Origin: a virus | Virus record (IMG/VR): IMGVR_UViG_3300028392_000045 | Coordinates: 1-64,000 of that record | Length of the DNA: 64,000 nt | Strand: one strand, 5' to 3' | Part shown: positions 1 to 64,000 of the stretch, piece after piece | Position numbering within the stretch: the stretch's first letter is position 1 | Layout: every line of letters begins with the position of its first letter | Position numbers and translations under genes: made by a program | Notes under the pieces: generated by a model | Told to the model about the DNA's origin: nothing | Seen by the model: only the letters and a program-made list of their open reading frames with translations | The model's database searches: none

Positions 1-3000
1 AACTTAGATAAAGTTCTAGCATGTTCAATATGGATTAACTCAGCAATAGCCTTATACATATTACCTCTTACATCTTCTGGTATGACATAACGAGTACCTA
101 TGATATTAGGTGAGTCAGAAAGAATAGGAGTAGGATATACATTTTGCTGTTCCCACATATGGTACATAGTCTCCATAAACATAGGTTCAGTAAAATGGTC
201 ATAAGTAAAACCATTTCCTGATTTGTCTTTGTATCCACCATACATTACAAACTTAAAATCTCTTTTTCCTGGTTTACTTCTAAATATAGGTAACTTAGAT
301 AAAACAGCATCTTTAGAAAATAATGTCTTTTTAGTATTTTCAAAATCTCTATTTAGTCTAGTCATCAATTTACCAAAGTAGGAACCATTGATAATCTCAT
401 ATATCTTTTTACCTTCTACACTCAAATGACTATCTAAGAAAGTATTAGAGATTTGATTTTCTAAAGCTTTAAAGACCTGATCTCCTTTTTTATTCTGAAT
501 ATCTTTTACTAGATTTTCTACTAGAAGTTTATCAGATAGATCAAGCCCTTCAATACCAATCTGAGATAAGTAGTTGACTAGATCACCTTTATAAGGAACA
601 TTGTTTACTAGATTCTTAATACGTTGTTTAACACTATTTTTATTTTCTTCAGTAGCTTCTACACCAGATAATCCAGCGGCATTTACCATCCAATACTCAG
701 GATGATTTTTATCACCTAATGCTTTGAATAGTTCTGTATAAACTGCTTCGGTATTGGCATATTTAGTTTTGATATAAGCCATAAAGCTTTTAAAAAAAGG
801 ATCTATACGAGATTCCATCTTTGCTTTCATATCTTCTACATCAATAGAATCTGTAATAACAGAAGCTAGTCTTGAGTAGGTCTCATAGCCATTGTAGGTA
901 AGATTAAATCCTAAACCTAAAGAATCAGGTACATCAGTTTCTATAGAATAAATAAGCTGTTTAATCCGCTTACTTAGTTTTTCCATAGGAGATCTAAGTG
1001 AAGCTTTTTCTTGCCAACCTTCTTTAGTAGATTCTTCCTCTATATCTATAGTATCATCTTCATTAATATCTGTTTCTACATCAGGATTAAGTGAAGCAGT
1101 ATCTCTTTCTAATATAATCTTATAACCTCTTTTACCTAGATCTTTTAGTAAACTAGCATACAATACTCCTTTAGTAGGTTTATCAGTATAACTTACTTCT
1201 ACATTTCCTTCGTCACTAACACCTACTTGAAGATCAGGTCGAATATATTTTAATACTTGATTGGCTAATTGTACACCATTATCTGGATTATTAACTAGAA
1301 TATCCAATACAAATTCATACAAAGGACTGCCAAAACCTTCATCAGTAGTAGGTACACCAAATACTAATAATTCATTTTGCTTAATGTCATTATTGATAAG
1401 CTTACTTACATTTTTTCTATCTGATAAATCTAGTAGACTATTTACTTTATTCAAGTATACATTTACTAGATATTGTTGCTGTTTTCTAGTTAAACCAGAT
1501 ACAGAAAACATTCTAGGAAGTGTTACAGGCTTAAAGTTTTTGTAGTAACCATTATCTATTCTTTGAAATATATCTTCTAAAGTAGCCTGATAACCTACTA
1601 GATCATTAATAAATGCAAGTATATTCTCAAATACTCTACGTAAAAAAGAATTAGATTCTTGGTGAGTAGCTTTGTACTCCATAAATCTATCAGCTCTTTC
1701 TTCTTCTGTACCTATCTTAGAAATATACTTTCTTTGGAATGCAGGTAAGATAGCTTCTATAATGTGCCAAGCTTCATGATAATCTACGCCTTCTGGTGCT
1801 AACTTAGATAGTGTAACAGCAGAATTATGCACCATACCATAAGCTTCTACATTACCTACTTTAATTAATCCATCAAGAATTTCTACAGTATACTTATTAG
1901 GCAATACTCTTTTTAAATAAGCTATAGCTCTATTAGGACTAAGTTTTTTAGCAGACTCTCTTGACTTGTCTACTTTCATAAACTTAGGTGTATCTCTCTT
2001 TCTAGCAGCTATATTAAGTACTATTTTTTCAGTAGGTATTTCTTCTTTAATTTCTTGTTGTAATACAGGTTCATCTATATAATCCTCACCTGCTGGTACA
2101 GTCATGAAAGGATTAATAAAAGGTTGTACTGCAATATCAGTAGTTAATCTATTCATAATAGATGCTACATAATCAGAGTCTTCTATCTTCTTAAAATCAA
2201 TCTGTACTTTCTTATTTAATAAGTCTCTGGAAGCTATAAACTTATCTACATCAAAAACTCCATCAGTTTGAAATTTCTTAATAAGAATTAGCTTATGATT
2301 AAAGTCAGGTTCTAGTTTACCTTTTACTTTATAACGTACAATTTTTCTTACTCTAGCTAGAATAGCTTTTTCATCTAGTAGTAAAGAAGCTAGTGAAGTT
2401 AATCTAGGATCATCTTTTTTAGCTAGCTCTACTGCTTTGAGTTTATCTTCTTCAGGTAATGCTGCTACTTCTTTAGATGCTTTTACAAATAAGTCAAATT
2501 CAGATTTTAGTTGATCTACTAAATCAGGCATATCACCTAATTTTTGTGTAGTAACATTAATCCAAACCCATCCACCTGTAGGAGATTTCTTACCTATATG
2601 TACAGATCCAGAAATAGTCCTTACTCCTTCTCTAGTTAGTATACTAGAATCATTAGTAATAAAGTCAGAACCATAAGCTTCATTATGCCCTGTATAAATA
2701 CCAATCTTAAAATTATCTTTCTCCTCTTGTGTTAAAGCTTCTACAACAGGTCTATGTGTAGGTACAGTATTATAAAAACCTTTATGGTAGTATTTGATTT
2801 TAGTCTTACCTAGTATTTTAGAACCAGAACCTTGTACCCAAAAGTCAAATGCTTTTTGACGTAATAACTGTAAACTACCTTTATCAGTTTTGTCTTTAAC
2901 CTTACTAGTAGTTTGTAGCTGACCTATATAGATTTTCTTACCATCTCTTTCTACAAACAGTTGAATAGGTACATTATCTGGAGTTACTATATAAGATTTT

Positions 3001-6000
3001 TTAGTAACATTTACTTCAAAGAATACATCATATTGACTAGGATCTCCAATAGTATTAAAGAATTCTTCAGTTGCTTGTACATCTGGAGTCCATTCTAAAA
3101 ATTCAGGAGGATTTACTTCTGGATAACCGTTTTTCTTAATAATTCTTCTGGAAGACCAAGGAGCATACTTATCAGGTTTCTGCATAAAATAAATCTGATT
3201 TTGTAGCATATAGTCTTTATACAGTTCTATAGCTGCAATAGTCTCGTTAGTCTGTTCAAAATCTTCTACTGTATAAGCTACCTCTAAAGGATTCTCATCT
3301 ATAGGCTCTTCTGATTCAGGTACTTGATCTGATAAAATATTCCATTCTATTGTGTCTCCTATTTCAAATTGACTTGATGGAGTATTTACCAGGTTTTGGT
3401 TAGTCAAAAGTTGTTCTATTTCTTTTACAAATTCTGAATTATTATATGCTTTTGTTTCATGATAAATTTCTGCACTTTCTAAATACTCATTACTTTCTAA
3501 TAGACTAGAATATTTATTGTCAAATATCTTTTTAAGTTTTTCAGGTATTGTATCCAATAGTGTATTGTCACCATATAATTTTCCTTGAAAATATTGCATT
3601 ACATAATCTGCAAAGTTTTCCTCTTGTAGTGATGCACCTGTTTCTTTGCCTTTACCACTTTTTTCTTGTGCTTCATAATGTTTTGCCATCCCTGTTTCAA
3701 GTGGCAATGTCCTAACATAATCTCTTTCTTCCTTAGTTAATTTAGTCCATTCGTGATGCCCTAATTCGTGGCTCATTGCATTTGTAACTTGCCTTATATT
3801 TTCAAATGCCGAATTATTATTTAAGTGTATCTTATTATCAGAATAATGGCCAAACATTTCTTCTACTGGTCTATTTTCTCCGTGTATTTTAGTTACCCCT
3901 AACTTATTAAGTACATTTAAGAATTTCTTATTTTCTAATAGTAGTTTAAAATGGTTTGGGTTTAAGTCTAAATCAATTAATGAATTACCTACTTTATAAT
4001 AACCACCTTCCGTATGATGCAAATCGTCCAATTCATAATCTGCTCTTTTTAGTTTTTTATCTCTTGAACTTAACTTACTCCATTCGGCTTTTGCTTTTTT
4101 AAAGTTTGATAAATGCTGTTCGTTACTAACAATACCTAGTTTTTTACCTATGTTTTCTATTAATTCTTTTATTTTTTTCCATAATGTAGGTTCTTTTCTT
4201 GCAATTTTTTCAAATACTTTAGAAGTATCATTTACATTATCTCCTAGTTCCTGTACTTCTCTCGGCAAGGATTGTAAATCCTGGCTGGCAGTAGCATCTA
4301 AAGGTGCTACATCAGTTTGATTATCAGTCGATGTCGTACCCTGACTGGTAGACGAACTTTTTAAGTCGTCTGCAAGGTCTTTAATAAAATTATCTTCATC
4401 CTCATTTGTATAGTCCTCCAGAACATCTGTATACTCTCCACGTTCCTTATTGTATTTATCAAGTACTTGTCTTACAACATCAATAGAATCTTGTACTAGA
4501 TTAGCAAGGATAGGATCTTGAATATCATTTAGGTAATCTTCAAAAGTATCGTAGTTAGCAGCAGGAGGTAAAGTCTCCATAGCTTCTTTAGCTAACTTAT
4601 TAAGTCTATCAAAAGCAGCTTGAGCTAATTCTTTATCTTCTAGTTTAGCAGCCTCACTAAGTTCTTGGTAGTCAGTAGATTTGCTTATATCACTTACAAT
4701 AGCTTGTTTAGCTTCTGCATTAAACTGCTCTTCTCCCTCTGGAGTATTAAGTTTATCAGCAGCTTTATCTAATTTGATAGCTTCAATTTCTAAATCTACT
4801 TTTTGCTTAACTAGATCTTTAGTAGCTTTTGGTACTTTAGGAACTTCAAAATCTCCATCTATTTTAAGCTGTTTAGCATCTGGATCTTTAAGAGTTTTTA
4901 AATACTCTTGACGTAATCCTTCTTCTGTAGCTCCTGTAATGTTAGCTAGTCTTTTAGTAATTTCAGGAGTAAGCTTAGTAGCTGCTTGTCTTTTAATATA
5001 GGCTTGAGTAGCTACATTGATAGGTAGACTATTTCCTTGATATTGTAGAGTAAGTTCTTGATTCTTTGCTAGAAGCTGTTCGTAAGCAGAAGTATCTTCT
5101 CCTGCTTCTTTTGCTTGATCTAAGAAACTTTGATGTAGGTTATTATTAATAAGCTCATGAAACTTAGTAAGCTGCATTTCATGTACTTTAGCAAAATCAC
5201 CTTTACTTTCTGCTTCTTGTACATTAGTATTATACTTAAATAAACTTTTAAGCTTATTAGCAGCTTGTTCAAATTTATCTTTAAGTACACCAGTAAGTCC
5301 AGTAGTTTGTTCTACTACAGCATCTTTAGCTGATTTACCTGCATTTTTAATTACATCTAAAGCAGAGTTTACATTAGCATCAGGTAAATTGTCTACACCA
5401 GTTTCACCTAGTTTACTAGACATTTTTTCTATAGCGGAACCAATCAAACTCATACCACCTCCAGATGCAGCACCTACTACAACTGAACTAAGAAATTCAG
5501 GATCAGAAAAGTATTCAGGAAAGTTTTGTACAACAGCACCTATAGTATTAAGTGCATTAGAATTCTTAGCTGCTTCTTTACCTACACCATATTGATAGCC
5601 TTCTTCAAATCCTTCTGAAGCAGCTACCTTGGCAGATTTATATAAACCAGATTCAGTTATTTTTTGAATTAAGGATTTCTTCTTACCTACTTGTCCTAAA
5701 GCATCAATAGCAGACTGTACGTTTCTACCTTTAAATAGAATATCGTACTCAAACATATCCGCTAACATCAAAGGTAAGTTAGCATAATAAGTATTAGCAG
5801 CTACTTTACCAGCTTCTTTTCTAGCACTTTCTTCAGTATATCCTTCAGCGATAAGAGATTTATAATGACTATCAGCATTACCAGCAGCTTCCATAGTACT
5901 TTCTAATACTCTGGAAATAGCACCTGAAGTAGCACTACGCATATTTAATGCACCACCTAATAGTTTACCTTCTGTAAGAAATTTACCTAGTTTAGGAATT

Positions 6001-6518
6001 TTAGAAAGAAATCCTACAGCAGCTCCAGTAGGAACCATAAGTGTTAAAGTAGATAAAACACTTGGAAGTTGGGCTTCCCAATATCTAGCAGAAAGTGGTT
6101 GGAATGGTTGGTCTGGATTAGTGTAAACGGGAAATTGCTCATTTAAAGCTTCTTTATTTTCCCTCATAGCCTTAGAAAGGAAGTTATCAAATTCTTTTTC
6201 AGCACCTACTAAAGCTTTACCATGTTGCTCAAAATCAAGCAAGTAGCCAAAACCTTCGAGAGTACCCAAACCTACCTCACCTAGAGATTGAACAAGTGCA
6301 TTCCCTAGTGCTTGAGTGTTAGTTTGATTTTGATACCGTAATTGCGCTATGTCATTAGGAGTGTGATACATTGTAACACCTTGATCATACTTCCCTAATT
6401 TTTGACCCGGAAGAACATTAGATCCAGTAAAGCCAGAATTTGGTGTGATACCAGCAATTACATCTAAAGAACTAATTCCATTTGGGTCAGAAGCTTCTTT
6501 AAGTCTTCCTTTACTCAT
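1..6518 (-). CDS. Giant virion cargo/ejection protein (>2170 aa, truncated at the window edge) with two HExxH zincin domains; may continue into a virion RNA polymerase
   Basis: ATG at 6518 (MSKGRLKEASDPNG...). The frame was spot-checked as open at several points down to position 3, and the ORF is missing from the track, consistent with no stop inside the window. Motifs: HELGH..EENFAD (3747-3770) and HEAWH..EEERADRF (1764-1778). Gly/Ala-rich amphipathic N-terminus. It lies downstream of the muzzle gene, as in crAss-like phages. Confidence 0.8.
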   Translation of the reverse strand, partial: MSKGRLKEASDPNGISSLDVIAGITPNSGFTGSNVLPGQKLGKYDQGVTMYHTPNDIAQLRYQNQTNTQALGNALVQSLGEVGLGTLEGFGYLLDFEQHGKALVGAEKEFDNFLSKAMRENKEALNEQFPVYTNPDQPFQPLSARYWEAQLPSVLSTLTLMVPTGAAVGFLSKIPKLGKFLTEGKLLGGALNMRSATSGAISRVLESTMEAAGNADSHYKSLIAEGYTEESARKEAGKVAANTYYANLPLMLADMFEYDILFKGRNVQSAIDALGQVGKKKSLIQKITESGLYKSAKVAASEGFEEGYQYGVGKEAAKNSNALNTIGAVVQNFPEYFSDPEFLSSVVVGAASGGGMSLIGSAIEKMSSKLGETGVDNLPDANVNSALDVIKNAGKSAKDAVVEQTTGLTGVLKDKFEQAANKLKSLFKYNTNVQEAESKGDFAKVHEMQLTKFHELINNNLHQSFLDQAKEAGEDTSAYEQLLAKNQELTLQYQGNSLPINVATQAYIKRQAATKLTPEITKRLANITGATEEGLRQEYLKTLKDPDAKQLKIDGDFEVPKVPKATKDLVKQKVDLEIEAIKLDKAADKLNTPEGEEQFNAEAKQAIVSDISKSTDYQELSEAAKLEDKELAQAAFDRLNKLAKEAMETLPPAANYDTFEDYLNDIQDPILANLVQDSIDVVRQVLDKYNKERGEYTDVLEDYTNEDEDNFIKDLADDLKSSSTSQGTTSTDNQTDVAPLDATASQDLQSLPREVQELGDNVNDTSKVFEKIARKEPTLWKKIKELIENIGKKLGIVSNEQHLSNFKKAKAEWSKLSSRDKKLKRADYELDDLHHTEGGYYKVGNSLIDLDLNPNHFKLLLENKKFLNVLNKLGVTKIHGENRPVEEMFGHYSDNKIHLNNNSAFENIRQVTNAMSHELGHHEWTKLTKEERDYVRTLPLETGMAKHYEAQEKSGKGKETGASLQEENFADYVMQYFQGKLYGDNTLLDTIPEKLKKIFDNKYSSLLESNEYLESAEIYHETKAYNNSEFVKEIEQLLTNQNLVNTPSSQFEIGDTIEWNILSDQVPESEEPIDENPLEVAYTVEDFEQTNETIAAIELYKDYMLQNQIYFMQKPDKYAPWSSRRIIKKNGYPEVNPPEFLEWTPDVQATEEFFNTIGDPSQYDVFFEVNVTKKSYIVTPDNVPIQLFVERDGKKIYIGQLQTTSKVKDKTDKGSLQLLRQKAFDFWVQGSGSKILGKTKIKYYHKGFYNTVPTHRPVVEALTQEEKDNFKIGIYTGHNEAYGSDFITNDSSILTREGVRTISGSVHIGKKSPTGGWVWINVTTQKLGDMPDLVDQLKSEFDLFVKASKEVAALPEEDKLKAVELAKKDDPRLTSLASLLLDEKAILARVRKIVRYKVKGKLEPDFNHKLILIKKFQTDGVFDVDKFIASRDLLNKKVQIDFKKIEDSDYVASIMNRLTTDIAVQPFINPFMTVPAGEDYIDEPVLQQEIKEEIPTEKIVLNIAARKRDTPKFMKVDKSRESAKKLSPNRAIAYLKRVLPNKYTVEILDGLIKVGNVEAYGMVHNSAVTLSKLAPEGVDYHEAWHIIEAILPAFQRKYISKIGTEEERADRFMEYKATHQESNSFLRRVFENILAFINDLVGYQATLEDIFQRIDNGYYKNFKPVTLPRMFSVSGLTRKQQQYLVNVYLNKVNSLLDLSDRKNVSKLINNDIKQNELLVFGVPTTDEGFGSPLYEFVLDILVNNPDNGVQLANQVLKYIRPDLQVGVSDEGNVEVSYTDKPTKGVLYASLLKDLGKRGYKIILERDTASLNPDVETDINEDDTIDIEEESTKEGWQEKASLRSPMEKLSKRIKQLIYSIETDVPDSLGLGFNLTYNGYETYSRLASVITDSIDVEDMKAKMESRIDPFFKSFMAYIKTKYANTEAVYTELFKALGDKNHPEYWMVNAAGLSGVEATEENKNSVKQRIKNLVNNVPYKGDLVNYLSQIGIEGLDLSDKLLVENLVKDIQNKKGDQVFKALENQISNTFLDSHLSVEGKKIYEIINGSYFGKLMTRLNRDFENTKKTLFSKDAVLSKLPIFRSKPGKRDFKFVMYGGYKDKSGNGFTYDHFTEPMFMETMYHMWEQQNVYPTPILSDSPNIIGTRYVIPEDVRGNMYKAIAELIHIEHARTLSK
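4263..4312 (-). repeat. Double-hairpin element copy, in-frame in the cargo gene
   Basis: Minus strand: ATGTA-GCACCTTTAGATGC-TACTG-C-CAGCC-AGGATTTACAATCCT-TGCCG (5-14-5-1-5-15-5). Confidence 0.8.
4325..4372. repeat. Degenerate double-hairpin element copy
   Basis: CAGTC-13nt-GACTG-G-TAGAC-14nt-GTCTG. Confidence 0.55.
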
Positions 6519-6524
6519 TGATTA

Positions 6525-8345
6525 CTATTGTTTTTTAGGAGCGTACTGCTCAAAAGCTGATTGTATATTATCTACATTATATTGAGCAGGATCTAGTTTT
6601 TCTTCTGCTAACGGTTTTCCATCAGCACCTACTTTAGTAGCTTTATAAAATTCTAAATCTACTCCAGTATAATTACCAAATTCATCTTTTTTAAAGATAG
6701 GTTTAGATCGGACTAATTCTGGATTTTTACCTTTAAATTGAATTTTATTCCAACCAGATATTTCTCCTGTTATTCTAGGCTGTAATAATCCTTTTAGTGG
6801 AGCATAGTGTGCTGCCTCTTCGTAGTTTACAGGTTCAACTACTACTTGACGAGCTTTACCATCAGTGTTTAATATAGCCATATAAGAACCAGGAAAAAAT
6901 CCATTTCCAGCTCCAGTAGTTCCATATACAAACAAATTTGATGCTCCTTTTACTTTTTTTACTTCACTAGAATTAACAAGTCTAGGAGCAGCATTGGGAG
7001 ACAATTCAGTCATTTTAAAATTCTTTAAAGCTCCTGCATCTTCTTGATTGTTTCCTACTAAAAAAGCAGTTTTTGATTTTTTTTCTTTATCAGATAACTC
7101 TACAGTATTCATTACCTTATTAGAGGTTTCTAAAAACTGATTATAAAATTTAACTACTTCTTTATTAATTTGTTGAGGAGATTTTCCAGTAGGATCAATT
7201 TGACGTGTTACTTGAGATAATCCTGGATGAGTTCTAAACACCTCTTGATCATTAGGTTTTTTAGAGTCTAGTAACTCATTAAATCCTTTAGTAGTATATA
7301 CTGGTAAATAAGAGTCAGTAGTTTTTGTTTGCGCACCTAAAGCTCCTACACTACCTACTTGGAATGTATTTTTAGTTTCACCTATCTGAACGTTACCATC
7401 TTTTTCTTTGAGTGGTTGTGCTCCAAAAGGACTAAGTCTAAATGCTTCAGTTAATATATGTAAATTTTCAGAAGGATTTTCTAAATCATATTTGTATTTA
7501 GTATTCTTTAAAGTATTCATTAGATCATAATCCTTATTACTATGCCAAGATACTTTGTCAGAATTAAAAGCATATTTATCAGCCGCATAATCAATAGCAG
7601 ATGTAATTCTACCTTGTGCTGCTTTATCTCCATACATTTCTTTCAACTGATTTACATAAGGAGCTAGTTCTGGATTATTAGGAAAAGCTTGGTAAAGAGA
7701 ATTTAGTATTTCATTCTTATCTACACTTTTACCAGAGATTTGCTCTATGTATTGACCATTAGCTGTCTTACGATAACCTTTAGAAAACTCTGTTTCTGCC
7801 CAACCTTTTACTAGACCATCAAAATAGTTATTTAAATCTACATCTTTAGCAGGAACATAACCTTGAAAAGTTTGCTTCTGACCATTATTACCATAAGTAG
7901 TAAAATCCTGTAAGGACTTTCTAACACTAAAATCTCTAGTATCTTTATTGATGTCTTTATTTTTAGACAGTTCGGTCATGTAATCATTAGCTCTTTTGTA
8001 GTTATCCTCAAAAGAATGAAATACTCCTCCAGGCTGTTTAGCTTCATATAAGAAACTATCTGCTTGCTTGAGTAGATTAATACCATCTGATACATTACCT
8101 TGCTTAAAAGCCTCTACAGCCTTATTCTTGTATTGCTCTAATGGTTTAATGTAGAGATCATTTACTTGTTGTTGATCATTATCTATATGTAAAGGTCTAG
8201 GTACTTTAGATAAAGCATCGTAACTAGTCTGCAAATAAGAAGACATTTTATCTACAACAGATAAGTCAGGTAAAATCTCTTGTGGATTATACTTATAGAT
8301 AGTAGGATCTAATTGAGCAAAATGCTGTCTGTACCTATTGATCAT
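6525..8345 (-). CDS. Putative virion cargo/ejection protein
   Basis: 606-aa ORF between the muzzle gene and the giant cargo gene; assigned by synteny with crAss-like phages. Confidence 0.55.
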   Translation of the reverse strand: MINRYRQHFAQLDPTIYKYNPQEILPDLSVVDKMSSYLQTSYDALSKVPRPLHIDNDQQQVNDLYIKPLEQYKNKAVEAFKQGNVSDGINLLKQADSFLYEAKQPGGVFHSFEDNYKRANDYMTELSKNKDINKDTRDFSVRKSLQDFTTYGNNGQKQTFQGYVPAKDVDLNNYFDGLVKGWAETEFSKGYRKTANGQYIEQISGKSVDKNEILNSLYQAFPNNPELAPYVNQLKEMYGDKAAQGRITSAIDYAADKYAFNSDKVSWHSNKDYDLMNTLKNTKYKYDLENPSENLHILTEAFRLSPFGAQPLKEKDGNVQIGETKNTFQVGSVGALGAQTKTTDSYLPVYTTKGFNELLDSKKPNDQEVFRTHPGLSQVTRQIDPTGKSPQQINKEVVKFYNQFLETSNKVMNTVELSDKEKKSKTAFLVGNNQEDAGALKNFKMTELSPNAAPRLVNSSEVKKVKGASNLFVYGTTGAGNGFFPGSYMAILNTDGKARQVVVEPVNYEEAAHYAPLKGLLQPRITGEISGWNKIQFKGKNPELVRSKPIFKKDEFGNYTGVDLEFYKATKVGADGKPLAEEKLDPAQYNVDNIQSAFEQYAPKKQ

Positions 8346-9685
8346 TAGATTTTAAATTTAATAGCAGATGTAGGATTATTACTTCCTAATAGCTTTTCAT
8401 CAATCTGGAAATTAGAATTTTTAGTATTAATAAGAGCTAACTCAGCAAAGAATTTTCTTTTCTGCTCTACATTCATTTGCTTAGTAGCCTCTTTCAAGTA
8501 ATTCTGCTTTTCAAGCTCAGTACCTAGATTATTAATATTTTCTAGGAATGAAGCTTTAGCATCTTGACTCATTGCTCTATTCTGAGAATTAGCATTTTGA
8601 GTTCTAATTAATTCTTGTGCATTACCCTGTGCTATGTTATCAGCTCTTTGACCTCTAGCCATAGCTATCTGATCATTATATTGTTTCTGCTGTAACTGAC
8701 TCAATGCTTGATTTTTACCAGCAGCAGACTGAATAGCATTTATTCTTGAGAACAATTGACCATAATTACCTACTGACTCTCTAGCTACATTAGAAGCTGA
8801 ATCAGCAGCCATTTGATTTTCTGCTCTCATAGGTTCGTATGAAGCACCTAGTCCAGCAAAGTCTTTATTCCCTTTACCATAATCAGGTAGTCGAAGTTGT
8901 TCCTTTTCTTGTTTCTGAAAAGCATCAATACCAGTTCCAATATAAGCAGCAGTCTTTAGTAAACTACCTGCATTCATATTAGGTAAACCAGATTTAGTAG
9001 CTGTAACACTAGGTAATACATTTCCTACTGATGGCTTGGTAGCAGTCAAAGAACTTACTCCTTTTGCTTGTAGTCTACCAAAATTATTAAGAGGAGTAGT
9101 AGATAGATTAGGAGCATCTAGTTGATTTGGCATTAACTGAAAAGGCATCTGACCACCATTAGGATATTTCATATTATCTGCATCAGGTTGATTATTAGCC
9201 ATCTCTCTAGCTTCATCATTCTGCTCCATTAGGTCAGCCATCAACTTTTTGTAAGTACCTTTATTAATAGAATCATTTTTGTTACCAAACTTTCTTTCTA
9301 TCATTTTAGATAACTCAGCAAAAGTCTTACCATCTTTATTAGTTAGTCTATCTGAAAAAATGTAAGGAGCTTCACCCGCTTTACCAGTAAGGGCTGTTTC
9401 TCTTTTTTCAATTTCACCAATTTCATTCTGTGCATCAGGATTACCCATCTTATTGATAGCTTGTCCCCCTTGAGCGTGTGTAGGAGCATTATAGATTTTT
9501 AGTTTACCGCCTTTAGCATATTGTCTGAAAGGATTAGAAGTCCTATTAGGAGTTACAATAGGTTTAGGTTGATCTATTAATCCTACTAAAGCAGAAGAGG
9601 CAGTTCCAAGTCCTGGAGCTACCAAATCAAGTGCAGGTAAAAGAGATTTAACTACACCACCAAAATTATATTTAGGTTTTTTCAT
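8345..9685 (-). CDS. Putative virion cargo/ejection protein
   Basis: 446 aa. Gly-rich hydrophobic N-terminus, YAKGG and THAQGG...EIE...YIFSDRL motifs and a Gln/Ala-rich coiled coil, as in crAss-like cargo proteins. Confidence 0.65.
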   Translation of the reverse strand: MKKPKYNFGGVVKSLLPALDLVAPGLGTASSALVGLIDQPKPIVTPNRTSNPFRQYAKGGKLKIYNAPTHAQGGQAINKMGNPDAQNEIGEIEKRETALTGKAGEAPYIFSDRLTNKDGKTFAELSKMIERKFGNKNDSINKGTYKKLMADLMEQNDEAREMANNQPDADNMKYPNGGQMPFQLMPNQLDAPNLSTTPLNNFGRLQAKGVSSLTATKPSVGNVLPSVTATKSGLPNMNAGSLLKTAAYIGTGIDAFQKQEKEQLRLPDYGKGNKDFAGLGASYEPMRAENQMAADSASNVARESVGNYGQLFSRINAIQSAAGKNQALSQLQQKQYNDQIAMARGQRADNIAQGNAQELIRTQNANSQNRAMSQDAKASFLENINNLGTELEKQNYLKEATKQMNVEQKRKFFAELALINTKNSNFQIDEKLLGSNNPTSAIKFKI

Positions 9686-9687
9686 CG

Positions 9688-9732
9688 CATTAAAATTTTC
9701 AATTTTAACTTTCAGATCTAAAGATCCAAAAG
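9688..9732 (-). repeat. Degenerate double-hairpin element filling the intergenic space
   Basis: CTTTT-GGATCTTTAGATCT-GAAAG followed by TT-AAAATTGAAAATTTT. The 15-nt arm is identical to the copy at 13471; the central TGNCA is deleted. Confidence 0.65.
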
Positions 9733-9733
9733 A

Positions 9734-12700
9734 TTACATCTCTTTAAGTCTGTTACTAGAATTTGTCAAATCCAATATGATCTTTACATTATCAGTAGGA
9801 TTAAAGAACAACCGAATGTAAAAATACTTATCATTTATTGGAATTTGGTTCCATTGAGACATATTATAGTTAATATTTACAGGTACTTTGTCAGTAAAGT
9901 AATTATTTTTTATATCTGCCCAGTTCTTTGAGTATACTAAATTAGATGTACTTAAGTCTCTAATAGCTGCTATTCGATAATTTTGAGAAGCTGCTGTTAC
10001 TACTTTAGTTTGATTATTCCATCCTGTAGTATATAAAGGTTTTGGTATAAGTTTTTGTAAACCAGTAGATTGCTGTTTAGTATATACCATAAACCTATCA
10101 AAAGTAGGATAATCTACATCTTGTTCTCCTATTAAACTTTGTGCGTAATATTCTACAACTTCAAGATCAGATGTTTGCTGACTATGAATATTGTATTCTA
10201 CTATAAAGTCTTTTTTACTATTAAAAAATCTTTGATAGTTTTGAGAATCATGTTTCCAAATACTATTCCTACCTATTGTATTATCTCCAATGACATATAA
10301 GCCATCGTAGTCAGAAAACATTAGACTAGGAAAATAACTATGAAAAGAAATAAAGCTATCAAATATAAAAGAATAACTTATAGTATAACTTTTATTCTCA
10401 AAGTAGTTATTGAAAGTAAAATCTACTTGATAGTCATCCTTGTAATAAACTCCATTCTTTTTCTTAATAGTAGAATCTATCTGCTTGTAATCATATTTAG
10501 ATAATATAAGCCTTTTAAATCTAGGATCATAAGCTACTTGAATATATCCTTCTGTAATATTCAAAGGTAAATTCTCTTTGAACCATTGTTGACAGCCACT
10601 AGTAAAATCAGTCAATTCCTTAAAGCCATCAGAGAATAAGAATACCTGACCTGTTTGTGAATCTACAGTAACCCAACCAAATTCAGTAGTACAATGATCT
10701 AGGAATCCTAAACCACCACCAAATCCGTAATCTGTCTTGACCATCTGTGCAGGAGGTATACTTAAAAAATCTCCTGAACCTATATACAAAGCTCCTACAT
10801 CTGTATTAAGCTGTTGTGGGTTAGGAGACAGAGCAAATATGTTTTTAGTACTTCTTACTAGCAATCTATTTCTATCGTAATACAAAGCAGTAATAGGAGA
10901 AGTACCTACTGTAGTAAAATTTTCTGATAAATAAATTCTAAAATTATCTTTTGTCTCTTCAGAAAAAGAAGCTAAAGACCAGACTATTCTATTTTGAAAT
11001 TTATTACTACATAGATTACAATAGTTGTAAGTTAAAGGTACAGGAGGATATATCTTACCTAAGAAATGTTTTCGATAGTCTTGATTGTAATAATAATATT
11101 CTCCTAGAGTATCTGTACTATTTAGTGAGCTTAAAGTATTAAGTACTAAGTTTTTTAATTGTATAGCATCAAATCTAGGACTAATACCTGTAGAATCTAC
11201 TACAGCAAGTTTGTTTAAGTAGTAAGTTATTAAATCTCCACCAGTGTAAGTAAGAAATTGATTCAAACCATTTATTCGTAGTGAGAAGTTAATATCTGAT
11301 TCTACCCAATAAGGAGCTGTTTGCCCTTTGAATACATAGTCTGATTTACTAAATAATCCATTTCTATCTGTACCTCTAAAATAAATATTATGTACTTGGA
11401 ATGGAGTTATAAAAGTATCTCCATTATAAAAAGTAGCTGTTGTAGCTTTAATATCTGTATGTAGTAATTTATAGTTTAGTGTAGTTAAATTTTGATAAGG
11501 AGTAATAATTTGCTTCTTTAGAATATACTTATTAGTTCCTGCTACAACAGCTTTATAGTTAAGATTTAAGAAATTTACATTATTGGAGAAACTTAGATTT
11601 ACTAAAGTCTTATTCTGTTCATCAATAAATTCAGATAGCAAATCTATATAGTAAGAGTTATTTACTTTCTCGTATACTTCAGTTTGGTTACTGTATACAG
11701 GATTTAGAATTTCTGCTTGTACTCTTAGTTTTCTATTAATACCAGAAGGCAAAGCATAATCTGCATCTGTCTCACCTAATGAAGTAAGATCAATATTTTT
11801 TACTATAGAAATGTAGTCAGCTCTAATTGCTTTGTTTGCTAAATCTTCAGGAGTAAATACAGTAACTCTACTAGAGTTCTTTAGTGGCAAATTAAGTCTA
11901 TCAAACTCAATCCAAGTATCTCCTGAGTTAGCATCTAAAGATCCAGTAGCATAATTAGCATTTTGAAATAAAATACCTCCTGTGTTTACAGTTCTATTAT
12001 TAGGGTCTCTAGGTACATAAAGTAATCTATATCCTATAGTGCCTGTAGGAAGCGTTACAGTGGCTTTTACGCCTAGCTGAGTATTGATAGGTAAGTTTGC
12101 TTTACTAGGGAATCTATGATAGCGTACAGGCTTTCCTTGTAAGTCTCCATATATAAAATTACCATTACAGTCCTTGGTTGTAGGGTAAGTCTCATTAGTT
12201 TGATAATAGCCAAATCTACCATCTGGTCTTGCTGTAGAATATACTTTCCAATTGGGTAGACTTACATTATTACCTGATGTTACAGGATTAACTGTAAGGT
12301 ATTGTGCTTCTGATATAGGAAAGTTCTTTACTTGTAAGTCAGTAGAATCTGGTTCTACACCGGGAATATGAAACGCAGGAGAAAATGTATTATCTGAATA
12401 AGCATATTGTATAGCAAAAGCATAAATCTCATCAGATTGAAAAGTAGATTTTGCTTCATATTTGCTAATTGCTTGAGATGTCCATTCTAGTTTTACAGTA
12501 TTAGCAGCTCTTTGTAAAGTAGAAAAGTCTTTATAGTTACTACTTACATTAGCTCGTACAAGTCTTTTATCTACTATAGTTAAAGCTTGAGAAGTATCGT
12601 ACACTACAGGATCTACTAAAAGTGAGTCTATAGTAGATCTTAAAGCACCTGACAGTCCTGTATAAGTAAAAGAAATACTTTGTGAAGTAGGGATAAGATT

Positions 12701-13456
12701 AGGAAGCTCATACACTGCTACACCATTTCCTTCAATAGCAGCAAGTACAAAAAGCTTTATATAAGGATAATTAGTATCTACGTTATTAATTGTAAGCTGA
12801 ATACTTTTATTGATTCTATTTATACCTCCACTATCAGAATCAAATACACCTAGATTTAAGTTAGGTACATTAGTAAATACTTCATCAGATATGTCTGAAG
12901 TTACAATAGCATTACCTAATTCATCTACTAATCTAGCAGCAAAAGAGTAGGAACCTATTTCTATAAGGCCACCTGAATTTTGTAATACAGCAGAATCTAC
13001 TACAGGTTTCTTTACAGCAGATTGTAATCTAAGCTCGTTAACAGATTGAATTAAGTTAACTCTATCTAAATTAATTACTCTATCTGGATTAATCCCATCA
13101 ATGAAGTAAATAACTCTATCACATCCATTAAGTAGTCTATATTCTCCTTTAATCCAAGAAGTAAAATTAAGTCCTGAATCTGTATATTTAGTAACGTAAT
13201 TATCTTTAGTGAGTATACCAATTTCTCCTACTAAGCCATTCTGTGAGAAGATGCACTGCTCACCTCTTTCCATATTGACTACACCATAGATAGTACCAGA
13301 AATGTATCTAATTAGTCTATTACCTATTTCATTCTGATAATGATAAGGATTACCTACTTTATCGTCAACTTGTGCATTAAGTGCATAAGTTACTGACTGC
13401 TCATTAACATCAGAAGAGAAAGTATCTAGCGTTAAACCTTTTGATGGTCTGTTCAT
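9734..13456 (-). CDS. Tail muzzle / tail stabilisation protein (probable start ATG 13456, MNRPSKG)
   Basis: About 1240 aa. YALNA near the N-terminus, FQSDEIYAFAIQY..SPAFHIPG, and a C-terminal YTISYS..FISFHSY, all typical of crAss-like muzzle proteins. Confidence 0.8.
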   Translation of the reverse strand: MNRPSKGLTLDTFSSDVNEQSVTYALNAQVDDKVGNPYHYQNEIGNRLIRYISGTIYGVVNMERGEQCIFSQNGLVGEIGILTKDNYVTKYTDSGLNFTSWIKGEYRLLNGCDRVIYFIDGINPDRVINLDRVNLIQSVNELRLQSAVKKPVVDSAVLQNSGGLIEIGSYSFAARLVDELGNAIVTSDISDEVFTNVPNLNLGVFDSDSGGINRINKSIQLTINNVDTNYPYIKLFVLAAIEGNGVAVYELPNLIPTSQSISFTYTGLSGALRSTIDSLLVDPVVYDTSQALTIVDKRLVRANVSSNYKDFSTLQRAANTVKLEWTSQAISKYEAKSTFQSDEIYAFAIQYAYSDNTFSPAFHIPGVEPDSTDLQVKNFPISEAQYLTVNPVTSGNNVSLPNWKVYSTARPDGRFGYYQTNETYPTTKDCNGNFIYGDLQGKPVRYHRFPSKANLPINTQLGVKATVTLPTGTIGYRLLYVPRDPNNRTVNTGGILFQNANYATGSLDANSGDTWIEFDRLNLPLKNSSRVTVFTPEDLANKAIRADYISIVKNIDLTSLGETDADYALPSGINRKLRVQAEILNPVYSNQTEVYEKVNNSYYIDLLSEFIDEQNKTLVNLSFSNNVNFLNLNYKAVVAGTNKYILKKQIITPYQNLTTLNYKLLHTDIKATTATFYNGDTFITPFQVHNIYFRGTDRNGLFSKSDYVFKGQTAPYWVESDINFSLRINGLNQFLTYTGGDLITYYLNKLAVVDSTGISPRFDAIQLKNLVLNTLSSLNSTDTLGEYYYYNQDYRKHFLGKIYPPVPLTYNYCNLCSNKFQNRIVWSLASFSEETKDNFRIYLSENFTTVGTSPITALYYDRNRLLVRSTKNIFALSPNPQQLNTDVGALYIGSGDFLSIPPAQMVKTDYGFGGGLGFLDHCTTEFGWVTVDSQTGQVFLFSDGFKELTDFTSGCQQWFKENLPLNITEGYIQVAYDPRFKRLILSKYDYKQIDSTIKKKNGVYYKDDYQVDFTFNNYFENKSYTISYSFIFDSFISFHSYFPSLMFSDYDGLYVIGDNTIGRNSIWKHDSQNYQRFFNSKKDFIVEYNIHSQQTSDLEVVEYYAQSLIGEQDVDYPTFDRFMVYTKQQSTGLQKLIPKPLYTTGWNNQTKVVTAASQNYRIAAIRDLSTSNLVYSKNWADIKNNYFTDKVPVNINYNMSQWNQIPINDKYFYIRLFFNPTDNVKIILDLTNSSNRLKEM

Positions 13457-13457
13457 A

Positions 13458-13533
13458 CTGTTGGATCTTACTGTAAAAATTTTCAATTTTGACTGTCAGT
13501 CAGAGGTTTCACTTCTGACAGTAGATCTGACTG
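13458..13533 (-). repeat. Nested double-hairpin elements (inner copy 13471-13521 inside the loop of an outer arm)
   Basis: Minus strand: CAGTC-AGATCTA-[CTGTC-AGAAGTGAAACCTCT-GACTG-A-CAGTC-AAAATTGAAAATTTT-TACAG]-TAAGATCC-AACAG. Confidence 0.8.
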
Positions 13534-13556
13534 CTTGCCTTTAAATTATACTAAAA

Positions 13557-14621
13557 TTAAGATGCGTAGAGTGTACGATAGTTACCAGAATATCTATGAG
13601 AATACTGTCTGTGTAGTAATGAAGGTACTTTAGTATATCTATGTCCTCCATATACTAACTCTAATTGTTTTACTAGATCAATATTCATTAATGTAAGCTG
13701 TGATTTAGCATGTGCAAATAAAGCATTACATTCTTGAGTAAGCATCTGGTATAGGGCTTGATCTTGTCTGAAGTTATTCTGTAACATTAGTTTTTCGTAC
13801 ATGAATTTCTTTTCTATGTACTTAGCAAGATACATATGAAGTGAGTTAGGTTCTTGAGGTATTAGATAATTACCATCTTCATCCATCATAGGTATAGTGT
13901 AAGTAACTAGTACTGTACCTTCAGAAAAAGAAAATTCTAAAGTATTACCATTGGCTACATAAGTAGGAGAACCCTCTGTACATAAACCTTTAGAAGTATA
14001 TCCATTTACTTTCTTAATTGGAGAAGTATTAGGAGTTTGAAAAGTTTGGTTAGTAAATAGAGCTGCTTGATAGATATTAGGCGCTGTATCTGTAGGATTA
14101 GTATATACAGATTCCATAGATACTACATTGTAGCTATTACCTACTACATGGTTTGTAATTGTAATAGTATTTCCTACTACTGTATAATCTGTATTAGGAA
14201 AAAGATAAGATCCATTTTTAAATACAAAAAGATTATCTCCTTGAGTAAGTACTCCTCCATTTTCTGTCCATACCAGAGTAGCAGGTACTACTTGAGTAAA
14301 ATTCTGTACAAAAGTCTTTACATCTTTTTGTAATAGATTGTCACCAGAATAATATGCTGATCTAGTAAGTAGGAAGTTTAAGTCATTGAATGTTTGATCA
14401 CATAGTTCTACTTTAACTTCACGTATAGCAGACTGAGGTAACATCATCCTATGATTAGTAACCTGAAACATATCTACATCTTTTACAGTCTGTATACCAG
14501 GAAATTTAAGATTGCGATAACCTTCTAAAGCCCAGGATATGAGTTGATCATTATCTGCTTCTTGATAATGAACGGCTTTACTTACTTGATTGAGAACAGC
14601 GTTTATTGGGACAAACATCAT
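13557..14621 (-). CDS. Tail ring (tubular) protein with an inserted beta-rich domain
   Basis: Adjacent to the muzzle gene. C-terminal FSFSEGTVLVTY..MMDEDGNYLIP motif; internal VFKNG...DYTVVGNTIT insert. Confidence 0.65.
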   Translation of the reverse strand: MMFVPINAVLNQVSKAVHYQEADNDQLISWALEGYRNLKFPGIQTVKDVDMFQVTNHRMMLPQSAIREVKVELCDQTFNDLNFLLTRSAYYSGDNLLQKDVKTFVQNFTQVVPATLVWTENGGVLTQGDNLFVFKNGSYLFPNTDYTVVGNTITITNHVVGNSYNVVSMESVYTNPTDTAPNIYQAALFTNQTFQTPNTSPIKKVNGYTSKGLCTEGSPTYVANGNTLEFSFSEGTVLVTYTIPMMDEDGNYLIPQEPNSLHMYLAKYIEKKFMYEKLMLQNNFRQDQALYQMLTQECNALFAHAKSQLTLMNIDLVKQLELVYGGHRYTKVPSLLHRQYSHRYSGNYRTLYAS

Positions 14622-15130
14622 TTTTCAATTAACTTGTTAAAAATAGTTACATTAGCTGAATCTATTAATTTGTCTAATGCATTAGGATTAGCTTTAAAAT
14701 ATTCACAACAATGAATATAAGCTACTTTAGGTGCTAGTGAAATATGCCAAAAACCAAAGACATCATTTTTTACTGAACCTACATGTCTAGGTTTAAAGTT
14801 AAAACCATTGACTGCATATTTAGTACGATAAACAATATCTTCTTTTATCATTTTAGTACGTACAGGAGATCCAGTTCTTTCCTCTACTTTTTTCCAAGAA
14901 GCTAACCAGTCTACTCTATTTGTTAAATCACTCTTATATTTGAATAGACTTACTTTTCTTTGTTTAGAACTAACAGGATATACATTCCCTTCTGCTAAAT
15001 ATTCAGTAGTAAGTAAATAGTATTTCTTAACTAGTCTAAGATAAGTTAAATAAGTTAATTCAGGATGTTTATGTTTATTGTCTTTCCAATAAGCATCAGC
15101 AGCACTAAAATAAGTTATCTTTTTAGCCAC
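14618..15130 (-). CDS. Basic protein, possibly the IHF-like tail-module gene of crAss-like phages
   Basis: 170 aa, Lys-rich, with VDWLASWK; located between ring genes. Confidence 0.45.
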   Translation of the reverse strand: MAKKITYFSAADAYWKDNKHKHPELTYLTYLRLVKKYYLLTTEYLAEGNVYPVSSKQRKVSLFKYKSDLTNRVDWLASWKKVEERTGSPVRTKMIKEDIVYRTKYAVNGFNFKPRHVGSVKNDVFGFWHISLAPKVAYIHCCEYFKANPNALDKLIDSANVTIFNKLIEK

Positions 15131-15762
15131 TATCGTATTTCTGGATTTTTATCTGATGTCGTATCTTCTTTCCTAGAAAAAGAGAAACGTAACAGATTCA
15201 ATACTTTAAAATAAATCTCATCAGCATCCATTTGTCCAAATCCAGCATCCATATCATATACATCCAAACAAGGATTAGAACCACAGTATTGTATATCTGC
15301 CCACTCTATAATATTTTCCCATAATCCATTTAGACGTACTATAGGTAGAGTAAGATTATTATAGATTTGTAGTCTATCATTAATCAAATTCCATCTAGTA
15401 GCTTTTGATTTAATAGGATCAAACTTAGAATAAAGTAATTCGGTCTCTGTACTATAGCCAAAAGTATTACCTCCTAAATCTGATACTGTCATCAAATCCT
15501 TGTAGCCATTATTAACTACTTTAGGAATAGTATATTTTGATACTAAGATATTACAACCTGTATCACTTACACAAGCACAGTTATGAGCTTTAGCAGGTAT
15601 TAATTCTATACAAAACATAGACCTATTATGAGGTACATCTAACTTCTCTGGATTTTTACAAGTAGCTATCATTGACCATAAAAAACTATCTGTATAGTTA
15701 GAGTCATCTGATACTTCTTTAATTAAAACCCTCAATGTACTTACGGCTTCTCCAATCCTCAT
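15130..15762 (-). CDS. Tail ring protein, Cys-rich
   Basis: 210 aa with CIEL..C.C....C.IL.SK..IPK; assigned by synteny. Confidence 0.65.
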   Translation of the reverse strand: MRIGEAVSTLRVLIKEVSDDSNYTDSFLWSMIATCKNPEKLDVPHNRSMFCIELIPAKAHNCACVSDTGCNILVSKYTIPKVVNNGYKDLMTVSDLGGNTFGYSTETELLYSKFDPIKSKATRWNLINDRLQIYNNLTLPIVRLNGLWENIIEWADIQYCGSNPCLDVYDMDAGFGQMDADEIYFKVLNLLRFSFSRKEDTTSDKNPEIR

Positions 15763-16538
15763 AGTAGTAATTTTATAATGTCAGGAGAATTAGGAATATC
15801 AAATGGCCTAATTTTATCTCTGACGTGGATAATTTTCATTTTTCCTATCTTTAAGCTAGTATATTTTTCAATACAATGCTTATACATATTTAACTGTAAT
15901 GTATACTTATTAAAATTACAATCAGACATAAATTCAATAGGTGCTTTCATAGATTGAAATTTGTTATTGAATTTGATCTCTTTGTCTGTCTTATAATCAT
16001 GTAGCTCTATTTCTCCAGTTAAAGTATTAAAAAATAAAGCATCTAGTTGTCCAGCAATCTCAGCATCATAATCAGCTACTATAAATTCTGACTTTAGTAG
16101 TGCAAGATGTCTATTCTGTTCTACATAATCTTTGATTTCTTTATTGACAGAATTCATCTTGCCAACAAAAGCATATTCAAAGATTTTATGCATATCAGTA
16201 CCTCTTGTTTTACCTTCATCTCCTTTAATAGTCCATTCCTTTTTAAGATCTGATTTCATTATTTTCAGATCATCGTAGTAATACATTGTACCATTGACTC
16301 TAATATGTTCATAAGGTACATCTGCTTTACTATGGCTTTCTACATTTAGTCCTATACCTTGTAAGGTCTTGTAAGTAAGCCAATAGTTCTCATGAAAATC
16401 AGGAACAAACTTCTTTATGAAAGTAGTAACTGATATAAAAGGTACGTCTTCTTTACCTGCTTCAGTTTTAAAGTACTTGTGCGTATCTTCATAGAAAATA
16501 ATATCATTGAATGTATTAAGCTCTATAAAGTCTGCCAT
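15759..16538 (-). CDS. PD-(D/E)XK exonuclease
   Basis: SVTT, RGTDMH, AGQLD...HDYKT and YTLQLNMY motifs; probable start at MADF (16538). Confidence 0.85.
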   Translation of the reverse strand: MADFIELNTFNDIIFYEDTHKYFKTEAGKEDVPFISVTTFIKKFVPDFHENYWLTYKTLQGIGLNVESHSKADVPYEHIRVNGTMYYYDDLKIMKSDLKKEWTIKGDEGKTRGTDMHKIFEYAFVGKMNSVNKEIKDYVEQNRHLALLKSEFIVADYDAEIAGQLDALFFNTLTGEIELHDYKTDKEIKFNNKFQSMKAPIEFMSDCNFNKYTLQLNMYKHCIEKYTSLKIGKMKIIHVRDKIRPFDIPNSPDIIKLLL

Positions 16539-17229
16539 TAAAAAAGAACCCGTCTTTGTATTCAATTTGCTGGACATGCGTGTTATTATTTTTGTCTAAG
16601 TATATTACCATAAATCCATTAATCCATTTACTCTTTTCTGCTAGTCCAATGTAGTTAAATGCTTTGTGATTTTTATCACCTCCCCAGCCTATGTTGTAGC
16701 CACTAAATTTATTTTCATAATAAGCTCCCATTCTATGAGTATGAGCAAAAACACAAGATTCATTTAATTCGTCTACATGTTTTTTACAAGCATTAGCAGA
16801 AGTCCATACACCATGTAATAAAGTCAAATCACCTAATTGATACCTAGCAGTTTGCCAGTCATCTAAAACTTCCCATTCTCTTTGTTCGAATAGAAGTTTT
16901 TTACTTAAATCAGGAATAGAGTATTTTGCAATCTCATTATTCTTCTGCATCTTTTTAACTCGCTGTTCGTGATTACCATACATGTAGGTAACGTTCCCTG
17001 GAATTAAATCAAGCAACTCGTTTGTTAAGCTTGTTTCTTCCTCATAATCAGTCCACTTCAGTGCTCCTATATTATGTGAACTCATAGAATGCAAATCTAT
17101 TCCATCTCCTAAAATAATAGTTCTTGTAGGTTTAATGTCGTGCATAAGCTGCAACATGCAATTATACATTCCCTTATTTTGGTAAGGAAAATGTAAACAA
17201 CCAGCGATCACGTAATAACCTGTTTCCAT
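16516..17229 (-). CDS. Calcineurin-like metallophosphoesterase
   Basis: CLH (in place of DxH), GDGID, GNHE, HG and AHTH motifs. Confidence 0.85.
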   Translation of the reverse strand: METGYYVIAGCLHFPYQNKGMYNCMLQLMHDIKPTRTIILGDGIDLHSMSSHNIGALKWTDYEEETSLTNELLDLIPGNVTYMYGNHEQRVKKMQKNNEIAKYSIPDLSKKLLFEQREWEVLDDWQTARYQLGDLTLLHGVWTSANACKKHVDELNESCVFAHTHRMGAYYENKFSGYNIGWGGDKNHKAFNYIGLAEKSKWINGFMVIYLDKNNNTHVQQIEYKDGFFFNGRLYRA

Positions 17230-17267
17230 TATTTAAATTTAGAACCTATACATTTATAGGTTTATGA

Positions 17268-19166
17268 TCAAGGATAAGTACATCCAAAATATGCAGTGTC
17301 ACCTATTGTAACTTCTCCACAATTACCAACAACAACAATACGTGCTATATGGTTAAAATTACAAAGTATTGGATAATCTACTGTAGCTACCCCAGCCGAT
17401 AAAGAAGTAAATGAAATAGTTTCGTAGAAGTTTCCTGGTATTGCTGGAGTACCTGGAGAAGCTATTCTATATAGTTTAGCTCTTAGATTACTCAAGTTAA
17501 CATCTGCTGATACTGTAACTCCAATTCTAAAGGTATTTGTAGCTCCACCAGAAGGAAGTAAGAAACTACCTGTAATAGTAGATCCAGAATACTGTCTATG
17601 CTCTACAGTAACGTTTGTAGAAGTAATTCCTAAAGTGTAAGTAAAGGTATAAGTACCTGAGTTTTTACTAGTATAAGATACTGCTGTAGGTGAAGCTAAG
17701 GAAACTGTAGAAGGATTACCTCCTGCTTGTGTCCAAGTACCACCTCCTGAATAACCTATAATCAAAGAAGTTAAATCTATTGTACCTTGATTACATACAT
17801 AACCTGCTGTACCTGTTCCTGCTGATACGTTGGTAACACTGATTGTAACGTTAGCAGATGTTTTATTATTAAGACCTACACCTTGTACTACAATCGTATC
17901 AGATCCAGTAGCAGAAGCTATGTATTGTAGTTGTCCATTTACTATAGTCAAAACACCTTTAGTAGGTGCAGTAACTACATTATAGCTTACAATAGGCACA
18001 CTAAATCTACCTGCTAGGTTATCTGTTACTAATACATTAACTCCACCACTTAGACTGAAGTTAGAAGCTGTAGGAGTAGGATAGTCATAAGGATCAATAT
18101 AAATATCAGCAGCATCAGACCATACTCCAGAAGTATTAGCTACTCTTACTCTAATTCTATCAAAACCAACTGAAGTATTAGTATATCTAATAGTACCAGG
18201 AGCTACAAGAATAGCTGATCCAGTTGCAGTAGTTAAAGTACCACCGGATACACTCTGCCCTGTAGTAGGAATAAATGTAAGAGTAGATAAATCTGCATTT
18301 GGAGGTAGTACTAAAGGATAATCAGTAGTAGTACTTACACCTGCTATTTTCTTAGTAACATCTAAAACTGTAGGAACTCCAGGAACAGAACATAGATTTA
18401 CTTTTACTGCTACTTGAGAATTTTTAGTAAATACACCTAAAGTATTCTTTATTCTTAAAGTATAAGTAAAATTAGAGTTTACAAAAGGCTTACTAAACTG
18501 CATTGAACTAGGTGAAGTCTTAGTTTTTGTAATGCTATTATCATCTAGTATAATAAGACTATCAAGATCTAAAAAACCTACTCCAGTATTGACAAAATTG
18601 ACATTCCAAACTAAAGTATTATTCTGACAAGCAGCTATAACAGAATAGCTATTCTGAATGACCGGATAAGGTATAGGTAAAGTATAGGTAGATGATGCTG
18701 TACAACCATTGCTGTCAGTTACGTAAAGTAGTACTTGAGTATTAGCTACTGTAATATCTGCTTTAGGTATAAGTTGTATAGCTGCTGTATTTACTCCAGT
18801 AGCATCAAACAAACCTGAGTCATACAACCAGTACATAGTATATGGTGCAGTACCTCCTAAAATAGTTCCTGTTACAGCTAGAGTACCAGTAGGATTGGTA
18901 GTTACTGTAAGAGAATTACAAGGATCTGTAATACTCACTACTTGAGATAATGTACAGCCATTATTATCTACTCCTTTAGCAGTTATAGTAGAGCTATAAC
19001 AAGCTGTATCTGGAAAGTCAAATGTAGCTTTAATACTAAAAACTGGATTAGTAGATCTACCTGACGGTGTGCTAATATTAACACAAGGTGAAGAAGATGT
19101 AATAGTCCAGTCTACATATGATGCACCAGGAAAATTAAAGTTTATAGTCTTTTTGATAGTACTCAT
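17268..19166 (-). CDS. Ig-like / SprB-repeat-containing structural (fibre or decoration) protein
   Basis: Thr/Ser-rich. GGTAPYTMYW...VTDSNGCT SprB-like repeat and a TAPTKGVLTI cadherin/Big-like motif; probable start MSTIKK at 19166. Confidence 0.6.
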   Translation of the reverse strand: MSTIKKTINFNFPGASYVDWTITSSSPCVNISTPSGRSTNPVFSIKATFDFPDTACYSSTITAKGVDNNGCTLSQVVSITDPCNSLTVTTNPTGTLAVTGTILGGTAPYTMYWLYDSGLFDATGVNTAAIQLIPKADITVANTQVLLYVTDSNGCTASSTYTLPIPYPVIQNSYSVIAACQNNTLVWNVNFVNTGVGFLDLDSLIILDDNSITKTKTSPSSMQFSKPFVNSNFTYTLRIKNTLGVFTKNSQVAVKVNLCSVPGVPTVLDVTKKIAGVSTTTDYPLVLPPNADLSTLTFIPTTGQSVSGGTLTTATGSAILVAPGTIRYTNTSVGFDRIRVRVANTSGVWSDAADIYIDPYDYPTPTASNFSLSGGVNVLVTDNLAGRFSVPIVSYNVVTAPTKGVLTIVNGQLQYIASATGSDTIVVQGVGLNNKTSANVTISVTNVSAGTGTAGYVCNQGTIDLTSLIIGYSGGGTWTQAGGNPSTVSLASPTAVSYTSKNSGTYTFTYTLGITSTNVTVEHRQYSGSTITGSFLLPSGGATNTFRIGVTVSADVNLSNLRAKLYRIASPGTPAIPGNFYETISFTSLSAGVATVDYPILCNFNHIARIVVVGNCGEVTIGDTAYFGCTYP

Positions 19167-19393
19167 GAAATAGTTATTGTAGGAGTAGTGCAAGTAAATG
19201 ATGTTACAGTAATAGCAGCAGTACAGTTATTAGTTACTGTAAAAGGTGTACAAGGATCTATCAAGTTAGCAGTGGGATAACCACAATCATTTGCATAGTA
19301 AGCTAAGAAGTAAGGATTGATTTTACAATTCTCACAAGGCATACCATATAAATGCTTGTTGACTACATTATGAATTACATCCGCAATTGTCAT
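19163..19393 (-). CDS. Small Cys-rich structural protein
   Basis: 76 aa, overlaps both neighbouring genes. Confidence 0.6.
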   Translation of the reverse strand: MTIADVIHNVVNKHLYGMPCENCKINPYFLAYYANDCGYPTANLIDPCTPFTVTNNCTAAITVTSFTCTTPTITIS

Positions 19394-19775
19394 CTATCTC
19401 TGCTTTAAGTAAATTGAATAAATTCTTAACATCAGTACAGTTTGCACACTGACCTGCTTTAGATAATAGAAAATACCATTCAGCTACATTAGATAAATTA
19501 TTATCTACTACAGCTTTTACTACTTTGCATTTATAGCTTTGATCTACAAAATAGCAAGCAGTTTCTTTTGTTACTACATTACCTGTAGAAGTAATTACAA
19601 GTATAAACTCATAAATACCATCTTTAGGAGATAGCGCAAAAGTATAATTACCTTGAGTTACAGTATAAACTGCATCATTGATATATAACTTGACACCTGT
19701 AATATTAGTCCAAGAAGCTAAACTTGGAGATGCTATTGTCCAGGTGATGTAATCGTTACTCAGACTGACTGTCAC
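19368..19775 (-). CDS. Putative tail hub/ring protein
   Basis: 135 aa, GTG start, DGIYEF motif and C-terminal NCGC. Confidence 0.55.
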   Translation of the reverse strand: MTVSLSNDYITWTIASPSLASWTNITGVKLYINDAVYTVTQGNYTFALSPKDGIYEFILVITSTGNVVTKETACYFVDQSYKCKVVKAVVDNNLSNVAEWYFLLSKAGQCANCTDVKNLFNLLKAEIDDNCGCNS

Positions 19776-19817
19776 GGTATGTAAATTTTACTTTGTTTTT
19801 TTAATAATGCAATATAA

Positions 19818-20999
19818 TTAAATAAAGCATTTTATTCTAACTGGTGCTACCACAGCACTCAATATTGAGTCAAAATCCTTTAAGGCTTCATCCCCAAGTA
19901 CGAGTCTACAAATATTAAGAGCACCATTGCAATCAGCATTTATATACTGATTTTTAGAAGTTCTGAAAAGCCCTCTCTTAACTCTTTTACCAAGATACTT
20001 TTCATGCTTCATAATAGGCTCTAAATCTAAAGCACTACATTTTGATGTATATGCTTCTTGTGTCTCGATAAAAAATTTACCTTCCAACTGTGCTTTATAC
20101 CTTATTTTTTCTATAAGGGTAGCGTGTGGGATTTGAGTAAACTTTCTATTACTATCTTTTCCTATATTAATATTTTGTTTCCAATGTATATTTTTTCCTA
20201 TTATAATTTTTGAAATATTATTAACATTACAAAAGTTTATTATTTCTCTACTAGTTTTATGAATATAATCTTTTATTTTATTATATCTTTTATATGATAA
20301 TTTTTTAATTCTTTTACTTGAATAAATTCCTTTTAATAACTTGGATTGCAATAATGCTTTACGTTTATTATAATATTCATTAATAGATTTTAAAGGCTTT
20401 CCATTAATTATAAATGCTTTGCCGATATTTGAAACACAAGTAACTAAATTATTAAGACCTACATCTATTGATAACCAATTATCGTTTTCTATTAAAAGTT
20501 TTTCCTCTTTTGTATAAATAAATTCTACTACAAAGTGATTTGATTTTGGTATTACTCTACCATAATCAATTTTAGTTAAATTAGTTTTTATAGGTAGAAT
20601 ATTTAACATCTTTGGAAAATGCACATAGCCTTCTTTTATTTTTAATTGACTAGATGTAAATCTTAATTCAGATAACTTTTTTTTATATTTAGGCATTTTA
20701 GGAAAGAATAAAAAATTACTTGAATCTTTATAATAAGATTTTTTAGCTGCTTTCCAAGAACTAATATTTCTAAATAGTATTCTTACTATTTGTTGAGATG
20801 TATTTGAAGGTAAAGCTCTAAATGTAGGTTCATTAAATTTAGCATAAACACCTGTTAATTCATATTCACTAAACTTTTCAATATTGCCAATCATGGATTG
20901 TTTCCAATAGTAAAGAGATTGGTTATAAAGCTCTTTAGCCTTTATACACCATTCTTTCCATTCATTTGTTTTAACTATATGTTGCTCTGTTAATTGCAT
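19818..20999 (-). mobile_element. tnpB: Solo TnpB RNA-guided endonuclease (IS200/IS605/IS607 superfamily), no transposase
   Basis: LYN...SQQ N-terminus, RuvC-I SIDVGLNN, IIIGK..WKQ, EAYTSK and RuvC-III INADCNGALNI; markedly more AT-rich than the flanks. Confidence 0.9.
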
Positions 21000-21010
21000 A
21001 ATATACTAAC

Positions 21011-21262
21011 TCATTTATTTTTTAAAATGTTGAAACTGTCATTCTTCATGTATTGAGAAGTGTGAACACCTAGTATACCAAGAAAGAAAGCAAGAATGTC
21101 AGTTACTACACTAATAATTTCTTGTACTTGATTATCTAAGTGTATAAAATTATGCAAATTACTTAAAATCATATACAAAGCATATAATCCACCTAATGCC
21201 ATTGCACCAGTAAAAGGATTTTTAAATTTTAAAGCGTCTATAATACTAACTAAGTTTTTCAT
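21011..21262 (-). CDS. Two-TM membrane protein, holin candidate
   Basis: Two hydrophobic helices; probable start at MKNLVS. Confidence 0.55.
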   Translation of the reverse strand: MKNLVSIIDALKFKNPFTGAMALGGLYALYMILSNLHNFIHLDNQVQEIISVVTDILAFFLGILGVHTSQYMKNDSFNILKNK

Positions 21263-21587
21263 TTTTAAGCTGATTATTCTCAAGTTCCAATTGAGAGATT
21301 TTAGAAGAGTGATCTGCAACTAAAGATCTAAGTGAAGAGTTTTCTTTTTCTAGCTCATGTACTTTGTTCATAAGATTTAGAATTTGCTTTTGTAAATCTT
21401 GAACTTCTCTCATTAAAGAATCTTTGAAATCTTGTTCATCTTTTTGAATCTGTAAAGCATTTAGCTTTAAATCCAGTAACGCTTTTCGGTTGGCATATCT
21501 ACCTCCAAAGAACCAGCCTATAATAGTTGTAACTAAGGCTAGTAGGATATTGGTAATTACAGTCATCAGTAGCTCTTTATTTTGCAC
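21246..21587 (-). CDS. N-terminal TM plus coiled-coil protein (holin-like)
   Basis: LLALVTTIIGWFFGGR followed by a heptad repeat. Confidence 0.55.
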   Translation of the reverse strand: MQNKELLMTVITNILLALVTTIIGWFFGGRYANRKALLDLKLNALQIQKDEQDFKDSLMREVQDLQKQILNLMNKVHELEKENSSLRSLVADHSSKISQLELENNQLKNEKLS

Positions 21588-21609
21588 GGTATGTATTATT
21601 AGGCATTAG

Positions 21610-21652
21610 GTATCTCGCTAATACCTTGAATACCATATCGGTAGCAAGATAC
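21610..21652 (-). promoter_or_regulatory. RNA stem-loop upstream of the holin-like genes
   Basis: GTATCTTGCTA...TAGCGAGATAC, 11 bp including one G-U pair on the sense strand. Confidence 0.45.
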
Positions 21653-21672
21653 AGCATTTCAAAAATAAAAAC

Positions 21673-22263
21673 TCAATTAATCTTTTGCATAACATAGTAT
21701 AAACTCATGTCTCTAGGTGCTTTAGATGTACCACCAAACCAAGCAGAAATAGGAATAGTTTTTCTGTAGTTCATAGGATTACCTTGAGTACAAACTATTC
21801 TATCGTTTAGTGTAAAAACATATCTACCTTCTCTTAGTAAAAAACTAAAATTAAATAATTGATTTTGTATTACTTCAACTATAGCATCTTCATGTGGATG
21901 GTTATTAGATCCATTTAAGCTATAGTTTTCATAAATACAAATTTCAAATCTACCTTTAATTTTATGTGGTCTCCATGCTACTATAACGCTATTCTTAGTT
22001 TTAAAAGGGAAATCAAAAGCGTTATAAAAACCACATATCTTGTTGAAGTCATAATTATCCTCACCTAGATTATTATACCAACAAGAACTATCTAGTTTAA
22101 TACTTCCTTGCCAACTAGCAATATCTGAAATACCACCAGTAGGATTAGGTAAAAAATCACTATTGCCTTTCTTTACGTAATACCTTTTAAGCTCAGTAGT
22201 GCCGTTGGTTACTAAGGAACAAGATGTAAAAAGTAGTAGTAAGAAGAATAGTAGGTATTTCAT
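21673..22263 (-). CDS. Lipoprotein with a beta-sandwich (lectin/lyase-like) domain
   Basis: MKYLLFFLLLLFTS-C lipobox; C-terminal WFGGTSKAP. Confidence 0.6.
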   Translation of the reverse strand: MKYLLFFLLLLFTSCSLVTNGTTELKRYYVKKGNSDFLPNPTGGISDIASWQGSIKLDSSCWYNNLGEDNYDFNKICGFYNAFDFPFKTKNSVIVAWRPHKIKGRFEICIYENYSLNGSNNHPHEDAIVEVIQNQLFNFSFLLREGRYVFTLNDRIVCTQGNPMNYRKTIPISAWFGGTSKAPRDMSLYYVMQKIN

Positions 22264-22266
22264 GAT

Positions 22267-24243
22267 TTACTTTTGAACTGAAACTTTAAACGTAGCACTC
22301 GCGGGGTCTACCGAGCTAACAGTGTCATTATTAAATCTAACTGTCACTGTGTCGGCAGCACTCACCCAAGCCATATATCTTACTCCGGTAACAGAGCGCA
22401 AAGCATTCACAACGCCCAGTGTTACAATATCACCATCTGCTGCGCCTGTTACGGTAATTGTAAGGTCGGATTGGCCTAGTGATGCCGTGCTTGGAAAGTC
22501 AAGCGTAGCCGATCCAGATAATCCATAAAAAACTTCTAAACGAGTTGCGGATGGTGTATAAAAAAGCTTACCAGAAGAATTAACTTCAACAGTATTTGCT
22601 TCGGGTGTCGTTAATAGGGCGGCACTTGTTGAGGTAAATTTCAACGGGGCTGTTCCTGCTGTTGCTGTGCCTGCGCCAATATGGACTTTAGCGGTAGCTG
22701 TTACACCATTATTGAACCCCCAGTTGCCAGTAAGCCCATTTATAAACCCACAAAAATTATTATAACGTCCTGCATAAATCCACAAATCACGGCTGGGAGT
22801 TGCTTTTATATCAAAAGCAAACCCATTTGCTGTATATAAATTAAATCCAGAAGAACCAGAACCGTTTGATGTAAGATAAATTTTTGCTTCTGGTTGTTCA
22901 GTTGGTGCAACAATTTCTAAAACTTGTGTTGGTGTGGTATTTAAACCTATAAGACCAGTTGAATCTATATATATATAATGGCTAGCATCGTTTTTAATTT
23001 CGAGACGACCATTTGAGCCACCTGTAGAACCACGAACACCGATATTAAAAGCCGTTTTATTGCTACCTACAATTGTCATTCCTGTCACACCTGCTGTATT
23101 CCTACCGTTAAATTGAATATTAGCTGAATCCAATAACAGTGCTGTTGGTGAAAAAATAAATGAATTTAAACTGCCAGAACTATTTCTAGGAAAAAAAGAA
23201 ACGTTTTGCCCATAAGCATTGAAATCAAATATTGTTTTACTGTTTCCTCCACCCCCTAATGCTGACCAACGTATTTGCCAATCATCTGCATAGGTTTCGT
23301 GCGTTGTTCTGCCCGTAGCAATGTTATATTTCATAAACATAGCCCGAAGTGATTTATTTCCGTTTCTTCCTGCAAAAGTATGATGCCACTCGTTCAAAGT
23401 GTCTAATTCTGGCGTCACATAATCAACTTCAAATTGCTGACCGTTTTGAGGGTATCTGCTATCAATCACATTCCCATTCATAGTATTAAACCCTATGTTA
23501 AAAAGCCTATCGATTAAACCTGTTCCGGCAACGGTTGAGTTGAAAGCTGATATAGTAGCAAAACCACCCGGTCTAAGTCCACGTCTATCGTAAGGAAAAA
23601 GTATTCGATATGCTTTTAATGTGTCTTGCATTCTAAAAGCCCCTTTCACGTATCCAGTATCAACACTCGTATTATAAACTAGCTTTGAACTACCTGCAAA
23701 AGTTGATCCATTATTGATTTGGACTTGATTTATTGATCCGCCCGGTGTTCCGCCACCGCCGCTACTCACCGTCCTCGGCGCATATGCCTCCTTAACGTTA
23801 TCCCAAACAAGCGCCTGCCCAGCACTAGCACCATTTTGAGCGATGTTATTTGGACTAATTTTACTCACTTCTCCTGAATCTACTTTAGCATAAATCAAAG
23901 TAGATCCATTTGATTGTAATACCTGCCCATTTGTAGGGGTAGTGGCAGAAACAGATATACCTTGGATAGAAGTAGCATTCCCTGAAGAACCATTAGCTAA
24001 TTCCCATTGTCCTGTACTTGAATTATATACAAAAGTTTGTCCATTAGCAGTACCAGGACGAAACTTAATAGGATCAAGTGTAAAGTTTTTAATGTATTTA
24101 CCATCTAAGTTAGACGAGCCTTGTCCATAGTCATTTACTCTACCTGTACCTGTATTAGAAGTAACTGGTCTTTTTGGTTCAAACTGACCAAATAGAGATA
24201 CAGTAGTAAAAAGTAAAGTAATAGCTAAAATAATATTTTTCAT
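22267..24243 (-). CDS. Tail-fibre-like protein with a Sec signal peptide
   Basis: MKNIILAITLLFTTVSLFG|Q. Contains GQVL/GQAL..W repeats, a PGGS..QVQINNGSTFAG linker, and a C-terminal ATLDFPS...TVTGAA.GD...AWVSAADTVTVR domain. Confidence 0.7.
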   Translation of the reverse strand: MKNIILAITLLFTTVSLFGQFEPKRPVTSNTGTGRVNDYGQGSSNLDGKYIKNFTLDPIKFRPGTANGQTFVYNSSTGQWELANGSSGNATSIQGISVSATTPTNGQVLQSNGSTLIYAKVDSGEVSKISPNNIAQNGASAGQALVWDNVKEAYAPRTVSSGGGGTPGGSINQVQINNGSTFAGSSKLVYNTSVDTGYVKGAFRMQDTLKAYRILFPYDRRGLRPGGFATISAFNSTVAGTGLIDRLFNIGFNTMNGNVIDSRYPQNGQQFEVDYVTPELDTLNEWHHTFAGRNGNKSLRAMFMKYNIATGRTTHETYADDWQIRWSALGGGGNSKTIFDFNAYGQNVSFFPRNSSGSLNSFIFSPTALLLDSANIQFNGRNTAGVTGMTIVGSNKTAFNIGVRGSTGGSNGRLEIKNDASHYIYIDSTGLIGLNTTPTQVLEIVAPTEQPEAKIYLTSNGSGSSGFNLYTANGFAFDIKATPSRDLWIYAGRYNNFCGFINGLTGNWGFNNGVTATAKVHIGAGTATAGTAPLKFTSTSAALLTTPEANTVEVNSSGKLFYTPSATRLEVFYGLSGSATLDFPSTASLGQSDLTITVTGAADGDIVTLGVVNALRSVTGVRYMAWVSAADTVTVRFNNDTVSSVDPASATFKVSVQK

Positions 24244-24253
24244 TTCTTTTTGT

Positions 24254-25009
24254 TTATTGCACTAAATTAATAACCCAAAAATCATCTGCTAAATCTGTAG
24301 TAGTCAGATAGTCATATGGCATTCTACAATATCCTCTATCTCCCCATTTTGTACCCCAAGAATTTTTTACTATAAAAGATTTACTAAAATCTTCATAGCC
24401 TACAATTTTCATAGCATGTCCTCCTAAAACTCTTTCTGACATACTAGGCATAGGTACAATTCCTGTAGCTGCTACACCAGGAGTTTCAAAACTTTCATAT
24501 ACAGAACAACCAAAAACTACTGGATAACCTTGAGCTAAACAAGATTTAATATCTGTAATATTAGTATTGTCTACTCTATGATAAGTTTGTATTTTATGTT
24601 TAGCAGCTTCAGTATATGCTTTCTTAGTTGGTTTCCTTTTAAACTTAATAATGTCATATGGTACAGTTGTTTCACTACATTCACCATAAGTTACTAAAGC
24701 TTTAATTCCATCTCGTAATTGAGCACCAGAGTCATAGCCTACTGTACCTTCAATAATGCGTTCATTATAATACAAAAATAATCGAGAACCAGATGTGCTG
24801 TATACTCCTTGTTTCTTACGATCAAAATCAAAAGCAGATGTAATAGCATTTGCAGTACAACTACCTAAATTAAGCTGATCAAATACAGGAACATCTTGTG
24901 CTCTTAAATCAACCATAGGAGGTAATGTAATAGCATCTAATTGTCTATTAAATTTGTAGTCTCTATGATCTGGTAGATCAGGAACATAACCATACTTAAA
25001 TTGATACAT
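24254..25009 (-). CDS. Papain-family (C1A, xylellain-like) cysteine protease
   Basis: QLNLGSCTANA, SRLFLYY, GGHAM and KNSWG..WGDRGY motifs. Confidence 0.95.
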   Translation of the reverse strand: MYQFKYGYVPDLPDHRDYKFNRQLDAITLPPMVDLRAQDVPVFDQLNLGSCTANAITSAFDFDRKKQGVYSTSGSRLFLYYNERIIEGTVGYDSGAQLRDGIKALVTYGECSETTVPYDIIKFKRKPTKKAYTEAAKHKIQTYHRVDNTNITDIKSCLAQGYPVVFGCSVYESFETPGVAATGIVPMPSMSERVLGGHAMKIVGYEDFSKSFIVKNSWGTKWGDRGYCRMPYDYLTTTDLADDFWVINLVQ

Positions 25010-25011
25010 TA

Positions 25012-25662
25012 CTATTGAATTTTAACTAAGATAAATTCTACACCTTTATTAGTGTAGTTGATAGCAAACGTATTATCAAATAAATCAAATACTCTTTCTT
25101 CTGGTAATATTCCTTCTAGTTTAAAAGAAGTTTCACACAATACTTTGATTTTACCTTGTACTGGTTTAACATCTTTAGCTAAAGGTTTTCCATTAGCATC
25201 TCCTACTTGTTGTACATTACCTAGAGAATCAATACCAATAACCATACTAGTAGCTCCTCGTAATTGCCATACGCCAGAAAACTTCTTAGCAAAAATCTGA
25301 GTTAGAAAATCTTCATAATCTCTTTTGTACAAAGTCTTAATAAATTTCTTATAGGCTATTGTACCTGATTGATTTTTATTTCTAATCAAAGCACTTCTTA
25401 CTAATTGAGAAGAAGCTAAGTATTCAGAATTTACTAACTCTAAAGATTTTTGTAATAGTGTCAAAGAATCAATCTGAGCGAATGTTTCTGAAGTTAGATC
25501 TGAATCTCCTTTTACATAAGAAGTAAGCTTATAAGTAATCTTATTATTCTTCTTAATTTTAGTAAAAGAAATAGAATCAGCCTTTGCTAATTCAGGTAAT
25601 TGATTTTGTGCAGATACCGTCAATGCACACATAAACATAAAAAAGAAAATACCGTACTTCAT
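25012..25662 (-). CDS. Secreted protein, paralog of 25679-26386
   Basis: Signal peptide ...LTVSA|Q. Confidence 0.7.
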   Translation of the reverse strand: MKYGIFFFMFMCALTVSAQNQLPELAKADSISFTKIKKNNKITYKLTSYVKGDSDLTSETFAQIDSLTLLQKSLELVNSEYLASSQLVRSALIRNKNQSGTIAYKKFIKTLYKRDYEDFLTQIFAKKFSGVWQLRGATSMVIGIDSLGNVQQVGDANGKPLAKDVKPVQGKIKVLCETSFKLEGILPEERVFDLFDNTFAINYTNKGVEFILVKIQ

Positions 25663-25678
25663 TGTGAATTATTTTTAG

Positions 25679-26386
25679 TTAAAGTTTTTGCAAAGTAATA
25701 GAAAAATCGTATGAAATCCAAATACCTAATGGAGTTTGAAAAAACCTAACAACTTTAGGTGTAGCTTTTACTGTAGTAGTTGGATTCTTTACTATAGTAT
25801 AATTAGGAAAATAATTAGTAGTCTCAATACAGTTATTAGATAATACTCTAAAATTACCATTAAAGTTAGGAGTACCTGTTTCTGAGTTCATGTTTTTTGC
25901 ATTACCACTGATATTAGAAGTAACTACAATTACATGATCTACCCATCTAGCATTCAAAGAAACAGCTTGCCATCTACCAGTAAAAGCAGATAGATTTGCA
26001 TTAAAAGTAGAGTCGGGATAATTAGTCTTAGTCATTCTACTAAACATCTTACTAAAAACTACATTACCTTTTTCTGAAGTACCATACAAAGCTTCATACT
26101 TGGCACGTACTGCACTTGCTGTAGCTTCATAACCACTAGCTAGTTTTGATTGTAAAGCAGCTACTACAGCTACAGAATCATACAAAGGAGATACAGCATT
26201 AATGGTATCACCTGTTGCTTTATAGGCTATATAGACAAATTGTACTTTACGTTTTGCTATTCCATTTTCAATTACATTACGTTTTACTAAACGTACAGAG
26301 TCAACTGTATTAAGATCAGGTAGATCAACAGATTGAGCAAAAATGGAAACTGAAAAAAGTAGAAATAAAAAAGTTAAATATTTCAT
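25679..26386 (-). CDS. Secreted protein, paralog of 25012-25662
   Basis: Signal peptide ...SIFA|Q. Confidence 0.7.
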   Translation of the reverse strand: MKYLTFLFLLFSVSIFAQSVDLPDLNTVDSVRLVKRNVIENGIAKRKVQFVYIAYKATGDTINAVSPLYDSVAVVAALQSKLASGYEATASAVRAKYEALYGTSEKGNVVFSKMFSRMTKTNYPDSTFNANLSAFTGRWQAVSLNARWVDHVIVVTSNISGNAKNMNSETGTPNFNGNFRVLSNNCIETTNYFPNYTIVKNPTTTVKATPKVVRFFQTPLGIWISYDFSITLQKL

Positions 26387-26397
26387 GGTATTGATTT

Positions 26398-29300
26398 TTA
26401 TTGTTGATTAGTTACTACCCATCGGTAAATTGATCCCGGTAAAAGCATACAAGTCAAAGTCACATTACCCCAAGCTAATGATGTTGTTGCATCAGTTATA
26501 TCGTAAGTTGAAAAGGTTGTCGGTGCACTTGCGAGTCCAGTAGAATACCAGATACCCGAAGTACAAGAAACGGTTACTTTAAAAGTTAAGGCAGCATCAG
26601 CGGCATAGATTACAACTGATTGCCCAACAAATGTTGCCGATGGAGTAGGTAAAGTTACAGTAGTATTAGCACTCGCACCTGATGTCTGATCGGCATAAAC
26701 ATTTACAGTCTGAAATAGTGTTAAATCTGAACTTGCATCATAATTGGCATTCTGTGTCTGTACTGCTTTTGAAAATCCTCTACCTGAAATTATATTTCCA
26801 TTTGCATCACCTACAACAACAGACCCTTGAGTAAGTCCACCATTTGGCATAGTAGGAATTTCTCTCCATGCTGCAAATGTATTGTCACGGATATTTAGCC
26901 TAGTTGTTGTACTATTTGCAATTACCAATAAGTTTGCTGGTGATGAAATAGCGTCGCGTTGGGTTGTGGTCATTACAGGAGGAAGAAATCCTCTAGTCGT
27001 AGAGTTTAGTGAAAGAACTGCGCTTGCGACTACTGATGCATCAACCGTATTATTATCAGAAATAATTGAACCTTTATTTACACCAAATATTATTTGTCGT
27101 CGGTTATTACCCGGAAGAATAGATACATCTCTAGTATTCCCTGAACAAATCTGTAGATCTCCACTAGTATTTACGATTATATCCGTATTTGAACCATTTG
27201 ATATATTTAATTTACTTGATGCTATCGTTGAGTTTATTGTTAAACCGCCAGATGGCGACATTACTAATGTGGATGATGATTGCAAATTCCCATTCGCATC
27301 ACCAAAAGCGATCTGTGTATTTGGAATTGATGTCTGAGAAGATCCTATCAAATATTTCCAAGAATCAGCATTGTTATAACCCAAGCGTCCAATTGTCGAA
27401 TTATACACAAACAACCCAGCAGGCGTGGTAATCGTAGCAACCGTTATCACCAACCCCGAACCGCTACCACCACCAATAGTAGCATTCGAAGCACTCAAAA
27501 CGTCCCCTACTTGATAACCACTTCCCGCTGTTGTGATAGTCACCACTGTAACAGCACCACCAGAGACAGTGATTGAAGCAACTGCGCCTGTACCTGTACC
27601 ACCTGTGAGGGCAATACTGGTGTAGCTTCCGTTGGTGTAACCTGTACCTCCGTTGGTTAGGGTTATGGTTGCTATGCCTGAATAGTTTGCGGCGATGTTT
27701 GCGGTTGTTTGGATGGGGAAGGGCATTGAGCCTTTTGTGGTGGAAGTAACAGAAAATTGAGCTAAATTATAACTTGTCGTAACACCTGTAGGATTTACAG
27801 CAAGTGTATTTGTTGAAAATATATAACCGTTTGTACCACCTGAAGCTGTATTTTTATCAATAAGTAAATTATTATTTAAGCCGCCTAAAATTTGAATAGT
27901 TGTTCCACTGTTTGCTCTCGTAATATTTAAATTACTAGATGTAGAATTTATAGCATTAACGTTCAATCCATTTCCTACTGTAACAGAACTTAAAAAATTC
28001 GCAGCAGCATTAACTTCTAAGCCAAACGAATTTGTAATAGACGTGTTTGTCCCAGCTGATGGTGCAGATCCAATCCTAACAGTAGAAAAACTCGTGTATG
28101 TTGTTGCGTTAGTTGAATTAACAACCCCGCCATCAAAACTTGACATTGAACCAGAAGCAATCGTACTTGCTCCCGATGTGTTCGTCACTGTCCCCGTCGC
28201 CACTCTAAATACATAACCATTTCCAGATAAATCACCTGTACTTGAATAAGAAGGTGTAATATGAACTTGAGAAGTAGGACTTGCTTGATTAAACCCAGTG
28301 AATCCAGTAAAGTTATTAACGCCACTCCAAGTTTGAGTACTTTGAAGTAAAGGAATAGTGCCACTTGCATTTTGCAGGGTGTACAATCTGTCTGCTGTGT
28401 TTGATTCTGAAAACCCATAAACAAATCCAGAAGCATCTTTTACACTTAAAGCATTACTTGCATTCGCATACAAAGCTAAACCACTCGAAACCGTTGTAGG
28501 TGCAGCCGATTGGTTTAGCATACCAAAAAAACCAGCTCCACCAGTGCCGGTTAAAGTACCACCAACTGCTGAAAATCCGCTTGATGCCGCAGGACGTGGC
28601 GCATATTTTGAACCCGTCCAAGTTAGTACATCACCAGTATTAGCTAAAGTCTGCGCTATGTTATTGGGGCTAAGTGCAGCGGCTTTTGTTGAGTCAACAG
28701 CGGCACTTGCTATCTTTATCTTTGTTACAGCGCTGTTGGCTATAGTTGTTGCGATAGCACCTGTTCCAGAAGCCGTTACATCACCCGTTAAGCTGGTAAT
28801 TAAATTAGAGGTTAAAGCGATAGTTCCACTAGCATCTGGTAAAGTATAAGCCCTATCCGCTGTATTAGAATGCGGAAAGCTATAAGTCAATCCCGCACCA
28901 TTTTTTACTGAAAAAACGTTGGAAGAGTTTGCAAATAAAGCCATCGAACTTGGAAAAGTAGTTGGATTTGCTGATTGACTTATCATTCCAAAGAATCCTG
29001 TGCCTCCTGTTCCAATTATAAATCCACCTGTTTTAGGATAATATGTTGCCCCAAGATTGAGATTTGTAATTGACGTCCTAACATAAGCTTGAGATGCAAC
29101 AAGGGCAGAGTCAACTCTAACTGTTTTAGTTCCCTTGATTGTTCCCCATCCGAATGTGCTGGGATAGATTGCCAACATTGTGGTCGTATCTGTTTTAAGT
29201 ATGTACGATGTTAGGTTTGATGTCAATGCAAACGTTCCAGTTGCATCTGGTAAAGTATATGTGCGATCTGCCGTGTTCGCTTCTGACAAGATATACGTAC

Positions 29301-29904
29301 GACCAGATGCGTTTTTGACACCTAGGGCACTTGCGGCATTTGCGAAAATACGCAAGCCACTAGATGGTGCACTCGGATTGGCTGATTGAGAAGGAAGACC
29401 GTAAAAACCAGCACCACCTGTGCCAGTCAAAGTTCCACCAAGCAAAGGAAAGTATGTAGTACCTAAGTTTAAATTTGTAATTTGCGTCCTAACATAAGCC
29501 CGTGAGGCCGCCAAAACTGAATCGATGCGAATTGTTTTGCTGCTTTTTAGCAATCCCCAACCAGGTGTAGATGCGTAATTAGCTAAAAAAGCTGTAGTAT
29601 CTGTCTTTAGTAAATAAGGAGTTAAATCAGTACTAAATACTACCCAAGTATTAGGTAAAGCAGATAATCTATATAATAGGTTATTAGAATTGACAAATAC
29701 AAACATACCTACTTTTCTTCTTAGAGTAGGTATATTATTTCTTTCTGTAGTATCTGCAACAGACCTAAAACCTCCTCTAGCTAAAGAGTCCATGTGAGTA
29801 GGATAAGTACCTCCTCCAATAGTTTGAATATATCCTGCTACGTTAACTTGAGCAGAAAGTGATAAAGTAAAAGCTAAAAATATAATAGATAGTAATAGTC
29901 TCAT
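26398..29904 (-). CDS. Long tail-fibre-like protein with a Sec signal peptide and internal repeats
   Basis: ...SLSA|Q. Three GG..TGTGG.GF.G...NTADR.YTL.DA.GT repeats, plus LTGGTGTGA..ITVSGGAVT and STTRGFLPPVMTTTQRDAI fibre motifs. Confidence 0.75.
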   Translation of the reverse strand: MRLLLSIIFLAFTLSLSAQVNVAGYIQTIGGGTYPTHMDSLARGGFRSVADTTERNNIPTLRRKVGMFVFVNSNNLLYRLSALPNTWVVFSTDLTPYLLKTDTTAFLANYASTPGWGLLKSSKTIRIDSVLAASRAYVRTQITNLNLGTTYFPLLGGTLTGTGGAGFYGLPSQSANPSAPSSGLRIFANAASALGVKNASGRTYILSEANTADRTYTLPDATGTFALTSNLTSYILKTDTTTMLAIYPSTFGWGTIKGTKTVRVDSALVASQAYVRTSITNLNLGATYYPKTGGFIIGTGGTGFFGMISQSANPTTFPSSMALFANSSNVFSVKNGAGLTYSFPHSNTADRAYTLPDASGTIALTSNLITSLTGDVTASGTGAIATTIANSAVTKIKIASAAVDSTKAAALSPNNIAQTLANTGDVLTWTGSKYAPRPAASSGFSAVGGTLTGTGGAGFFGMLNQSAAPTTVSSGLALYANASNALSVKDASGFVYGFSESNTADRLYTLQNASGTIPLLQSTQTWSGVNNFTGFTGFNQASPTSQVHITPSYSSTGDLSGNGYVFRVATGTVTNTSGASTIASGSMSSFDGGVVNSTNATTYTSFSTVRIGSAPSAGTNTSITNSFGLEVNAAANFLSSVTVGNGLNVNAINSTSSNLNITRANSGTTIQILGGLNNNLLIDKNTASGGTNGYIFSTNTLAVNPTGVTTSYNLAQFSVTSTTKGSMPFPIQTTANIAANYSGIATITLTNGGTGYTNGSYTSIALTGGTGTGAVASITVSGGAVTVVTITTAGSGYQVGDVLSASNATIGGGSGSGLVITVATITTPAGLFVYNSTIGRLGYNNADSWKYLIGSSQTSIPNTQIAFGDANGNLQSSSTLVMSPSGGLTINSTIASSKLNISNGSNTDIIVNTSGDLQICSGNTRDVSILPGNNRRQIIFGVNKGSIISDNNTVDASVVASAVLSLNSTTRGFLPPVMTTTQRDAISSPANLLVIANSTTTRLNIRDNTFAAWREIPTMPNGGLTQGSVVVGDANGNIISGRGFSKAVQTQNANYDASSDLTLFQTVNVYADQTSGASANTTVTLPTPSATFVGQSVVIYAADAALTFKVTVSCTSGIWYSTGLASAPTTFSTYDITDATTSLAWGNVTLTCMLLPGSIYRWVVTNQQ

Positions 29905-29910
29905 TTTCTT

Positions 29911-31119
29911 TTAATTTACACTAGTAAAAATAAATGCAGTATTAGAAAAAGTATTATTACTAGTATATACATAGTAATTTTGAACATATCCAGAAGCATT
30001 AGTTACTGATACTGTAGATCTAGTAAATGCTCCTATAGATTCTAAACCTGATACTATAATTGAAGTAAGAACTCCAAAAGAAGTAGGATAAGCATAATAC
30101 ACATTAGAAGGTGTTCCTACTCCAATAGATACAGAAAACCCTCCTTTAGCTGCTACTGTAGAAAATTCAGATGAACCTCCTGTAGTAGATATAATCTGAG
30201 CAGATGTAGGAGTACCTATATTATATCCCCAGTATTTTTTTGCTCTCCATAATAAACTAGTAGAAGCTCCAGATCCTTTTCCATCTGCTGTAGTACATAA
30301 AGAACTAAAAGTAGCATCTACGTTTCTTGTAGTAGTTGTGTTTTGAGTACCTGTTGCTGTAGCTCCTGCTGCTGGGTTAGTAGATGTATTTACTCCATTG
30401 ACTGTAAAACTAGCAACTGCTGTAGCATTAGTAGGTCTAAAAGCAGACCAGTTTAATACTAACGAAACTGCACCAGAACCAGACATTAATTCAGTTGTAA
30501 TAGTCTGTGCTGTAGTACCACCATAAGTAGTTGTTAATCCTAAAGTAATAGGAGAAGAAGGAAAAAATACTTGATCTAAGAAATCTTGTACTGTTGTAGT
30601 AGTACCCATATTTTGACCATTGAGCAATGATCCAGTTATAGTTCTATTACCATTATAATTTGCTGAAGTTGAAGATGCAGTAGATAAAGAATCTAATCGT
30701 ATAATGGCATCATTTAAAATAGCTAAATTAGTAGCATTAGGAGCACCATCAGCAGCTATACCTAATCGTCTTACTGAAGTATACCTATATATTACAGAAT
30801 TAACAGGAGGTATAATAGTAAGTGTTGATGTAGAATCTATAACACGACAACTAATTAAATTAGCACTTACAGATAATATAGAATCAATATGGAGTTTGTA
30901 ATACTTAGTGCCAGATAGTAAAAAAATCTTATAACCTACAGCTACCTGAGAAGCACTGTATTGTGCGTTGGTATTATTGAAAAAACCAGTAAAGAGAAAT
31001 TTATTAGTTACTCCTACTCTACTAGAAGAAGCTATATTAAAAGAACCATGAAATTTTCTTGATACTGTTTGACCTTGTAAGAAAAAAGGAAACAGTAATA
31101 TAATTAACAATAGTCTCAT
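29911..31119 (-). CDS. Secreted structural/fibre-like protein
   Basis: ...FLQG|Q signal peptide; C-terminal YYAYPTSFG.L...VTNASG...YYVY domain. Confidence 0.65.
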   Translation of the reverse strand: MRLLLIILLFPFFLQGQTVSRKFHGSFNIASSSRVGVTNKFLFTGFFNNTNAQYSASQVAVGYKIFLLSGTKYYKLHIDSILSVSANLISCRVIDSTSTLTIIPPVNSVIYRYTSVRRLGIAADGAPNATNLAILNDAIIRLDSLSTASSTSANYNGNRTITGSLLNGQNMGTTTTVQDFLDQVFFPSSPITLGLTTTYGGTTAQTITTELMSGSGAVSLVLNWSAFRPTNATAVASFTVNGVNTSTNPAAGATATGTQNTTTTRNVDATFSSLCTTADGKGSGASTSLLWRAKKYWGYNIGTPTSAQIISTTGGSSEFSTVAAKGGFSVSIGVGTPSNVYYAYPTSFGVLTSIIVSGLESIGAFTRSTVSVTNASGYVQNYYVYTSNNTFSNTAFIFTSVN

Positions 31120-31129
31120 TGTTTTCTAT

Positions 31130-31684
31130 TTAGTAACACCCTATGATAGTCCAATACAGGAATGCATCCAAACCTGTTATTTTTAAAGTAATGTCTCCTG
31201 ATCCTATAGCAACTATCTGCATTTGTGGACTAGGAGATTGATTATAAATAAAAGGAAAACTTGTAGAAGCACCACCTACTGCTTGAGCTGTAGTGTTTAA
31301 CACTTGTAAAAGTGGAGGTTGAAATGTCTGTACATTGGTATTGTAGATCATGGTATTAATGACAACTAGGTATTCTCCTGCTATTAAGTCAGAAGCCCCT
31401 CCATTTATTGTAAACTTAAGTAGTTCACTTTTTTCAGGTACTAGTATACTGCAAGAGCCTGTTTGCTTTACGGCTATAATATCTCCACCACCTACTACAT
31501 ATACATCATTAGCTGCTGCATATCGTTCAATAATAGTAGATTTTATAGAACCTTGATCTAAGCCTTCATTGATAATATCAAACAAGCCTAGAGTATAGTC
31601 AAAATTGTCATTAGTTCCACCATAGCTCTGTCCTTGTACAGGCTTATTTCGAACTCCACTTTTAATCAAGCGATAATCTTTCAT
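31130..31684 (-). CDS. Putative virion structural protein
   Basis: 184 aa; its N-terminus resembles that of the adjacent gene (GG.N.N.DY). Confidence 0.55.
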   Translation of the reverse strand: MKDYRLIKSGVRNKPVQGQSYGGTNDNFDYTLGLFDIINEGLDQGSIKSTIIERYAAANDVYVVGGGDIIAVKQTGSCSILVPEKSELLKFTINGGASDLIAGEYLVVINTMIYNTNVQTFQPPLLQVLNTTAQAVGGASTSFPFIYNQSPSPQMQIVAIGSGDITLKITGLDAFLYWTIIGCY

Positions 31685-31692
31685 GATACGTA

Positions 31693-32235
31693 TTAAGGCA
31701 TTATAATACCAAAAACATAAATGTCTGCTGTTGCTGCTGCTCCTTGAGCTGTAGTCAAAGCAAAATATAAGTTAGAAACACTATACTGCTCATTAACAGC
31801 AAGTGTAAGGTTCAAAGCTTTAGCAGAAGTAGTAAGTGCAGTATATGCTTGTGATGCAGCTACTACAGCAGTACCACCTTTAGAAGCAGCAGTGTAAACA
31901 CCACCAGCAGCAGTAGTCAAGCTAATAGAAGCATTACCTACTACAATACGAGTGATCAAACACTTCTTAGTACCAATCATAGCAACTGGAATAATAGTAT
32001 CAGTAGTTACGTTCATGTTAACTCCTGTCTTATATCCAAGCAAGCATTCTGTACCTACAGTAAGGAAAGAAGTATCAGCAGTAAGAGTAGTAGTAAGAAC
32101 CCCATCATTGTACAAAGTATCTTTAACACTTACTGAATAGTCATAATTGGAGTTAGAACCACCATCACCAAAGCCCATAATGCTCTTAATCCGCTTCTTG
32201 CTAAAACTATTTTTTCTGAAAAAGAAATCAGCCAT
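31693..32235 (-). CDS. Putative head fibre / decoration protein
   Basis: 180 aa, Ala/Thr-rich, ends ATADIYVFG; follows the auxiliary capsid gene. Confidence 0.55.
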   Translation of the reverse strand: MADFFFRKNSFSKKRIKSIMGFGDGGSNSNYDYSVSVKDTLYNDGVLTTTLTADTSFLTVGTECLLGYKTGVNMNVTTDTIIPVAMIGTKKCLITRIVVGNASISLTTAAGGVYTAASKGGTAVVAASQAYTALTTSAKALNLTLAVNEQYSVSNLYFALTTAQGAAATADIYVFGIIMP

Positions 32236-32257
32236 TTTAATTAGATTTTTGAAGTTA

Positions 32258-32280
32258 AGGGGAAGTAATATACTTCCCCT
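32258..32280 (-). terminator. Hairpin after the auxiliary capsid gene
   Basis: AGGGGAAGTA-ata-TACTTCCCCT, a perfect 10-bp stem. Confidence 0.65.
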
Positions 32281-32294
32281 CAGAAAGAAGACGG

Positions 32295-33668
32295 TTAGAC
32301 AAAAATAGTACTTGTCGTAGCACTACCATTCACTTTGTAAGGTAGGCATTTGATCAACCATGCACCAAGGATAGTGTTAAGGTTGGTTACTGTTGTAGTT
32401 GCAGAAGTAGTTACTGTAATACCACCAGATGCAGTAGCAGAACCAGAGTCGTCAGTTGCAGGTAGCAAAATCCAAACTCGTACGTTCTGGTGGTGATCAT
32501 CATCATAGTTAGCTGATCCTGTCAAATAGTCGATTGCAGTTACAGTATAGCTGATAGTCTCATCAATGTATTCAGGATCTAGCAACAATTCGTCAGCAAA
32601 TCCAGTCAATTGAAGATTACCACGTTGCATTTGAGCACGTTCTTTGAACCAGATACCTAGTGCACGTCCATTTCCTTCTGCTTCACGAGCATTAGCAAGA
32701 CGAGTTTCAGTAAAGGTTCCATCAGGCCAGCTAAGAGTAGTAGAAGAAATATCTACTTTAACTTGTGCGATGTCATCGTATGCATTAGCAAAAGTGTGAT
32801 CCAATCCCATTACTACAATAGCATCAATGCTTTGGCTGTGTGCTGTTGCTGGGTTAATGTTTACAATCTTAGAAGAAGCTGTAATTGAAGCAGAGTTAGC
32901 AATCCAGTTGTTGATAGTCTGAATCATCCCTTTAGTCATCACTACAGCCATGCTAGAAGTACCATCAGTAGAAAAGTTAACTGAAGTACCAGCAGTCAAA
33001 GCACCAATTGCAGTACCAGTAGCAGAACCACTGATATTAATACCAAACACTACATGATGACGACGCTGACCTTTATTCTGGTAAGTAGGCATAATTGTGT
33101 TAGCAATAGATACCTTATTTGCATTGTAAGCAATGTTACCAAGAATGTGGCTAGTAGCTGAAGTAAGTCCAGTGAATGAATCTGGAGCAGTAAAACCTAC
33201 AGTGTAACGATCTACAGCAGAACCGTAAGTGTTGTCTTTACGAACTGAACGGTAAGTCAAGTTCAAAGCATAACGGTTTCCGTTTACTGGAGTAGAAAGT
33301 CCTGTGTAGCTAATAGAGCTGTGCAAATCAATTACAGGAAGCTTAGTAGATACTTGCTGAATCTGATCGTAAAAGATGTCAGGAGTAGCCATGAAAGCTT
33401 GAGTTTCAATACCATTCCAGCCAAGGTTACGGCTAAAATCAGAAGATTTAGGAGTTCCTTGTACTACACGAATACGGTTAACTGCTGAAGTAGTTTCACC
33501 ACCTGACAAGTAAGCACCTGAAAGTGGGTTAATTACTCCTAGTTGTCCGTTAGTCAAGTTTACAGAAGAACCAGTTGTCTGGATGTTACCAGAGTTGCGA
33601 AGCCCTTGATTACCAGAAGCTACAATGAAGTATTCCTGATAGGGCTTGTTAGTTTTTTTATTAGCCAT
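32295..33668 (-). CDS. Auxiliary capsid protein (putative)
   Basis: 457 aa. Codon usage resembles the MCP gene; lies downstream of MCP, as in crAss-like phages. Confidence 0.65.
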   Translation of the reverse strand: MANKKTNKPYQEYFIVASGNQGLRNSGNIQTTGSSVNLTNGQLGVINPLSGAYLSGGETTSAVNRIRVVQGTPKSSDFSRNLGWNGIETQAFMATPDIFYDQIQQVSTKLPVIDLHSSISYTGLSTPVNGNRYALNLTYRSVRKDNTYGSAVDRYTVGFTAPDSFTGLTSATSHILGNIAYNANKVSIANTIMPTYQNKGQRRHHVVFGINISGSATGTAIGALTAGTSVNFSTDGTSSMAVVMTKGMIQTINNWIANSASITASSKIVNINPATAHSQSIDAIVVMGLDHTFANAYDDIAQVKVDISSTTLSWPDGTFTETRLANAREAEGNGRALGIWFKERAQMQRGNLQLTGFADELLLDPEYIDETISYTVTAIDYLTGSANYDDDHHQNVRVWILLPATDDSGSATASGGITVTTSATTTVTNLNTILGAWLIKCLPYKVNGSATTSTIFV

Positions 33669-33687
33669 TGTTGTAAATTTTTAGAAG

Positions 33688-34419
33688 CTACAGTAGCTCT
33701 TTTATTTTTTGTTGTGATACACTCAATTCGTTAAAATTACTATACCGTCTATTTAATTCCTGTACAGCAATTGCAACCACTACATTGATATAATCATCAG
33801 GTAGATCTGTATCTGACTTAGGTTTGTTTGGTGCATTTACATTATCTTTATTTTCAAAAGCAACATAAGTACCTAAACACACTTGATCAGGAATTTTGAT
33901 GTAAGTTAAGAAACAATCTTCAGGAATAAACTCATTATCTGTATAGATATATAGTTTATCGTTCCTCTGTGCAATAATAGCTCTTTGCCATTTCTTAGAA
34001 CTTTTTCTATGAAAGTTAATTTGTCCAGAAAAAAGTTCTTGATGTTGTTCCCAGTCTCCTATAATTTGTAAGTCACAATCTCTTATAGTAAACTTACAAG
34101 CTACAGCAGATTTACAAGGAACAGCAGTTTTAGTTAGGTCAATTTGATAAATATCATTTGATAGCTTTTCCGCCTTCATAAATGGTTGTTCAGGAAAAGA
34201 TCTAACTAAAGTCTGCAACATATCTATTCGTTGCTGAGTAACTTCAAATCCAAGATCATAGAGATTTTTATTCTCTCCATGTAAGAACATCTCCACATAC
34301 TCAAATATAGCCTTATTAAGAATCTCATCCTTTTCTGGATCAGTCAGATACTTTCTATGATTATTAGACTGTCTATTCCACTCTAAGTCTAATTTGAGAT
34401 GAAGATCTTCTACTCGCAT
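33688..34419 (-). CDS. Head-proximal ring (adaptor) protein
   Basis: EKDEILNKA..EYV, GFEVTQQRIDML and DLPD....VVAIAV motifs. Confidence 0.75.
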   Translation of the reverse strand: MRVEDLHLKLDLEWNRQSNNHRKYLTDPEKDEILNKAIFEYVEMFLHGENKNLYDLGFEVTQQRIDMLQTLVRSFPEQPFMKAEKLSNDIYQIDLTKTAVPCKSAVACKFTIRDCDLQIIGDWEQHQELFSGQINFHRKSSKKWQRAIIAQRNDKLYIYTDNEFIPEDCFLTYIKIPDQVCLGTYVAFENKDNVNAPNKPKSDTDLPDDYINVVVAIAVQELNRRYSNFNELSVSQQKIKELL

Positions 34420-35504
34420 TTAACATCTTTTTGTTTCAATTCACTTATCAACTTGTAATATAGGTTTTCAGAATCAGCTTTCTTAGGATTAAATGCTTCA
34501 AACTCTTGCATAAAAGTTCCTTCAATTTTCTGAGTTGACTTACCTAGATTATACAAATTGTCAACATCTTTTTGGCTTCTCCAAATAATAGCACCACCTG
34601 AGTTAATAAAGACATTAGTATTCAAAGCCTGTGCAATAAGATATTTAATCTTAAGTCTATTTGGTTCTTTAGTTAGAATATCCATTACCTCATTAAACTT
34701 AGTAATACGTTCTGCTTGTGTACCGTTATCGTTTTTCTTCTCATCCATGACATAATCCTGGATGGTAGATTCTACAAAGCTACTAGACACATCTCCTTTA
34801 ATAAGGCGAAGGTAAACAGCAACTTGATACTGAACGAACGTAGGATATTCTCTCATCAACTTACCTAGATTGTAAGTACCAGTAAGAATGAAGTTTCTCT
34901 TAGTTACTTTATCCTTAATAGCTTCTTCTTCTTCTGCAATGTAAAATTCATGCAAATCAGGATTTACATCATCAGCAGAATTAGCAATCATACTATGTGT
35001 TTTACATAATTGAATTGCTAATCTACCTCGTGAAGTATCAGAAGAAAAAACATTAGTACCTTCTTGTAGGTAAATTTTAAAGCCTTCCAAATAAGTCTTA
35101 TTAGACAAATTCTTCATCAAGTTAATATCCGAATAAGCTTGAGCCATTGTCGGAGTAGTAACATGTACAGTATAAGTACCTCTTGATACTTTATCCAGAA
35201 TTTCAAGATAGGTTTGCTTTGTAATGTTTTTAGCTCCTCGAATAGTAGTATCCCAAGTTGAAGCCCAAGTATCATCTAGTCCTAGTTCTTCTTTGTCTTT
35301 ATCAAAGAAATCATTAGGAACCATTTCCTCAAGTCCAGTAATCAACTTAGTACCTTCTCTTTGGAAAGTAAAACAAGGAGTAGCCCCTCTTGCTTTTGTT
35401 CTGTTAGTAGGTATTGAAGTACCATTGTCAGCAACAAACTCATAATTGTGTCTACCTTGAGCAGACTGTCTAAATACAGACACTACATAAATTTTCTCAG
35501 CCAT
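34410..35504 (-). CDS. Conserved crAss-like capsid-module protein
   Basis: 364 aa immediately downstream of the MCP and endonuclease genes; LITGL and EFYI.EEEE motifs. Confidence 0.6.
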   Translation of the reverse strand: MAEKIYVVSVFRQSAQGRHNYEFVADNGTSIPTNRTKARGATPCFTFQREGTKLITGLEEMVPNDFFDKDKEELGLDDTWASTWDTTIRGAKNITKQTYLEILDKVSRGTYTVHVTTPTMAQAYSDINLMKNLSNKTYLEGFKIYLQEGTNVFSSDTSRGRLAIQLCKTHSMIANSADDVNPDLHEFYIAEEEEAIKDKVTKRNFILTGTYNLGKLMREYPTFVQYQVAVYLRLIKGDVSSSFVESTIQDYVMDEKKNDNGTQAERITKFNEVMDILTKEPNRLKIKYLIAQALNTNVFINSGGAIIWRSQKDVDNLYNLGKSTQKIEGTFMQEFEAFNPKKADSENLYYKLISELKQKDVKCE

Positions 35505-35536
35505 GATCTTAGCTCGTTTCGATTTTTGAAAAAATG

Positions 35537-36709
35537 TTATTCTAAAAATACTTCTTCAGGAATTGTAGAATCTTCAGTATCAAAATTCATATCGTCAGAT
35601 TCTATAAGTTCCTTAAAGTTATCTCTCTTTCTTTCTGAGAAGTAATTACAGTCAGAATAAAGAAACTCAAGAATTTTTTTAACACTACCATTTGAGTATC
35701 TTAAATCTCCTATTTCATTATCTCTGTCTTTATGACGGATGTAAATAGAAGTTTCAGTTAAACCTAAATGGTGTATCAAAACTTGTTGTACTTCAAGTAA
35801 AAAAGGTTTGTTACCAGTAAAACTTATATTGGGTCTACCTCCTGTATACCAGACAGAACCATCACCATCATAATATCCTCTGATAAAGTGTCTAATCAAA
35901 TTAGGATCAATATCAGGAATATGTTCTAGGATATGTGTTTTGTTTTGTACACAACCCCACTTAGCTAATGCATCACACAAAATAGGACTGCATATAGTCA
36001 TAGTATAGAAATCCTGATGATTCTCATTCTCTCTAGTTCTAATGCCTATAGTATGTGTAGCACCAATAGCTTCTTTAAATTTATAAAGAAGTGGGCTATC
36101 TCCTTCAGCAAATCCTAACTTTATGTAAGTTTTTTGCTGGCAGTTATAACCATCTGCATAGAAGAGTCCAAGAAAATAAGCCTTGTCTTGGGTATCAATA
36201 TTATCAAAATAATGATAATCGCAAGTGTAAGTATTATAATCTGCCTGTTCTCTTTTCATATCTTCAGGTAGATATTTCAATACAGTAGGTTTACCAATAT
36301 CAAGTTGTTTAGCTACTTTAGCTGCTGATAACCCTTGCTCATAGAGATCGTAGATTTGAAATCTAATTTGAGTAGTAATTTCAGTTTTTACTCGAACCCA
36401 TACCTTATGTTTACGCTGCATTTTCTCTACATAAGAATTACTTACTTTAAGTCTTTTAGCAATGTCAACTATACTAAGTCCTTCCTTTGTAAGTTCCACT
36501 ACTTGTAATGCAACTTCTTCAGGAATTACTCTAGGTTTAGGTCTAGTGAACTCAACTCCTTTTTCTTTTAACCAAGTTTTAATAACTGGTCTTGAGATAC
36601 CTACAATCTCACTAATCGTTCTTAATGAGGTTTTTTCTTGATGAAGACAAAGAATCTGATCAATCAGACTCAATTTGACTTTTTCGGAAATAGCATTGTA
36701 ATGTGCCAT
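35537..36709 (-). CDS. Free-standing LAGLIDADG homing endonuclease with N-terminal HTH repeats
   Basis: AYFLGLFYADG and HFIRGYYDGDGS motifs; three HTH-like repeats in the first ~150 aa. Confidence 0.9.
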   Translation of the reverse strand: MAHYNAISEKVKLSLIDQILCLHQEKTSLRTISEIVGISRPVIKTWLKEKGVEFTRPKPRVIPEEVALQVVELTKEGLSIVDIAKRLKVSNSYVEKMQRKHKVWVRVKTEITTQIRFQIYDLYEQGLSAAKVAKQLDIGKPTVLKYLPEDMKREQADYNTYTCDYHYFDNIDTQDKAYFLGLFYADGYNCQQKTYIKLGFAEGDSPLLYKFKEAIGATHTIGIRTRENENHQDFYTMTICSPILCDALAKWGCVQNKTHILEHIPDIDPNLIRHFIRGYYDGDGSVWYTGGRPNISFTGNKPFLLEVQQVLIHHLGLTETSIYIRHKDRDNEIGDLRYSNGSVKKILEFLYSDCNYFSERKRDNFKELIESDDMNFDTEDSTIPEEVFLE

Positions 36710-36725
36710 AGTCTATAATTTTTTA

Positions 36726-36757
36726 CAAAGATAAACTATGGCTTTCTTATTTCCAAA
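36726..36757 (-). promoter_or_regulatory. Bacteroidota sigma-A promoter for the endonuclease
   Basis: TTTG-20nt-TATCTTTG, matching the -33/-7 consensus TTTG / TAnnTTTG. Confidence 0.65.
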
Positions 36758-36782
36758 TGTTTCTTACATTAATCCCACAGAA

Positions 36783-38381
36783 TTATTCCCAGACTATTTT
36801 TCCACATGAAGAAATGTCCCATGCCCCCAAACTACCCGACAATTCACGCTTAATTGACAAAGTTTTGCCATCACGGTACACGTTAGAACCATCACGTACA
36901 ACACCATTTTTGAAGTCAATTGCGTTAGCTACAGAGTAATAGTAATCTGCCATGTCTTCTACAGCCATGAAGATGTTTTCACCTGATGCATTTTCGTCAG
37001 CGTTTTCAGACTTACCAAATTCCATAATGTCAATGTTGAATGACTCTTTTGGAAGGTAAGAACCTGGAGCTTTTTCTTTGTACAATTGATCATCATCCTT
37101 AGAAGGATCATACATGATTTGTACATCAATGCCGTTAGGGAACTTAATACGAGTGAATTGGAAACCAAATTCTTTTTCGTATTGGTGTACTCCAGTTGGT
37201 TCTGGATTAGAACGAAGTGCAAAACCTGGCTCCAATGTTTGGAATACTGATGCGTTCTGTGCAATCAAGTTGGACAAATAAGTAATAGCACCTGTACCAC
37301 CACAAAGAATAGGCTTACGATTCATGAAACCACGACGACGGAATACAATCTGATGCAAGAAATCATAAAGGTCAGCAAGAGTAAAGTTACCATTGTGTAC
37401 CATCAATTGACCATCACGAACTAGCTGTCTCCAACCTGGAGCAGTTTTGATTGCACGCTTAGAATCCATGTCGTTGTTAATCTGCAAACGACCAAATTCA
37501 CAAGCCATTTCACGGTCTCTCTCAGTACGCTCCAACAAACGTTGTTCAGCTTTAGTGATAAAGAAGCCTTTCTCAATCTTTTCGTTAGTACCAGATTTAG
37601 TCAAAGAAGTCTGATATACATAACCACGACCAAATGCATCATGATACTGCTTACCTCCATTACCATCTTGGTAAGTAGATTTGTTAGCACCACCTGTACG
37701 AGCAGCAGCCAATTCTTGCTTAACGAATTTGTCTGTAAAAGTTACTTCATTACCATACTGACCTACAATAGAGCGCAATTTAGACATTGAGCTGTACTGA
37801 TCAGTACCGTATTTGTCGTTTTCTTCGTTAGCTACACGAGTAGACACCCGAACAAAAATACGACCTACTTCCAACAAGCTAGAAGGAATCCAAGTATTAG
37901 GATTGCTGTCTTGTAGTTCACAAGTATACTTCCAAGAGTGACCAGCACCAAGAGGTTGAGCTACATCAAGGATGTTAATCAGTGGAGCATCATCAGATTC
38001 AGTCTTGATCACACATGGTGTTTTCAACCAGTTGCGGTCAAGTGCAATTTCAAATGTTGCATTGTTTTTACCAACTTGAGATCCACCAGTTACCAACAAT
38101 TCGGTAGAACGGAAATCAATATCAGCATCACCTACTACTGACCATTGGTAATCATTAGTACCAGCAGGTAGTTTGTGAAAGTTACCTTGAGCCATAGTCA
38201 AATAAGTCCAACGCTTATTTGTAAGACCAAGAGAACTTGTAGAGGAGAAAAGACGTGAAGTCATTACTCCAAAATCAAAAGGTTTGTCGTCACGAAACAA
38301 AGCAGCATGTGAGGCACTGTCAAAAAAGTTACCACCGAAGCCTTTGTATTCACTGACGCGAAGTTGCGCTCTGCGTTCCAT
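36783..38381 (-). CDS. Major capsid protein
   Basis: 532 aa. YQWSV.G, F.IALD..W and APGWRQL motifs; strongly biased codon usage; downstream of portal and scaffold-like genes. Confidence 0.85.
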   Translation of the reverse strand: MERRAQLRVSEYKGFGGNFFDSASHAALFRDDKPFDFGVMTSRLFSSTSSLGLTNKRWTYLTMAQGNFHKLPAGTNDYQWSVVGDADIDFRSTELLVTGGSQVGKNNATFEIALDRNWLKTPCVIKTESDDAPLINILDVAQPLGAGHSWKYTCELQDSNPNTWIPSSLLEVGRIFVRVSTRVANEENDKYGTDQYSSMSKLRSIVGQYGNEVTFTDKFVKQELAAARTGGANKSTYQDGNGGKQYHDAFGRGYVYQTSLTKSGTNEKIEKGFFITKAEQRLLERTERDREMACEFGRLQINNDMDSKRAIKTAPGWRQLVRDGQLMVHNGNFTLADLYDFLHQIVFRRRGFMNRKPILCGGTGAITYLSNLIAQNASVFQTLEPGFALRSNPEPTGVHQYEKEFGFQFTRIKFPNGIDVQIMYDPSKDDDQLYKEKAPGSYLPKESFNIDIMEFGKSENADENASGENIFMAVEDMADYYYSVANAIDFKNGVVRDGSNVYRDGKTLSIKRELSGSLGAWDISSCGKIVWE

Positions 38382-38398
38382 TTATAAGAATTTTAATG

Positions 38399-39337
38399 TT
38401 AAAGTTCTAATTCGTAATCTTCTAAATTCAATCCTCCAGTCTGATAATTTTCTTGCTTACTTGTAGCAGAAGAACCAGACCAGTAATTTTTTATTTTATC
38501 TGCTACTTTTTTTGTAGTAGTAGAAAAAGCTTGCCTAGAATATCTTTCTAAATCTAGTTTGCCATCAGCATAATGTCTTACAAAATCTACTAAATAAGGA
38601 AGTGTTTTAGGATCTTTGATCATAGCTGTAATCTTGTTACTAAAGTTACCTGATTGTAATTCAGTAGCTACTTTAGTTTTTACATCTTTTGACCAGTTCA
38701 ATTCCTTGACAGTTTCTACAAAACCTTCAATTACTCTAGCTTGTTCTTCTTCAGATTCTTTCTTTTCATCTTTAGCTTGAGCTACACGATCTTTAACTGT
38801 ATTAGAGACCAAATTCTGATTCTTAGCAAAAGCTCGTTTAGCTGCTTTTTCTAGTTTATCTCTGTACTTCAAATCTTCAATCTCCTCTTCAATTTCATCT
38901 TCATCTACTCCATCTTCCTTCAATACCTTACGCATAAATGCTTCTTGATCTTCTGGGTTGTCTATATCAAACACAGAAGAATCAACAAGATTCAATACTT
39001 CTTTAAGTTCTGTAATGGTAAAGTCTTTGCCTTTAGTAAGTACTAGGTCAATAAGAGGTTGGGCAAAGTCAGGAGCTTTGGAAATGATGTCTGATTCAAA
39101 TTGCTCAATAGCTTGAGTATATTGGAGATCTAAAAGATTTTGTAGACCTTCAGCAGTACCATCAAATTCTTGATCTACTGTAAGAAAGCCTTTGTCTTTG
39201 TAGTACTCATAAGCTGCTGTCGCATTAGGATCAAGTACTTGCTCTTGTCCTTCTGGTAACTCTTCCTCATGAGTCGCTTCGGTGGATTCAATCTGATCAT
39301 CTGTGATCTCAAAATCCGGTAGGAATTCATTCTGCAT
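38399..39337 (-). CDS. Acidic scaffolding-like protein
   Basis: Glu/Asp-rich helical 312-aa protein between portal and MCP. Confidence 0.65.
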   Translation of the reverse strand: MQNEFLPDFEITDDQIESTEATHEEELPEGQEQVLDPNATAAYEYYKDKGFLTVDQEFDGTAEGLQNLLDLQYTQAIEQFESDIISKAPDFAQPLIDLVLTKGKDFTITELKEVLNLVDSSVFDIDNPEDQEAFMRKVLKEDGVDEDEIEEEIEDLKYRDKLEKAAKRAFAKNQNLVSNTVKDRVAQAKDEKKESEEEQARVIEGFVETVKELNWSKDVKTKVATELQSGNFSNKITAMIKDPKTLPYLVDFVRHYADGKLDLERYSRQAFSTTTKKVADKIKNYWSGSSATSKQENYQTGGLNLEDYELEL

Positions 39338-39411
39338 ACAAATCTATATTAAATAATGAAACAATGTTTTACTTTTTAGATGTTTTATTAACAGTTCTAT
39401 TAGTCTGATAG

Positions 39412-41892
39412 CTAAGACTTCTTTGTCTTAGCAGTCTTCTGCCTATTTGCTTTAGCTTGCTGTGCTATCTTTTGTTCCTCTAATTGAATCTTTTTTACAG
39501 CAAGCATAGTCTCAACTCCATCATTAATGCCGTTTTTATCAACATCTTTGTCAGGTGAGAAGTCAGAAGTTTTTAAAGCTGCTATTTCGGCATCTCTATC
39601 TTTAATCAAATTAATTTCTTCAAGCTTGTTAGCATGTTGTTTATCCAGAGCATCTTGTTTAGTTTTTTCAAGATTAGTAGCCTGCTCATAAGCTTGTTTC
39701 TGCATAGCTTCTGCTTGCTCTCTTTGCTTCTTAGCAGAGATAACTAGCATCTTATGTACTTTCTCTGGACTCTCACCTCTAGTAATAGCCATCACCAACT
39801 CAGATATAATTTCTACACCTTCTCCTCTATTCTGAGCTAAAGGCTGTAATCCAAGTTGTAATATAGTTCTTCTATAATCCTCATTGTAAGTAGTGTCAGA
39901 AAGGTAAATACCTAGTCCTTCATTATCTAAATACTCTGGTTTGATTGTCAATAACTTTTTAGAGCCATCAGGTAGATTGTAGTTTAGGTAACATTGCTCT
40001 ACATCAGGATTATCTTCAAAGTAGTTCTTGTAGTAAGTAGTAAACTGAGATAAATATTCATTGAGTACACTCTTCATCAAATCATTATGTACATGATAAT
40101 ACTCTTCAGTCATCGTATAAGAAGAAGTAACTGCTGCTTGATTATCAGTTACATTAGATGAAGCTGAATACATACCAGTAGCTTGAATAGGAACAAGCAT
40201 CTCTAAACCCATTTGTCTATCTAATAGATCTAATAAGTTTTGCATATTTACTATTTCAGCAATAGATCCAGCTACTTCAGCTCTTACAGGAGATGTTTTT
40301 TGATAATCAGGTAGACCATTAGCATTTTCATTAGAGTCATAGTAGCTATCACCTAGTGCTCTTCTAAAGTGTCTCCATATTGAAAGTTTATCTGCACCTT
40401 CATACAGTGGTTGACCATTTTCATCTAGTGCTAAGTAGTCAGGTATTTTAGAAGCATCAATAGACTTAATAAACCCTTCATACTTAGAAAGTTCTCTAAG
40501 CTGTAAATCCTTTACAAAGATATACTGCATCAAGGTAGATACAGCTCTTTGTACTAATGAGATAGGTTCAGCATTTAAAGAGGTAAATATTCTACCTTTT
40601 AGTGATAGTTCAAAATCATAAGGATTGTCTATATTAATAGGTTGATTAGGAACCTCTCTACGGTCTACAATAATATCAGAATATCTAGTACACTCATATC
40701 TTCTTGGTATCCATAGAATCTCTGCATAAATAGCATTACCTCTATCATCAATCCATTCATATTTCTTAGACTGTCTTCCCCATTTGTTGGTAAAAATAGT
40801 AGTAACAGCCTGTTTAGGTATTTCAAAATCAGCAGAAACAATTTCAGTTAATACTTCTCCATACTCATCAATAGACGTTAGGAAAATAACTTCTCTAAAA
40901 GCCTTAAACTGAAATTTAGTTTTCCATAAAAGCCTACTAGATTGTAGTCTGTTAGAGTTATTAGATCCAGTATTCTGCCCAATATATCTTTCATCAAACT
41001 GTCTACGCTCATATGCTTCTTCTACAGACAAGTAGTTCATCTGCATCTTAGACTGATTCGAAGTAACATCCCATGCTTTATTAGGTGAGATTTGAGTAGC
41101 AGAAGTATAAGTTCCTAATCTATCTAATTCTTCTTGTGATACTTTATCCATCAAGTCATCATATGCTTCAGATAAAGTAACAGCAGTTCTTACCCACCAG
41201 AAATCTCCTTTTTCTACTTTACTCTCATCAGGTGATTTGTGAAAACCTACATTTAAAGTATTGTATACTACAGGTTCAGGAATACCATTGTTTTCTGCTA
41301 TGTCTATAAAACACATATCAGCAGCTAGTACATGCTTAAACGAAAGGCTTTTAATTCTTTTAATGTCAAACTTAGCTTTAAAATACTCCAAGACATCAGA
41401 GTAAAAAATTTCCATAGAAGATTTAAAGCTAGTAACATCTTGTTCTTGTGGCTTTACTCTTTGTTCTTCTGGTACTTCTTGTACAGCTTGAGCTAGATAC
41501 TCCTCTACTTTCTCTGATAATAAGTCAGTAAGTTCCTGATCTTTTCTTTTGTTATCTCTATCTCCAAGGAGTAGCACATCAAAATTAGTTCCTCTTTTTA
41601 GCATTTCACCAAGTAGGAACATATAATACTTAAATAAAGGATTGAATACTACAATTTCTCTATCTTCTTCAAAAGGTAATTTGAATACACTATTTTCAGG
41701 TGAGCAGAATTTCTGAATATTTTTTTGGATGTAGGTAATATCATTATTGATAATAGCATAAATCATCCTTCTATTCTGATAGGAATCTAATTGAGTATTA
41801 TGTTGAGGGACAATAGAATCCATAACTGCTTTGTACCAGTCTTGGTTCTTATCCTTATCTTTTACTTTTAAGCTATATCTAATGTCGGGCAT
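39412..41892 (-). CDS. Portal protein
   Basis: 826 aa directly after TerL; KDK...W N-terminus, LLGE..KR and a C-terminal coiled coil. Confidence 0.85.
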   Translation of the reverse strand: MPDIRYSLKVKDKDKNQDWYKAVMDSIVPQHNTQLDSYQNRRMIYAIINNDITYIQKNIQKFCSPENSVFKLPFEEDREIVVFNPLFKYYMFLLGEMLKRGTNFDVLLLGDRDNKRKDQELTDLLSEKVEEYLAQAVQEVPEEQRVKPQEQDVTSFKSSMEIFYSDVLEYFKAKFDIKRIKSLSFKHVLAADMCFIDIAENNGIPEPVVYNTLNVGFHKSPDESKVEKGDFWWVRTAVTLSEAYDDLMDKVSQEELDRLGTYTSATQISPNKAWDVTSNQSKMQMNYLSVEEAYERRQFDERYIGQNTGSNNSNRLQSSRLLWKTKFQFKAFREVIFLTSIDEYGEVLTEIVSADFEIPKQAVTTIFTNKWGRQSKKYEWIDDRGNAIYAEILWIPRRYECTRYSDIIVDRREVPNQPINIDNPYDFELSLKGRIFTSLNAEPISLVQRAVSTLMQYIFVKDLQLRELSKYEGFIKSIDASKIPDYLALDENGQPLYEGADKLSIWRHFRRALGDSYYDSNENANGLPDYQKTSPVRAEVAGSIAEIVNMQNLLDLLDRQMGLEMLVPIQATGMYSASSNVTDNQAAVTSSYTMTEEYYHVHNDLMKSVLNEYLSQFTTYYKNYFEDNPDVEQCYLNYNLPDGSKKLLTIKPEYLDNEGLGIYLSDTTYNEDYRRTILQLGLQPLAQNRGEGVEIISELVMAITRGESPEKVHKMLVISAKKQREQAEAMQKQAYEQATNLEKTKQDALDKQHANKLEEINLIKDRDAEIAALKTSDFSPDKDVDKNGINDGVETMLAVKKIQLEEQKIAQQAKANRQKTAKTKKS

Positions 41893-44800
41893 ATCTTAGT
41901 TGTTTAGTAAGTCCATGCAATACTTTAGTTCCTGATCTGTTAACAGCGTAATGTTCTTGTTCGTTTATAGCAAGAGGTAAGCCAAGTAATGCAGAAACTC
42001 CATCAAAGTTACCTTCTAATGTATACTGACGTATTTGTTTTACAGTAAATAAACATGGTATAGTCTCTATAACTCTTTTGCCGTCTGGTAATTCTTTCAG
42101 TAGGATTTCACTTAGACCATCTAATAGAGTAATCTTAGCTAATCTATCTCCTACGTTAAATCCAGTTTGAGTAGCATTCTTTTTAAAAAGGTATTGTCCT
42201 TGTTCAAATTGAGGTCTTAAACATAAGAGATGTGCTTTATTCTTTCTAATAGCATATCCTCTAATCTTATCTCCTCGGTTGGCTTCATACCATAGATTTC
42301 TACTTTGTAATCCGTAAAAATGTAAACCTTTAAATACTATATCATTGTAGCCATCTACACTAATTTCATGTTTACCTATATAAGTAGCTGCTATCTGATA
42401 ACCAGGAAGTCCAAAGCTTAGGTACTTAGGATTGACTATAAAATAAGTAACACCAAGTGAACCTCCTTTAACTGGATCATCAGATACATAAGGGTCATGC
42501 GTTACAATAACTGCATCTGGTGGAAGCTGTCCGTTTATCTTTAATTTCTCAGGAGATATGTACATCATAAATTCTCCTTTAGTACTCTCAGTAGGTTGTA
42601 GCGGCCAGTTAAAGATAGCGTTAGACTTTGATTTAGGTATTACAGAATAGTTAATTCCTGTAGGTGTATTAGAATCATAAAATAAATCTATTGCTGTGCC
42701 TAACTTTTCAAATAAATTATCTTTTATGAGTTCCTTTTCTCTTGCTTCTGCCTCTTTTACAGGTAAGTATCCAGTAGAACCAGATAACCACATATCATCT
42801 ACCTGTAGTGGATAGTTCATCCTTTCAGCTAAGAGTACTCTAGGATCAGATGATTTAGCTGCATCTTCTCTACGTTTTATATAGAACTCGTAAGCAGCTT
42901 GTATATCTGTATTACCATCTGCATCTTTGAATCTCTTATCAGTTAGAGGTGCAGGTAAGAAAAAGCATTGATCATCAAATTCTATACAATTATAATCTTT
43001 AGGGTGAGTAAAAATCTTCTGAGCTGGTCTTACCATTTCTAAATCACCAGAAGTACCAATACCTACTTGAATACCAAACTGTTCACCATCTGTAGTTACT
43101 ACCGCAGTGTTAGATGTCCAGGCTTCTATAAGCAATTGCATCAAACCTACCTCTTCGTATAGAATAACGTTTCTACGTCCACCTGCACCTTCTTGAGCAC
43201 CACCTTTCTTATTAGTAGAATATATTTTATGATTTACTTCAGAACCAGATCCTAGCTTCTTCCATACTCCATTTTTAGATGCAGCAATTTCATGTACCCA
43301 AGAAGTATTAGCAGAGCCATCTCCTTTCATATTTCTATAGTAAGGACAAGGCTCAAATATATCTTTATCATCACCTTCTTTACCATATACACCAAATTTA
43401 GGATCTACTTTCAGCTCATGCATAGAGTCAATAAGTTTCTTCATTAATTCAGTAGACTTAGATCCTATACCTGCTGCAATGTCTATAGTAGCTTGACTTT
43501 TTCCTTGATCTGCATACTTCTTGGAATCAAATACTAGCTCATATAATGCTAGTGCAAGTCCAAAGAAATAAGAATTATGTGTAACTACATAATTAGTGGT
43601 TAAAAAATTATGATCTTTAGCATCTACACTAATGCATATAGTAGGTGCTTGATAATCCATTTTTTTAATACTTACAATCGAAGTATATTCATTAATATTT
43701 TTTTTAGTTATACGTTCTAATTTTCTTGATATAAAAAAAATAGGTAAGTTAGTAGTAATAAAAAGCCTCCAACAATCATTTCTAGTTGTAATACATCCTT
43801 TTATATCATGTACTTTGCCAGTTCTTTTGTCTATACCTTTTTGACTTTTTATACCTAAACTTCTTAATACCTCTTGTAAATCATTTAGTAAAGTTTCATT
43901 TGTGCTACTGAATGAAGCATATCCTTTTGATATAGAACCATCAGAATCCATTAAACCTCTTACTAACTCCATACGTTGATCTATAGAAGCATATTTATAA
44001 ATGTCTGGTATAAATTTACTTTTACAACCGACATTTAATCCTAAAGCTTTTAAATCCCTGTGTAATAAATTTTGATGTTGTAATAAAGGGGTTCCGTTTA
44101 CCTTAGTGCCTATATTAATTTTTTCTCCTCTATGTACTATAGTGTAGTTGTTATTTGTACTTTTATCATATACTATATCGTAGTCAGGAAAAGAATTTTT
44201 AAAACGTTCTAAAACTTCCATTTCACTAGTGGCTACTTTAGGAGTAGAACTTGTTAAAGCACCATTTCCTAATAAGTATCCCAAAATATAAGGGTCTATT
44301 GGCAATTCTTGTTTTGGATAATTTACTGGTTTATTTTGTTTTACTTTATATCTATAAGTAAATCCCGATCTTTTATGAGCATATTTATATCCTTTTTCAA
44401 GCATATCTATTGTAGATATAACTTTATTATTTTTATTTACTGTCCATAAATGCTCAGGATTTGTATAACATTTCCTACCATCTTTAAATTCTACCTCATA
44501 AACATCAGTAATACCTTGTGGGTATACTCCAGTTATTGTAGTCAAATTGCCATCAGATCCATATATTTTATCTCCTACTTGTGCATTCTTAATTAGCTCA
44601 TAACCAGTCTCTTTATAGATATATTCAGTTTCTAACATTGCTTTCCCGCCGCCCCTAGAACCGACCACGAGAAAATTCTTAGTATTATTATTGTATAAAG
44701 GTCTACCTAATGGCTTGTCATGTAATTCAAAAAGAATATCTCTTGGTTTTTTGTATTCTTTTAGCTTTCCTTTGGAGTTAGAAATATCAGCTAAATCAGA

Positions 44801-45208
44801 TATAGATAAAGTAGAAGTATCTTTCAGAAGTCTCTCATCACCTGAATATCTATCATCATCTTCAAAACCAGAAAAACCAAAGCATTCAGTAATATAATAA
44901 GCAAAATGCCATTCTAAATCTCTTATAGATGGTATTACTTGTTTCCTAGCTTTAGTCTTTTTAATAGTATCAAAGATAGAACAGAATTTAGCATAAAATC
45001 CTATACGTCCTGGACAGTATCTATACTTACCAAACTGTTCTACCCAAATACCTTCTATCAGTTTCTTTCTATTAGCTTTCCAAGCTTCTCTATATCTTGG
45101 ATCTTCAGGATGATATTTAGGAGGTTCAAACTGATCTAAGATATAGTTAAGATTTTCTATCTTAATCCAATCTACATTCGTAGAATAAATGCCCAGATTA
45201 TACTCCAT
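41879..45208 (-). CDS. terL: Terminase large subunit, intein-containing
   Basis: Walker A GSRGGGK|S, Walker B ILYEEVG, GTSG coupling motif, nuclease THDPY, YEAN and NFDGVSA. Confidence 0.92.
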   Translation of the reverse strand: MEYNLGIYSTNVDWIKIENLNYILDQFEPPKYHPEDPRYREAWKANRKKLIEGIWVEQFGKYRYCPGRIGFYAKFCSIFDTIKKTKARKQVIPSIRDLEWHFAYYITECFGFSGFEDDDRYSGDERLLKDTSTLSISDLADISNSKGKLKEYKKPRDILFELHDKPLGRPLYNNNTKNFLVVGSRGGGKAMLETEYIYKETGYELIKNAQVGDKIYGSDGNLTTITGVYPQGITDVYEVEFKDGRKCYTNPEHLWTVNKNNKVISTIDMLEKGYKYAHKRSGFTYRYKVKQNKPVNYPKQELPIDPYILGYLLGNGALTSSTPKVATSEMEVLERFKNSFPDYDIVYDKSTNNNYTIVHRGEKINIGTKVNGTPLLQHQNLLHRDLKALGLNVGCKSKFIPDIYKYASIDQRMELVRGLMDSDGSISKGYASFSSTNETLLNDLQEVLRSLGIKSQKGIDKRTGKVHDIKGCITTRNDCWRLFITTNLPIFFISRKLERITKKNINEYTSIVSIKKMDYQAPTICISVDAKDHNFLTTNYVVTHNSYFFGLALALYELVFDSKKYADQGKSQATIDIAAGIGSKSTELMKKLIDSMHELKVDPKFGVYGKEGDDKDIFEPCPYYRNMKGDGSANTSWVHEIAASKNGVWKKLGSGSEVNHKIYSTNKKGGAQEGAGGRRNVILYEEVGLMQLLIEAWTSNTAVVTTDGEQFGIQVGIGTSGDLEMVRPAQKIFTHPKDYNCIEFDDQCFFLPAPLTDKRFKDADGNTDIQAAYEFYIKRREDAAKSSDPRVLLAERMNYPLQVDDMWLSGSTGYLPVKEAEAREKELIKDNLFEKLGTAIDLFYDSNTPTGINYSVIPKSKSNAIFNWPLQPTESTKGEFMMYISPEKLKINGQLPPDAVIVTHDPYVSDDPVKGGSLGVTYFIVNPKYLSFGLPGYQIAATYIGKHEISVDGYNDIVFKGLHFYGLQSRNLWYEANRGDKIRGYAIRKNKAHLLCLRPQFEQGQYLFKKNATQTGFNVGDRLAKITLLDGLSEILLKELPDGKRVIETIPCLFTVKQIRQYTLEGNFDGVSALLGLPLAINEQEHYAVNRSGTKVLHGLTKQLRYARH
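43574..44641 (-). mobile_element. Class 3 intein (356 aa) with LAGLIDADG endonuclease, in the TerL Walker A motif
   Basis: Begins with Ala and ends VVTHN|S. WCT signature: EHLW, TICISVD, VVTHN. Endonuclease motifs PYILGYLLGNG and LVRGLMDSDG. Confidence 0.92.
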
Positions 45209-45867
45209 AAAGATTTCTTTGTTTTTACTGGAACCTGAATTGGTTGCATAATTTTAGGTTCAGATATAGTTTGTTTAGCTATTACTTCTTTAGTCTCTGT
45301 ACTATAAGTAGCAGTAGGTGTAATAAAAGTAGCTTGATCTTTTAGTTTTTCCTTGAATGCTAACCAAGCATGTTCTAGCTGTACTCCAGAAACTATAGTA
45401 GGTAAAAACATTTTAGGACAATCCTTTCCTGTCATGTCATAATGTCTGTATACCTGATCAGTAGTTAACTTATGTTTACTTAATAGATTTTTTACTAGTT
45501 CTATAGTATTCTCTAATACTTTTTGTTGATTAGCTTCTTTGTATACACACATCTCTATACCAATAAAAAAGTCATTAGGGTTTTGACCTTTAGGTACTAA
45601 TGCATTTCTATAAGGTAGATTGTCAAATCTTTGCTTATCACCAATATGCCAAGCTACTTCATCATCAGGTATAAGCTGAACTACTTCATGATCATCTACA
45701 AAATAATGAGCAGAAGCATTTACTTTATTCTTAGAGAAATATCTATAATGCGCTTGAGCATCTGCTTTAGATCCTACATTAGCAGTCCAGTGTATAATAA
45801 TACCTTTAAGCTGTACTAGCTTTCTAAAAGGTCTATTGATAGTAATAAACTGTTGTGAAATATTCAT
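45172..45867 (-). CDS. N-acetylmuramoyl-L-alanine amidase (Amidase_2) endolysin
   Basis: IIIHWTA, SAHYFVD, AWHIG, IGIEMC and RHYD.TGKDCP motifs. Confidence 0.92.
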   Translation of the reverse strand: MNISQQFITINRPFRKLVQLKGIIIHWTANVGSKADAQAHYRYFSKNKVNASAHYFVDDHEVVQLIPDDEVAWHIGDKQRFDNLPYRNALVPKGQNPNDFFIGIEMCVYKEANQQKVLENTIELVKNLLSKHKLTTDQVYRHYDMTGKDCPKMFLPTIVSGVQLEHAWLAFKEKLKDQATFITPTATYSTETKEVIAKQTISEPKIMQPIQVPVKTKKSLWSIIWAFILRM

Positions 45868-45910
45868 ATCTTATAATTAAAAACTTTCAGGTATTAATCA
45901 TACCTAAAAG

Positions 45911-46501
45911 CTAATCATCAAAAAAGTTTTCATCTTCTTCTACTCTAGTAAGTTTAATACCTGCTTTACCTCTTGCTACAGTCTTCTCTTCTAGGAATTT
46001 ATTTCTAATCTTTTCATAAGATTCATAAATCTTAAGAGAATCTTTCTGTAGTAAATTTATTTGAGTAGCTGTACCTTTTTCTGTATACATTTTACCATTA
46101 GCATCCATTAAAGATCTGTCTAAAGTAAGCTCTGTATTCTTAATCAAGTCAGCTCTTTTAACTAGCTGCTCAATTTCTTCTTTTAAAGTCTTTTGTACAG
46201 TAGTCAAACAAAGATTAGTAAATTGACTCAATAAGGTATCTATATCATCACTCACTTTAGGTGCTAATGTCTCCATCAACATAGTTCGTCTAACCTCTTC
46301 TTTTACTCTATAGAAGATATTTAGATCTTCATCTGGATAAGTCATAAAGAAAATAAACCACATTACCTTAGAAGACTCTACTTTATCCTTACTCTTATCT
46401 TCTTTGTATAGCGCATCAAAAGGCTTATACAACATAAAAGTAGGATTGAGTTCCCAGAAATTAGCAAGATGATTTATATTATCTGTATTTAGCTTTACCA
46501 T
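45911..46501 (-). CDS. Conserved helical protein, terminase small subunit candidate
   Basis: Upstream of TerL; coiled coil ending ARGKAG. Confidence 0.45.
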   Translation of the reverse strand: MVKLNTDNINHLANFWELNPTFMLYKPFDALYKEDKSKDKVESSKVMWFIFFMTYPDEDLNIFYRVKEEVRRTMLMETLAPKVSDDIDTLLSQFTNLCLTTVQKTLKEEIEQLVKRADLIKNTELTLDRSLMDANGKMYTEKGTATQINLLQKDSLKIYESYEKIRNKFLEEKTVARGKAGIKLTRVEEDENFFDD

Positions 46502-46719
46502 GTAGGTATATATTTCTTTGTGATTACTTGACCTGACCTAGTAGTTGCAGAAATAACAACAACCTCTTTTACTTTCAGGTGAACTTCGTATGTAAAGTTA
46601 TCTATCTTTTTGGCAGATATATAGTTGCCTTCTATCTTGCTAATCATACTTTCAAAACTAACTTCAATAGGTATTACTGAATTAAGTTTTGCGTAAGGAA
46701 GTTTAATTACTTCTTCCAT
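46495..46719 (-). CDS. Hypothetical protein
   Basis: 74-aa ORF overlapping its neighbours. Confidence 0.5.
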   Translation of the reverse strand: MEEVIKLPYAKLNSVIPIEVSFESMISKIEGNYISAKKIDNFTYEVHLKVKEVVVISATTRSGQVITKKYIPTW

Positions 46720-46931
46720 CGTTCACAGTCTTTTCTTGATGTAAGAATACCTTCAAAATTACAACCACAGAAAGTACATTTACCTGCTTCAAAACAATCT
46801 TTACAGGTCTTAACTCTATCTAGTACTTCTTTGGTATTAGTAATAGAAGCATCTCCAATAACTTTAAGATACATCCATTTTATATAGGCAAGAACAGACT
46901 CTTTAGTTAGATTACTTAATATCTTATACAT
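46707..46931 (-). CDS. Small Zn-finger-like protein
   Basis: R..CKDC...CTFCGC...C..W. Confidence 0.65.
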   Translation of the reverse strand: MYKILSNLTKESVLAYIKWMYLKVIGDASITNTKEVLDRVKTCKDCFEAGKCTFCGCNFEGILTSRKDCERWKK

Positions 46932-47008
46932 AGCTTTAAGTTAAAAAGCTGTTACCTCCTTTTTATCAGAAGTAACAGCGAATTAATTAAAAATTTTTTA
47001 AAGAAAAA

Positions 47009-47293
47009 TTATACGAATTCGTACTTAAATTCGATACCCAATACTTTTACAAGTTCTACAATAGTCTTGTACAAGAAAGTGTTAGGCAGACGAACAATAA
47101 AATCTTTTCCTTCACATTCTTTCAAAGTTTCGGTGATTTTAGCTACCAAAAGATTGAGTAGTTCAGTAATGTGAACAGGAGTAATAACAACTTTGTCATC
47201 TTCAATGATAGTAGAAGTAGACAATTCTTGCATTAGTTCACCAATGTTGATGGTGTAGCAAGATGCTTTAGTCAAATCTTCAGAGATACCCAT
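47009..47293 (-). CDS. Hypothetical protein
   Basis: 94-aa ORF followed by a GCTGTTAC..GTAACAGC hairpin. Confidence 0.6.
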   Translation of the reverse strand: MGISEDLTKASCYTINIGELMQELSTSTIIEDDKVVITPVHITELLNLLVAKITETLKECEGKDFIVRLPNTFLYKTIVELVKVLGIEFKYEFV

Positions 47294-47326
47294 AGCTATA
47301 GAGTTTATAAAGAGTTAAGAAATTAC

Positions 47327-47971
47327 TTATTCTTTATCTTTCACAGTCAAAGGCTTCGCGTTTGACAGGACTGCAACAATCTGTCTAGTAGGATTCAATT
47401 GCAAATATCCAAAATGTGGATTGTCAGGTGAAGTAGGTGGCTCAAAATCTAACCAATCTGTATTGGTATATCCATACTCTAAGTGAGGTGGATGATCTAC
47501 AGAAGGTTTAATAGCCATAATAGAATCTTGAGTAACTTGAACTACATCTCCTACTTGGAAACCACAATCATAAGTTGGTTTAGCTACTACAACTCCTTTT
47601 CTGGTAAAAGGCCAAGGAGATTCCATAGTTTGTCTTACACCAATACCATTCTGAGTAACTTCTTTCATAGAAATTTTAGGTTCTATGATTAAACCAGCTT
47701 TAGTCTTTTCAGGTACAATGTGGTACATTCTTACAATAACAGAAGACAAAGGTAGGATAGAACTATACTGTTCATCTAGTGTAGTTAGATTATTATTATA
47801 GTCTTCAATCTTCGTCTCGTTCAGTTCCCAGTAACTCTTTCGGTTTAGATCTATTAAAGGTACTGGAGTCGCCGACCGGTGCTGTTCGGTTATGTAAAAG
47901 CTTCTTTGCTGATTTGGATCGGGAAAGTGATTCTCTGCGTAATCCCGAATTGATTCTGAACTTCCTTTCAT
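47327..47971 (-). CDS. GroES-like co-chaperonin domain protein
   Basis: LPLSSVIVR...EKTKAGLIIEP...KGVVVA...FQVGDVV; probable start at MKGSS. Confidence 0.65.
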   Translation of the reverse strand: MKGSSESIRDYAENHFPDPNQQRSFYITEQHRSATPVPLIDLNRKSYWELNETKIEDYNNNLTTLDEQYSSILPLSSVIVRMYHIVPEKTKAGLIIEPKISMKEVTQNGIGVRQTMESPWPFTRKGVVVAKPTYDCGFQVGDVVQVTQDSIMAIKPSVDHPPHLEYGYTNTDWLDFEPPTSPDNPHFGYLQLNPTRQIVAVLSNAKPLTVKDKE

Positions 47972-48203
47972 AAGCTTCTTGTAATTTTTCTTTTTGTTCT
48001 CCTGAACAAAGGAATGAAAATAAATAAAATGTCTTCTTTGTTGGCTTAAAGGTAAGTAAATTAGGTAACATAACATAAGAATATAATTCAGGATGTTTTA
48101 AGCCTTGTTCTAAGCTATCTTCTATACCTAAAATTATATTCTCTAGTTCCTTAATTGGAAACTGCTCCTGCTCTGCTATCTGCTGTACTAGCTTTTTTAC
48201 CAT
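47805..48203 (-). CDS. HU/IHF-like DNA-binding protein
   Basis: KKLVQQIAE...ELENII...VMLPNLLTFK pattern. Confidence 0.6.
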   Translation of the reverse strand: MVKKLVQQIAEQEQFPIKELENIILGIEDSLEQGLKHPELYSYVMLPNLLTFKPTKKTFYLFSFLCSGEQKEKLQEAYERKFRINSGLRRESLSRSKSAKKLLHNRTAPVGDSSTFNRSKPKELLGTERDED

Positions 48204-48618
48204 CTTTCTTAACTTTGAGTTCCATAGTAAAAGTAAAAGAAACAGCTTGATTCTGTATCAATTTCTTTATCTGTAACAGTGTCTTATGTGGTCTAGTTTT
48301 ATTTCCAGGTACAGGGTTTTCTACATTCACAATAAGACCTATATCAGTCAAAAAAGGTTTAAAATAACTAATCTCAGTTCTATGTATCTTAAAACCTTCA
48401 ATAACCTCCGCTACATTAGGTGAAGAAAACCAACATTTATCTGGATCTTCTCTTGACATTATCCAAGCCATAAAAGCAACATGTTTTGGTCGCATAGAGT
48501 AGTTACCTTTAGCTATCAATAAATTAAAAAACTGAATCCAAAAACCTTGCTCATCAATTTCTAATGGCTCTTTAGCTTCTGATCCAGTTTTTCCAGTAAG
48601 TAGATTTAATTCGAACAT
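48151..48618 (-). CDS. Hypothetical protein, possible winged helix
   Basis: 155-aa ORF in the operon. Confidence 0.5.
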   Translation of the reverse strand: MFELNLLTGKTGSEAKEPLEIDEQGFWIQFFNLLIAKGNYSMRPKHVAFMAWIMSREDPDKCWFSSPNVAEVIEGFKIHRTEISYFKPFLTDIGLIVNVENPVPGNKTRPHKTLLQIKKLIQNQAVSFTFTMELKVKKDGKKASTADSRAGAVSN

Positions 48619-48828
48619 GCTTTTGAAAATTTATTTTTGAAAGACCGTCTTATTAAGAAGATTGCTTTTCTTCGTGTCTTATAGATACTATAGCAAGGAT
48701 AAAGAAAAGTAATACAATAATTTTACCTAAAGTTTTATAATCTTTTCCTGTTACTATATAGATAGCTAATCTAACCATACTAGCAAGTACAAAGTTGATA
48801 GCTATCATCATTATTTTACCAAACCAAT

Positions 48829-49410
48829 TCATTTCTTAATCTTAAATAAAGGTAAGTAAAGTCTTGCTTCCATAACTTTAGTACCAAACTGATAGCCAGC
48901 AGATACTCCAATGTTATGCCTATTCTGTAGCTGAATACCAACAGAAGGATTATATACAGAGTTAATACCACCATAAATACTAAACACATCTTTACCTTTA
49001 GCAGGTACTTCAACTGTCTTAGTAATAGTAGAATCTCTATATACAAAAGGAACTCTTACCCAATCAATCTTTCTTTTCATAGATTCAATCTTACCAGATA
49101 GTGTAATAGTATCAGAAATTCTAACTACAGTATCTTGATAAGGAACTACCATAGTATACACAGGCTCTTTCTTTAAGAAAGTATCTGTCTTACCTTGTAT
49201 AGAGTCAACAATAAAAACATAATTCGTATCAATAGTCTTATACTTCAGTTTCACATACTTAGTAATAACTGTATCCTTAAGTACATAAACCAAAGAGTCT
49301 TTAGTTACTGTTACTGTATCTACTTTACCAATAACTTGTGTACGATTACACTTAGCCATAATAAGCAAACCAATAACTAAACCTAAAAGTGCACCAGATA
49401 AAATTTTCAT
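48829..49410 (-). CDS. Membrane-anchored protein, spanin candidate
   Basis: N-terminal TM/lipobox-like segment (MAKC), DT-rich linker and C-terminal amphipathic beta-strands. Confidence 0.55.
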   Translation of the reverse strand: MKILSGALLGLVIGLLIMAKCNRTQVIGKVDTVTVTKDSLVYVLKDTVITKYVKLKYKTIDTNYVFIVDSIQGKTDTFLKKEPVYTMVVPYQDTVVRISDTITLSGKIESMKRKIDWVRVPFVYRDSTITKTVEVPAKGKDVFSIYGGINSVYNPSVGIQLQNRHNIGVSAGYQFGTKVMEARLYLPLFKIKK

Positions 49411-49435
49411 TCTTGTTATTTTTAATTGTTAAATA

Positions 49436-49637
49436 CTATTCAGTAACTACCTGTACTCGCTTCTTACATATCAACGTAAGCTTATCAATCATATCCTTAT
49501 TCTCAGTTAATATAGAAACAACATGAATAAGATGATCATAATTAGTACGAGCAGGCATGTGATAATTATTTGCTACTTTATCTAACCTATCTAAATGCAG
49601 TTCTAATAACCCTCTTCCAATCTTATTTACTGCTGTG
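49436..49637 (-). CDS. Hypothetical protein
   Basis: Short ORF beginning MWKLTAV. Confidence 0.45.
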
Positions 49638-49659
49638 AGTTTCCACATTTTGGATCTGT

Positions 49660-49884
49660 TTAAGATTCGAAATCTTGATTTTCAACATTTAAGAGTTCTA
49701 TAATTTGCTTCTCTTCTTCCATTATAATATTCAATTTATTCAGGAGTATATTAGTAACCTCCTCATCATCCTCAAATACAGGTAGAGTTTGATAGATCTG
49801 CTCTTTAGTAAACTCAAGAGATTCAACAAACTCAGGAGAGCTTATAATATCAAAGTAAACTCGAATAATTTTAGTCTTCTTCAT
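49660..49884 (-). CDS. Acidic hypothetical protein
   Basis: Probable start at MKKTKII. Confidence 0.5.
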   Translation of the reverse strand: MKKTKIIRVYFDIISSPEFVESLEFTKEQIYQTLPVFEDDEEVTNILLNKLNIIMEEEKQIIELLNVENQDFES

Positions 49885-50397
49885 CTTTTGCAATTTTTTC
49901 AAATTCTTCAGTAGGATCATCTTCTTCTATCGGACATTGTGTGTCATCAATTCTTTCTTGTAATTTAGTCATACTGTAATTTTTACAAGACGCAAGGTAT
50001 AACTTATATTTTAGTTTCTCAAAAAAATTTTTAGAAAAAAATGTTTGATCAATTTATATAGCAATAAAAGTATTTTTAATATACCCCCTATGGTATGAAA
50101 ATTATAGATATGTATATGGGTATAGTATACAACCGGCTTCGCCGTCGACATTTTCTAGCTATCGAGGTTCCCCTACCCAATTTTGATTTACACTTGTATT
50201 TCGATAAAGCGTATGGGAATCTGGTTATGGTTTGTAAAGTTTGGTTATTATTATGAGCGAGCCTTGGCATTGTGCCGATAATGAAGGTATGGAATACAGT
50301 AAATCCTTAGCTTGCTCTTTTTTCTACTCTTATTCTTATACCTATATATAAGGTATAGCATTCAATTTGATTATTAACATTCTTAACATACATTACT

Positions 50398-50793
50398 ATG
50401 GAATTTATTTCAATTGTGACATGTCGTCAGCTTAATGCGAAATCCAAGAAGAAAGATGGTTCGTCTTACGAGATGAACAAGAACAAAGTTTATCCAGTAC
50501 AGCTATCCGTTGTAAAGGGTGAACTTCCTGGAAACTGTTTGGTTGTAGACGGAACTGTTGCAGCACGTATTAACCTATCTACGGAAGGCTATACACTATT
50601 GACTGCTGTACAATCTGGAGTAGATCCAGTTTACGGTACTCAATATCAGTTGTCTGCATTGCCAGTTGTAGGAGTATCAGATTATCTTGCAACACTAAAG
50701 CAATTGCCTAGTGCAAAGATCATCGACACTCGATCTTCAAATCCTAAAGAAGCTTTGGAAAACGCAAACGCTGGGGATAATCCATTTTCCTAA
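50398..50793 (+). CDS. First early gene; possible ssDNA-binding protein
   Basis: Beta-rich, with a flexible tail ending DNPFS like SSB C-terminal tails. Confidence 0.45.
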   Translation: MEFISIVTCRQLNAKSKKKDGSSYEMNKNKVYPVQLSVVKGELPGNCLVVDGTVAARINLSTEGYTLLTAVQSGVDPVYGTQYQLSALPVVGVSDYLATLKQLPSAKIIDTRSSNPKEALENANAGDNPFS

Positions 50794-50797
50794 CTAA

Positions 50798-50835
50798 AGT
50801 AGACCACTCAGACTGATGGGTGGTTTACTCTTTTT
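50798..50835 (+). terminator. Rho-independent terminator
   Basis: AGTAGACCACTCA..TGGGTGGTTTACT followed by TTTTT. Confidence 0.7.
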
Positions 50836-50911
50836 ATCCAGTCCTAGGGGTAATCTACGTTGAAACATAGAAACGACGTATGAGTAAGTTCGATTCTTAC
50901 ACTGGATACCA
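50836..50911 (+). ncRNA. tRNA-like RNA with a non-canonical anticodon arm
   Basis: ATCCAGT/ACTGGAT acceptor stem plus A-CCA; T-arm GTAAG-TTCGATT-CTTAC; D-like arm TAGG/TCTA; CGTTG/CGACG stem with an 11-nt loop. Confidence 0.75.
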
Positions 50912-50935
50912 TTATTAACCACTAAAACATATAAC

Positions 50936-51340
50936 ATGAATTTCGAGATTAAATTCACTTCAAAGGATGGTTATCCTATTTACAAAACTACTGAAAACAT
51001 CGGAGTTGCTCATGTAGATTTTATTCGCGCTGAAACAGGTGTAGCAAATCTATCTTTGGATAGAATGCAAGGACATATTTCAAGTGTAATCGGAGGCCAT
51101 AATATTCCAATTTCTGAGCATCTTGCTAGAAAATCAGGACATTTTGAGTTCGATTACTTGGTAAAAATCAAAGGAGACTCAGCTTTTCTAAATAAATATC
51201 TTCAAAAAGAAGTACAATTTAGAAAAAATGATACTACTGGAGAAGTTGAGTATGCCTGGATCAAATGGTCATTCAATACTCACTATTTTTTAAATGTATG
51301 GGAAGAGGCAGGATTTCCATTGGATATGACAGTAGAATAA
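50936..51340 (+). CDS. Hypothetical early protein
   Basis: 134-aa ORF with an A-rich leader. Confidence 0.7.
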   Translation: MNFEIKFTSKDGYPIYKTTENIGVAHVDFIRAETGVANLSLDRMQGHISSVIGGHNIPISEHLARKSGHFEFDYLVKIKGDSAFLNKYLQKEVQFRKNDTTGEVEYAWIKWSFNTHYFLNVWEEAGFPLDMTVE

Positions 51341-51344
51341 TATA

Positions 51345-51390
51345 ATATATAAGGTGTATTCTCATTAATTGAAAGTACACCTTATATATA
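51345..51390. terminator. Bidirectional hairpin between convergent genes
   Basis: ATATATAAGGTGTA...TACACCTTATATAT. Confidence 0.6.
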
Positions 51391-51428
51391 TGTAAAAGGT
51401 TCAAATAATTATATAATTCCAATATTAT

Positions 51429-51824
51429 TTACTTTTCTTTAAACAAAATTTCAAATACAGCTTTATGTGAGTTATTACTAGATATTTTTCCTTTATCATC
51501 ATTCAATCTATAAGTATTAGGAGCTAGTTTTATAATAACTTTTTTAGCTTGTAGATTCTTTATAGAGTCAGTAAATGCTCCTATATTTTTCTTTGATACT
51601 TTAGCTATCTCTTCTTTTAAAGCTTTACTATTACTGAATACTACACCTTGAGCATAGTTTCCATATACATAAGCATAGTAATGTAAATCAGAGCTATTTA
51701 ATTCCAACTTATGTATTACATTCAATATGCTGCAATAAGTAAAGAAATAACCATGTTCTGTAGTATCTATAATAATAAATTCATGATAATACAAATCAAC
51801 ATTTTCTGGGTGTGTAATCTCCAT
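51429..51824 (-). CDS. Putative winged-helix protein
   Basis: EEIAKVSKK...SIKNLQAKKVI...TYRLN. Confidence 0.5.
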   Translation of the reverse strand: MEITHPENVDLYYHEFIIIDTTEHGYFFTYCSILNVIHKLELNSSDLHYYAYVYGNYAQGVVFSNSKALKEEIAKVSKKNIGAFTDSIKNLQAKKVIIKLAPNTYRLNDDKGKISSNNSHKAVFEILFKEK

Positions 51825-51825
51825 C

Positions 51826-52491
51826 TTACTTATTTTTTACTCTTAAACCATCAGGTGTCCAAATAAAGTCTATAGTAGTTTTTGATAAATCACTACTTAA
51901 AGTAAATTCATCTTTATTTCTCTCTACAGTTAATGTAGAAAAAGACTTTTGATCTACAAAATCATTTAGAACAAAGTCTGAATTAGTATAAGTACTTACT
52001 ATAGTAGCACAGTTATTTTCTATTGTTAAAGAGAATAACCAGTCAACTAATTTTTTATCTACATTAGGATTATTTGATATTGTCAATATGTCAGCTAGTC
52101 CATCTATTATTAAAAGATATGTAGGATATGCAGTTAAAATTTCTTCAATTGCATTTCTAGCAACAGCTCCTCTAGTAAGTATTAAATCATAAAAATGTAG
52201 ATTTTCAGGATGATAGCCTATTTGATCTACTGTTTGCTTACATAATTCCCAAGATTCATACTCAGACATATGAGTATTGATATAGATTACATGCTTATCA
52301 TCTGGACATTGAGTAATGTCAAATCCTAATTTGTCTGTATTGTCAGTAAAACAACTAGCAATAACAGACATCAATACACGTGATTTACAAGTTTTAGTCA
52401 AACCAGTAAACTTTAAAATACTACTAGTTCTTAATAGTGTAGTATTATCCAATGCTATTACATTAGTAGGTCTAGCCAAAGATGAGTTCAT
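51826..52491 (-). CDS. Degenerate RecA-fold AAA ATPase (AAA_25-like)
   Basis: Walker A-like GLTKTCKS, YINTHMS (usually Y.DTEQS) and LLIIDGLAD. Confidence 0.65.
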   Translation of the reverse strand: MNSSLARPTNVIALDNTTLLRTSSILKFTGLTKTCKSRVLMSVIASCFTDNTDKLGFDITQCPDDKHVIYINTHMSEYESWELCKQTVDQIGYHPENLHFYDLILTRGAVARNAIEEILTAYPTYLLIIDGLADILTISNNPNVDKKLVDWLFSLTIENNCATIVSTYTNSDFVLNDFVDQKSFSTLTVERNKDEFTLSSDLSKTTIDFIWTPDGLRVKNK

Positions 52492-52508
52492 AGTTATGTA
52501 GTTTATAG

Positions 52509-52973
52509 TTAAATAAATTTAGACATATCCATGTCTTGAATAGGTTTAATACTCTCTCTAAGTATTTCAACATTGCCTTTAGACATAATAGAAGCTTTAC
52601 ATTTCATTATAGCTTCTCCATCTTCATTCTGATAAGCTTCAAAGAGATACTGAATCTTATCAAAGTCTTTGTTTTTAATACCTAAATCAGGACATACAAT
52701 GTAAGAATAGTATCTAGTATGTAGTATTAAAGTAGGACTGCGTTTAAGTAGCTTCTTAAAAGTTACATCAATACTTCGTCTACTAGAATTAATACGTTTA
52801 GCTAGTTCTTCCATTTCTACTTTACCAAATATAACTTCATTAGCAATATCCATATTATCCATCAAATACATAAGAATAGTATGTTCCAATGAACTTAAGT
52901 CATGCATGTCAACCCATAAAGAAAAAAATGCTTTAACAAATAATTTTTGCTTAGGCTTCGTTACAAGATCCAT
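52509..52973 (-). CDS. RepL-like winged-helix protein
   Basis: ILMYLMDNMD..NEV...ELAKRI..SRRSI...FKKL...YIVCP. Confidence 0.6.
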   Translation of the reverse strand: MDLVTKPKQKLFVKAFFSLWVDMHDLSSLEHTILMYLMDNMDIANEVIFGKVEMEELAKRINSSRRSIDVTFKKLLKRSPTLILHTRYYSYIVCPDLGIKNKDFDKIQYLFEAYQNEDGEAIMKCKASIMSKGNVEILRESIKPIQDMDMSKFI

Positions 52974-53054
52974 AATTGTAAATTTTTATTGTGATTTAAC
53001 AATGTAAATATACTATTTATAATTACAACATCCAAATTTAATTACAAAAAAGAT

Positions 53055-53144
53055 GTAAAGATCCTTGTATACATGTAATAAACGTTATTTTAAAGTAAAG
53101 ATCCTTGTTTTGGAGACAATAACTCTTACGGTGGTGACAAGGAT
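53055..53144. repeat. 14-bp direct repeats plus an inverted half-site
   Basis: GTAAAGATCCTTGT at 53055 and 53095; ACAAGGAT at 53137. Confidence 0.7.
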
Positions 53145-53403
53145 TTGTGTAAAAAACAGGCCGTCAAGCCCTTATTTTGCTGGATTTTGCCTTACAGATA
53201 AAAGATAAAAGATAATAAGAGAGAATTTATTTTCTTAAATTCTTTTGCTGCAAGAAATCTAGGTAGTAAGTCAGAAAAAGTAGAGTAGGAGAGGGTATTA
53301 AGATATACTATATCAGCTCTTGACTATTTCCCCTTTTTAACTTCTACCCAAATTATCATATTCCTGACTTTTTAGTAGGAAAACAAAAATAATTTATACC
53401 ACC

Positions 53404-53439
53404 TGACATATTGTCATTAATATATCTGACATTATGTCA
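53404..53439. promoter_or_regulatory. Tandem palindromic operators TGACA-N3-TGTCA
   Basis: TGACATATTGTCA and TGACATTATGTCA with a 23-bp period. Confidence 0.65.
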
Positions 53440-53594
53440 TCAATTTATAAAACATGAAAACTGAAAAGAAAGTATATGTACGTAATCCACAAATGAATTA
53501 TTTCGTATACCCAAAAACATTTCTAAAAGAACCAGAAAAGTTTCACGCATTGAAAGCTGACGATACTTATATTTCTGATGCAAATTAATTTACT

Positions 53595-53804
53595 ATGATA
53601 CCTAGATTTCAAAAAGAATGGGAAACTTGGTTTGATTCTTTAAGTGAAACAGAGAAAAGAGCTATGTTTGATAAGCATATTGCTCCTACTTTTGTAATTG
53701 AACCATCTAAAGAATCATTAGATAACATTTTTAATACTCAAATCTACAGATTAGTGCAAACTATGTGGATATATGAACAAGAAGACAATGATACCAAAAT
53801 TTAA
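53595..53804 (+). CDS. Small helical protein, paralog of the next gene
   Basis: MIPRF...W..L...F vs MIPKF...WW.L...F. Confidence 0.6.
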   Translation: MIPRFQKEWETWFDSLSETEKRAMFDKHIAPTFVIEPSKESLDNIFNTQIYRLVQTMWIYEQEDNDTKI

Positions 53805-54036
53805 AACTAAGTACGAAATTGCCAATGAATGGTGGATGGCTCTAACAGATGAACAATGCGTAGAGGAATTTGAAAAAACACCTTTTGCAACTGATCCTCC
53901 AATGACTACTCCACCAAAAGAAAAAATCAAAAATATGGTAATGAAATTTCATCGACAGATGATTTATGCAAGACATATGGCTGATCTACAAGGAATAACA
54001 TTCGAGGAAGCTATGAAAACTGCTTTTGGATCATAA
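53773..54036 (+). CDS. Small helical protein
   Basis: 87-aa ORF. Confidence 0.6.
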   Translation: MNKKTMIPKFKTKYEIANEWWMALTDEQCVEEFEKTPFATDPPMTTPPKEKIKNMVMKFHRQMIYARHMADLQGITFEEAMKTAFGS

Positions 54037-54194
54037 AATCTAAAGCAATTATATTAGCTAAAAAAGAAGTATTCTTCTGGTGATATTTTCAACTTTAAAA
54101 CTCAAGAAGATGGCGGAATGGACTGATTTTGATTTATTATTGCAAACCGAGGAACCAGAAATTAACTTAACTGAATCTGAAGAAGAACAGTTGA

Positions 54195-54575
54195 ATGAAT
54201 ATGAATGGCAACTCGATAACTTTTTGGATTATGAGTACTAGAACATGCCAAATTGTGTATATTCATGGAACTAAGTCTATTACAGGTGAAGAAGTAATTA
54301 ATGAGAAAATCATTATTGCAAAACTTTCAGCCGTACAGACATTAGGTAAAAAATACACAGAAAAATCTCCTTTCAATCCTAACATGCAAGACCATTACAT
54401 TCTACCAATGAATTGTACTGTGGAAGTAAAAGATGTAGCAAATCAAAAAGTAATCTGTAAAGATACTTTGAAAGGTGCTCAAGCATATGGGTATTGTTAT
54501 CCAGATGATAAAAAGCTTTTACTTCAAAACATTAAGGAATGTTTAAAGGGGCAACAAAATTTGTTTTCTTATTAA
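54195..54575 (+). CDS. Hypothetical protein
   Basis: ORF; the true start may be MSTRTC. Confidence 0.55.
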   Translation: MNMNGNSITFWIMSTRTCQIVYIHGTKSITGEEVINEKIIIAKLSAVQTLGKKYTEKSPFNPNMQDHYILPMNCTVEVKDVANQKVICKDTLKGAQAYGYCYPDDKKLLLQNIKECLKGQQNLFSY

Positions 54576-54641
54576 GGCAGTCGTAGGCCGAATTACGACA
54601 GTAAATACAATCCCAGTTAGTAATTTTATTAATTAGTGTTG

Positions 54642-54673
54642 TGCCAGTCTGCTTGAGGGTAGGCTGGCTTTTT
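54642..54673 (+). terminator. Rho-independent terminator
   Basis: GCCAGTCTGCT-tgag-GGTAGGCTGGC-TTTTT. Confidence 0.75.
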
Positions 54674-54859
54674 AATTATGCAAGTAATTAGAATGCTTGC
54701 TTTTTTATTTTTATTATATAAATCAGAAATTATGAGAATATATCACAATTCAAATTATTTTAGTTTTGCAAACCATAAAAATATTGGATTTGGATTAGGA
54801 GCTTCTAATTTTTATGTAAGGCATACATTTGATAAAAAATCAATTAATATCATACTACT

Positions 54860-54909
54860 CTGACAAACGCGAAGCATTTGTCTGACAGTAATTTTATCAA
54901 AAATTACAG
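54860..54909 (+). repeat. Double-hairpin element copy
   Basis: CTGAC-AAACGCGAAGCATTT-GTCTG-A-CAGTA-ATTTTATCAAAAAT-TACAG. Confidence 0.8.
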
Positions 54910-54956
54910 GAGTTTGGTGATTACACAAGGAAAGCCGAATTCTGAACCTATTTGTA

Positions 54957-55006
54957 CTATCAGATCTTTAGATCAGATTGCCAGTCAGGATTTCCAATCC
55001 TTACAG
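54957..55006 (+). repeat. Double-hairpin element copy
   Basis: CTATC-AGATCTTTAGATCA-GATTG-C-CAGTC-AGGATTTCCAATCCT-TACAG. Confidence 0.8.
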
Positions 55007-55032
55007 ACAGATTTACCTGAATATTTTCATGT

Positions 55033-55263
55033 ATGAAAACAGAATACACAATACTTGTAACAGGATCAGATCTTACAAAATTTAAAAAAGAATATGCTAT
55101 ATACACTAAAGCAAGCACTCAACAGTTTGCTTTGTATGATGTAGCTAATAAAGATTCTTTTATTGCTTTTTGTAAAATATTTTCAAAAGCTAATAAAGTA
55201 GAGCTTACTTTGATGATAGTAGATAGTAAAAACACTAATTCAGAATTAAAAATAAAACCATGA
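55033..55263 (+). CDS. Hypothetical protein
   Basis: 76 aa, coupled to the next gene. Confidence 0.55.
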   Translation: MKTEYTILVTGSDLTKFKKEYAIYTKASTQQFALYDVANKDSFIAFCKIFSKANKVELTLMIVDSKNTNSELKIKP

Positions 55264-55490
55264 GTCCAGCACTTGCAGTACTTGCAATGATTATCATATG
55301 GGTTATGTATAATAGCCTTAACGTAACCTACAACGACAAACATAAGAATGAACTCAATTACCTTGCTTTTGATGCAGGGTTTGATCCAGAGCAGACTAAA
55401 CATGAATTTCATGGTTTTAGCGCAGGGTGGATAATCATTCTATTTTGTCTATTTATAGCATTAGGCTATTGGTTTAAAACAACACTATGA
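55260..55490 (+). CDS. Two-TM small membrane protein
   Basis: Two hydrophobic segments. Confidence 0.6.
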   Translation: MSPALAVLAMIIIWVMYNSLNVTYNDKHKNELNYLAFDAGFDPEQTKHEFHGFSAGWIIILFCLFIALGYWFKTTL

Positions 55491-55763
55491 AAATCGTACA
55501 TATTGTGTATACTAGCTCTTTTTCTATTTCTAAAAACTTTATTGATTTCATGGAATTAAAGCATTTAGAGGAACCAACTACTAGATGCACTCAAAAAATT
55601 ATATTTACATGACAAATACAGAATTTAAGAAGTTGTTACATATTCAAGAAGACTCACTAGAAAGCAGAGTACTTGAGTATATGACATTTTTCTTTTTAGC
55701 ACAGATCAAAATTAATCACTTAGCCGAGCTGATGGCACAGGCAAAATTCATAAATCTATTATA

Positions 55764-56483
55764 ATGGCACAAGGTATTTATTTGGACAATTTTCATTTTG
55801 ACTTTGAAACGTCATGTAAAATCGTAAAAGCTGTCTACAAGGAAGACTTCAAAGATTTCAAAACCGATTATCCAATGTTCTATTCGAACAATAAGGAACA
55901 TTTTGATGCAAATTGGAGTTCTATTAATCCATTTACTATGGGAGATTTTGAAAACATCAAAGACGTAAACAAGCGTCGAGTCGTTTTTAATTCTTTACCT
56001 TTGTCCTTGTTGTTTTCAGATGCAGAAGTAATGCAGGCTAAGTCTGTTATTACAAAGCAGCGTGCAGAGCCAGCTAGAATGGTTCAAGATGTAGATGGAA
56101 ATACTATTGCCCTTGAGGCAGGTACTATGCTAAACAACTATTATCTAGTACGTAAACCAATCAAGTCTATTTTCCCAGATGCTAATGTAGCATTTGATTT
56201 TATTTACGCTGTACGTTGTTTTTGTACATCTCAGATTGAAGATGGTAAGCCAAAAGTTTATCACCTGATGGTGAATTCCGAAGCTGATTACTGCAAGCCT
56301 GGGCGATTTAATGTTTTGGAAGCAATTGCTACTAGAGCAAGAACCTATGTGAATAAATTCGATTCAATCTATCGTCATGGTGAAGTAATGATTTTTAAAT
56401 TGCTACCTGACTCTCAGCTTTTGGATGAGAAACGACCTCTTACAGTTGAAGAGTATTTCAACTTCATGCAAGAACAGAGATGA
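55764..56483 (+). CDS. DUF6745-like protein
   Basis: I.DVNKRRV...AVRC.CTS...Y.L.V...EAIA pattern. Confidence 0.5.
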   Translation: MAQGIYLDNFHFDFETSCKIVKAVYKEDFKDFKTDYPMFYSNNKEHFDANWSSINPFTMGDFENIKDVNKRRVVFNSLPLSLLFSDAEVMQAKSVITKQRAEPARMVQDVDGNTIALEAGTMLNNYYLVRKPIKSIFPDANVAFDFIYAVRCFCTSQIEDGKPKVYHLMVNSEADYCKPGRFNVLEAIATRARTYVNKFDSIYRHGEVMIFKLLPDSQLLDEKRPLTVEEYFNFMQEQR

Positions 56484-56517
56484 TCATTTTTTTATAATTT
56501 AGCTAAATATTGTTATT

Positions 56518-56793
56518 ATGACTACTGAAGCAATCGGGTATCTAACCCAAAATGAAGTTGGACAATTGGTTCTAACTCCTGGTTCACCAACTAAACACAT
56601 GTTGGATCAACCAGTAATGGAAGGCATTGTTAGAAAAGACATCGTTGGTGATGTTATCTTCTTTCGTGTTCTTCAAGACGGAACCAATGTAATTCACCCA
56701 CAACATGGTGATTTGCGTTTGGATGCTGGTAGCTACTGCGCTACTATTCAAGTTGAGCAACTTCTAAATAAAGAAGTTCTAGCATTCGACTAA
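56518..56793 (+). CDS. Small His-motif protein, likely partner of the upstream gene
   Basis: HPQHGDL.L..G.Y....QVE. Confidence 0.55.
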   Translation: MTTEAIGYLTQNEVGQLVLTPGSPTKHMLDQPVMEGIVRKDIVGDVIFFRVLQDGTNVIHPQHGDLRLDAGSYCATIQVEQLLNKEVLAFD

Positions 56794-56882
56794 TTTTTTT
56801 GCATTTTTTGTTAATTTCCTATTCAGGGGGTTGGTTACATTTGTAGTCAGCCCCTTTTTATTACAAAAATTCAATCAATCAT

Positions 56883-57755
56883 ATGGTAAATACTAAATGG
56901 ATGGATAAACGACTAACATTCATTCAAAAACAAGCTCGTGGTGCAAAAGAATTTCAGATTCCTGTAAAACCAGACCTTGGCTTTTATAAAGGAGGTATCT
57001 GGACACCATCTGAATTTTTACCTATTCCTGGCGTTAAGAGTGTCCTGGACACAGATGTTAAGCTGATGAACCACATGGTTCCGTTTAACTTCATCTGGCC
57101 TTTCTTGATTTTAACAGGACGTGATCTTCCAGATGATTCTTCATGGGGATATGGCTCATTTGCACCTGGACAGGAAGAATCAGACGAAGAGAAAAAGACT
57201 ATGCCTGTGTCTAGCTTTTCTATGTTGTCTCACTTGTTTTTTGTGAATTACCTCAATATTGTGAATGGTAAGAACCCTCCATACTTGATTAAGAAAATGA
57301 AGGATGACAGCTATTGGGGCTGGTTAAACCCTTCTATTAGAGACAATCAAGGAACTTTCATGGTTCCTACTGTACCCGATTGGAAAGCTGCAACTGCAAA
57401 CTTTCCTCTGAATATGGATAAAGAGGAGTTTGCAAAGTATGTTTGGTTTTCAGAAAATAGTGGTGGATGCCCTCATCCGGTAGCAGAATTACTACCTTGG
57501 AACATGAACGAGGGACTTGCTGGCCAGGATGGTAAAACAGGAATATTCGATCTAGTTGGTAATCTATGTGCTACAGTTGTTGAGACTGATATGCCATTTA
57601 TCACTAACGCTCTTTTGAAAGAACATTTCCCAGAAATTAAGCAAGCTGCTAATAACCTAACTTGGCAGGATGTTTTTGATGCTCAACTGTTAGGTAAAGC
57701 TCGTCCTGTAGGGACTGTAAATTGGCTTGGTTTAGGTGCTGATTTCATATTCTAA
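56883..57755 (+). CDS. Hypothetical protein
   Basis: 290-aa ORF, Trp/Pro-rich. Confidence 0.75.
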   Translation: MVNTKWMDKRLTFIQKQARGAKEFQIPVKPDLGFYKGGIWTPSEFLPIPGVKSVLDTDVKLMNHMVPFNFIWPFLILTGRDLPDDSSWGYGSFAPGQEESDEEKKTMPVSSFSMLSHLFFVNYLNIVNGKNPPYLIKKMKDDSYWGWLNPSIRDNQGTFMVPTVPDWKAATANFPLNMDKEEFAKYVWFSENSGGCPHPVAELLPWNMNEGLAGQDGKTGIFDLVGNLCATVVETDMPFITNALLKEHFPEIKQAANNLTWQDVFDAQLLGKARPVGTVNWLGLGADFIF

Positions 57756-57825
57756 CTGACTTAGTTATATTCAATTAAATATAAACCTCTATATTTGAGG
57801 TCATTTATTCACCAAATTTTAACTT

Positions 57826-58302
57826 ATGATTATTTTATGGATCATGTTATCTTCTTTTTTGGTGGAAGAAAAGCCTCAAACATATGTGGCAGATCTTCCT
57901 GAGTTTCTTGTTAGTGCTAAATACCCAACTAATGGTAAAGTGGCATTATTAGCCCGTTTGATTAATGCAGAAGCAGGAGGTGAACCTATTCAAGGTCAAT
58001 ATGCCGTAGCTTCTGTAGTACTAAACAGAATGGAATATAAAAAAGCTTCTATAGCTAGTATTGTATTTCAGTCAGGGCAATTCGACGGTGTTAGATCAAA
58101 AAGGTTTCGGCACTATGACCGTTACCAATACATAATTGCTTACAAAGTTCTTATATGTAAGCAAAGAACAATTCCTAGTTCTGTACTATATTTCCATAAC
58201 AAGAAAACTAGTACAGATACAGGATGGGTTGCAGCTCTTAGTAAGTATGAATGGATGACAATTGGTAGACATACTTTTTGTCATTCAAAATATCTTATTT
58301 AG
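57826..58302 (+). CDS. SleB-like cell wall hydrolase (Hydrolase_2)
   Basis: LLARLINAEAGGE, AVASVVLNR, GQF, LYFHN and IGRHTF motifs; hydrophobic N-terminus. Confidence 0.92.
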   Translation: MIILWIMLSSFLVEEKPQTYVADLPEFLVSAKYPTNGKVALLARLINAEAGGEPIQGQYAVASVVLNRMEYKKASIASIVFQSGQFDGVRSKRFRHYDRYQYIIAYKVLICKQRTIPSSVLYFHNKKTSTDTGWVAALSKYEWMTIGRHTFCHSKYLI

Positions 58303-58538
58303 ATTTCTGTTTTGATTAATTTAGTGGATTTTTTTGAGAAGGAGATGTAAAAAGTCTCCTTTTCTTTTACTAATCAAAAATTATATAACATGAAGTGCAA
58401 ATTCTGTAATCAAAAAATGACAAAATCTTGTCAGAATAGACAAGCAGCTAATTCTTGTGGGTTTAAGGCTAAAAAGGAGGGTAACAACAAAAAGTCTCTA
58501 AAAGAAATTAATAGAGATGCAAAAAATAAAACAAGGCC

Positions 58539-58962
58539 ATGAAAATAATTGACTTTTTTGTTACAGATGCATTTTTAGTAGATTATGGAGTACTTTGTCC
58601 CGACTTATCTAAATATGCTCATCTAAATATTAAAATAAAATCCATTTTTGATGTGTTTGAAATCTCATCAGATGGGATTATAGAAATTTCAGATGTAACG
58701 AGCAAAACAATTATACTAATATGAAATTATGTTATTTCTTTCAAGCTGCAAGATTTATGAAACCTTATAATGAGTCTTCTCTTTCTAGGATATACAACAT
58801 AGTAGATGATGTTGATCCTGTAGATACAAAAAATATAATATGCATTTAAATATGAAGTATCAATTTGCTAGATTTAGAAGTTATAAAGATTTTCTAAATT
58901 TAGAAATTAGTCTAGTGAAAAACGTTGATAATTTAGACACAAAAAATATAATCTTAATATGA
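58539..58962 (+). CDS. Three tandem microproteins (58539-58724, 58721-58849, 58852-58962)
   Basis: Manual translation; C-termini SKTIILI, TKNIICI and TKNIILI. Confidence 0.6.
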
Positions 58963-59125
58963 TTCAATTAAACTCAAACACATTTTTTGCTCCATGTGAT
59001 TTAGTAGACATGGATACCAATAAAAAAATAGGGGAAGATTATGTAGAATTTACACTTCCTACTATATTTGAAGACAGTTTATGTCATGAAATTTTTTATC
59101 CTGAATTCAGACTAATTAAACGTAT

Positions 59126-61273
59126 ATGGAAATTCTCTTCATTGGGAATCAGTTATTCAATGAATGCAAGACAAGCACAATTGAAGAAGCTGTCAGCTAT
59201 TTCTCAAACCAGTCTATAATAGGTCTGGATATAGAAACCAGTAGAAAATACAAAAAAGGTACATTTCCTGAAGAAGTATATAGACCAGGATTAGATCCAT
59301 ATACTTCAGTTGCCTGTCTGATGCAGCTAGGGACTTTAGAAAAGGTTTTTGTAATAGATACTCGTGTTATTGACATAAGTGCTTTAAAACCGATCCTAGA
59401 GTCTCCTAGCATAGTTAAAGTAGGTCATAATCTACAATTCGAATACAAACACATTCTACATAATTTTTGTATTAAACTAGATAACATCTGGGATACCATG
59501 ATATGTGAAAAAGTATTGTATAATGGTTTAGGTTTATCTAATAGTCTTGAAGCATTAGCTAATAGATATTTAGGTGTAGAATCTATAGAGACTATTAATC
59601 TATTTAATGAAGAAAAAGAAGATAAACACTCTGTCGAACCTTTAGATTCGACTGACAGTCTGGATCTCCCATCCAGACAGTATATAGATAAATCAACTAG
59701 ATTAGGTTTTATCAATATAGGAGATAGCCCATTCACCATAAAACAAATTATGTATGGTGCTGATGATATTGTATATCCTCTTAAAATTAAGAAAATTCAA
59801 GAAAAAGGAAGAGAAGTTGGAGGAGTAATTTGGAATCCAAAAAATGCTTTCAAATTAGAAAATGCTACTGTATTAGTTTTAGCAGATATGTCACTTAGGG
59901 GTATTGGTTTTTCCAGAACTGTATGGTTAGATATTCTTAGTAAACAGTTACCTTTATTTGAGAAAAGAAAACAAATTCTTAATAAATGGGTAGAAGATAA
60001 TGTACCTAAATTTTGTAGATCAGGTGATTTATTCTCTTCAATTCCTACTTGTGCTGTAGATTGGCAATCACCTACCCAAGTTGTAAAGCTTTTTAAGTAT
60101 TTAGGAATATGTCCTAGAGAGGTATCTAAATCTACTAAAAAGTTAGAATACACAGTAGGTGCTAAAGAACTTCTAAAGACCATGAGAGCTGAATTACAAG
60201 AAAGCTATAGTTATAATAAGGATAAACCTATAGATAGCTTAGAAGAGCTTAAATTGGCTTATTTGCTATTTAAAAAATCACAAATGTCTTGTACTACTTT
60301 TGGTGCAAGCTGGTTAGATTATGTACATCCTATTACAGGAAGAGTACATTCTAACTTTAATCAGTATATGAACTCCTCTCGATTATCATCAAATAATCCA
60401 AATATACAAAATTTACCTCAAGGAGAATACAGAGATGCATTTATTCCTTCACCTTTAACTGACTTTATATCAGTAGATTATGCAAGTCAAGAGGTAAGAA
60501 TTTTAGCTGATGTTTCTGCTAATCCAGTAATGGAAGATTTCTTTGTAAATGGTTCAAAAATATTTGGGGACGATATGCATTCATTTTCTGCTACTCAAAT
60601 GATGAGAGCAAAGACAGGTGATGATACTATTGTAGTTTCTAAGAAATCACATCCCAAAGAAAGAAATATATCTAAGTCGTTAACCTTCTCATTAAGCTAT
60701 GGAGGTTCAGCGCATTCAATCAAATTTAAGTTAGGATTAGAGTTAGAAGAAACTGAAACATTTATTCAGTCTTTTTTTGATGGCTTTCCTGGACTTGAAG
60801 AAGATTTTACAAATAGAAAGAAATTCGCCATAGATAATGGCTATATAATATTAGACAAAGCAACAGATAGACGCTACTTTTTTCCTCAGTATGAAAAAAT
60901 GAAAAAAGCAGAAGAGTTAGCTAAATCTTACTACACAAGAGATATGTCTGCTGAAGAAAGAGCAGAAGTTAAATTAATACCAGAAGTAAAAGAAGCTTGG
61001 AAAACTTTTTTTACTCTAAAAGGAAAGCTAGAAAGAAGAGCATTAAATTATGGAATTCAAGGTCTTGCTGCCGGAATGACAAAATTAGCTTTAGTACTAC
61101 TATATAAAGCAGGAATAGCACTTGTTTCTTGTGTACATGATGAAATATGTGCAGAAGGAAATGAAAAAGATGCAAAAACTATAGAAAGACTGATGATAGA
61201 GGCAGGAAAATACTTTTGTAAACGAGTTCCAATGGGCGCAGAAGCATCTGTAGGAGATAAATGGATACATTGA
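59126..61273 (+). CDS. polA: DNA polymerase family A with 3'-5' exonuclease
   Basis: GLDIET, GHNLQFE, YGADD, SRLSSNNPNIQN, DYASQEVRIL, R..SK.L.F...YG, NYGIQG and VHDEI motifs. Confidence 0.95.
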   Translation: MEILFIGNQLFNECKTSTIEEAVSYFSNQSIIGLDIETSRKYKKGTFPEEVYRPGLDPYTSVACLMQLGTLEKVFVIDTRVIDISALKPILESPSIVKVGHNLQFEYKHILHNFCIKLDNIWDTMICEKVLYNGLGLSNSLEALANRYLGVESIETINLFNEEKEDKHSVEPLDSTDSLDLPSRQYIDKSTRLGFINIGDSPFTIKQIMYGADDIVYPLKIKKIQEKGREVGGVIWNPKNAFKLENATVLVLADMSLRGIGFSRTVWLDILSKQLPLFEKRKQILNKWVEDNVPKFCRSGDLFSSIPTCAVDWQSPTQVVKLFKYLGICPREVSKSTKKLEYTVGAKELLKTMRAELQESYSYNKDKPIDSLEELKLAYLLFKKSQMSCTTFGASWLDYVHPITGRVHSNFNQYMNSSRLSSNNPNIQNLPQGEYRDAFIPSPLTDFISVDYASQEVRILADVSANPVMEDFFVNGSKIFGDDMHSFSATQMMRAKTGDDTIVVSKKSHPKERNISKSLTFSLSYGGSAHSIKFKLGLELEETETFIQSFFDGFPGLEEDFTNRKKFAIDNGYIILDKATDRRYFFPQYEKMKKAEELAKSYYTRDMSAEERAEVKLIPEVKEAWKTFFTLKGKLERRALNYGIQGLAAGMTKLALVLLYKAGIALVSCVHDEICAEGNEKDAKTIERLMIEAGKYFCKRVPMGAEASVGDKWIH
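59631..59680 (+). repeat. Double-hairpin element inserted in-frame in polA
   Basis: CTGTC-GAACCTTTAGATTC-GACTG-A-CAGTC-TGGATCTCCCATCCA-GACAG, the most symmetric copy. Confidence 0.85.
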
Positions 61274-62089
61274 AAATTATACTTTACTATCATGGGACGG
61301 ATAACAAGACTTCAATGCAATTTGCGATGTTGGATGTTAGAGAAAGTGTAGCAAGATTGGAAGCAAAAGTGAGAAATAAAAAACAAAACTTAATAATAGT
61401 ATGAAATTGGTAGGACAACTTGGTGATGTCAGTTACAATAGTAGCAAATACATGAATAGACCAGATAATTTAAGATATTTGTCTAATTTAGGGATTACTG
61501 TAGATTATGTTTTATCTCAATTTATGTTATTTATATGAGCTTAATAGTAAATTATTGTGGAGGAAGATTTACTACTAAAATGGAATCAGAATTTCAATTA
61601 CATAGTTGTTGGTGGGATGAAAATCCTATTTTTGTATATGATTATACAGGCCAATTTATAAACTTAATTTATTAACTTTTAAACTAAAGGTTATGTACTT
61701 TTTCCTAATTGAGTATACTATTGGACAAGAATGGAAACATAAAACTGTTAGAGCAGATAATGCTTTTATGGCTAAAATGAAAGCTCCATTTGGTGCTAGG
61801 AATATTAAAGCTTATAAGGTAGCGTCATGAATTTATTAAACCACAATCTTGGGTCTGCTTATCATAACTGCTATGATCAAGTAAAATACATATTTTATAA
61901 AAGTTCTAATTTGCCACCTTATTATCCTAGCAATAGTACTCAAATCTTAATTTTATCAAAGTACAATATTTTTACTTTCGTGATTGCTACTATAATATGA
62001 TAGAAGGTATGAAATATCCTTGTCCCATTGATTATTACATCCACAAAAACAAATACTATATTTCAAATCAAATAATCTTAATAACATGA
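61261..62089 (+). CDS. Array of coupled microprotein ORFs (61261-61404, 61401-61538, 61535-61675, then three more up to 62089)
   Basis: Manual translation; ATGA overlaps. Confidence 0.55.
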
Positions 62090-62568
62090 AAAAATTTTTC
62101 TTTTTTATTCTAATGTTGCTTACTGTAACTACAAAAGCACAGTTTGGAGATGTATCTGTTATCCTTAAACAGAATTTCAAGGATTCAACTGTTACTATGG
62201 AGTGGCCTTTCAAGATTGATACTCAGAAATATGCGGTAACGTATACTTACATCCAAGATGAGATCAAGAATGATACTGTCGCTTCTAAACGTATTTTAAA
62301 GTGGAATACTACACTTCCTTATCGTAAATTTAAATTATCTACTTATCGTTCAGTTATTCTTATGTATGTAGATATTTATCTTAAAGGAGCAAATTCTGAA
62401 GATCCAAATACCTACACATATGAAAAAACATTGTACAGTAAAACATATGATGTATATGCTGCTCGTAATGGGTATTTTGAAAAAGAAGTGGGTAAAGATG
62501 GTAGTAAATTGCTCTATTTTTATCCTGAATTTAATAGAGTTCCCTCTAAATTAAGAGGAGAAAAATGA
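62086..62568 (+). CDS. Secreted/periplasmic protein
   Basis: MKKFFFFILMLLTVTTKA|Q signal peptide. Confidence 0.75.
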   Translation: MKKFFFFILMLLTVTTKAQFGDVSVILKQNFKDSTVTMEWPFKIDTQKYAVTYTYIQDEIKNDTVASKRILKWNTTLPYRKFKLSTYRSVILMYVDIYLKGANSEDPNTYTYEKTLYSKTYDVYAARNGYFEKEVGKDGSKLLYFYPEFNRVPSKLRGEK

Positions 62569-62582
62569 TTTTGGTGTTTATT

Positions 62583-62734
62583 CTGTCGAACGTGAACTGT
62601 AGAAATTTTACATTTCTACTGTCTATCAAATCTACTGTTGAACCTTTAGATTCAACTGTCAGTCAAAAGCTACGCATTTGACAGAAAAATTTAATAGAAC
62701 CTTCGACTGGCAGTAAGTTTACTTAAACTTACAG
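62583..62734 (+). repeat. Three nested double-hairpin elements
   Basis: Outer 62583-62734, middle 62597-62697, inner 62635-62684. Confidence 0.8.
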
Positions 62735-62797
62735 AACGTGACTAGGTGAGGAGGTCTACAGTGACGTGTGGGCTTCCTTTACTTTTAATTTCAGCAT

Positions 62798-63641
62798 ATG
62801 AATATTAGAATGACTTACATATTAGCAGATTTTAATAAATTTGTTTTTAAGGCTAATAACTATAGAACTGTATGCTTAAAGCCTCAAAAATGGTGTGCTA
62901 ATATAGAATTAGGAACTGAATCAGAAGCTTGTTTAATAATAAAGCTATGAAGTTACGTATTTATTACACTGGTCATTGTTATTACCCATATGAAGAAATG
63001 CTTAAAAGATTTTCTAAAAGGCCAGTAAGTACTGATATAAATCTTTGGAGTGATTACTACGAACAATTTAGTAAAACACATCCTTCTAAAACTGATATAA
63101 TAGTAACAATATGAAGATAGTAATTTTCTATACTAAAACAAGTTATCAAGATGCTTATTACTTAAATTTTTTAAAATTAAGCAAAGATCTTGCTATTTCT
63201 TTTAACGATATTTTTGATTCAGAAGGATGTAGATTAATAATAAAATGAAATTAGAAAATCGCTTTTTTACTACTTCTTATCGTGAATATTATGGAGCATA
63301 TAAAAGTCATTTTATAAAAGAACCAAGATATTATTTTCTAATTAGAGCAACAGAAAATCTTAATAATATGCTGATATGGATTTAAAATTATGTTTATACC
63401 TAAAAAATTATTTATCAGACTATTATAAAGTGTTTAATTTTGAATACAGTAATAGTGGAACTATTGAACCAGGATTTTTTACTGAAACTCAAATAATAGT
63501 AAAATTATGATAATACTTATTTATTCTAAGAGGGATAGATACAATACATCAAATTTTGAAATAGCCTTAGACACACTTACAAGTCCTTTACTTGTTAGTT
63601 TTCATCTTAAACATAATACTCGTTTAATTACATTCATATGA
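62798..63641 (+). CDS. Array of six coupled microprotein ORFs (44-55 aa)
   Basis: 62798-62950, 62947-63114, 63111-63248, 63245-63385, 63376-63510, 63507-63641. Confidence 0.6.
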
Positions 63642-64000
63642 TACAAGATGATATTCAAAATGAGGCTATAGAAACCTGGAAAGCTTCAGGTTACAATGGT
63701 ACTCTTGAATTAGGTGTAGGAGCAGGTAAGACATTCTGTATGTTTAAAGCCGCTTATAAGCTATTAGAGGATGATAAAATTAGCAAAGGGGATAAGATAG
63801 TAATAAAGGCAGAAAGAAGTAAGAGATTTGAACATACAATAATTCCAGAAGCAGCTAAATTTTTGAAATTTACTGGTAAAGACTTTCTAAAAGATTTTAC
63901 TGTAGAATTTTATACTTATCAGTCTAATACTGTAGTTGAAAATGCTGTATTAGAAGTAATGGATGAAGTGACTGACGTAGTAACCGGATTAAAATATGTT
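63638..64000 (+). CDS. Superfamily 2 helicase, 5' part
   Basis: Q-motif IQNEA, Walker A GVGAGKT, YTYQS and Walker B VMDEV; runs off the window. Confidence 0.8.
   Translation, partial: MIQDDIQNEAIETWKASGYNGTLELGVGAGKTFCMFKAAYKLLEDDKISKGDKIVIKAERSKRFEHTIIPEAAKFLKFTGKDFLKDFTVEFYTYQSNTVVENAVLEVMDEVTDVVTGLKYV

Follow-up and report, generated by a model that had tools for sequence, protein, structure and literature searches.

Dispersed double hairpins of conserved fold in a divergent crAss-like phage are probably miniature, gene-less mobile DNA elements

The first 64 kb of the 97-kb genome of a divergent crAss-like phage (G000), hereafter the window, carry dispersed pairs of small hairpins whose fold is conserved while their stem sequences differ, most copies being strongly divergent in the stems; this raises the question of whether such structures are signals that serve the phage or elements that move through its genome. 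The building block is a hairpin of 24/25 nt, for which we take the CTG strand as the reading strand. Its base is formed by a foot consisting of a C-G pair, a conserved T.T mismatch and a G-C pair (sometimes A-T or T-A), above which lies a 5-bp stem, often followed by a 1x1 mismatch that is mostly C.A. The tip of type B units is a 2-bp mini-stem with a GNA triloop, that of type A units a single pair with a TTTA loop, and a third form, belonging to neither type, is a longer perfect stem. A strict unit can therefore be written as CTG, an 18-19-nt hairpin and CTG, and the usual form of the element is a double of 50-51 nt, in which two such units stand head to head with a one-base spacer. The general formula is thus CTG-(18/19-nt hairpin)-CTG-N-CAG-(18/19-nt hairpin)-CAG, and since each double contains two inverted units, the element looks alike on both strands. 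A narrower consensus, CTGTC..GACTG-N-CAGTC..GACAG, had been proposed in an earlier, sequence-only reading of the window; it fits the copy at 59631 only, and the stem pairs quoted in the same reading are all correct.

The family lies far beyond chance, and its fold is kept through compensatory changes. We observed 12 strict units, as compared with 0.74 +/- 0.87 expected from 300 dinucleotide shuffles (maximum 4), which corresponds to approximately 16-fold fewer units in shuffled sequence; three strict head-to-head doubles were found, against none in 300 such shuffles, and other trinucleotide flanks tried in place of CTG gave no doubles. Seven doubles fold into two hairpins with z-scores between -2.1 and -5.6. 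When 13 type B units from three phages are aligned without gaps, pairing holds in all 117 cells and each of the nine pairs shows changes on both sides; none of 500 shuffles matched this level of pairing, and slid controls pair at 33-42%. Moreover, the unit search had been made without using the two mini-stem pairs or the G..A loop positions. The covariation of the stems and the excess over shuffled sequence, the absence of which would have refuted the sequence-only reading by its own terms, are hence both confirmed. Its suggestion that the element is undescribed also held: Rfam gave no match at the gathering threshold (64-kb window, both strands), and literature searches returned no described repeat family matching the element.

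About a dozen copies, or some 12-16 units in total, are present in the genome, and none lies within 64-97 kb. A degenerate double at 4263..4312 (minus strand; feet ATG..CTG / CAG..CCG; two hairpins, z -3.7), the first hairpin of which carries the CCTTTAGA loop, is translated within a giant virion protein of 3619 aa and coincides with a 13-aa insertion with respect to the G001 orthologue. The adjacent copy proposed at 4325..4375 (minus strand) is doubtful, with an irregular second hairpin (5-bp stem, 13-nt loop; z -1.8) and no indel relative to the orthologue, and was left out of the family. The variant double at 9688..9739 (minus strand; z -4.0) has no CTG feet and combines a 10-bp TTTA-loop hairpin with an 8-bp GAA-loop hairpin; it occupies a 48-nt stop-to-start gap between genes whose orthologues overlap in G001, and shares both hairpin modules with the locus at 13471. 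The latter comprises a canonical 51-nt double at 13471..13521 (minus strand; 31.5 bits), made of a GAA-triloop unit (13497-13521) and a perfect-stem unit (13471-13495), which is intergenic, upstream of a 1240-aa structural gene, at a junction that measures 3 nt in G001. This double splits the apical loop of an outer 25-nt single unit at 13459..13535 (plus strand; parts 13459-13470 and 13522-13534), and deleting 13471-13521 in silico restores a canonical 25-nt CTG-footed hairpin. The top covariance-model match (36 bits) is a single type B (GAA-triloop) unit at 47344..47368 (minus strand), which lies within the final codons of a 249-aa gene and coincides with an 11-aa C-terminal insertion relative to three orthologues.

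Further copies cluster towards the end of the window. A single unit at 54578..54601 (minus strand) is situated 3 nt past the stop of the gene 54195-54575, with two canonical terminators downstream. The canonical 50-nt double at 54860..54909 (plus strand; 35.3 bits, z -4.4), located in a long non-coding stretch, joins a type B unit (core GCGAAGC) to a unit with a perfect 7-bp stem. The canonical 51-nt double at 54957..55007 (plus strand; z -2.3) has the foot variant CTA..TTG and consists of a TTTA-loop unit and a second unit (54982-55006, 20.2 bits) that is almost the same as the second hairpin at 4263. The cleanest double, 50 nt at 59631..59680 (plus strand; z -5.6), is translated in frame as residues 169-186 of DNA polymerase A (ORF 59126-61273), whose closest homologues have a 13-aa gap at this site; at least three loci in this genome are thus in coding sequence. 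Finally, a 152-nt complex at 62583..62734 (plus strand), directly followed by a terminator-like hairpin at 62748-62779, consists of three nested doubles: an inner canonical one (62635-62684), a middle one (62597-62634 and 62685-62698) and an outer one (62583-62596 and 62699-62734). Stepwise excision leaves well-formed doubles of 50-52 nt, and every insert lies in the apical loop of a unit belonging to the element that encloses it. The copies listed in the sequence-only reading are hence present at their positions, except that 4325-4375 is doubtful and 62583-62734 is nested, not three copies side by side; the single units at 47344-47368 and 54578-54601 and the outer unit split by the 13471 double had been missed.

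We compared these loci with those of phages G001, L100, L137, L181, L182 and L183; protein identity between G000 and L100 is only 40-60%. A covariance-model scan of the genome and its relatives gave matches confined to G000, G001 and L100/L137, with none in L183 (10 kb) or in more distant relatives, and collection-wide pattern scans returned chance-level matches only. The L100 double at 10831-10881 (51 nt) is absent from L137, although the flanks are ~88% identical, and L137 and L183 have a 1-nt spacer and a 4-nt overlap at this site. G001 carries a different double at the same junction, and the difference between the two elements in sequence and exact position points to independent insertions. 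Another L100 double (12530-12582) is an exact 51-nt, 17-codon in-frame insertion relative to the G001 orthologue, L181/L182 carry an element at a further site where L183 has none (51 nt net difference), and one 51-nt double of G001 spans exactly from a TAG stop to an ATG start. The places of insertion are therefore tight stop/start junctions, permissive protein linkers entered in frame and the apical loops of other units, the last in three cases; no clear target-site duplication was seen where the target can be reconstructed. Polarity, that is, insertion as opposed to precise deletion, is set by parsimony only, and the main argument for insertion is that in L100 a new C-terminus and a new stop codon come from the element itself, whereas three relatives keep a common ancestral ending.

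Given these filled and empty sites, which support the earlier suggestion of a non-autonomous mobile unit, we propose, with a probability of roughly 0.7, that the copies represent a miniature, gene-less, structure-dependent mobile DNA element restricted to one small crAss-like phage clade. The diversity of stems among copies is not what a typical MITE would leave after a recent burst, which counts against mobility. Errors of replication or repair that form palindromes (local inverted duplications) might instead have left the hairpins behind, with pairing that is mechanical and not selected, as would agree with the fact that every stem is different and with the lack of target-site duplications. 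We find this scarcely credible: the length is fixed at 24/25 nt, the stems do not repeat the sequence that flanks them, doubles of 51 nt appear as complete units, and near-identical modules occur at unrelated sites, as in the 47344 unit and the L100 unit at 12558, which match at ~20 of 25 positions at non-orthologous sites. The conserved non-palindromic features, namely the T.T foot, the position of the internal mismatch and the recurrent loops (CCTTTAGA, GNA triloops) maintained in three phages, largely refute it.

The position of the copies relative to genes bears on a second alternative, in which they are cis-acting RNA signals under phage selection (intercistronic mRNA stabilisers, processing sites, protein-binding sites or translation-uncoupling insulators) and their dispersal is secondary. 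Many copies lie directly past stop codons and before start codons, and one gene junction is occupied in two diverged phages; however, at the same junction the genes of close relatives simply abut, with no element between them, and the two elements at the common junction are not the same in sequence or exact position. Copies within the genes for DNA polymerase and the giant virion protein are also difficult to reconcile with a processing or termination signal, which would be costly there. Strand usage gives a mixed picture. In asymmetric doubles the type A or B unit is on the sense strand in eight of eight cases, a bias that, together with the many copies exactly at gene ends, would fit a selected RNA role too, and G.T wobbles occur on the sense strand of some stems (e.g., 9688 and the G001 mini-stems). 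The loop CCTTTAGA/TCTTTAGA is likewise on the sense strand in five of five window copies, as the sequence-only reading had noted for the first arm, but the TTTA-type hairpin is also found antisense in relatives. Single units, on the other hand, occur in both orientations, and the mismatch at position 9 reads as a wobble on the opposite strand; no consistent preference for one strand thus emerges. The conservation of loop motifs and mismatch positions would speak for an RNA signal; canonical intrinsic terminators are nevertheless present downstream of units. We also considered the units themselves as intrinsic (rho-independent) terminators, which have a G+C-rich stem and a T run behind it, and rejected this, since no unit is in the terminator scan list and canonical ones stand elsewhere (54643, 54680, 62748). 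Altogether, we consider an origin as RNA signals unlikely.

A third alternative would assign the hairpins a function in single-stranded DNA: like the hairpin promoters of phage N4, they could serve an injected virion RNA polymerase, or they could act as origin elements or as sites of primase or single-strand initiation. The crAss-like virion RNA polymerase gp66 transcribes single-stranded DNA, and early promoters share no common motif (10.1101/2020.03.07.982082), both of which would be in line with this. Copies cluster close to the region of strand switch (54.6-55.0 kb) and ahead of the microprotein gene array at 62.6 kb, which would suit it as well. As DNA, short G/C stems capped by GNA triloops are very stable (d(GCGAAGC) mini-hairpins), and the initiation triplet of E. 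coli DnaG is CTG, which also count in its favour. Yet the large arrays of early microprotein genes (79-85 kb) have no copy in front of them, a terminator-like hairpin comes directly past the 62.6-kb cluster, and the orthologous sites of close relatives are empty, L183 having no copies in 10 kb. Moreover, copies 0-4 nt from start codons leave no room for a transcript leader. In comparison with N4-type promoters, which are short hairpins with a 3-nt loop on the template strand close upstream of early transcription starts, GNA triloops are present but cap a longer, mismatched hairpin, and some copies are within late genes. Hence, such a function appears very improbable, and the signals named earlier (terminator, virion-RNAP promoter, replication) gained no support, although an RNA effect of some kind could nevertheless exist.

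If the copies are mobile, the folded single strand would be recognised by a structure-specific enzyme acting in trans, which may cut at the hairpin tips and could come from the host or be a phage protein not recognised so far; the fold would then be maintained by selection on mobility and not on phage fitness, and inserted copies may additionally serve as mRNA hairpins. No Y1/HUH enzyme, tyrosine recombinase/integrase, GIY-YIG enzyme or reverse transcriptase passed the threshold in the whole G000 genome, which extends the earlier remark that no recombinase or HUH enzyme is visible in the window; that remark had, however, overlooked a TnpB (IS605 OrfB) encoded at 19818-20999. This TnpB is found in G000 only, and G001 has elements without it. 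Nor was a tyrosine recombinase/integrase found in G001. PF01797 (Y1) reached 16.4 bits in G000, below the cut-off, and is absent from G001; the single weak Y1-like ORF was rejected as a transposase for want of both an HUH motif and homologues, and because its predicted structure is all-helical. The lack of a recognisable transposase or recombinase counts against mobility.

The element is akin to several known systems and a member of none. REP sequences and BIMEs are bacterial elements and doublets mobilised by RAYT, a Y1 transposase whose gene, in the same genome, has the repeats on its flanks; like the phage hairpins, they are short imperfect palindromes (REP 20-35 nt) made asymmetric by conserved mismatches (PMC2817692), and occur singly or as inverted doublets, as do the 24/25-nt units with their T.T mismatch, head to head. 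In both, palindromy is preserved by complementary mutations, most copies are intergenic at 3' ends, and the elements are species-specific. The phage units, however, lack the GT(A/G)G head; they begin with CTG, usually with a T next, and vary in their third foot pair; GTAG appears in few of them only, by chance of stem sequence. They further differ in the one-base spacer of the double, in the absence of a RAYT/Y1 gene from G000 and G001, in stems far more diverse within one genome and in number and place, REPs often exceeding 100 extragenic copies per genome as opposed to ~12-16 phage units, several inside coding sequences. The double-hairpin elements (DHEs) known from the mitochondria of Allomyces and other fungi (Paquin, Laforest and Lang 2000, cited in PMC2800124) are also two adjacent small hairpins of conserved structure dispersed in a compact genome, with mobility deduced from presence or absence in close relatives and with neither flanking duplications nor an element-encoded enzyme. 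They are organellar and not viral, show no sequence relation and resemble the phage element in kind only, the latter having the C-G/T.T/G-C foot, the head-to-head pair with one-base spacer and the habit of inserting into apical loops of its own kind. Integron attC sites are likewise intergenic, variable in sequence, conserved in a fold with extrahelical or mismatched bases and recognised as folded single strands, but the phage units have neither an R-box nor a single long bottom-strand hairpin, and copies also lie inside genes; the GTTRRRY core of the R''/L''...L'/R' boxes is absent from the unit alignments, and no integron integrase was found in G000 or G001. Rickettsia palindromic elements (RPEs) measure 100-150 bp, reside in a bacterial chromosome and have copies similar in sequence. 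They share with the phage elements the in-frame insertion into genes, where they are translated as an extra peptide in tolerant regions, yet the phage elements measure 25 or 50-51 nt and conserve structure alone. For the ends of IS200/IS605 and their gene-less derivatives (PATEs), a hairpin-dependent, single-strand, duplication-free transposition would fit both the lack of duplications and the conservation of structure only, and G000 carries a TnpB of this family; nevertheless, the end hairpins of that family have the same orientation on one strand whereas the phage units are inverted, no conserved target tetranucleotide is seen at the phage sites, no TnpA (Y1) is present, and the G001 elements occur without TnpB.

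A more specific and rather doubtful proposal is that a hairpin-specific enzyme of phage or host, as yet unrecognised, reads only the fold (T.T foot, internal mismatch, GNA/TTTA tip) and cuts and joins single-stranded DNA at the tips. If this is true, such an enzyme would constitute a new duplication-free transposition system, with a substrate among the smallest known mobile units, and in-frame insertion would add peptide segments to essential phage proteins.

The double-hairpin sequences that a sequence-only reading had located at 4263, 4325, 9688, 13471, 54860, 54957, 59631 and 62583-62734 are present at those positions, and the list stands apart from the irregular copy at 4325 (z-score of -1.8), which we do not count; two single units, at 47344 and 54578, had been overlooked. 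We searched the complete genome for CTG (or CAG) followed by a hairpin of five or more Watson-Crick pairs and then by the identical trinucleotide, and obtained 12 units, all of which lie inside the window (the lowest at 13.5 kb) and 11 of which are members of the family. The excess over shuffled sequence that a real family should show was found, as 300 dinucleotide-preserving shuffles gave 0.74 +/- 0.87 units (maximum 4), and all 64 possible trinucleotide flanks combined gave only 97 such hairpins. Moreover, strict head-to-head doubles were observed three times and never in the shuffles, doubles with any other trinucleotide were absent, and the two-hairpin fold was found in seven doubles with z-scores from -2.1 to -5.6. 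A 21-nt hairpin at 12340-12360 on the minus strand, within the gene for a 1240-aa structural protein, is similar to type A (the units with a TTTA tip), with a shortened loop and one mismatch in the foot; it may be a decayed copy.

The unit is 24 or 25 nt long. When position k from the 5' end is set against position k from the 3' end, the recurring pattern begins with a C-G pair and a T.T mismatch, continues with six pairs up to a 1x1 mismatch (mostly C.A) at position 9, and ends in two further pairs and a three-base loop. In type B the six pairs, the position-9 mismatch and the two pairs are closed by a three-base loop reading GNA, type A units have a tip of one pair and a TTTA loop, and the remaining units form a perfect stem of 7-8 bp. 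The complementary strand of a unit reads CAG..CAG with an A.A mismatch; a double, made of a CTG unit and a CAG unit with one base between them, therefore shows the same layout whichever strand is read. The covariation claimed for the stems was borne out in 13 type B units from three phages, which align without gaps: all 117 cells hold standard pairs and all nine pairs change on both sides, a result reached in 0 of 500 shuffles, and partners slid out of register pair in only 33-42% of the cells. Seven of these nine pairs are not independent evidence, because they were part of the search criteria; the two pairs of the mini-stem lie outside those criteria and form in all 13 units, each being represented by four or five pair types. 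The third foot pair also covaries (G-C, A-T, T-A), while the T.T foot mismatch and the G of the loop are invariant in this alignment and the A of the loop nearly so. We restricted pair counts to the gapless set because MAFFT misplaced a gap in the mixed set of 24- and 25-nt units. The fold, and not the sequence, is demonstrably conserved.

The genome in which these units occur is 97,264 bp long, with 32% G+C and the window as its first 64 kb, and judging by its layout and proteins it is of the crAss-like phage type. A long block of structural genes lies on the minus strand; the plus strand carries a block of replication genes, among them that for a family A DNA polymerase (59126-61273), and giant virion proteins are also encoded. 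The polymerase shares less than 30% identity with its counterparts in known crAss-like phages, its closest relatives among 5.8 billion proteins searched are only 67% identical, and no near-identical phage record was found. A giant ORF of 3619 aa, which runs over 3-6518 of the window (minus strand) and continues at 92923-97264, spans the ends of the record, which is therefore circularly permuted. The orthologue of this ORF in G001, a related complete IMG/VR genome, has 3166 aa, and about 270 aa of our ORF that follow residue 764 are without counterpart there. Arrays of microproteins, that is, long series of overlapping ORFs of 40-60 aa with ATGA-type overlaps, occupy 61261-62000 and 62798-63641 of the window and 79345-84648 of the genome, all on the plus strand, and hold no hairpin elements. 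ARAGORN detected neither a tRNA nor a tmRNA in the window, the stretch at 50836-50911 included, for which Rfam likewise gave nothing at its gathering thresholds.

Among relatives, G001 (103.8 kb, syntenic, with 30-70% protein identity) carries doubles at four positions (1948, 4659, 7880 and 102619) and a single unit inside a gene. A motif scan of IMG/VR added two contigs closer to G001, L100 with three doubles in 13 kb and L137 with one; a fourth relative, L183, has no units in 10 kb, and none were found in more distant crAss-like loci. The exact type A motif and the strict double pattern each gave 0 matches in IMG/VR. The strict double pattern gave nine scattered single matches in GTDB representative genomes, in unrelated taxa and in about the number expected by chance, which does not support a repeat family with such feet spread widely among bacteria. 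Type A followed by CAGT matched twice in JGI metagenomes, both times without pairing or homology, and the covariance model had no hit at E <= 0.001 in a sample of 151 Bacteroidota genomes, a weak test in which only about 51 candidates were scored per genome. As units occur only in our phage, G001, L100 and L137 among the data searched, the family is confined to a small phage clade. Two further differences among these relatives concern a large structural gene and its neighbour: the former has 766 aa in these contigs vs 1118 aa in G001, with residues ~204-550 absent, and the gene 5' of it (5911-6600 in L100, also named L182) varies among close relatives, encoding 229 aa in L100 and being replaced by other ORFs in L183 and G001.

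Consistent with the mobile unit that the sequence-only reading had considered, whole 51-nt doubles have been gained or lost between relatives. At one junction that could be compared in four phages, L100 carries a 51-nt double, L137 (about 88-90% identical to it at the DNA level) is empty, with stop and start codons one base apart, L183 is empty with a 4-nt overlap, and G001 carries a double too, but a different one that lies a few bases off. The upstream gene in L100 takes its final codons and its stop from the double, and the ancestral ending is retained in the other three phages; insertion is thus the parsimonious direction. Another double in L100, at 12530-12582, is an exact insertion of 51 nt, or 17 codons, relative to an otherwise well-aligned small gene of G001, and a third site is filled in contigs L181/L182 and empty in L183, with a net difference of 51 nt between conserved anchors by our count. 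In G001 itself, one 51-nt double exactly fills the space from a TAG stop to an ATG. In our phage, comparison with G001 shows an insertion of 13 aa at the copy in the DNA polymerase and another of 13 aa at the copy in the giant protein, and the unit at 47344 falls on an 11-aa C-terminal insertion relative to three orthologues. Both junctions flanking the 1240-aa structural gene are likewise occupied by elements, vs a 3-nt gap and an overlap in G001.

Elements have also inserted into each other. Once 13471-13521 is taken out, the sequence on either side closes up into a canonical unit of 25 nt, the loop of which the double had interrupted. The 152 nt at 62583-62734 resolve into three nested doubles, each 50-52 nt long: the innermost interrupts the apical loop of one unit of the middle double, which itself lies in the GAA loop of a type B unit of the outer double. 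Three insertions into a few dozen bases of a 97-kb genome point to a very strong preference for the element's own hairpin tips. Since these reconstructions give canonical unit lengths without removal of duplicated bases, there is no clear target-site duplication; across the insertion sites, neither a consistent duplication nor a target motif was found, and TA before the element is somewhat above expectation without being a rule. The 8-nt direct repeat on either side of the 62583 complex is no more than chance would give there.

The view that no recombinase or HUH enzyme is visible held in part: no Y1 transposase scored above threshold in our phage or in G001, and no tyrosine recombinase, GIY-YIG enzyme or reverse transcriptase was found, but the window does encode a solo TnpB of 393 aa (19818-20999, minus strand) with OrfB_IS605 and Cas12f1-like TNB domains. 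It is wedged among structural genes with very short flanks, is not accompanied by TnpA, and is absent from G001; we rejected it as the mover because G001 has elements without it. An orphan ORF of 101-109 aa at 80396-80725 on the plus strand (16396-16725 in L176, whose coordinates run 64,000 lower) gave sub-threshold matches to IS200-like Y1 proteins in Pfam (16.9 bits) and PHROGs (phrog_2577 at E 0.008). This ORF was rejected as well, having no HUH motif, no PDB relative or homologues, and an all-helical model of low confidence (mean pLDDT 63). A small stand-alone HNH protein of 85 aa with endonuclease-VII-like PHROG matches is encoded at the same place in both genomes (83579-83836 on the plus strand, or L176 19579-19836, and 69632-69880 on the minus strand of G001). 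From these matches it is possibly a structure-specific nuclease, with nothing to tie it to the elements.

The units might alternatively serve as signals in RNA or DNA. Canonical intrinsic terminators are present elsewhere (20 found vs 5.7 expected), including G+C-rich hairpins with T runs at 54643-54700 (among them 54643 and 54680) and 62748-62779, all on the plus strand just 3' of element clusters; being separate from the units and downstream of them, they lead us to reject the units as the phage's terminators. The terminator hairpin at 62748 contains a GGAGG run. Some weight remains with the units as RNA signals of another kind, given their positions at gene ends and the strand bias of the doubles: where only one unit of a double is of type A or B, that unit is on the sense strand in 8 of 8 cases. 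Single units occur in both orientations, and wobble pairs do not consistently favour either strand. A role in RNA could explain the bias, as could a link to the direction of replication or selection on what is tolerated; mobility and an RNA role can also coexist. It would also be attractive to regard the units as hairpin promoters for a virion RNA polymerase, as gp66 of phage phi14:2 uses single-stranded templates and its early promoters share no motif (10.1101/2020.03.07.982082), but the locations of the elements do not fit.

Collectively, our comparisons show a structure-conserved family whose 51-nt doubles are gained and lost whole and insert at gene junctions, in permissive linkers and in hairpin tips. 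We propose that a structure-specific enzyme acting in trans would recognise the folded single strand, that selection on mobility would maintain the fold, and that copies would survive only where the dense genome tolerates them, which would explain why they lie at junctions or in frame. Gene-less palindromic repeats of small size are described from bacteria (REP/BIME, PMC2817692, and RPE) and, in work cited in PMC2800124, from mitochondria (double-hairpin elements). REP/BIME, the mitochondrial elements and the Rickettsia palindromic elements are the closest kinds, although the defining features of REPs, when tested, are lacking in our element; in REPs mobility and an RNA role coexist, as could be the case here. 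The likeness to the mitochondrial double-hairpin elements is one of kind only, and that to attC sites and IS200/IS605 ends is looser, their defining features being lacking as well. The suggestion that the element was undescribed agrees with Rfam, which gave no match, and with the literature searched, in which we found nothing of this kind reported for tailed phages, crAss-like or other.

The family offers a useful case, with an element of only 25 or 50-51 nt and fresh insertion polymorphisms between phages that are about 88% identical, and the preference for its own hairpin tips gives a concrete handle on mechanism. Repeats of this kind can lead gene prediction astray or be taken for terminators or riboswitch-like RNAs, and they are usable for tracing recent divergence among crAss-like phages. 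They are tolerated in very compact phage genomes at stop/start junctions and, as in-frame insertions, in a DNA polymerase and a virion protein.

Follow-up and report, generated by a model that had tools for sequence, protein, structure and literature searches.

How is a tail-fibre-like gene block to be understood when nearly all of its products begin with a secretion signal, given that tailed-phage particles are thought to be assembled wholly in the cytoplasm? The window analysed here comprises positions 1 to 64,000 of IMG/VR virus record IMGVR_UViG_3300028392_000045, from the 97-kb genome of a divergent crAss-like phage with a Bacteroidota host. At 21673-31119 it carries seven tightly packed minus-strand genes with an intergenic spacing of 2-16 nt (Table 1), all of which exist as a previous sequence-only reading had described them, and six of which bear an export leader, as that reading had also claimed. 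Five of these leaders are of the Sec/signal-peptidase-I (SPI) type, cut before Gln, and one is a lipobox; the only leaderless member of the block is a papain-type (C1) peptidase of 251 aa.

Table 1. Genes of the leader-bearing block and its immediate neighbours (positions in the window)
Feature	Position	Strand	Remarks
Two leaderless paralogues, 184 and 180 aa	31130..32235	-	directly upstream of the first fibre gene
Fibre protein 1, 402 aa	29911..31119	-	Sec/SPI leader, ...FFLQG|QTVS
Long fibre protein, 1168 aa	26398..29904	-	Sec/SPI leader, ...LSLSA|QVNV
Small exported protein (predicted), 235 aa	25679..26386	-	SPI leader, ...VSIFA|QSVD
Small exported protein (predicted), 216 aa	25012..25662	-	SPI leader, ...LTVSA|QNQL
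Papain-family (C1) cysteine peptidase, 251 aa	24254..25009	-	no leader; Pfam Peptidase_C1 E 9e-17
Candidate fibre/receptor-binding protein, 658 aa	22267..24243	-	SPI leader, ...VSLFG|QFEP; C-terminal tip domain
Lipoprotein, 196 aa	21673..22263	-	lipobox MKYLLFFLLLLFTS-C (LFTS-C); predicted jelly-roll fold
Candidate gp28-like holin/lysis regulator, 113 aa	21246..21587	-	boundary marker, outside the export block

The Crassvirales markers of the genome are Pfam matches to Crass_capsid (E 5e-30), CrAss_Ring_1 (E 2e-13) and CrAss_Ring_2 (E 2e-8), together with a large gene at the muzzle position and giant genes downstream, arranged in the conserved Crassvirales order. The gene order is that of Cellulophaga phage phi14:2 (capsid, fibres, lysis genes, metallophosphoesterase, ring protein 2, ring protein 1, muzzle), the fibre-position proteins of which are annotated as structural by MS/MS. 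With a capsid protein only about 22% identical, the phage is nevertheless distantly crAss-like. The block was placed correctly by the earlier reading between head and holin-like genes: the head genes on one side include that of the major capsid protein (36783-38381; Crass_capsid), and on the other side lies the gene of a membrane protein resembling crAss001 gp28. As in crAss001 (gp22-gp26) and phi14:2 (gp91-gp98), large mosaic fibres occupy this slot of the virion operon, and membrane and lysis genes of the gp27/gp28 type come next. No sequence similarity between the block and the fibres of these two phages was found. Cryo-EM of crAss001 shows the N-terminus of the fibre seated in a hub on the tail barrel (PMC10172136). 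The fibres of crAss001 and phi14:2 lack leaders and their N-termini are not hydrophobic, whereas the fibre proteins of the block are leader-bearing. Position and fibre-like mosaic architecture thus support identification of the seven genes as a phage fibre module, which is what had been proposed from the letters of the DNA.

The leaders are built alike: Lys/Arg stands at position 2, the hydrophobic core spans 11-15 uncharged residues, Ala/Gly lies at -1, and all five SPI proteins have Gln at +1, which is retained in homologues and relatives. Lys/Arg at position 2, a small -1 residue and an invariant Gln at +1 together mark substrates of Bacteroidota signal peptidase I (PMC5837995). Inspected by rule and by conservation, rather than with a trained predictor (SignalP or the like), for a basic n-region, an uncharged hydrophobic core and small residues at -1 and -3, all five proteins have Bacteroidota Sec/SPI (Q-rule) leaders. 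The AF2 model of the 658-aa protein shows a helix at residues 2-17. Translation from downstream starts that skip the leaders, which would have spoken against export, has no room in the block, since each ATG is the earliest start after the stop codon of the preceding gene and the gaps between genes are so short. A simple hydrophobicity screen of the whole genome flagged 12 N-termini among 117 ORFs, and outside the block about three of the flagged ones resemble leaders or anchors as judged by eye. With nine leaders genome-wide, their presence in six of seven consecutive genes has a hypergeometric P of about 2e-7, or 2e-5 when corrected for all windows. Neither an M28-type glutaminyl cyclase nor an S26 signal peptidase was matched within the phage genome, so that the enzymes of the host would be needed. 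Taken together, these observations indicate genuine, conserved leaders of the Bacteroidota Q-rule type that the host uses.

The relatives of this phage, L002, L005 and L122, are uncultured phages that share its gene order; identity of the major capsid protein is 68-70% to L002 and L005, and core proteins are 35-52% identical to those of L122. The survey of homologues that the sequence-only reading had called for found leader and Gln on consecutive fibre-block genes in every one of them (three in L002, two in L005 and four in L122), despite divergence of the leader sequences. The relatives swap the C-termini of the fibres and keep their mature N-terminal domains, and the leader-bearing block is the sole set of large fibre-like genes conserved at the fibre slot. 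An alignment of the 402-aa protein with its counterparts in L005 and L002 shows conservation of the leader, the Gln and mature residues 1-145, followed by C-termini that differ; on this pattern of conservation, the protein is likely to be the proximal (anchoring) fibre. Its L005 and L122 homologues bear the same tip domain as the 658-aa protein.

The 1168-aa protein contains three repeats of a '...TADRTYTLPDA(T/S)GT(F/I)ALTSNL'-type motif and matches phrog_438, 'baseplate wedge subunit' (residues 727-815, E 3e-8), and phrog_23630 (residues 39-90). Leader and Gln are present in its closest homologue (P0008) and in the 1599-aa homologue of L122; distant homologues (P0009, P0011, P0013 and P0014) are ordinary fibre-like proteins with leaderless N-termini. 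All full-length homologues of the 658-aa protein carry leader and Gln. Its C-terminal tip domain covers about 150 aa, the last 85 residues of which are modelled as a lectin-like beta-sandwich by AF2, residues 550-658 (pLDDT 80-93) being the only confidently modelled part. The top structural matches of the tip are C-terminal sandwiches of phage tailspikes and fibres, such as Kp32gp38 (Z 7.8, rmsd 2.9, 83 residues aligned); no match has a higher Z, and Z values of that size are common. No Peptidase_S74 chaperone-protease domain was matched by Pfam in the block. The tip domain is present in 4199 cluster representatives, the carriers being mostly leader-bearing, and at least 279 viral contigs of IMG/VR encode it. 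By rule, leader and Gln were found in 50 of 75 complete tip-carrying ORFs as compared with 62 of 1042 neighbouring genes, and from the listing about seven further tip-carrying ORFs seem to have them behind a mis-called start.

Bacteroidota possess an O-glycosylation motif, D-[ST]-[AILVMT], confined to non-cytoplasmic proteins (PMC12871550). It occurs 23 times in the five SPI proteins against 8.9 expected (2.6-fold, P 6e-5), part of the excess being supplied by repeated fibre segments, so that the counts are not fully independent; the 235-aa protein alone has four against 0.6 expected. Among 23 proteins of this genome that lack a leader, the motif is found 39 times against 40.4 expected. Its enrichment only in leader-bearing proteins adds to the periplasmic reading, and export to the periplasm is the most economical explanation of the block leaders, one that is well supported.

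The smaller members of the block and its upstream neighbours can be placed with varying confidence. The 235-aa and 216-aa proteins are paralogues (BLASTP E 3e-8), and the former is a candidate for a periplasmic fibre partner or assembly factor. The latter comes nearest to Atlas clusters of hypothetical viral proteins some 200 aa long, which at scores below 0.9 serve as a lead only. The 184-aa and 180-aa paralogues share an N-terminal GG(S/T)N-x-N(Y/F)DY motif and are kept in L002, L005 and L122, always just ahead of the first leader-bearing fibre gene; this position makes them candidates for virion-side docking (hub) or head-fibre proteins. The 251-aa protein, which belongs to PF00112 and also matches phrog_16701 ('peptidase', E 1e-19), has the catalytic set Gln45, Cys51, His198 and Asn216 in papain-like motifs, and a pro-region is absent. 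A role for it in fibre maturation, as had been suggested, is unsupported: lacking a leader, it would reside in a compartment different from that of the fibres, and no C1 peptidase counterpart exists in the homologous block of L122, the only relative whose block could be followed as far as the lysis genes. The peptidase gene appears to be an accessory one within the block.

Leader-bearing proteins at a corresponding place are known from cultured phages of other families. In the Cellulophaga podovirus phi18:3 (gp085-087; NC_021794) and the Cellulophaga siphovirus phi10:1 (gp091-094; NC_021802), a Bacteroidota-type N-terminal leader followed by A/G/S|Q is found on the products of consecutive genes for fibres, lyases or 'tail proteins' that lie just before the lysis genes. 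GenBank records list all of these proteins as structural by experimental MS/MS, and the other MS-listed virion proteins whose N-termini were read are all leaderless. Neither set shows detectable sequence similarity to the block, and the glycosylation motif is depleted, not enriched, in the three phi18:3 proteins. Mass spectrometry of purified phage preparations may also pick up co-purifying envelope proteins or vesicles. Discussion of the phi18:3 and phi10:1 leaders was not found in searchable papers. Analogy with these phages supports the view that the exported block proteins may end up in virions. Of the original proposal that the fibres are exported and later joined to virions, the export part is upheld by leaders, conservation and motif enrichment, while virion membership stands by position and analogy. 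Taken as a whole, the block would be a host-recognition (tail-fibre) module that is exported, matured in the periplasm and docked at lysis, a reading to which we assign a probability of roughly 0.55.

It is possible, though rather unlikely, that the exported proteins never join the virion and instead form surface or periplasmic fibres, or mask or destroy receptors, blocking superinfection and keeping progeny from sticking to debris. The mosaic adhesive trimer (MAT) fibres of Bdellovibrio bacteriovorus are phage-fibre-like proteins in which a signal peptide is directly followed by a conserved, beta-rich N-terminal domain (about 130 aa) and the adhesive tips are swapped; they are displayed on the surface (Caulton et al., 2024; PMC10769870). 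The 402-aa family, compared by architecture only, follows the same plan; however, MATs are cellular proteins on the surface of a predator, whereas the block consists of phage genes in a virion operon. In addition, Flavobacteriaceae chromosomes carry, outside prophages, genes for exported proteins with the tip of the 658-aa protein; in isolates these lie in conserved housekeeping neighbourhoods, beside lpdA and Lrp-like genes (L023, L038 and L042), and the tip is also found in Terrimonas paralogue clusters, which indicates that cells themselves use such exported fibres. Predicted SPI cleavage likewise exposes Gln in products of Porphyromonas gingivalis phage genes, where Q-rule leaders were read as an adaptation to host secretion and the products as envelope modifiers (Matrishin et al., 2023; PMC10367356), but those are prophage genes of unknown function, with no fibres, tail parts or whole module named. 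The phage also has leaderless fibre-like candidates elsewhere in its tail region (135, 76 and 641 aa at 17268-19775), which could be the true virion fibres. Against all this, the block fills the exact fibre slot of the virion operon, closely spaced from head to lysis genes, and late co-expression with virion genes fits a structural role better than superinfection exclusion. Furthermore, no known outer-membrane route was detected in the block: a T9SS C-terminal sorting domain was matched in none of its members (Pfam E<=0.01, NCBIfam E<=0.1), and the tip of the 658-aa protein has no T9SS domain among its 50 best structural matches. Subdomains of the tip are also present in phyla that are not known to possess T9SS. 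Finally, the GenBank annotation of the comparable leader-bearing proteins in phi18:3 and phi10:1 places them in virions.

The lipoprotein of 196 aa opens another possibility. Its AF2 model (pLDDT 68) is a concanavalin-A-like/PL7-like beta-jelly-roll that aligns over about 150-170 residues with PL7 alginate lyases and PL28 ulvan lyase at Z 12-12.7, many lectins and GH16 enzymes scoring nearly as high. Identity to PL7 structures is 5-12%, no Pfam or NCBIfam match assigns the sequence to PL7, and PL7 signature motifs are not recognisable in it. Atlas gives large viral clusters for the protein at 0.98. Lipobox variants are present in some homologues (LSGC in P0016, LSSC in L143), and those of L122 and P0017 have no leader. 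Judged by its model, the protein is probably a glycan-binding or glycan-cleaving envelope protein. It is conceivable, if improbable, that the exported lectins and this lipoprotein form an accessory set for lysis and egress that, with the lysis genes, clears capsule, exopolysaccharide or receptors from inside. The lyase-like fold would suit such a task, lipoprotein homologues directly precede membrane/lysis genes in three phages (this window, L122 and L143), two of the leader-bearing phi10:1 proteins are annotated as pectate lyases, and the 113-aa downstream protein, with its N-terminal membrane helix and coiled coil, is built like an inner-membrane spanin (phmmer against crAss001 gp28, E 1e-4; kept in L122). 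However, a PL7 catalytic motif could not be made out in the lipoprotein, no enzyme match was found for the large block proteins in Pfam or NCBIfam, the leader is dispensed with in two jelly-roll homologues, and conserved N-terminal anchors with swapped tips typify particle-attached fibres, not free enzymes.

Least probable is that the leaders stay unused or uncleaved, as hydrophobic tethers at the cytoplasmic face of the inner membrane or as tail-hub plugs, with assembly in the cytoplasm: the extreme N-termini of the crAss001 tail and head fibres are indeed buried in hub and capsid pockets (PMC10172136), so that N-terminal segments can act as docking elements, but neither these nor the fibre N-termini of phi14:2 are hydrophobic, a docking helix needs no Lys/Arg at position 2, small -1 residue or invariant Gln at +1, which are kept though the leaders drift, one block member bears a lipobox instead, and a glycosylation motif used only outside the cytoplasm is enriched.

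No published description of a leader-bearing fibre block was found, nor was any printed case in which fibres dock onto a tailed phage after export. If the block is indeed an exported fibre module, its products would take the following route. Preproteins of the three fibres and of their two small partners would be made late in infection and directed to the host Sec translocon, where host signal peptidase I may cleave them before Gln, and the new N-terminal Gln would probably be converted to pyroglutamate by host glutaminyl cyclase. In the periplasm, the proteins would fold and trimerise, and host O-glycans would probably be added, and the last gene would yield a lipoprotein whose jelly-roll fold would bind sugars. 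Assembly of DNA-filled heads and of tail barrels would stay in the cytoplasm, as usual. Docking through the conserved mature N-terminal domains may take place only once the lysis system has breached the inner membrane, or in the lysate. What this locus would mean for the biology of the phage is that a whole block of tail-fibre genes has been equipped with secretion signals of the host's own type.

In the sequence-only reading, export signals were claimed for six of the seven consecutive genes at 21673-31119, and the claim was borne out. Five of these proteins (402, 1168, 235, 216 and 658 aa; SPI proteins below) begin with a Sec/signal peptidase I leader cut before Gln, the Bacteroidota-type arrangement termed the Q-rule, and the last one, a lipoprotein, has a lipobox. 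The SPI N-termini consist of M-(K/R), 11-15 uncharged hydrophobic residues, a small residue and Gln. Leaders were called by rule and by eye; of the 117 ORFs of the genome, 12 were picked out by their N-termini in a crude screen, and outside the block about three look leader- or anchor-like by eye. On this by-eye count, a run of six in seven is far beyond chance (~2e-5, position-corrected). Translation from starts downstream of the leaders was rejected: the seven genes are separated by gaps of 2-16 nt, a packing that leaves no room, and there is no realistic alternative because each ATG is the first start after the preceding stop. Sec export and cleavage of the five SPI proteins are very likely real. 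The sole leader-plus-Gln protein elsewhere in the genome, of 160 aa, is encoded on the plus strand, in the neighbourhood of the polymerase gene and well away from the virion operon, and has two glycosylation motifs vs 0.5 expected.

A homologue survey was run for leader conservation, and the leader and Gln are kept in three relatives. In the IMG/VR contigs L002 and L005, whose capsid proteins are 68-70% identical to that of the window and whose gene order is kept, three and two leader-plus-Gln proteins, respectively, open the block up to the contig ends. The more distant L122, a 104-kb contig with core proteins 35-52% identical, can be read through to the lysis genes: four consecutive leader-plus-Gln proteins (1041, 587, 1599 and 179 aa) are followed by a 137-aa protein, a homologue of the jelly-roll lipoprotein and a gp28-like gene. 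Between relatives the leader sequences vary, while the cut site and Gln are constant and the residues directly after Gln are conserved. Leader and Gln are also present in the full-length database homologues of the 658-aa protein (P0002, P0003, P0005 and P0006) and in the closest homologue of the 1168-aa protein (P0008). Judged from this pattern of substitution, the leaders are under selection. In contrast, fibre N-termini are of the ordinary hydrophilic kind in crAss001 and in the marine crAss-like Cellulophaga phage phi14:2, and the leaders are therefore a trait of this lineage and not of crassviruses generally. A recent host-derived insertion was rejected, as the block is in place in relatives with core proteins 35-70% identical. 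Against 50,697 phage records, megablast of the block gave no match and tblastn of its two large proteins gave short domain matches only; pattern scans of IMG/VR and JGI metagenomes, run with one protein at a time, were empty for the 658-, 1168- and 457-aa proteins, the metallophosphoesterase or P0008.

The window covers the initial 64 kb of one IMG/VR virus record of 97,264 bp, 91% complete by the CheckV estimate, and its capsid protein is only ~22% identical to those of known crassviruses. Besides the virion proteins tabulated below, Pfam matched an amidase. The minus strand runs from terminase, portal, a scaffold-like gene, capsid, four conserved virion genes and two small paralogues into the block, then through two small membrane proteins, a TnpB transposase gene, three Cys-rich genes, a metallophosphoesterase and an exonuclease-like gene to ring protein 2, ring protein 1, a 1250-aa gene at the muzzle position and giant downstream genes. 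Gene order in phi14:2 is as in the window, and gp91-gp98, in the slot corresponding to the block, are annotated as structural and found by MS/MS. Likewise, in crAss001 the fibre genes gp22-26 precede the membrane/lysis genes gp27 and gp28. A relative of gp28 is the 113-aa protein encoded immediately after the block (phmmer E 1e-4, small database). A promoter/terminator scan gave nothing informative.

Features of the window and chromosomal tip-domain proteins of bacterial isolates (↓, cut site)
Feature	Position	Strand	Remarks
crAss ring protein 1	13557-14621	-	Pfam
crAss ring protein 2	15130-15762	-	Pfam
Three leaderless Cys-rich genes	17268-19775	-	135 aa/6 Cys, 76 aa/6 Cys, 641 aa/11 Cys
IS605-type TnpB/OrfB gene	19818-20999	-	Pfam OrfB_IS605, Cas12f1-like_TNB
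gp28-like gene	21246-21587	-	113 aa
Lipoprotein, last block gene	21673-22263	-	196 aa; lipobox, N-terminus MKYLLFFLLLLFTS-C
658-aa protein		-	LFG↓Q
C1 peptidase, fifth block gene		-	251 aa; no leader
216-aa protein		-	VSA↓Q
235-aa protein		-	IFA↓Q
1168-aa protein		-	LSA↓Q
402-aa protein		-	LQG↓Q
Two small paralogues	31130-32235	-	common N-terminal GG(S/T)N-x-N(Y/F)DY motif
Homing endonuclease	35537-36709	-	free-standing; HTH + LAGLIDADG
Crassvirus major capsid protein	36783-38381	-	Pfam, E 5e-30
Terminase-sized gene	41879-45208	-	1109 aa, intein-bearing; Pfam
160-aa protein	62086-62568	+	...TTKA↓QFGD
~393-aa exported tip protein, L023	9260-10447		
~393-aa exported tip protein, L038	9239-10414		
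~393-aa exported tip protein, L042	9233-10414		

Several further features of this operon were recorded. The two small paralogues lie directly ahead of the first leader-bearing fibre gene in all relatives. The TnpB gene separates the lysis-type membrane genes from the 135-aa gene; homologues of its flanking genes adjoin each other in L122, and it therefore inserted into the virion operon recently. The intein of the terminase-sized gene contains a LAGLIDADG endonuclease, and the relatives' version of that protein is 766 aa. The homing endonuclease gene that follows the capsid gene has a counterpart in L003 and none in L002, L005 or L122. The three Cys-rich genes, which lie between TnpB and the metallophosphoesterase, gave no family matches; the 135-aa gene is kept in L122, and their products could be further fibres or decoration proteins.

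The block proteins are fibre-like. In the 402-aa family a conserved domain of ~145 residues adjoins the leader, and the C-terminal parts are unrelated; in L005 and L122 they end in a tip domain that in the window makes up the last ~150 residues of the 658-aa protein. Phage receptor-binding proteins are typified by such a conserved anchor with exchanged tips. Short segments recur in the 1168-aa protein, the 658-aa protein and the fibres of L002 and L122. More distantly related homologues of the 1168-aa protein begin without a leader, as is typical of fibres, and PHROGs links part of this protein to a 'baseplate wedge subunit' family. Pfam, NCBIfam and PHROGs otherwise returned almost nothing for the block except the peptidase, and PDB sequence searches with the 1168-aa and 641-aa proteins were empty. 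In the AF2 model of the 658-aa protein (mean pLDDT 52 overall) the tip alone is modelled with confidence, and failure outside it is expected of a fibre that would be trimeric and has a shallow alignment. Structurally, the last 85 tip residues best match the C-terminal sandwiches found in phage tailspikes, in depolymerases and in pyocin fibres, and also lectins; the Z values are modest (7.8 for Kp32gp38), and the predicted fold is consistent with a lectin-like tip.

An exhaustive HMMER search (E<=1e-3) found the tip in 4199 cluster representatives, always at the C-terminus of proteins of 170-1860 aa. Among the best 149 of these, 128 begin with Met; by rule, 84 of the 128 have a leader and 77 have Gln at the candidate +1 position. 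At least 279 viral contigs in IMG/VR encode the tip. At the 80 loci kept, leader and Gln were found by rule in 50/75 complete tip ORFs, and about seven more have them behind a mis-called upstream start on our reading of the listing; the corresponding figure for neighbouring ORFs is only 62/1042. Leader-like N-termini were also seen in L011 (MW202554.1), a 44-kb podovirus from a spring, on 'tail collar domain', concanavalin-like and 164-aa tip-domain proteins. No Gln follows these segments, and leader-bearing tail parts may therefore not be confined to phages of Bacteroidota. The tip occurs in bacterial genomes as well, mostly of Bacteroidota and always annotated as 'hypothetical protein'. In three Flavobacteriaceae isolates (Patiriisocius, Luteirhabdus and Altibacter) an exported protein of ~393 aa ends in it; the housekeeping genes around its gene are conserved, lpdA and an Lrp-type regulator being adjacent, and none of the neighbours is a phage gene. 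Terrimonas has a cluster of tip paralogues. Cells, therefore, also make exported fibre-like proteins with the same tip, which lends some weight to an exported cell-envelope or receptor-masking system that does not join the virion.

That alternative is nevertheless unlikely. Experimental evidence on virion membership comes from two cultured Cellulophaga phages. In the podovirus phi18:3, gp085 (...FGYS↓Q), gp086 (...GVSA↓Q) and the 'tail protein' gp087 (...GLNA↓Q) are encoded just before the lysis genes; in the siphovirus phi10:1, gp091-gp094 follow the tail genes, with 'pectate lyase' and 'tail fiber protein' among their names. All of these have leader and Gln and all are annotated 'experimental MS/MS proteomics' in their records, whereas every other MS-listed virion protein of the two phages whose N-terminus was read is leaderless. 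These annotations are the sole experimental support for virion membership, and they support it by analogy because the proteins have no sequence similarity to the block. We consider the SPI proteins to be probably virion fibres.

The lipoprotein is predicted to be a concanavalin-A-like jelly roll whose nearest structures are PL7 alginate lyases and a PL28 ulvan lyase (Z 12-12.7, ~160 residues aligned), with no sequence membership in these families and no recognisable catalytic motif. It belongs to a large, mostly viral family, and homologues lie directly before membrane/lysis genes in three different phages; a lipobox is found in the window, P0016 and L143, and the homologues in L122 and P0017 have no leader. 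The gp28-like protein has an N-terminal membrane helix and a long coiled coil, the build of an inner-membrane spanin and not of a holin, and it may form a spanin-like pair with the lipoprotein encoded just upstream, whose L122 homologue is leaderless. An egress or lysis accessory set is a quite improbable reading of the block. The 235-aa and 216-aa proteins are paralogues for which no informative relatives were found; from their position, one may guess at exported fibre partners or chaperones. The fifth gene encodes a papain-family (C1) peptidase with Gln45, Cys51, His198 and Asn216 all present. It had been proposed as a possible maturation factor, a role that found no support: it has no leader and no counterpart in L122, and in our view its gene is an accessory one.

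Bacteroidota O-glycosylate non-cytoplasmic proteins at D-(S/T)-(A/I/L/V/M/T) (PMC12871550). The five SPI proteins have 23 such motifs vs 8.9 expected from shuffles (P 6e-5), a count inflated by repeated fibre segments, whereas 23 leaderless proteins of the same genome have 39 vs 40.4 expected. In tip-family members with a leader, the motifs exceed expectation 2.1-fold outside the shared domain; in the leader-bearing phi18:3 proteins they are scarce. The measure gives sensible values for other proteins: the membrane-anchored, periplasm-facing crAss001 gp27 and phi14:2 gp87 have four motifs each vs 0.3-0.6 expected, a sign that Bacteroidota phages may have glycosylated lysis proteins on the periplasmic side. 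The excess is an independent, sequence-based sign that the SPI proteins are exposed to the periplasm, and leaders that do not serve export at all are the least probable reading. Two related ideas were rejected: a need for periplasmic folding to form disulfides (only 1-3 cysteines per block protein) and a phage-encoded glutaminyl cyclase or signal peptidase (none found). Type IX secretion is also disfavoured, as Pfam and NCBIfam detected no sorting domain.

In the textbook account, tailed-phage assembly is wholly cytoplasmic. The reading preferred here, with a probability of about 0.55, is that the fibres are exported, processed by the host and docked once the inner membrane has been breached. 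The head and tail barrel would be built in the cytoplasm. The whole host-recognition apparatus would pass through Sec, be cut by signal peptidase I, and acquire a pyroglutamate cap and host O-glycan in the periplasm. Only once the lysis system had opened the inner membrane would the two halves come together, and progeny fibres would then bear host-type glycans. The wider proposal, that some tailed phages of Bacteroidota, this crAss-like lineage included, split virion assembly between two compartments, is tentative and somewhat short of an even chance.

Full-text literature searches found no account of Sec-exported fibres in tailed phages. The closest published cases are Porphyromonas phage genes, of unknown function, on which Q-rule leaders were noticed (PMC10367356) and, from Bdellovibrio, the MAT adhesins, which are fibre-like and exported (PMC10769870). 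The present case contributes a whole seven-gene block in a deeply divergent crAss-like lineage and its conservation in three relatives, connects one tip domain with exported proteins encoded on chromosomes, and ties a jelly-roll lipoprotein to the fibre-lysis junction. Were the block a cell-surface system instead, the phage would encode a large apparatus for envelope remodelling, related to the fibres that cells export and likewise undescribed for crAss-like phages. As a Sec-exported fibre module, it would add a periplasmic arm to the tailed-phage assembly pathway. If so, the last assembly step would be coupled to lysis timing, and the host signal peptidase, glutaminyl cyclase and O-glycosylation system would modify the parts that decide host range. 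This would affect annotation, because leader-bearing proteins are often dismissed as non-structural, and would bear on receptor recognition, extracellular stability and the expression of fibres for engineering or structural work.

Follow-up and report, generated by a model that had tools for sequence, protein, structure and literature searches.

The sequence analysed here (the window, 64 kb) is the first part of a 97,264-bp virus record from IMG/VR that is rated 91% complete. The record derives from a tailed phage of low GC content (~32%) in which a portal and a major head protein are present, and its polA gene encodes a DNA polymerase of family A; crAss-like phages are among the best phage matches of this enzyme in GenBank, at 26–28% identity. 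The source genome is assigned to an uncultured crAss-like phage, the host of which probably belongs to the Bacteroidota. Relatives were found only at 65–71% polA identity, one of them near-complete (G001, 103,829 bp, polA 67% identical to that of the source phage) and the others short contigs; the proteins of the source phage and G001 are 30–60% different. Both ends of the record lie inside one giant gene (3–6518 in the window, with a further piece, L131 8923–13263, at the far end of the genome) and both match a single 3,167-aa ORF of G001 (51005–60505). Therefore, the record has been cut inside this gene and represents essentially the whole of a circularly permuted genome.

On the plus-strand replication arm, a 152-nt segment (62583–62734) starts 15 nt past the stop codon of a 160-aa ORF with a signal peptide (62086–62568). 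Directly 3′ of the segment stands a terminator-like hairpin with a T-rich tail (62748–62789), followed by an array of small ORFs toward a helicase gene; given this hairpin, the segment would belong to the 3′ untranslated region of the secreted-protein gene (160 aa). By direct reading the segment divides exactly into an inner unit of 50 nt, a middle unit of 51 nt and an outer unit of 51 nt, which confirms that it consists of three copies of a gene-less double-hairpin repeat, each placed in a hairpin loop of the next. Hairpin 1 of the outer unit is split into a 5′ part (62583–62596; arm CTGTCGAA and the first 6 loop nucleotides) and a 3′ part (62698–62709; the last 4 loop nucleotides and arm TTCGACTG). 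Once 62597–62697 is taken out, its 5′ arm pairs with 62702–62709 to restore a 26-nt hairpin, the arms of which are identical to those of a copy in polA at 59631. A single G (62710) links it to hairpin 2 (62711–62734), which is intact, 24 nt long and has the canonical CAG...CAG foot. The middle unit comprises an intact hairpin 1 of 25 nt with the canonical CTG...CTG foot (62597–62621), a single T as linker (62622) and a hairpin 2 that is again interrupted, its 5′ arm and the start of its loop (62623–62634) being separated from the remainder of the loop and the 3′ arm (62685–62697) by the inner unit, an intact double hairpin of 24 + 1 + 25 nt (62635–62684, 50 nt). When restored to 25 nt, hairpin 2 of the middle unit has the non-canonical foot CTA...TAG, where CAG...CAG would be the canonical form, and 8 of its first 9 positions are paired; it is the weakest part of the parse.

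Each restored unit, when folded alone, gave two adjacent hairpins with the geometry of the family, and with DNA parameters the uncut 152 nt fold as exactly this nest (-24.2 kcal/mol, z -3.14, 0 of 200 shuffles as good). The preliminary description of this DNA had proposed three double hairpins nested within one another, with arms of 15 nt restored on removal of the inner copy and of 16 nt on removal of the middle copy, and had suggested folding as a check; the exact parse, the canonical folds of the restored units, both arm lengths and the fold of the uncut segment all agree with it. A second nest, of two levels, lies at 13458–13533 and is also nested in its DNA fold (z -2.4). An ORF of 38 codons (62565–62681), the start of which overlaps the stop of the 160-aa gene as ATGA, runs on through all three units of the nest; it translates the inner one in the frame that is also used by the copy in polA (VEPLDST...).

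A unit is made of two imperfect palindromes of 24–26 nt that are inverted relative to each other and meet at a one-base joint, for a total of 50–51 nt. A CTG-type hairpin is followed by a CAG-type hairpin, on either strand, and no sequence lies outside the hairpins. The foot contains a C–G pair, a T·T mismatch (A·A on the other strand), a G–C pair and a T–A pair, and reads CTGT...ACTG, or CAGT...ACAG on the other strand. Across 29 hairpin units from the two phages, position 1 is C–G in 28, position 2 is the T·T mismatch in 24, position 3 is always paired (G–C in 24, A–T in 5) and position 4 is T–A in 26, while stem positions 5–8 are mostly Watson–Crick with many pair types and only 5 G·T pairs. 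The units are AT-rich like their genome, and their stems fold equally well on both strands. When 11 doublets were aligned (alignment A3), 98% of cells were paired against 80% in shuffles, and 21 cells had changed on both sides and 0 on one side only; these counts are limited to hairpin 1 and the feet because MAFFT places the length difference of hairpin 2 in the stem, and they are inflated in that several hairpins were chosen by their pairing, which does not apply to the four pattern-defined copies. Double Watson–Crick covariation, the near-absence of G·T pairs and the conserved T·T mismatch in the foot are suggestive of a folded DNA form. Templated quasi-palindrome correction can likewise produce paired compensatory changes in a DNA palindrome, without selection.

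The hairpins fall into subfamilies defined by their loops, which recur in both phages and on either strand. The tip of one subfamily carries the heptamer GCGAAGC (47353–47359, minus strand; 54869–54875, plus strand), with the variant GCGTAGC at 62669–62675 (minus strand); GCGAAGC is a classic, unusually stable DNA mini-hairpin with a GAA loop. Near-exclusive Watson–Crick pairing, equal foldability of the two strands and loops of the GNA type favour a DNA form over an RNA form. Among full-length copies no two are close or identical, and the best pair has one hairpin in common, at 88–92%, its other hairpins being unrelated. Left types and right types combine freely: two right types accompany one left type, and four or five accompany another. 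This free combination suggests either exchange at the conserved centre or that single hairpins may also be units of spread.

About 13 copies of the family were found in the 97-kb source phage and at least 5 in G001, or 21 and 9 hairpin units, respectively, when doublets and singles are counted together. Besides the restored doublets of the nest (outer and middle units, starting at 62583 and 62597), the source phage contains an intact 51-nt doublet (13471–13521) in the loop apex of a single, interrupted 25-nt host hairpin (13458–13470 + 13522–13533), an intact doublet in the early region (54860–54909), a plus-strand doublet inside the DNA polymerase I gene that is translated in frame as 17 extra residues (59631–59680), and a degenerate doublet with a compensated foot, CTA...TTG (54957–55006). 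Another degenerate doublet (9686–9735) fills the gap after a 1250-aa, muzzle-like gene, and two more on the minus strand (4263–4374, at 4263 and 4325) are in frame within the giant virion protein gene, in a stretch where conservation is poor. Single hairpins are found at the 3′ end of a gene (47344–47368) and beginning 3 nt past a stop codon (54578–54601). Doublets at 1948, 4659, 7880 and 102619 were found in G001, together with one lone hairpin, at 4221. Many of the copies belong to the early arm or take up exactly the whole of an intergenic gap beside a start codon; some also flank a late gene, and both arms carry copies. The doublets at 59631–59680, 4263–4314 (minus strand) and 54957–55006 are of one type, are all open in the same frame and encode similar peptides of the pattern (S/P)LD...(S/Q)(L/Q)D(L/F). 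The copy at 54957–55006 lies within a 52-codon ORF (54878–55036) that ends with an ATGA overlap into the next ORF.

Searches for the family elsewhere used sequence patterns. A strict 20-base pattern and an exact pattern for hairpin B each gave 0 matches in the viral contig collection, where a relaxed 16-base pattern gave only non-folding coding matches, and the strict pattern returned 4 matches from 596 Gb of species-representative prokaryote genomes, all of them non-folding and attributable to chance. The family was also absent from phi14:2 and from 29 polA loci of more distant crAss-like phages. By these searches it is not a feature shared generally by other genomes, nor in any obvious way a host repeat.

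In all three interrupted hairpins the insertion stands at the loop apex of the host hairpin, following base 6 of 10, base 3 of 7 and base 3 of 5. Each of the three also has an uninterrupted relative that spans the junction, with interior identities of 76–82%: outer hairpin 1 matches 13497–13521 (78%), the restored hairpin 2 of the middle unit matches the intact hairpin at 7906–7929 of G001 (82%) and the 13458 hairpin matches a paralogue at ~9712–9733 (76%), compared with only 59–65% reached between unrelated units. The first of these matches bears out a resemblance, pointed out earlier, between the outer arm and an arm of the 13471 unit. In the pairs involving outer hairpin 1 and the 13458 hairpin, the two that were aligned by eye, the filled site carries one extra junction base. 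The nearest paralogues of the inner unit are the hairpin at 59631 (88% interior identity) and those at 54860 and 47344 (82%), the interior of the latter being 94% identical to that of hairpin 54860–54884. Nearest-paralogue similarity is thus 82–88% for the inner unit and 69–78% for the outer unit, over short sequences; such a fall from inside to outside is the order expected if the inner unit were the youngest.

No copy was found at an orthologous site in both the source phage and G001. Genes flanking the 1250-aa gene abut in G001 where the source phage has the 9686 and 13458 elements, and a G001 doublet stands one base upstream of its gene at 7931, where the source phage has an unrelated 37-nt spacer. 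The copy in polA (51 nt, 17 residues, in frame) stands in place of 12 nt in G001 and contig L009 and is absent from five relatives at 65–71% identity. Between polA and the helicase gene, G001 has different small ORFs and no element, and so presents neither a filled nor an empty site for the nest. A 97%-identical C-terminal fragment of polA (P0122) from another sequencing run indicates that a close strain exists; this fragment reaches no element site. The flanks of 18 copies had no consistent target duplication or motif, and on the left side nothing in common was seen beyond a T or A before the element. One 8-nt direct repeat, GAACGTGA, occurs at 62588–62595 and 62734–62741, bracketing 62596–62733, and is the only such pair in 64 kb. 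With one 8-mer among 18 loci, against a background probability of 0.026 per locus for a repeat of at least 8 nt (~1 in 40 loci), the repeat is probably due to chance and otherwise might be a trace of the origin of the composite.

Several controls bear on whether the nest could be an accidental arrangement of AT-rich palindromes, or an assembly artefact. Canonical 8-nt arms at arbitrary spacing occur ~30 times per genome, and a relaxed double-hairpin scanner was dropped after its yield of double hairpins proved no higher for the real genome than for shuffled sequence; moreover, the record is a single metagenome assembly. Against this, a four-foot pattern (CTG...CTG, one base, CAG...CAG, with the trinucleotide feet fixed and pairing not required) found 4 sites in the 97-kb genome and 0 in a reversed control, and 8 of 8 hairpins at these sites pair. 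Perfect 8-nt canonical arms around a loop of 8–9 nt define 12 hairpins, far above the controls, where chance arm pairs at other spacings form a flat background. Removal of a random 101 nt across the genome leaves a canonical-foot hairpin over the cut at 6.7e-4 of positions, and removal of a random 50 nt leaves a relaxed hairpin at 1.2e-2 of positions, both rates applying before a one-base linker to a partner hairpin is demanded. The restored units have the exact length and linker of the family, a second nest exists at 13458–13533, and the 715-aa polA protein that carries an element is identical on 4 contigs. A chance origin of the nest is unlikely, and we consider accident or artefact together to be highly improbable. 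The segment could also be imagined as one structured RNA, or its units as acting in RNA, for instance as hairpins of the 3′ untranslated region behind the 160-aa ORF, with a part in processing, stability or the control of translation. The position of the nest between the stop codon (62568) and the terminator-like hairpin (62748–62789) does make transcription probable, and hairpins directly before start codons could affect translation. With RNA parameters, however, the 152 nt fold no better than shuffles (z -1.2) into a minimum-energy structure that differs from the nest, and no Rfam covariance model matched across 62583–62734 even at E up to 1. There are almost no G·U pairs, both strands fold equally, and units occur in both orientations relative to transcription and within coding sequence. 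Conservation of the whole 152-nt branched structure in relatives had been named beforehand as the result that would speak for a single structured RNA; the relatives are without the locus altogether. A role in RNA is accordingly rated as rather improbable.

More weight is due to the proposal that the doublets are functional phage DNA signals and not selfish: they might serve the virion RNA polymerase as extruded-hairpin entry sites or as promoters, or act in replication or recombination. Copies would then have been multiplied and shuffled by phage ERF/exonuclease recombination, and nests would result when a broken extruded loop was repaired with another copy. In favour of this, the virion polymerase of the crAss-like phage phi14:2 transcribes single-stranded or denatured but not double-stranded DNA, and no upstream motif is common to its early transcripts (bioRxiv 10.1101/2020.03.07.982082); the virion polymerase of phage N4 uses as promoters small DNA hairpins extruded by supercoiling (PMC4496689). 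The concentration of copies in the early arm or in gaps beside start codons, the retention of stems and foot mismatch between phages with proteins 30–60% different, and the presence of an ERF gene and a weak PDDEXK-like match in the phage point the same way. Conversely, polA and the giant virion protein gene contain copies in frame, and a late gene is flanked by copies; not one copy has an orthologous position in the relative, although a signal that was needed should have stayed where it was; the nest disrupts 2 of its 6 hairpins; and phi14:2 is without such a pattern. We therefore regard the functional-signal explanation as unlikely, but it and the mobile-element idea are not mutually exclusive. 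One combination of the two, for which we see only a slim chance, would make the doublets portable hairpin entry sites, a promoter or start signal in mobile form, for the crAss-type virion polymerase, which requires a single-stranded template and is not known to have an early promoter. The doublets would spread into each other's extruded loops via replication and ERF recombination, without a dedicated transposase. If this were true, the doublets would be the smallest self-propagating DNA known in a phage and also the missing recognition signal of crAss-like early transcription.

From the parse, the fold, the dispersed family, the differing occupancy and the loop-apex position, we infer serial insertion of a small mobile element as the best reading. 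In this reading, which we think is probably correct, the nest is a three-deep stack of a phage-borne, gene-less family of 50–51-nt DNA elements. Serial insertion had been proposed in the preliminary description, and on this point it holds up, given the complete layers, the loop apices and the uninterrupted relatives; its further statements that the element is mobile and targets its own hairpin loops go beyond these observations and are kept here as suggestions. The outer unit would have been present first, the middle unit would then have entered the loop of outer hairpin 1, and the inner unit would have followed into the loop of hairpin 2 of the middle unit. The element may move as DNA with folded hairpins, either single-stranded at the fork or as an extruded cruciform, and new copies may settle wherever unpaired bases are exposed by a target hairpin. 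Acting in trans, its enzyme would recognise the mismatched foot, and could be an unrecognised phage protein or a host function. Simple copying and pasting of a 50-nt master would not predict the many combinations of left and right hairpins or the lack of close full-length copies. By our own arithmetic the loops of family hairpins make up ~0.2% of the genome yet took 3 of about 13 elements, an enrichment that holds even when non-coding DNA alone is counted and to which survivorship in harmless sites contributes. The three loop insertions fit equally with a preference for the family's own loops, with insertion into any extruded hairpin loop and with survivorship in harmless sites.

A gene for the mover was sought in the phage genome. 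The Y1 transposase profile PF01797 gave best scores of 14–16 bits against a cut-off of 23, and no H-U-H motif (H-U-H-U-U-U) occurred in any ORF of 70–900 aa. A 101-aa ORF in an array of very small ORFs (genome 80420–80725) was considered as a Y1 transposase and set aside as probably spurious, being sub-threshold and without an HUH motif. No RAYT (Y1 HUH) gene was found in the phage genome, and such an enzyme might be host-encoded. A Pfam scan of ~30 early and replication ORFs returned an ERF annealing protein, a weak PDDEXK-like match, a ligase and unrelated domains, and no transposase. In the replication arm (genome 66414–68188 and 74089–74937) are encoded an RNA/DNA ligase-like protein, the ERF annealing protein and the weak PDDEXK-like match, which together would make a recombination system able to act on short repeats. 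The mover may thus be a phage protein that escaped recognition, a function of the host, or the replication and recombination machinery of the phage working on extruded hairpins.

Among known systems the closest analogues are the REP/REPIN elements and the mitochondrial double-hairpin elements. REP, BIME and REPIN sequences are mobilised by RAYT, a Y1 HUH transposase. They share with the phage units short imperfect palindromes, a conserved foot with a mismatch, occurrence as singles and inverted doublets and a dispersed, mostly intergenic distribution; their stems covary, and the presumed active form is folded single-stranded DNA. REP classes carry a GTAG or CGTC tag (PMC3733652), whereas the phage units have neither, and neither a RAYT/Y1 gene nor an HUH motif was found in the phage. 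Within a phage doublet, the hairpins are unrelated in sequence and fold separately, not as one long hairpin, and there are about 13 copies only, in a phage, some of them translated in frame.

The mitochondrial systems comprise the double-hairpin elements of Allomyces (Paquin, Laforest and Lang 2000, as cited in PMC2800124 and PMC4478555), the repetitive hairpin elements of sponges (PMC2800124) and the GC clusters of yeast (PMC4478555). Like the phage units, these are gene-less, tens of bases long, composed of one or two hairpins and scattered in a small genome, sometimes within variable parts of genes, with mobility deduced from presence or absence between relatives. Two adjacent stem-loops, dispersed and with occupancy that differs between relatives, as in the Allomyces type, were found in the phage. 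The mitochondrial elements, those of Allomyces included, are G+C-rich islands in AT-rich organelle DNA. The phage units, in a comparison by description with these G+C-rich mitochondrial elements, are as AT-rich as their own genome, and common descent with the Allomyces elements is therefore very unlikely. The AG target signature of the yeast GC42 cluster (PMC4478555) was not seen at the phage copies.

The PATEs, non-autonomous derivatives of IS200/IS605 elements ("peel and paste"), are similar in that their end hairpins are recognised in single-stranded DNA and insertion makes no target duplication, and in IS608 a conserved stem irregularity serves as a recognition mark. Their hairpins have the same orientation on one strand, with offset cleavage sites and a fixed left target of 4–5 nt, whereas the phage hairpins are inverted, with nothing outside them, flanks that share no motif and no TnpA. 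A MITE derived from a DDE transposon, which would have terminal inverted repeats and a target-site duplication of fixed length, is a poor match, as the ends of the phage element share only the 4–5-nt foot and flank repeats are no better than background. For loop-apex targeting the closest precedent is provided by IS1397 and ISKpn1, which insert into the loops of REP palindromes; each of these, however, is a complete insertion sequence that encodes its transposase and makes a target duplication, and neither is itself a member of the palindrome family. Rickettsia palindromic elements, of 100–150 bp in bacterial chromosomes, are likewise tolerated in frame in protein genes, where they add a peptide, but to our knowledge neither double-hairpin geometry nor loop nesting has been reported for them. 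Early promoters of N4 also are small DNA hairpins in a phage with a virion RNA polymerase, and some phage units have GNA triloops closed by C–G, of the type required for hairpin extrusion and stability (PMC4496689). N4 has three single hairpins at one genome end and at a fixed distance from the start site, compared with the ~25 hairpins here that stand in doublets, on both arms, inside genes and nested; the gene-internal and late-arm positions argue against an N4-type promoter as the general role. On these comparisons the phage family would be a novel form of hairpin element, an AT-rich inverted doublet of 50 nt that lodges at the apex of loops.

If serial insertion holds, a lytic crAss-like phage of <100 kb has its own mobile hairpin doublets of 50 nt and no recognisable transposase. 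These elements would enter essential genes in frame, the DNA polymerase gaining 17 residues, fill intergenic gaps beside start codons and stack in one another's loops, and the phenomenon of REP and mitochondrial hairpin elements would be extended to phage genomes. The nest would offer a compact system for the study of such movement, with three dated insertion events in 152 nt, a mismatched foot as candidate recognition mark and the loop apex as target. Annotation would also be concerned, since scars of such elements may account for short peptide insertions and for apparent intergenic "RNA structures" in the genomes of uncultured phages. In the element-bearing polA itself (59126–61273), the gene caller of the protein database chose a later start, which gives a protein of 650 aa.
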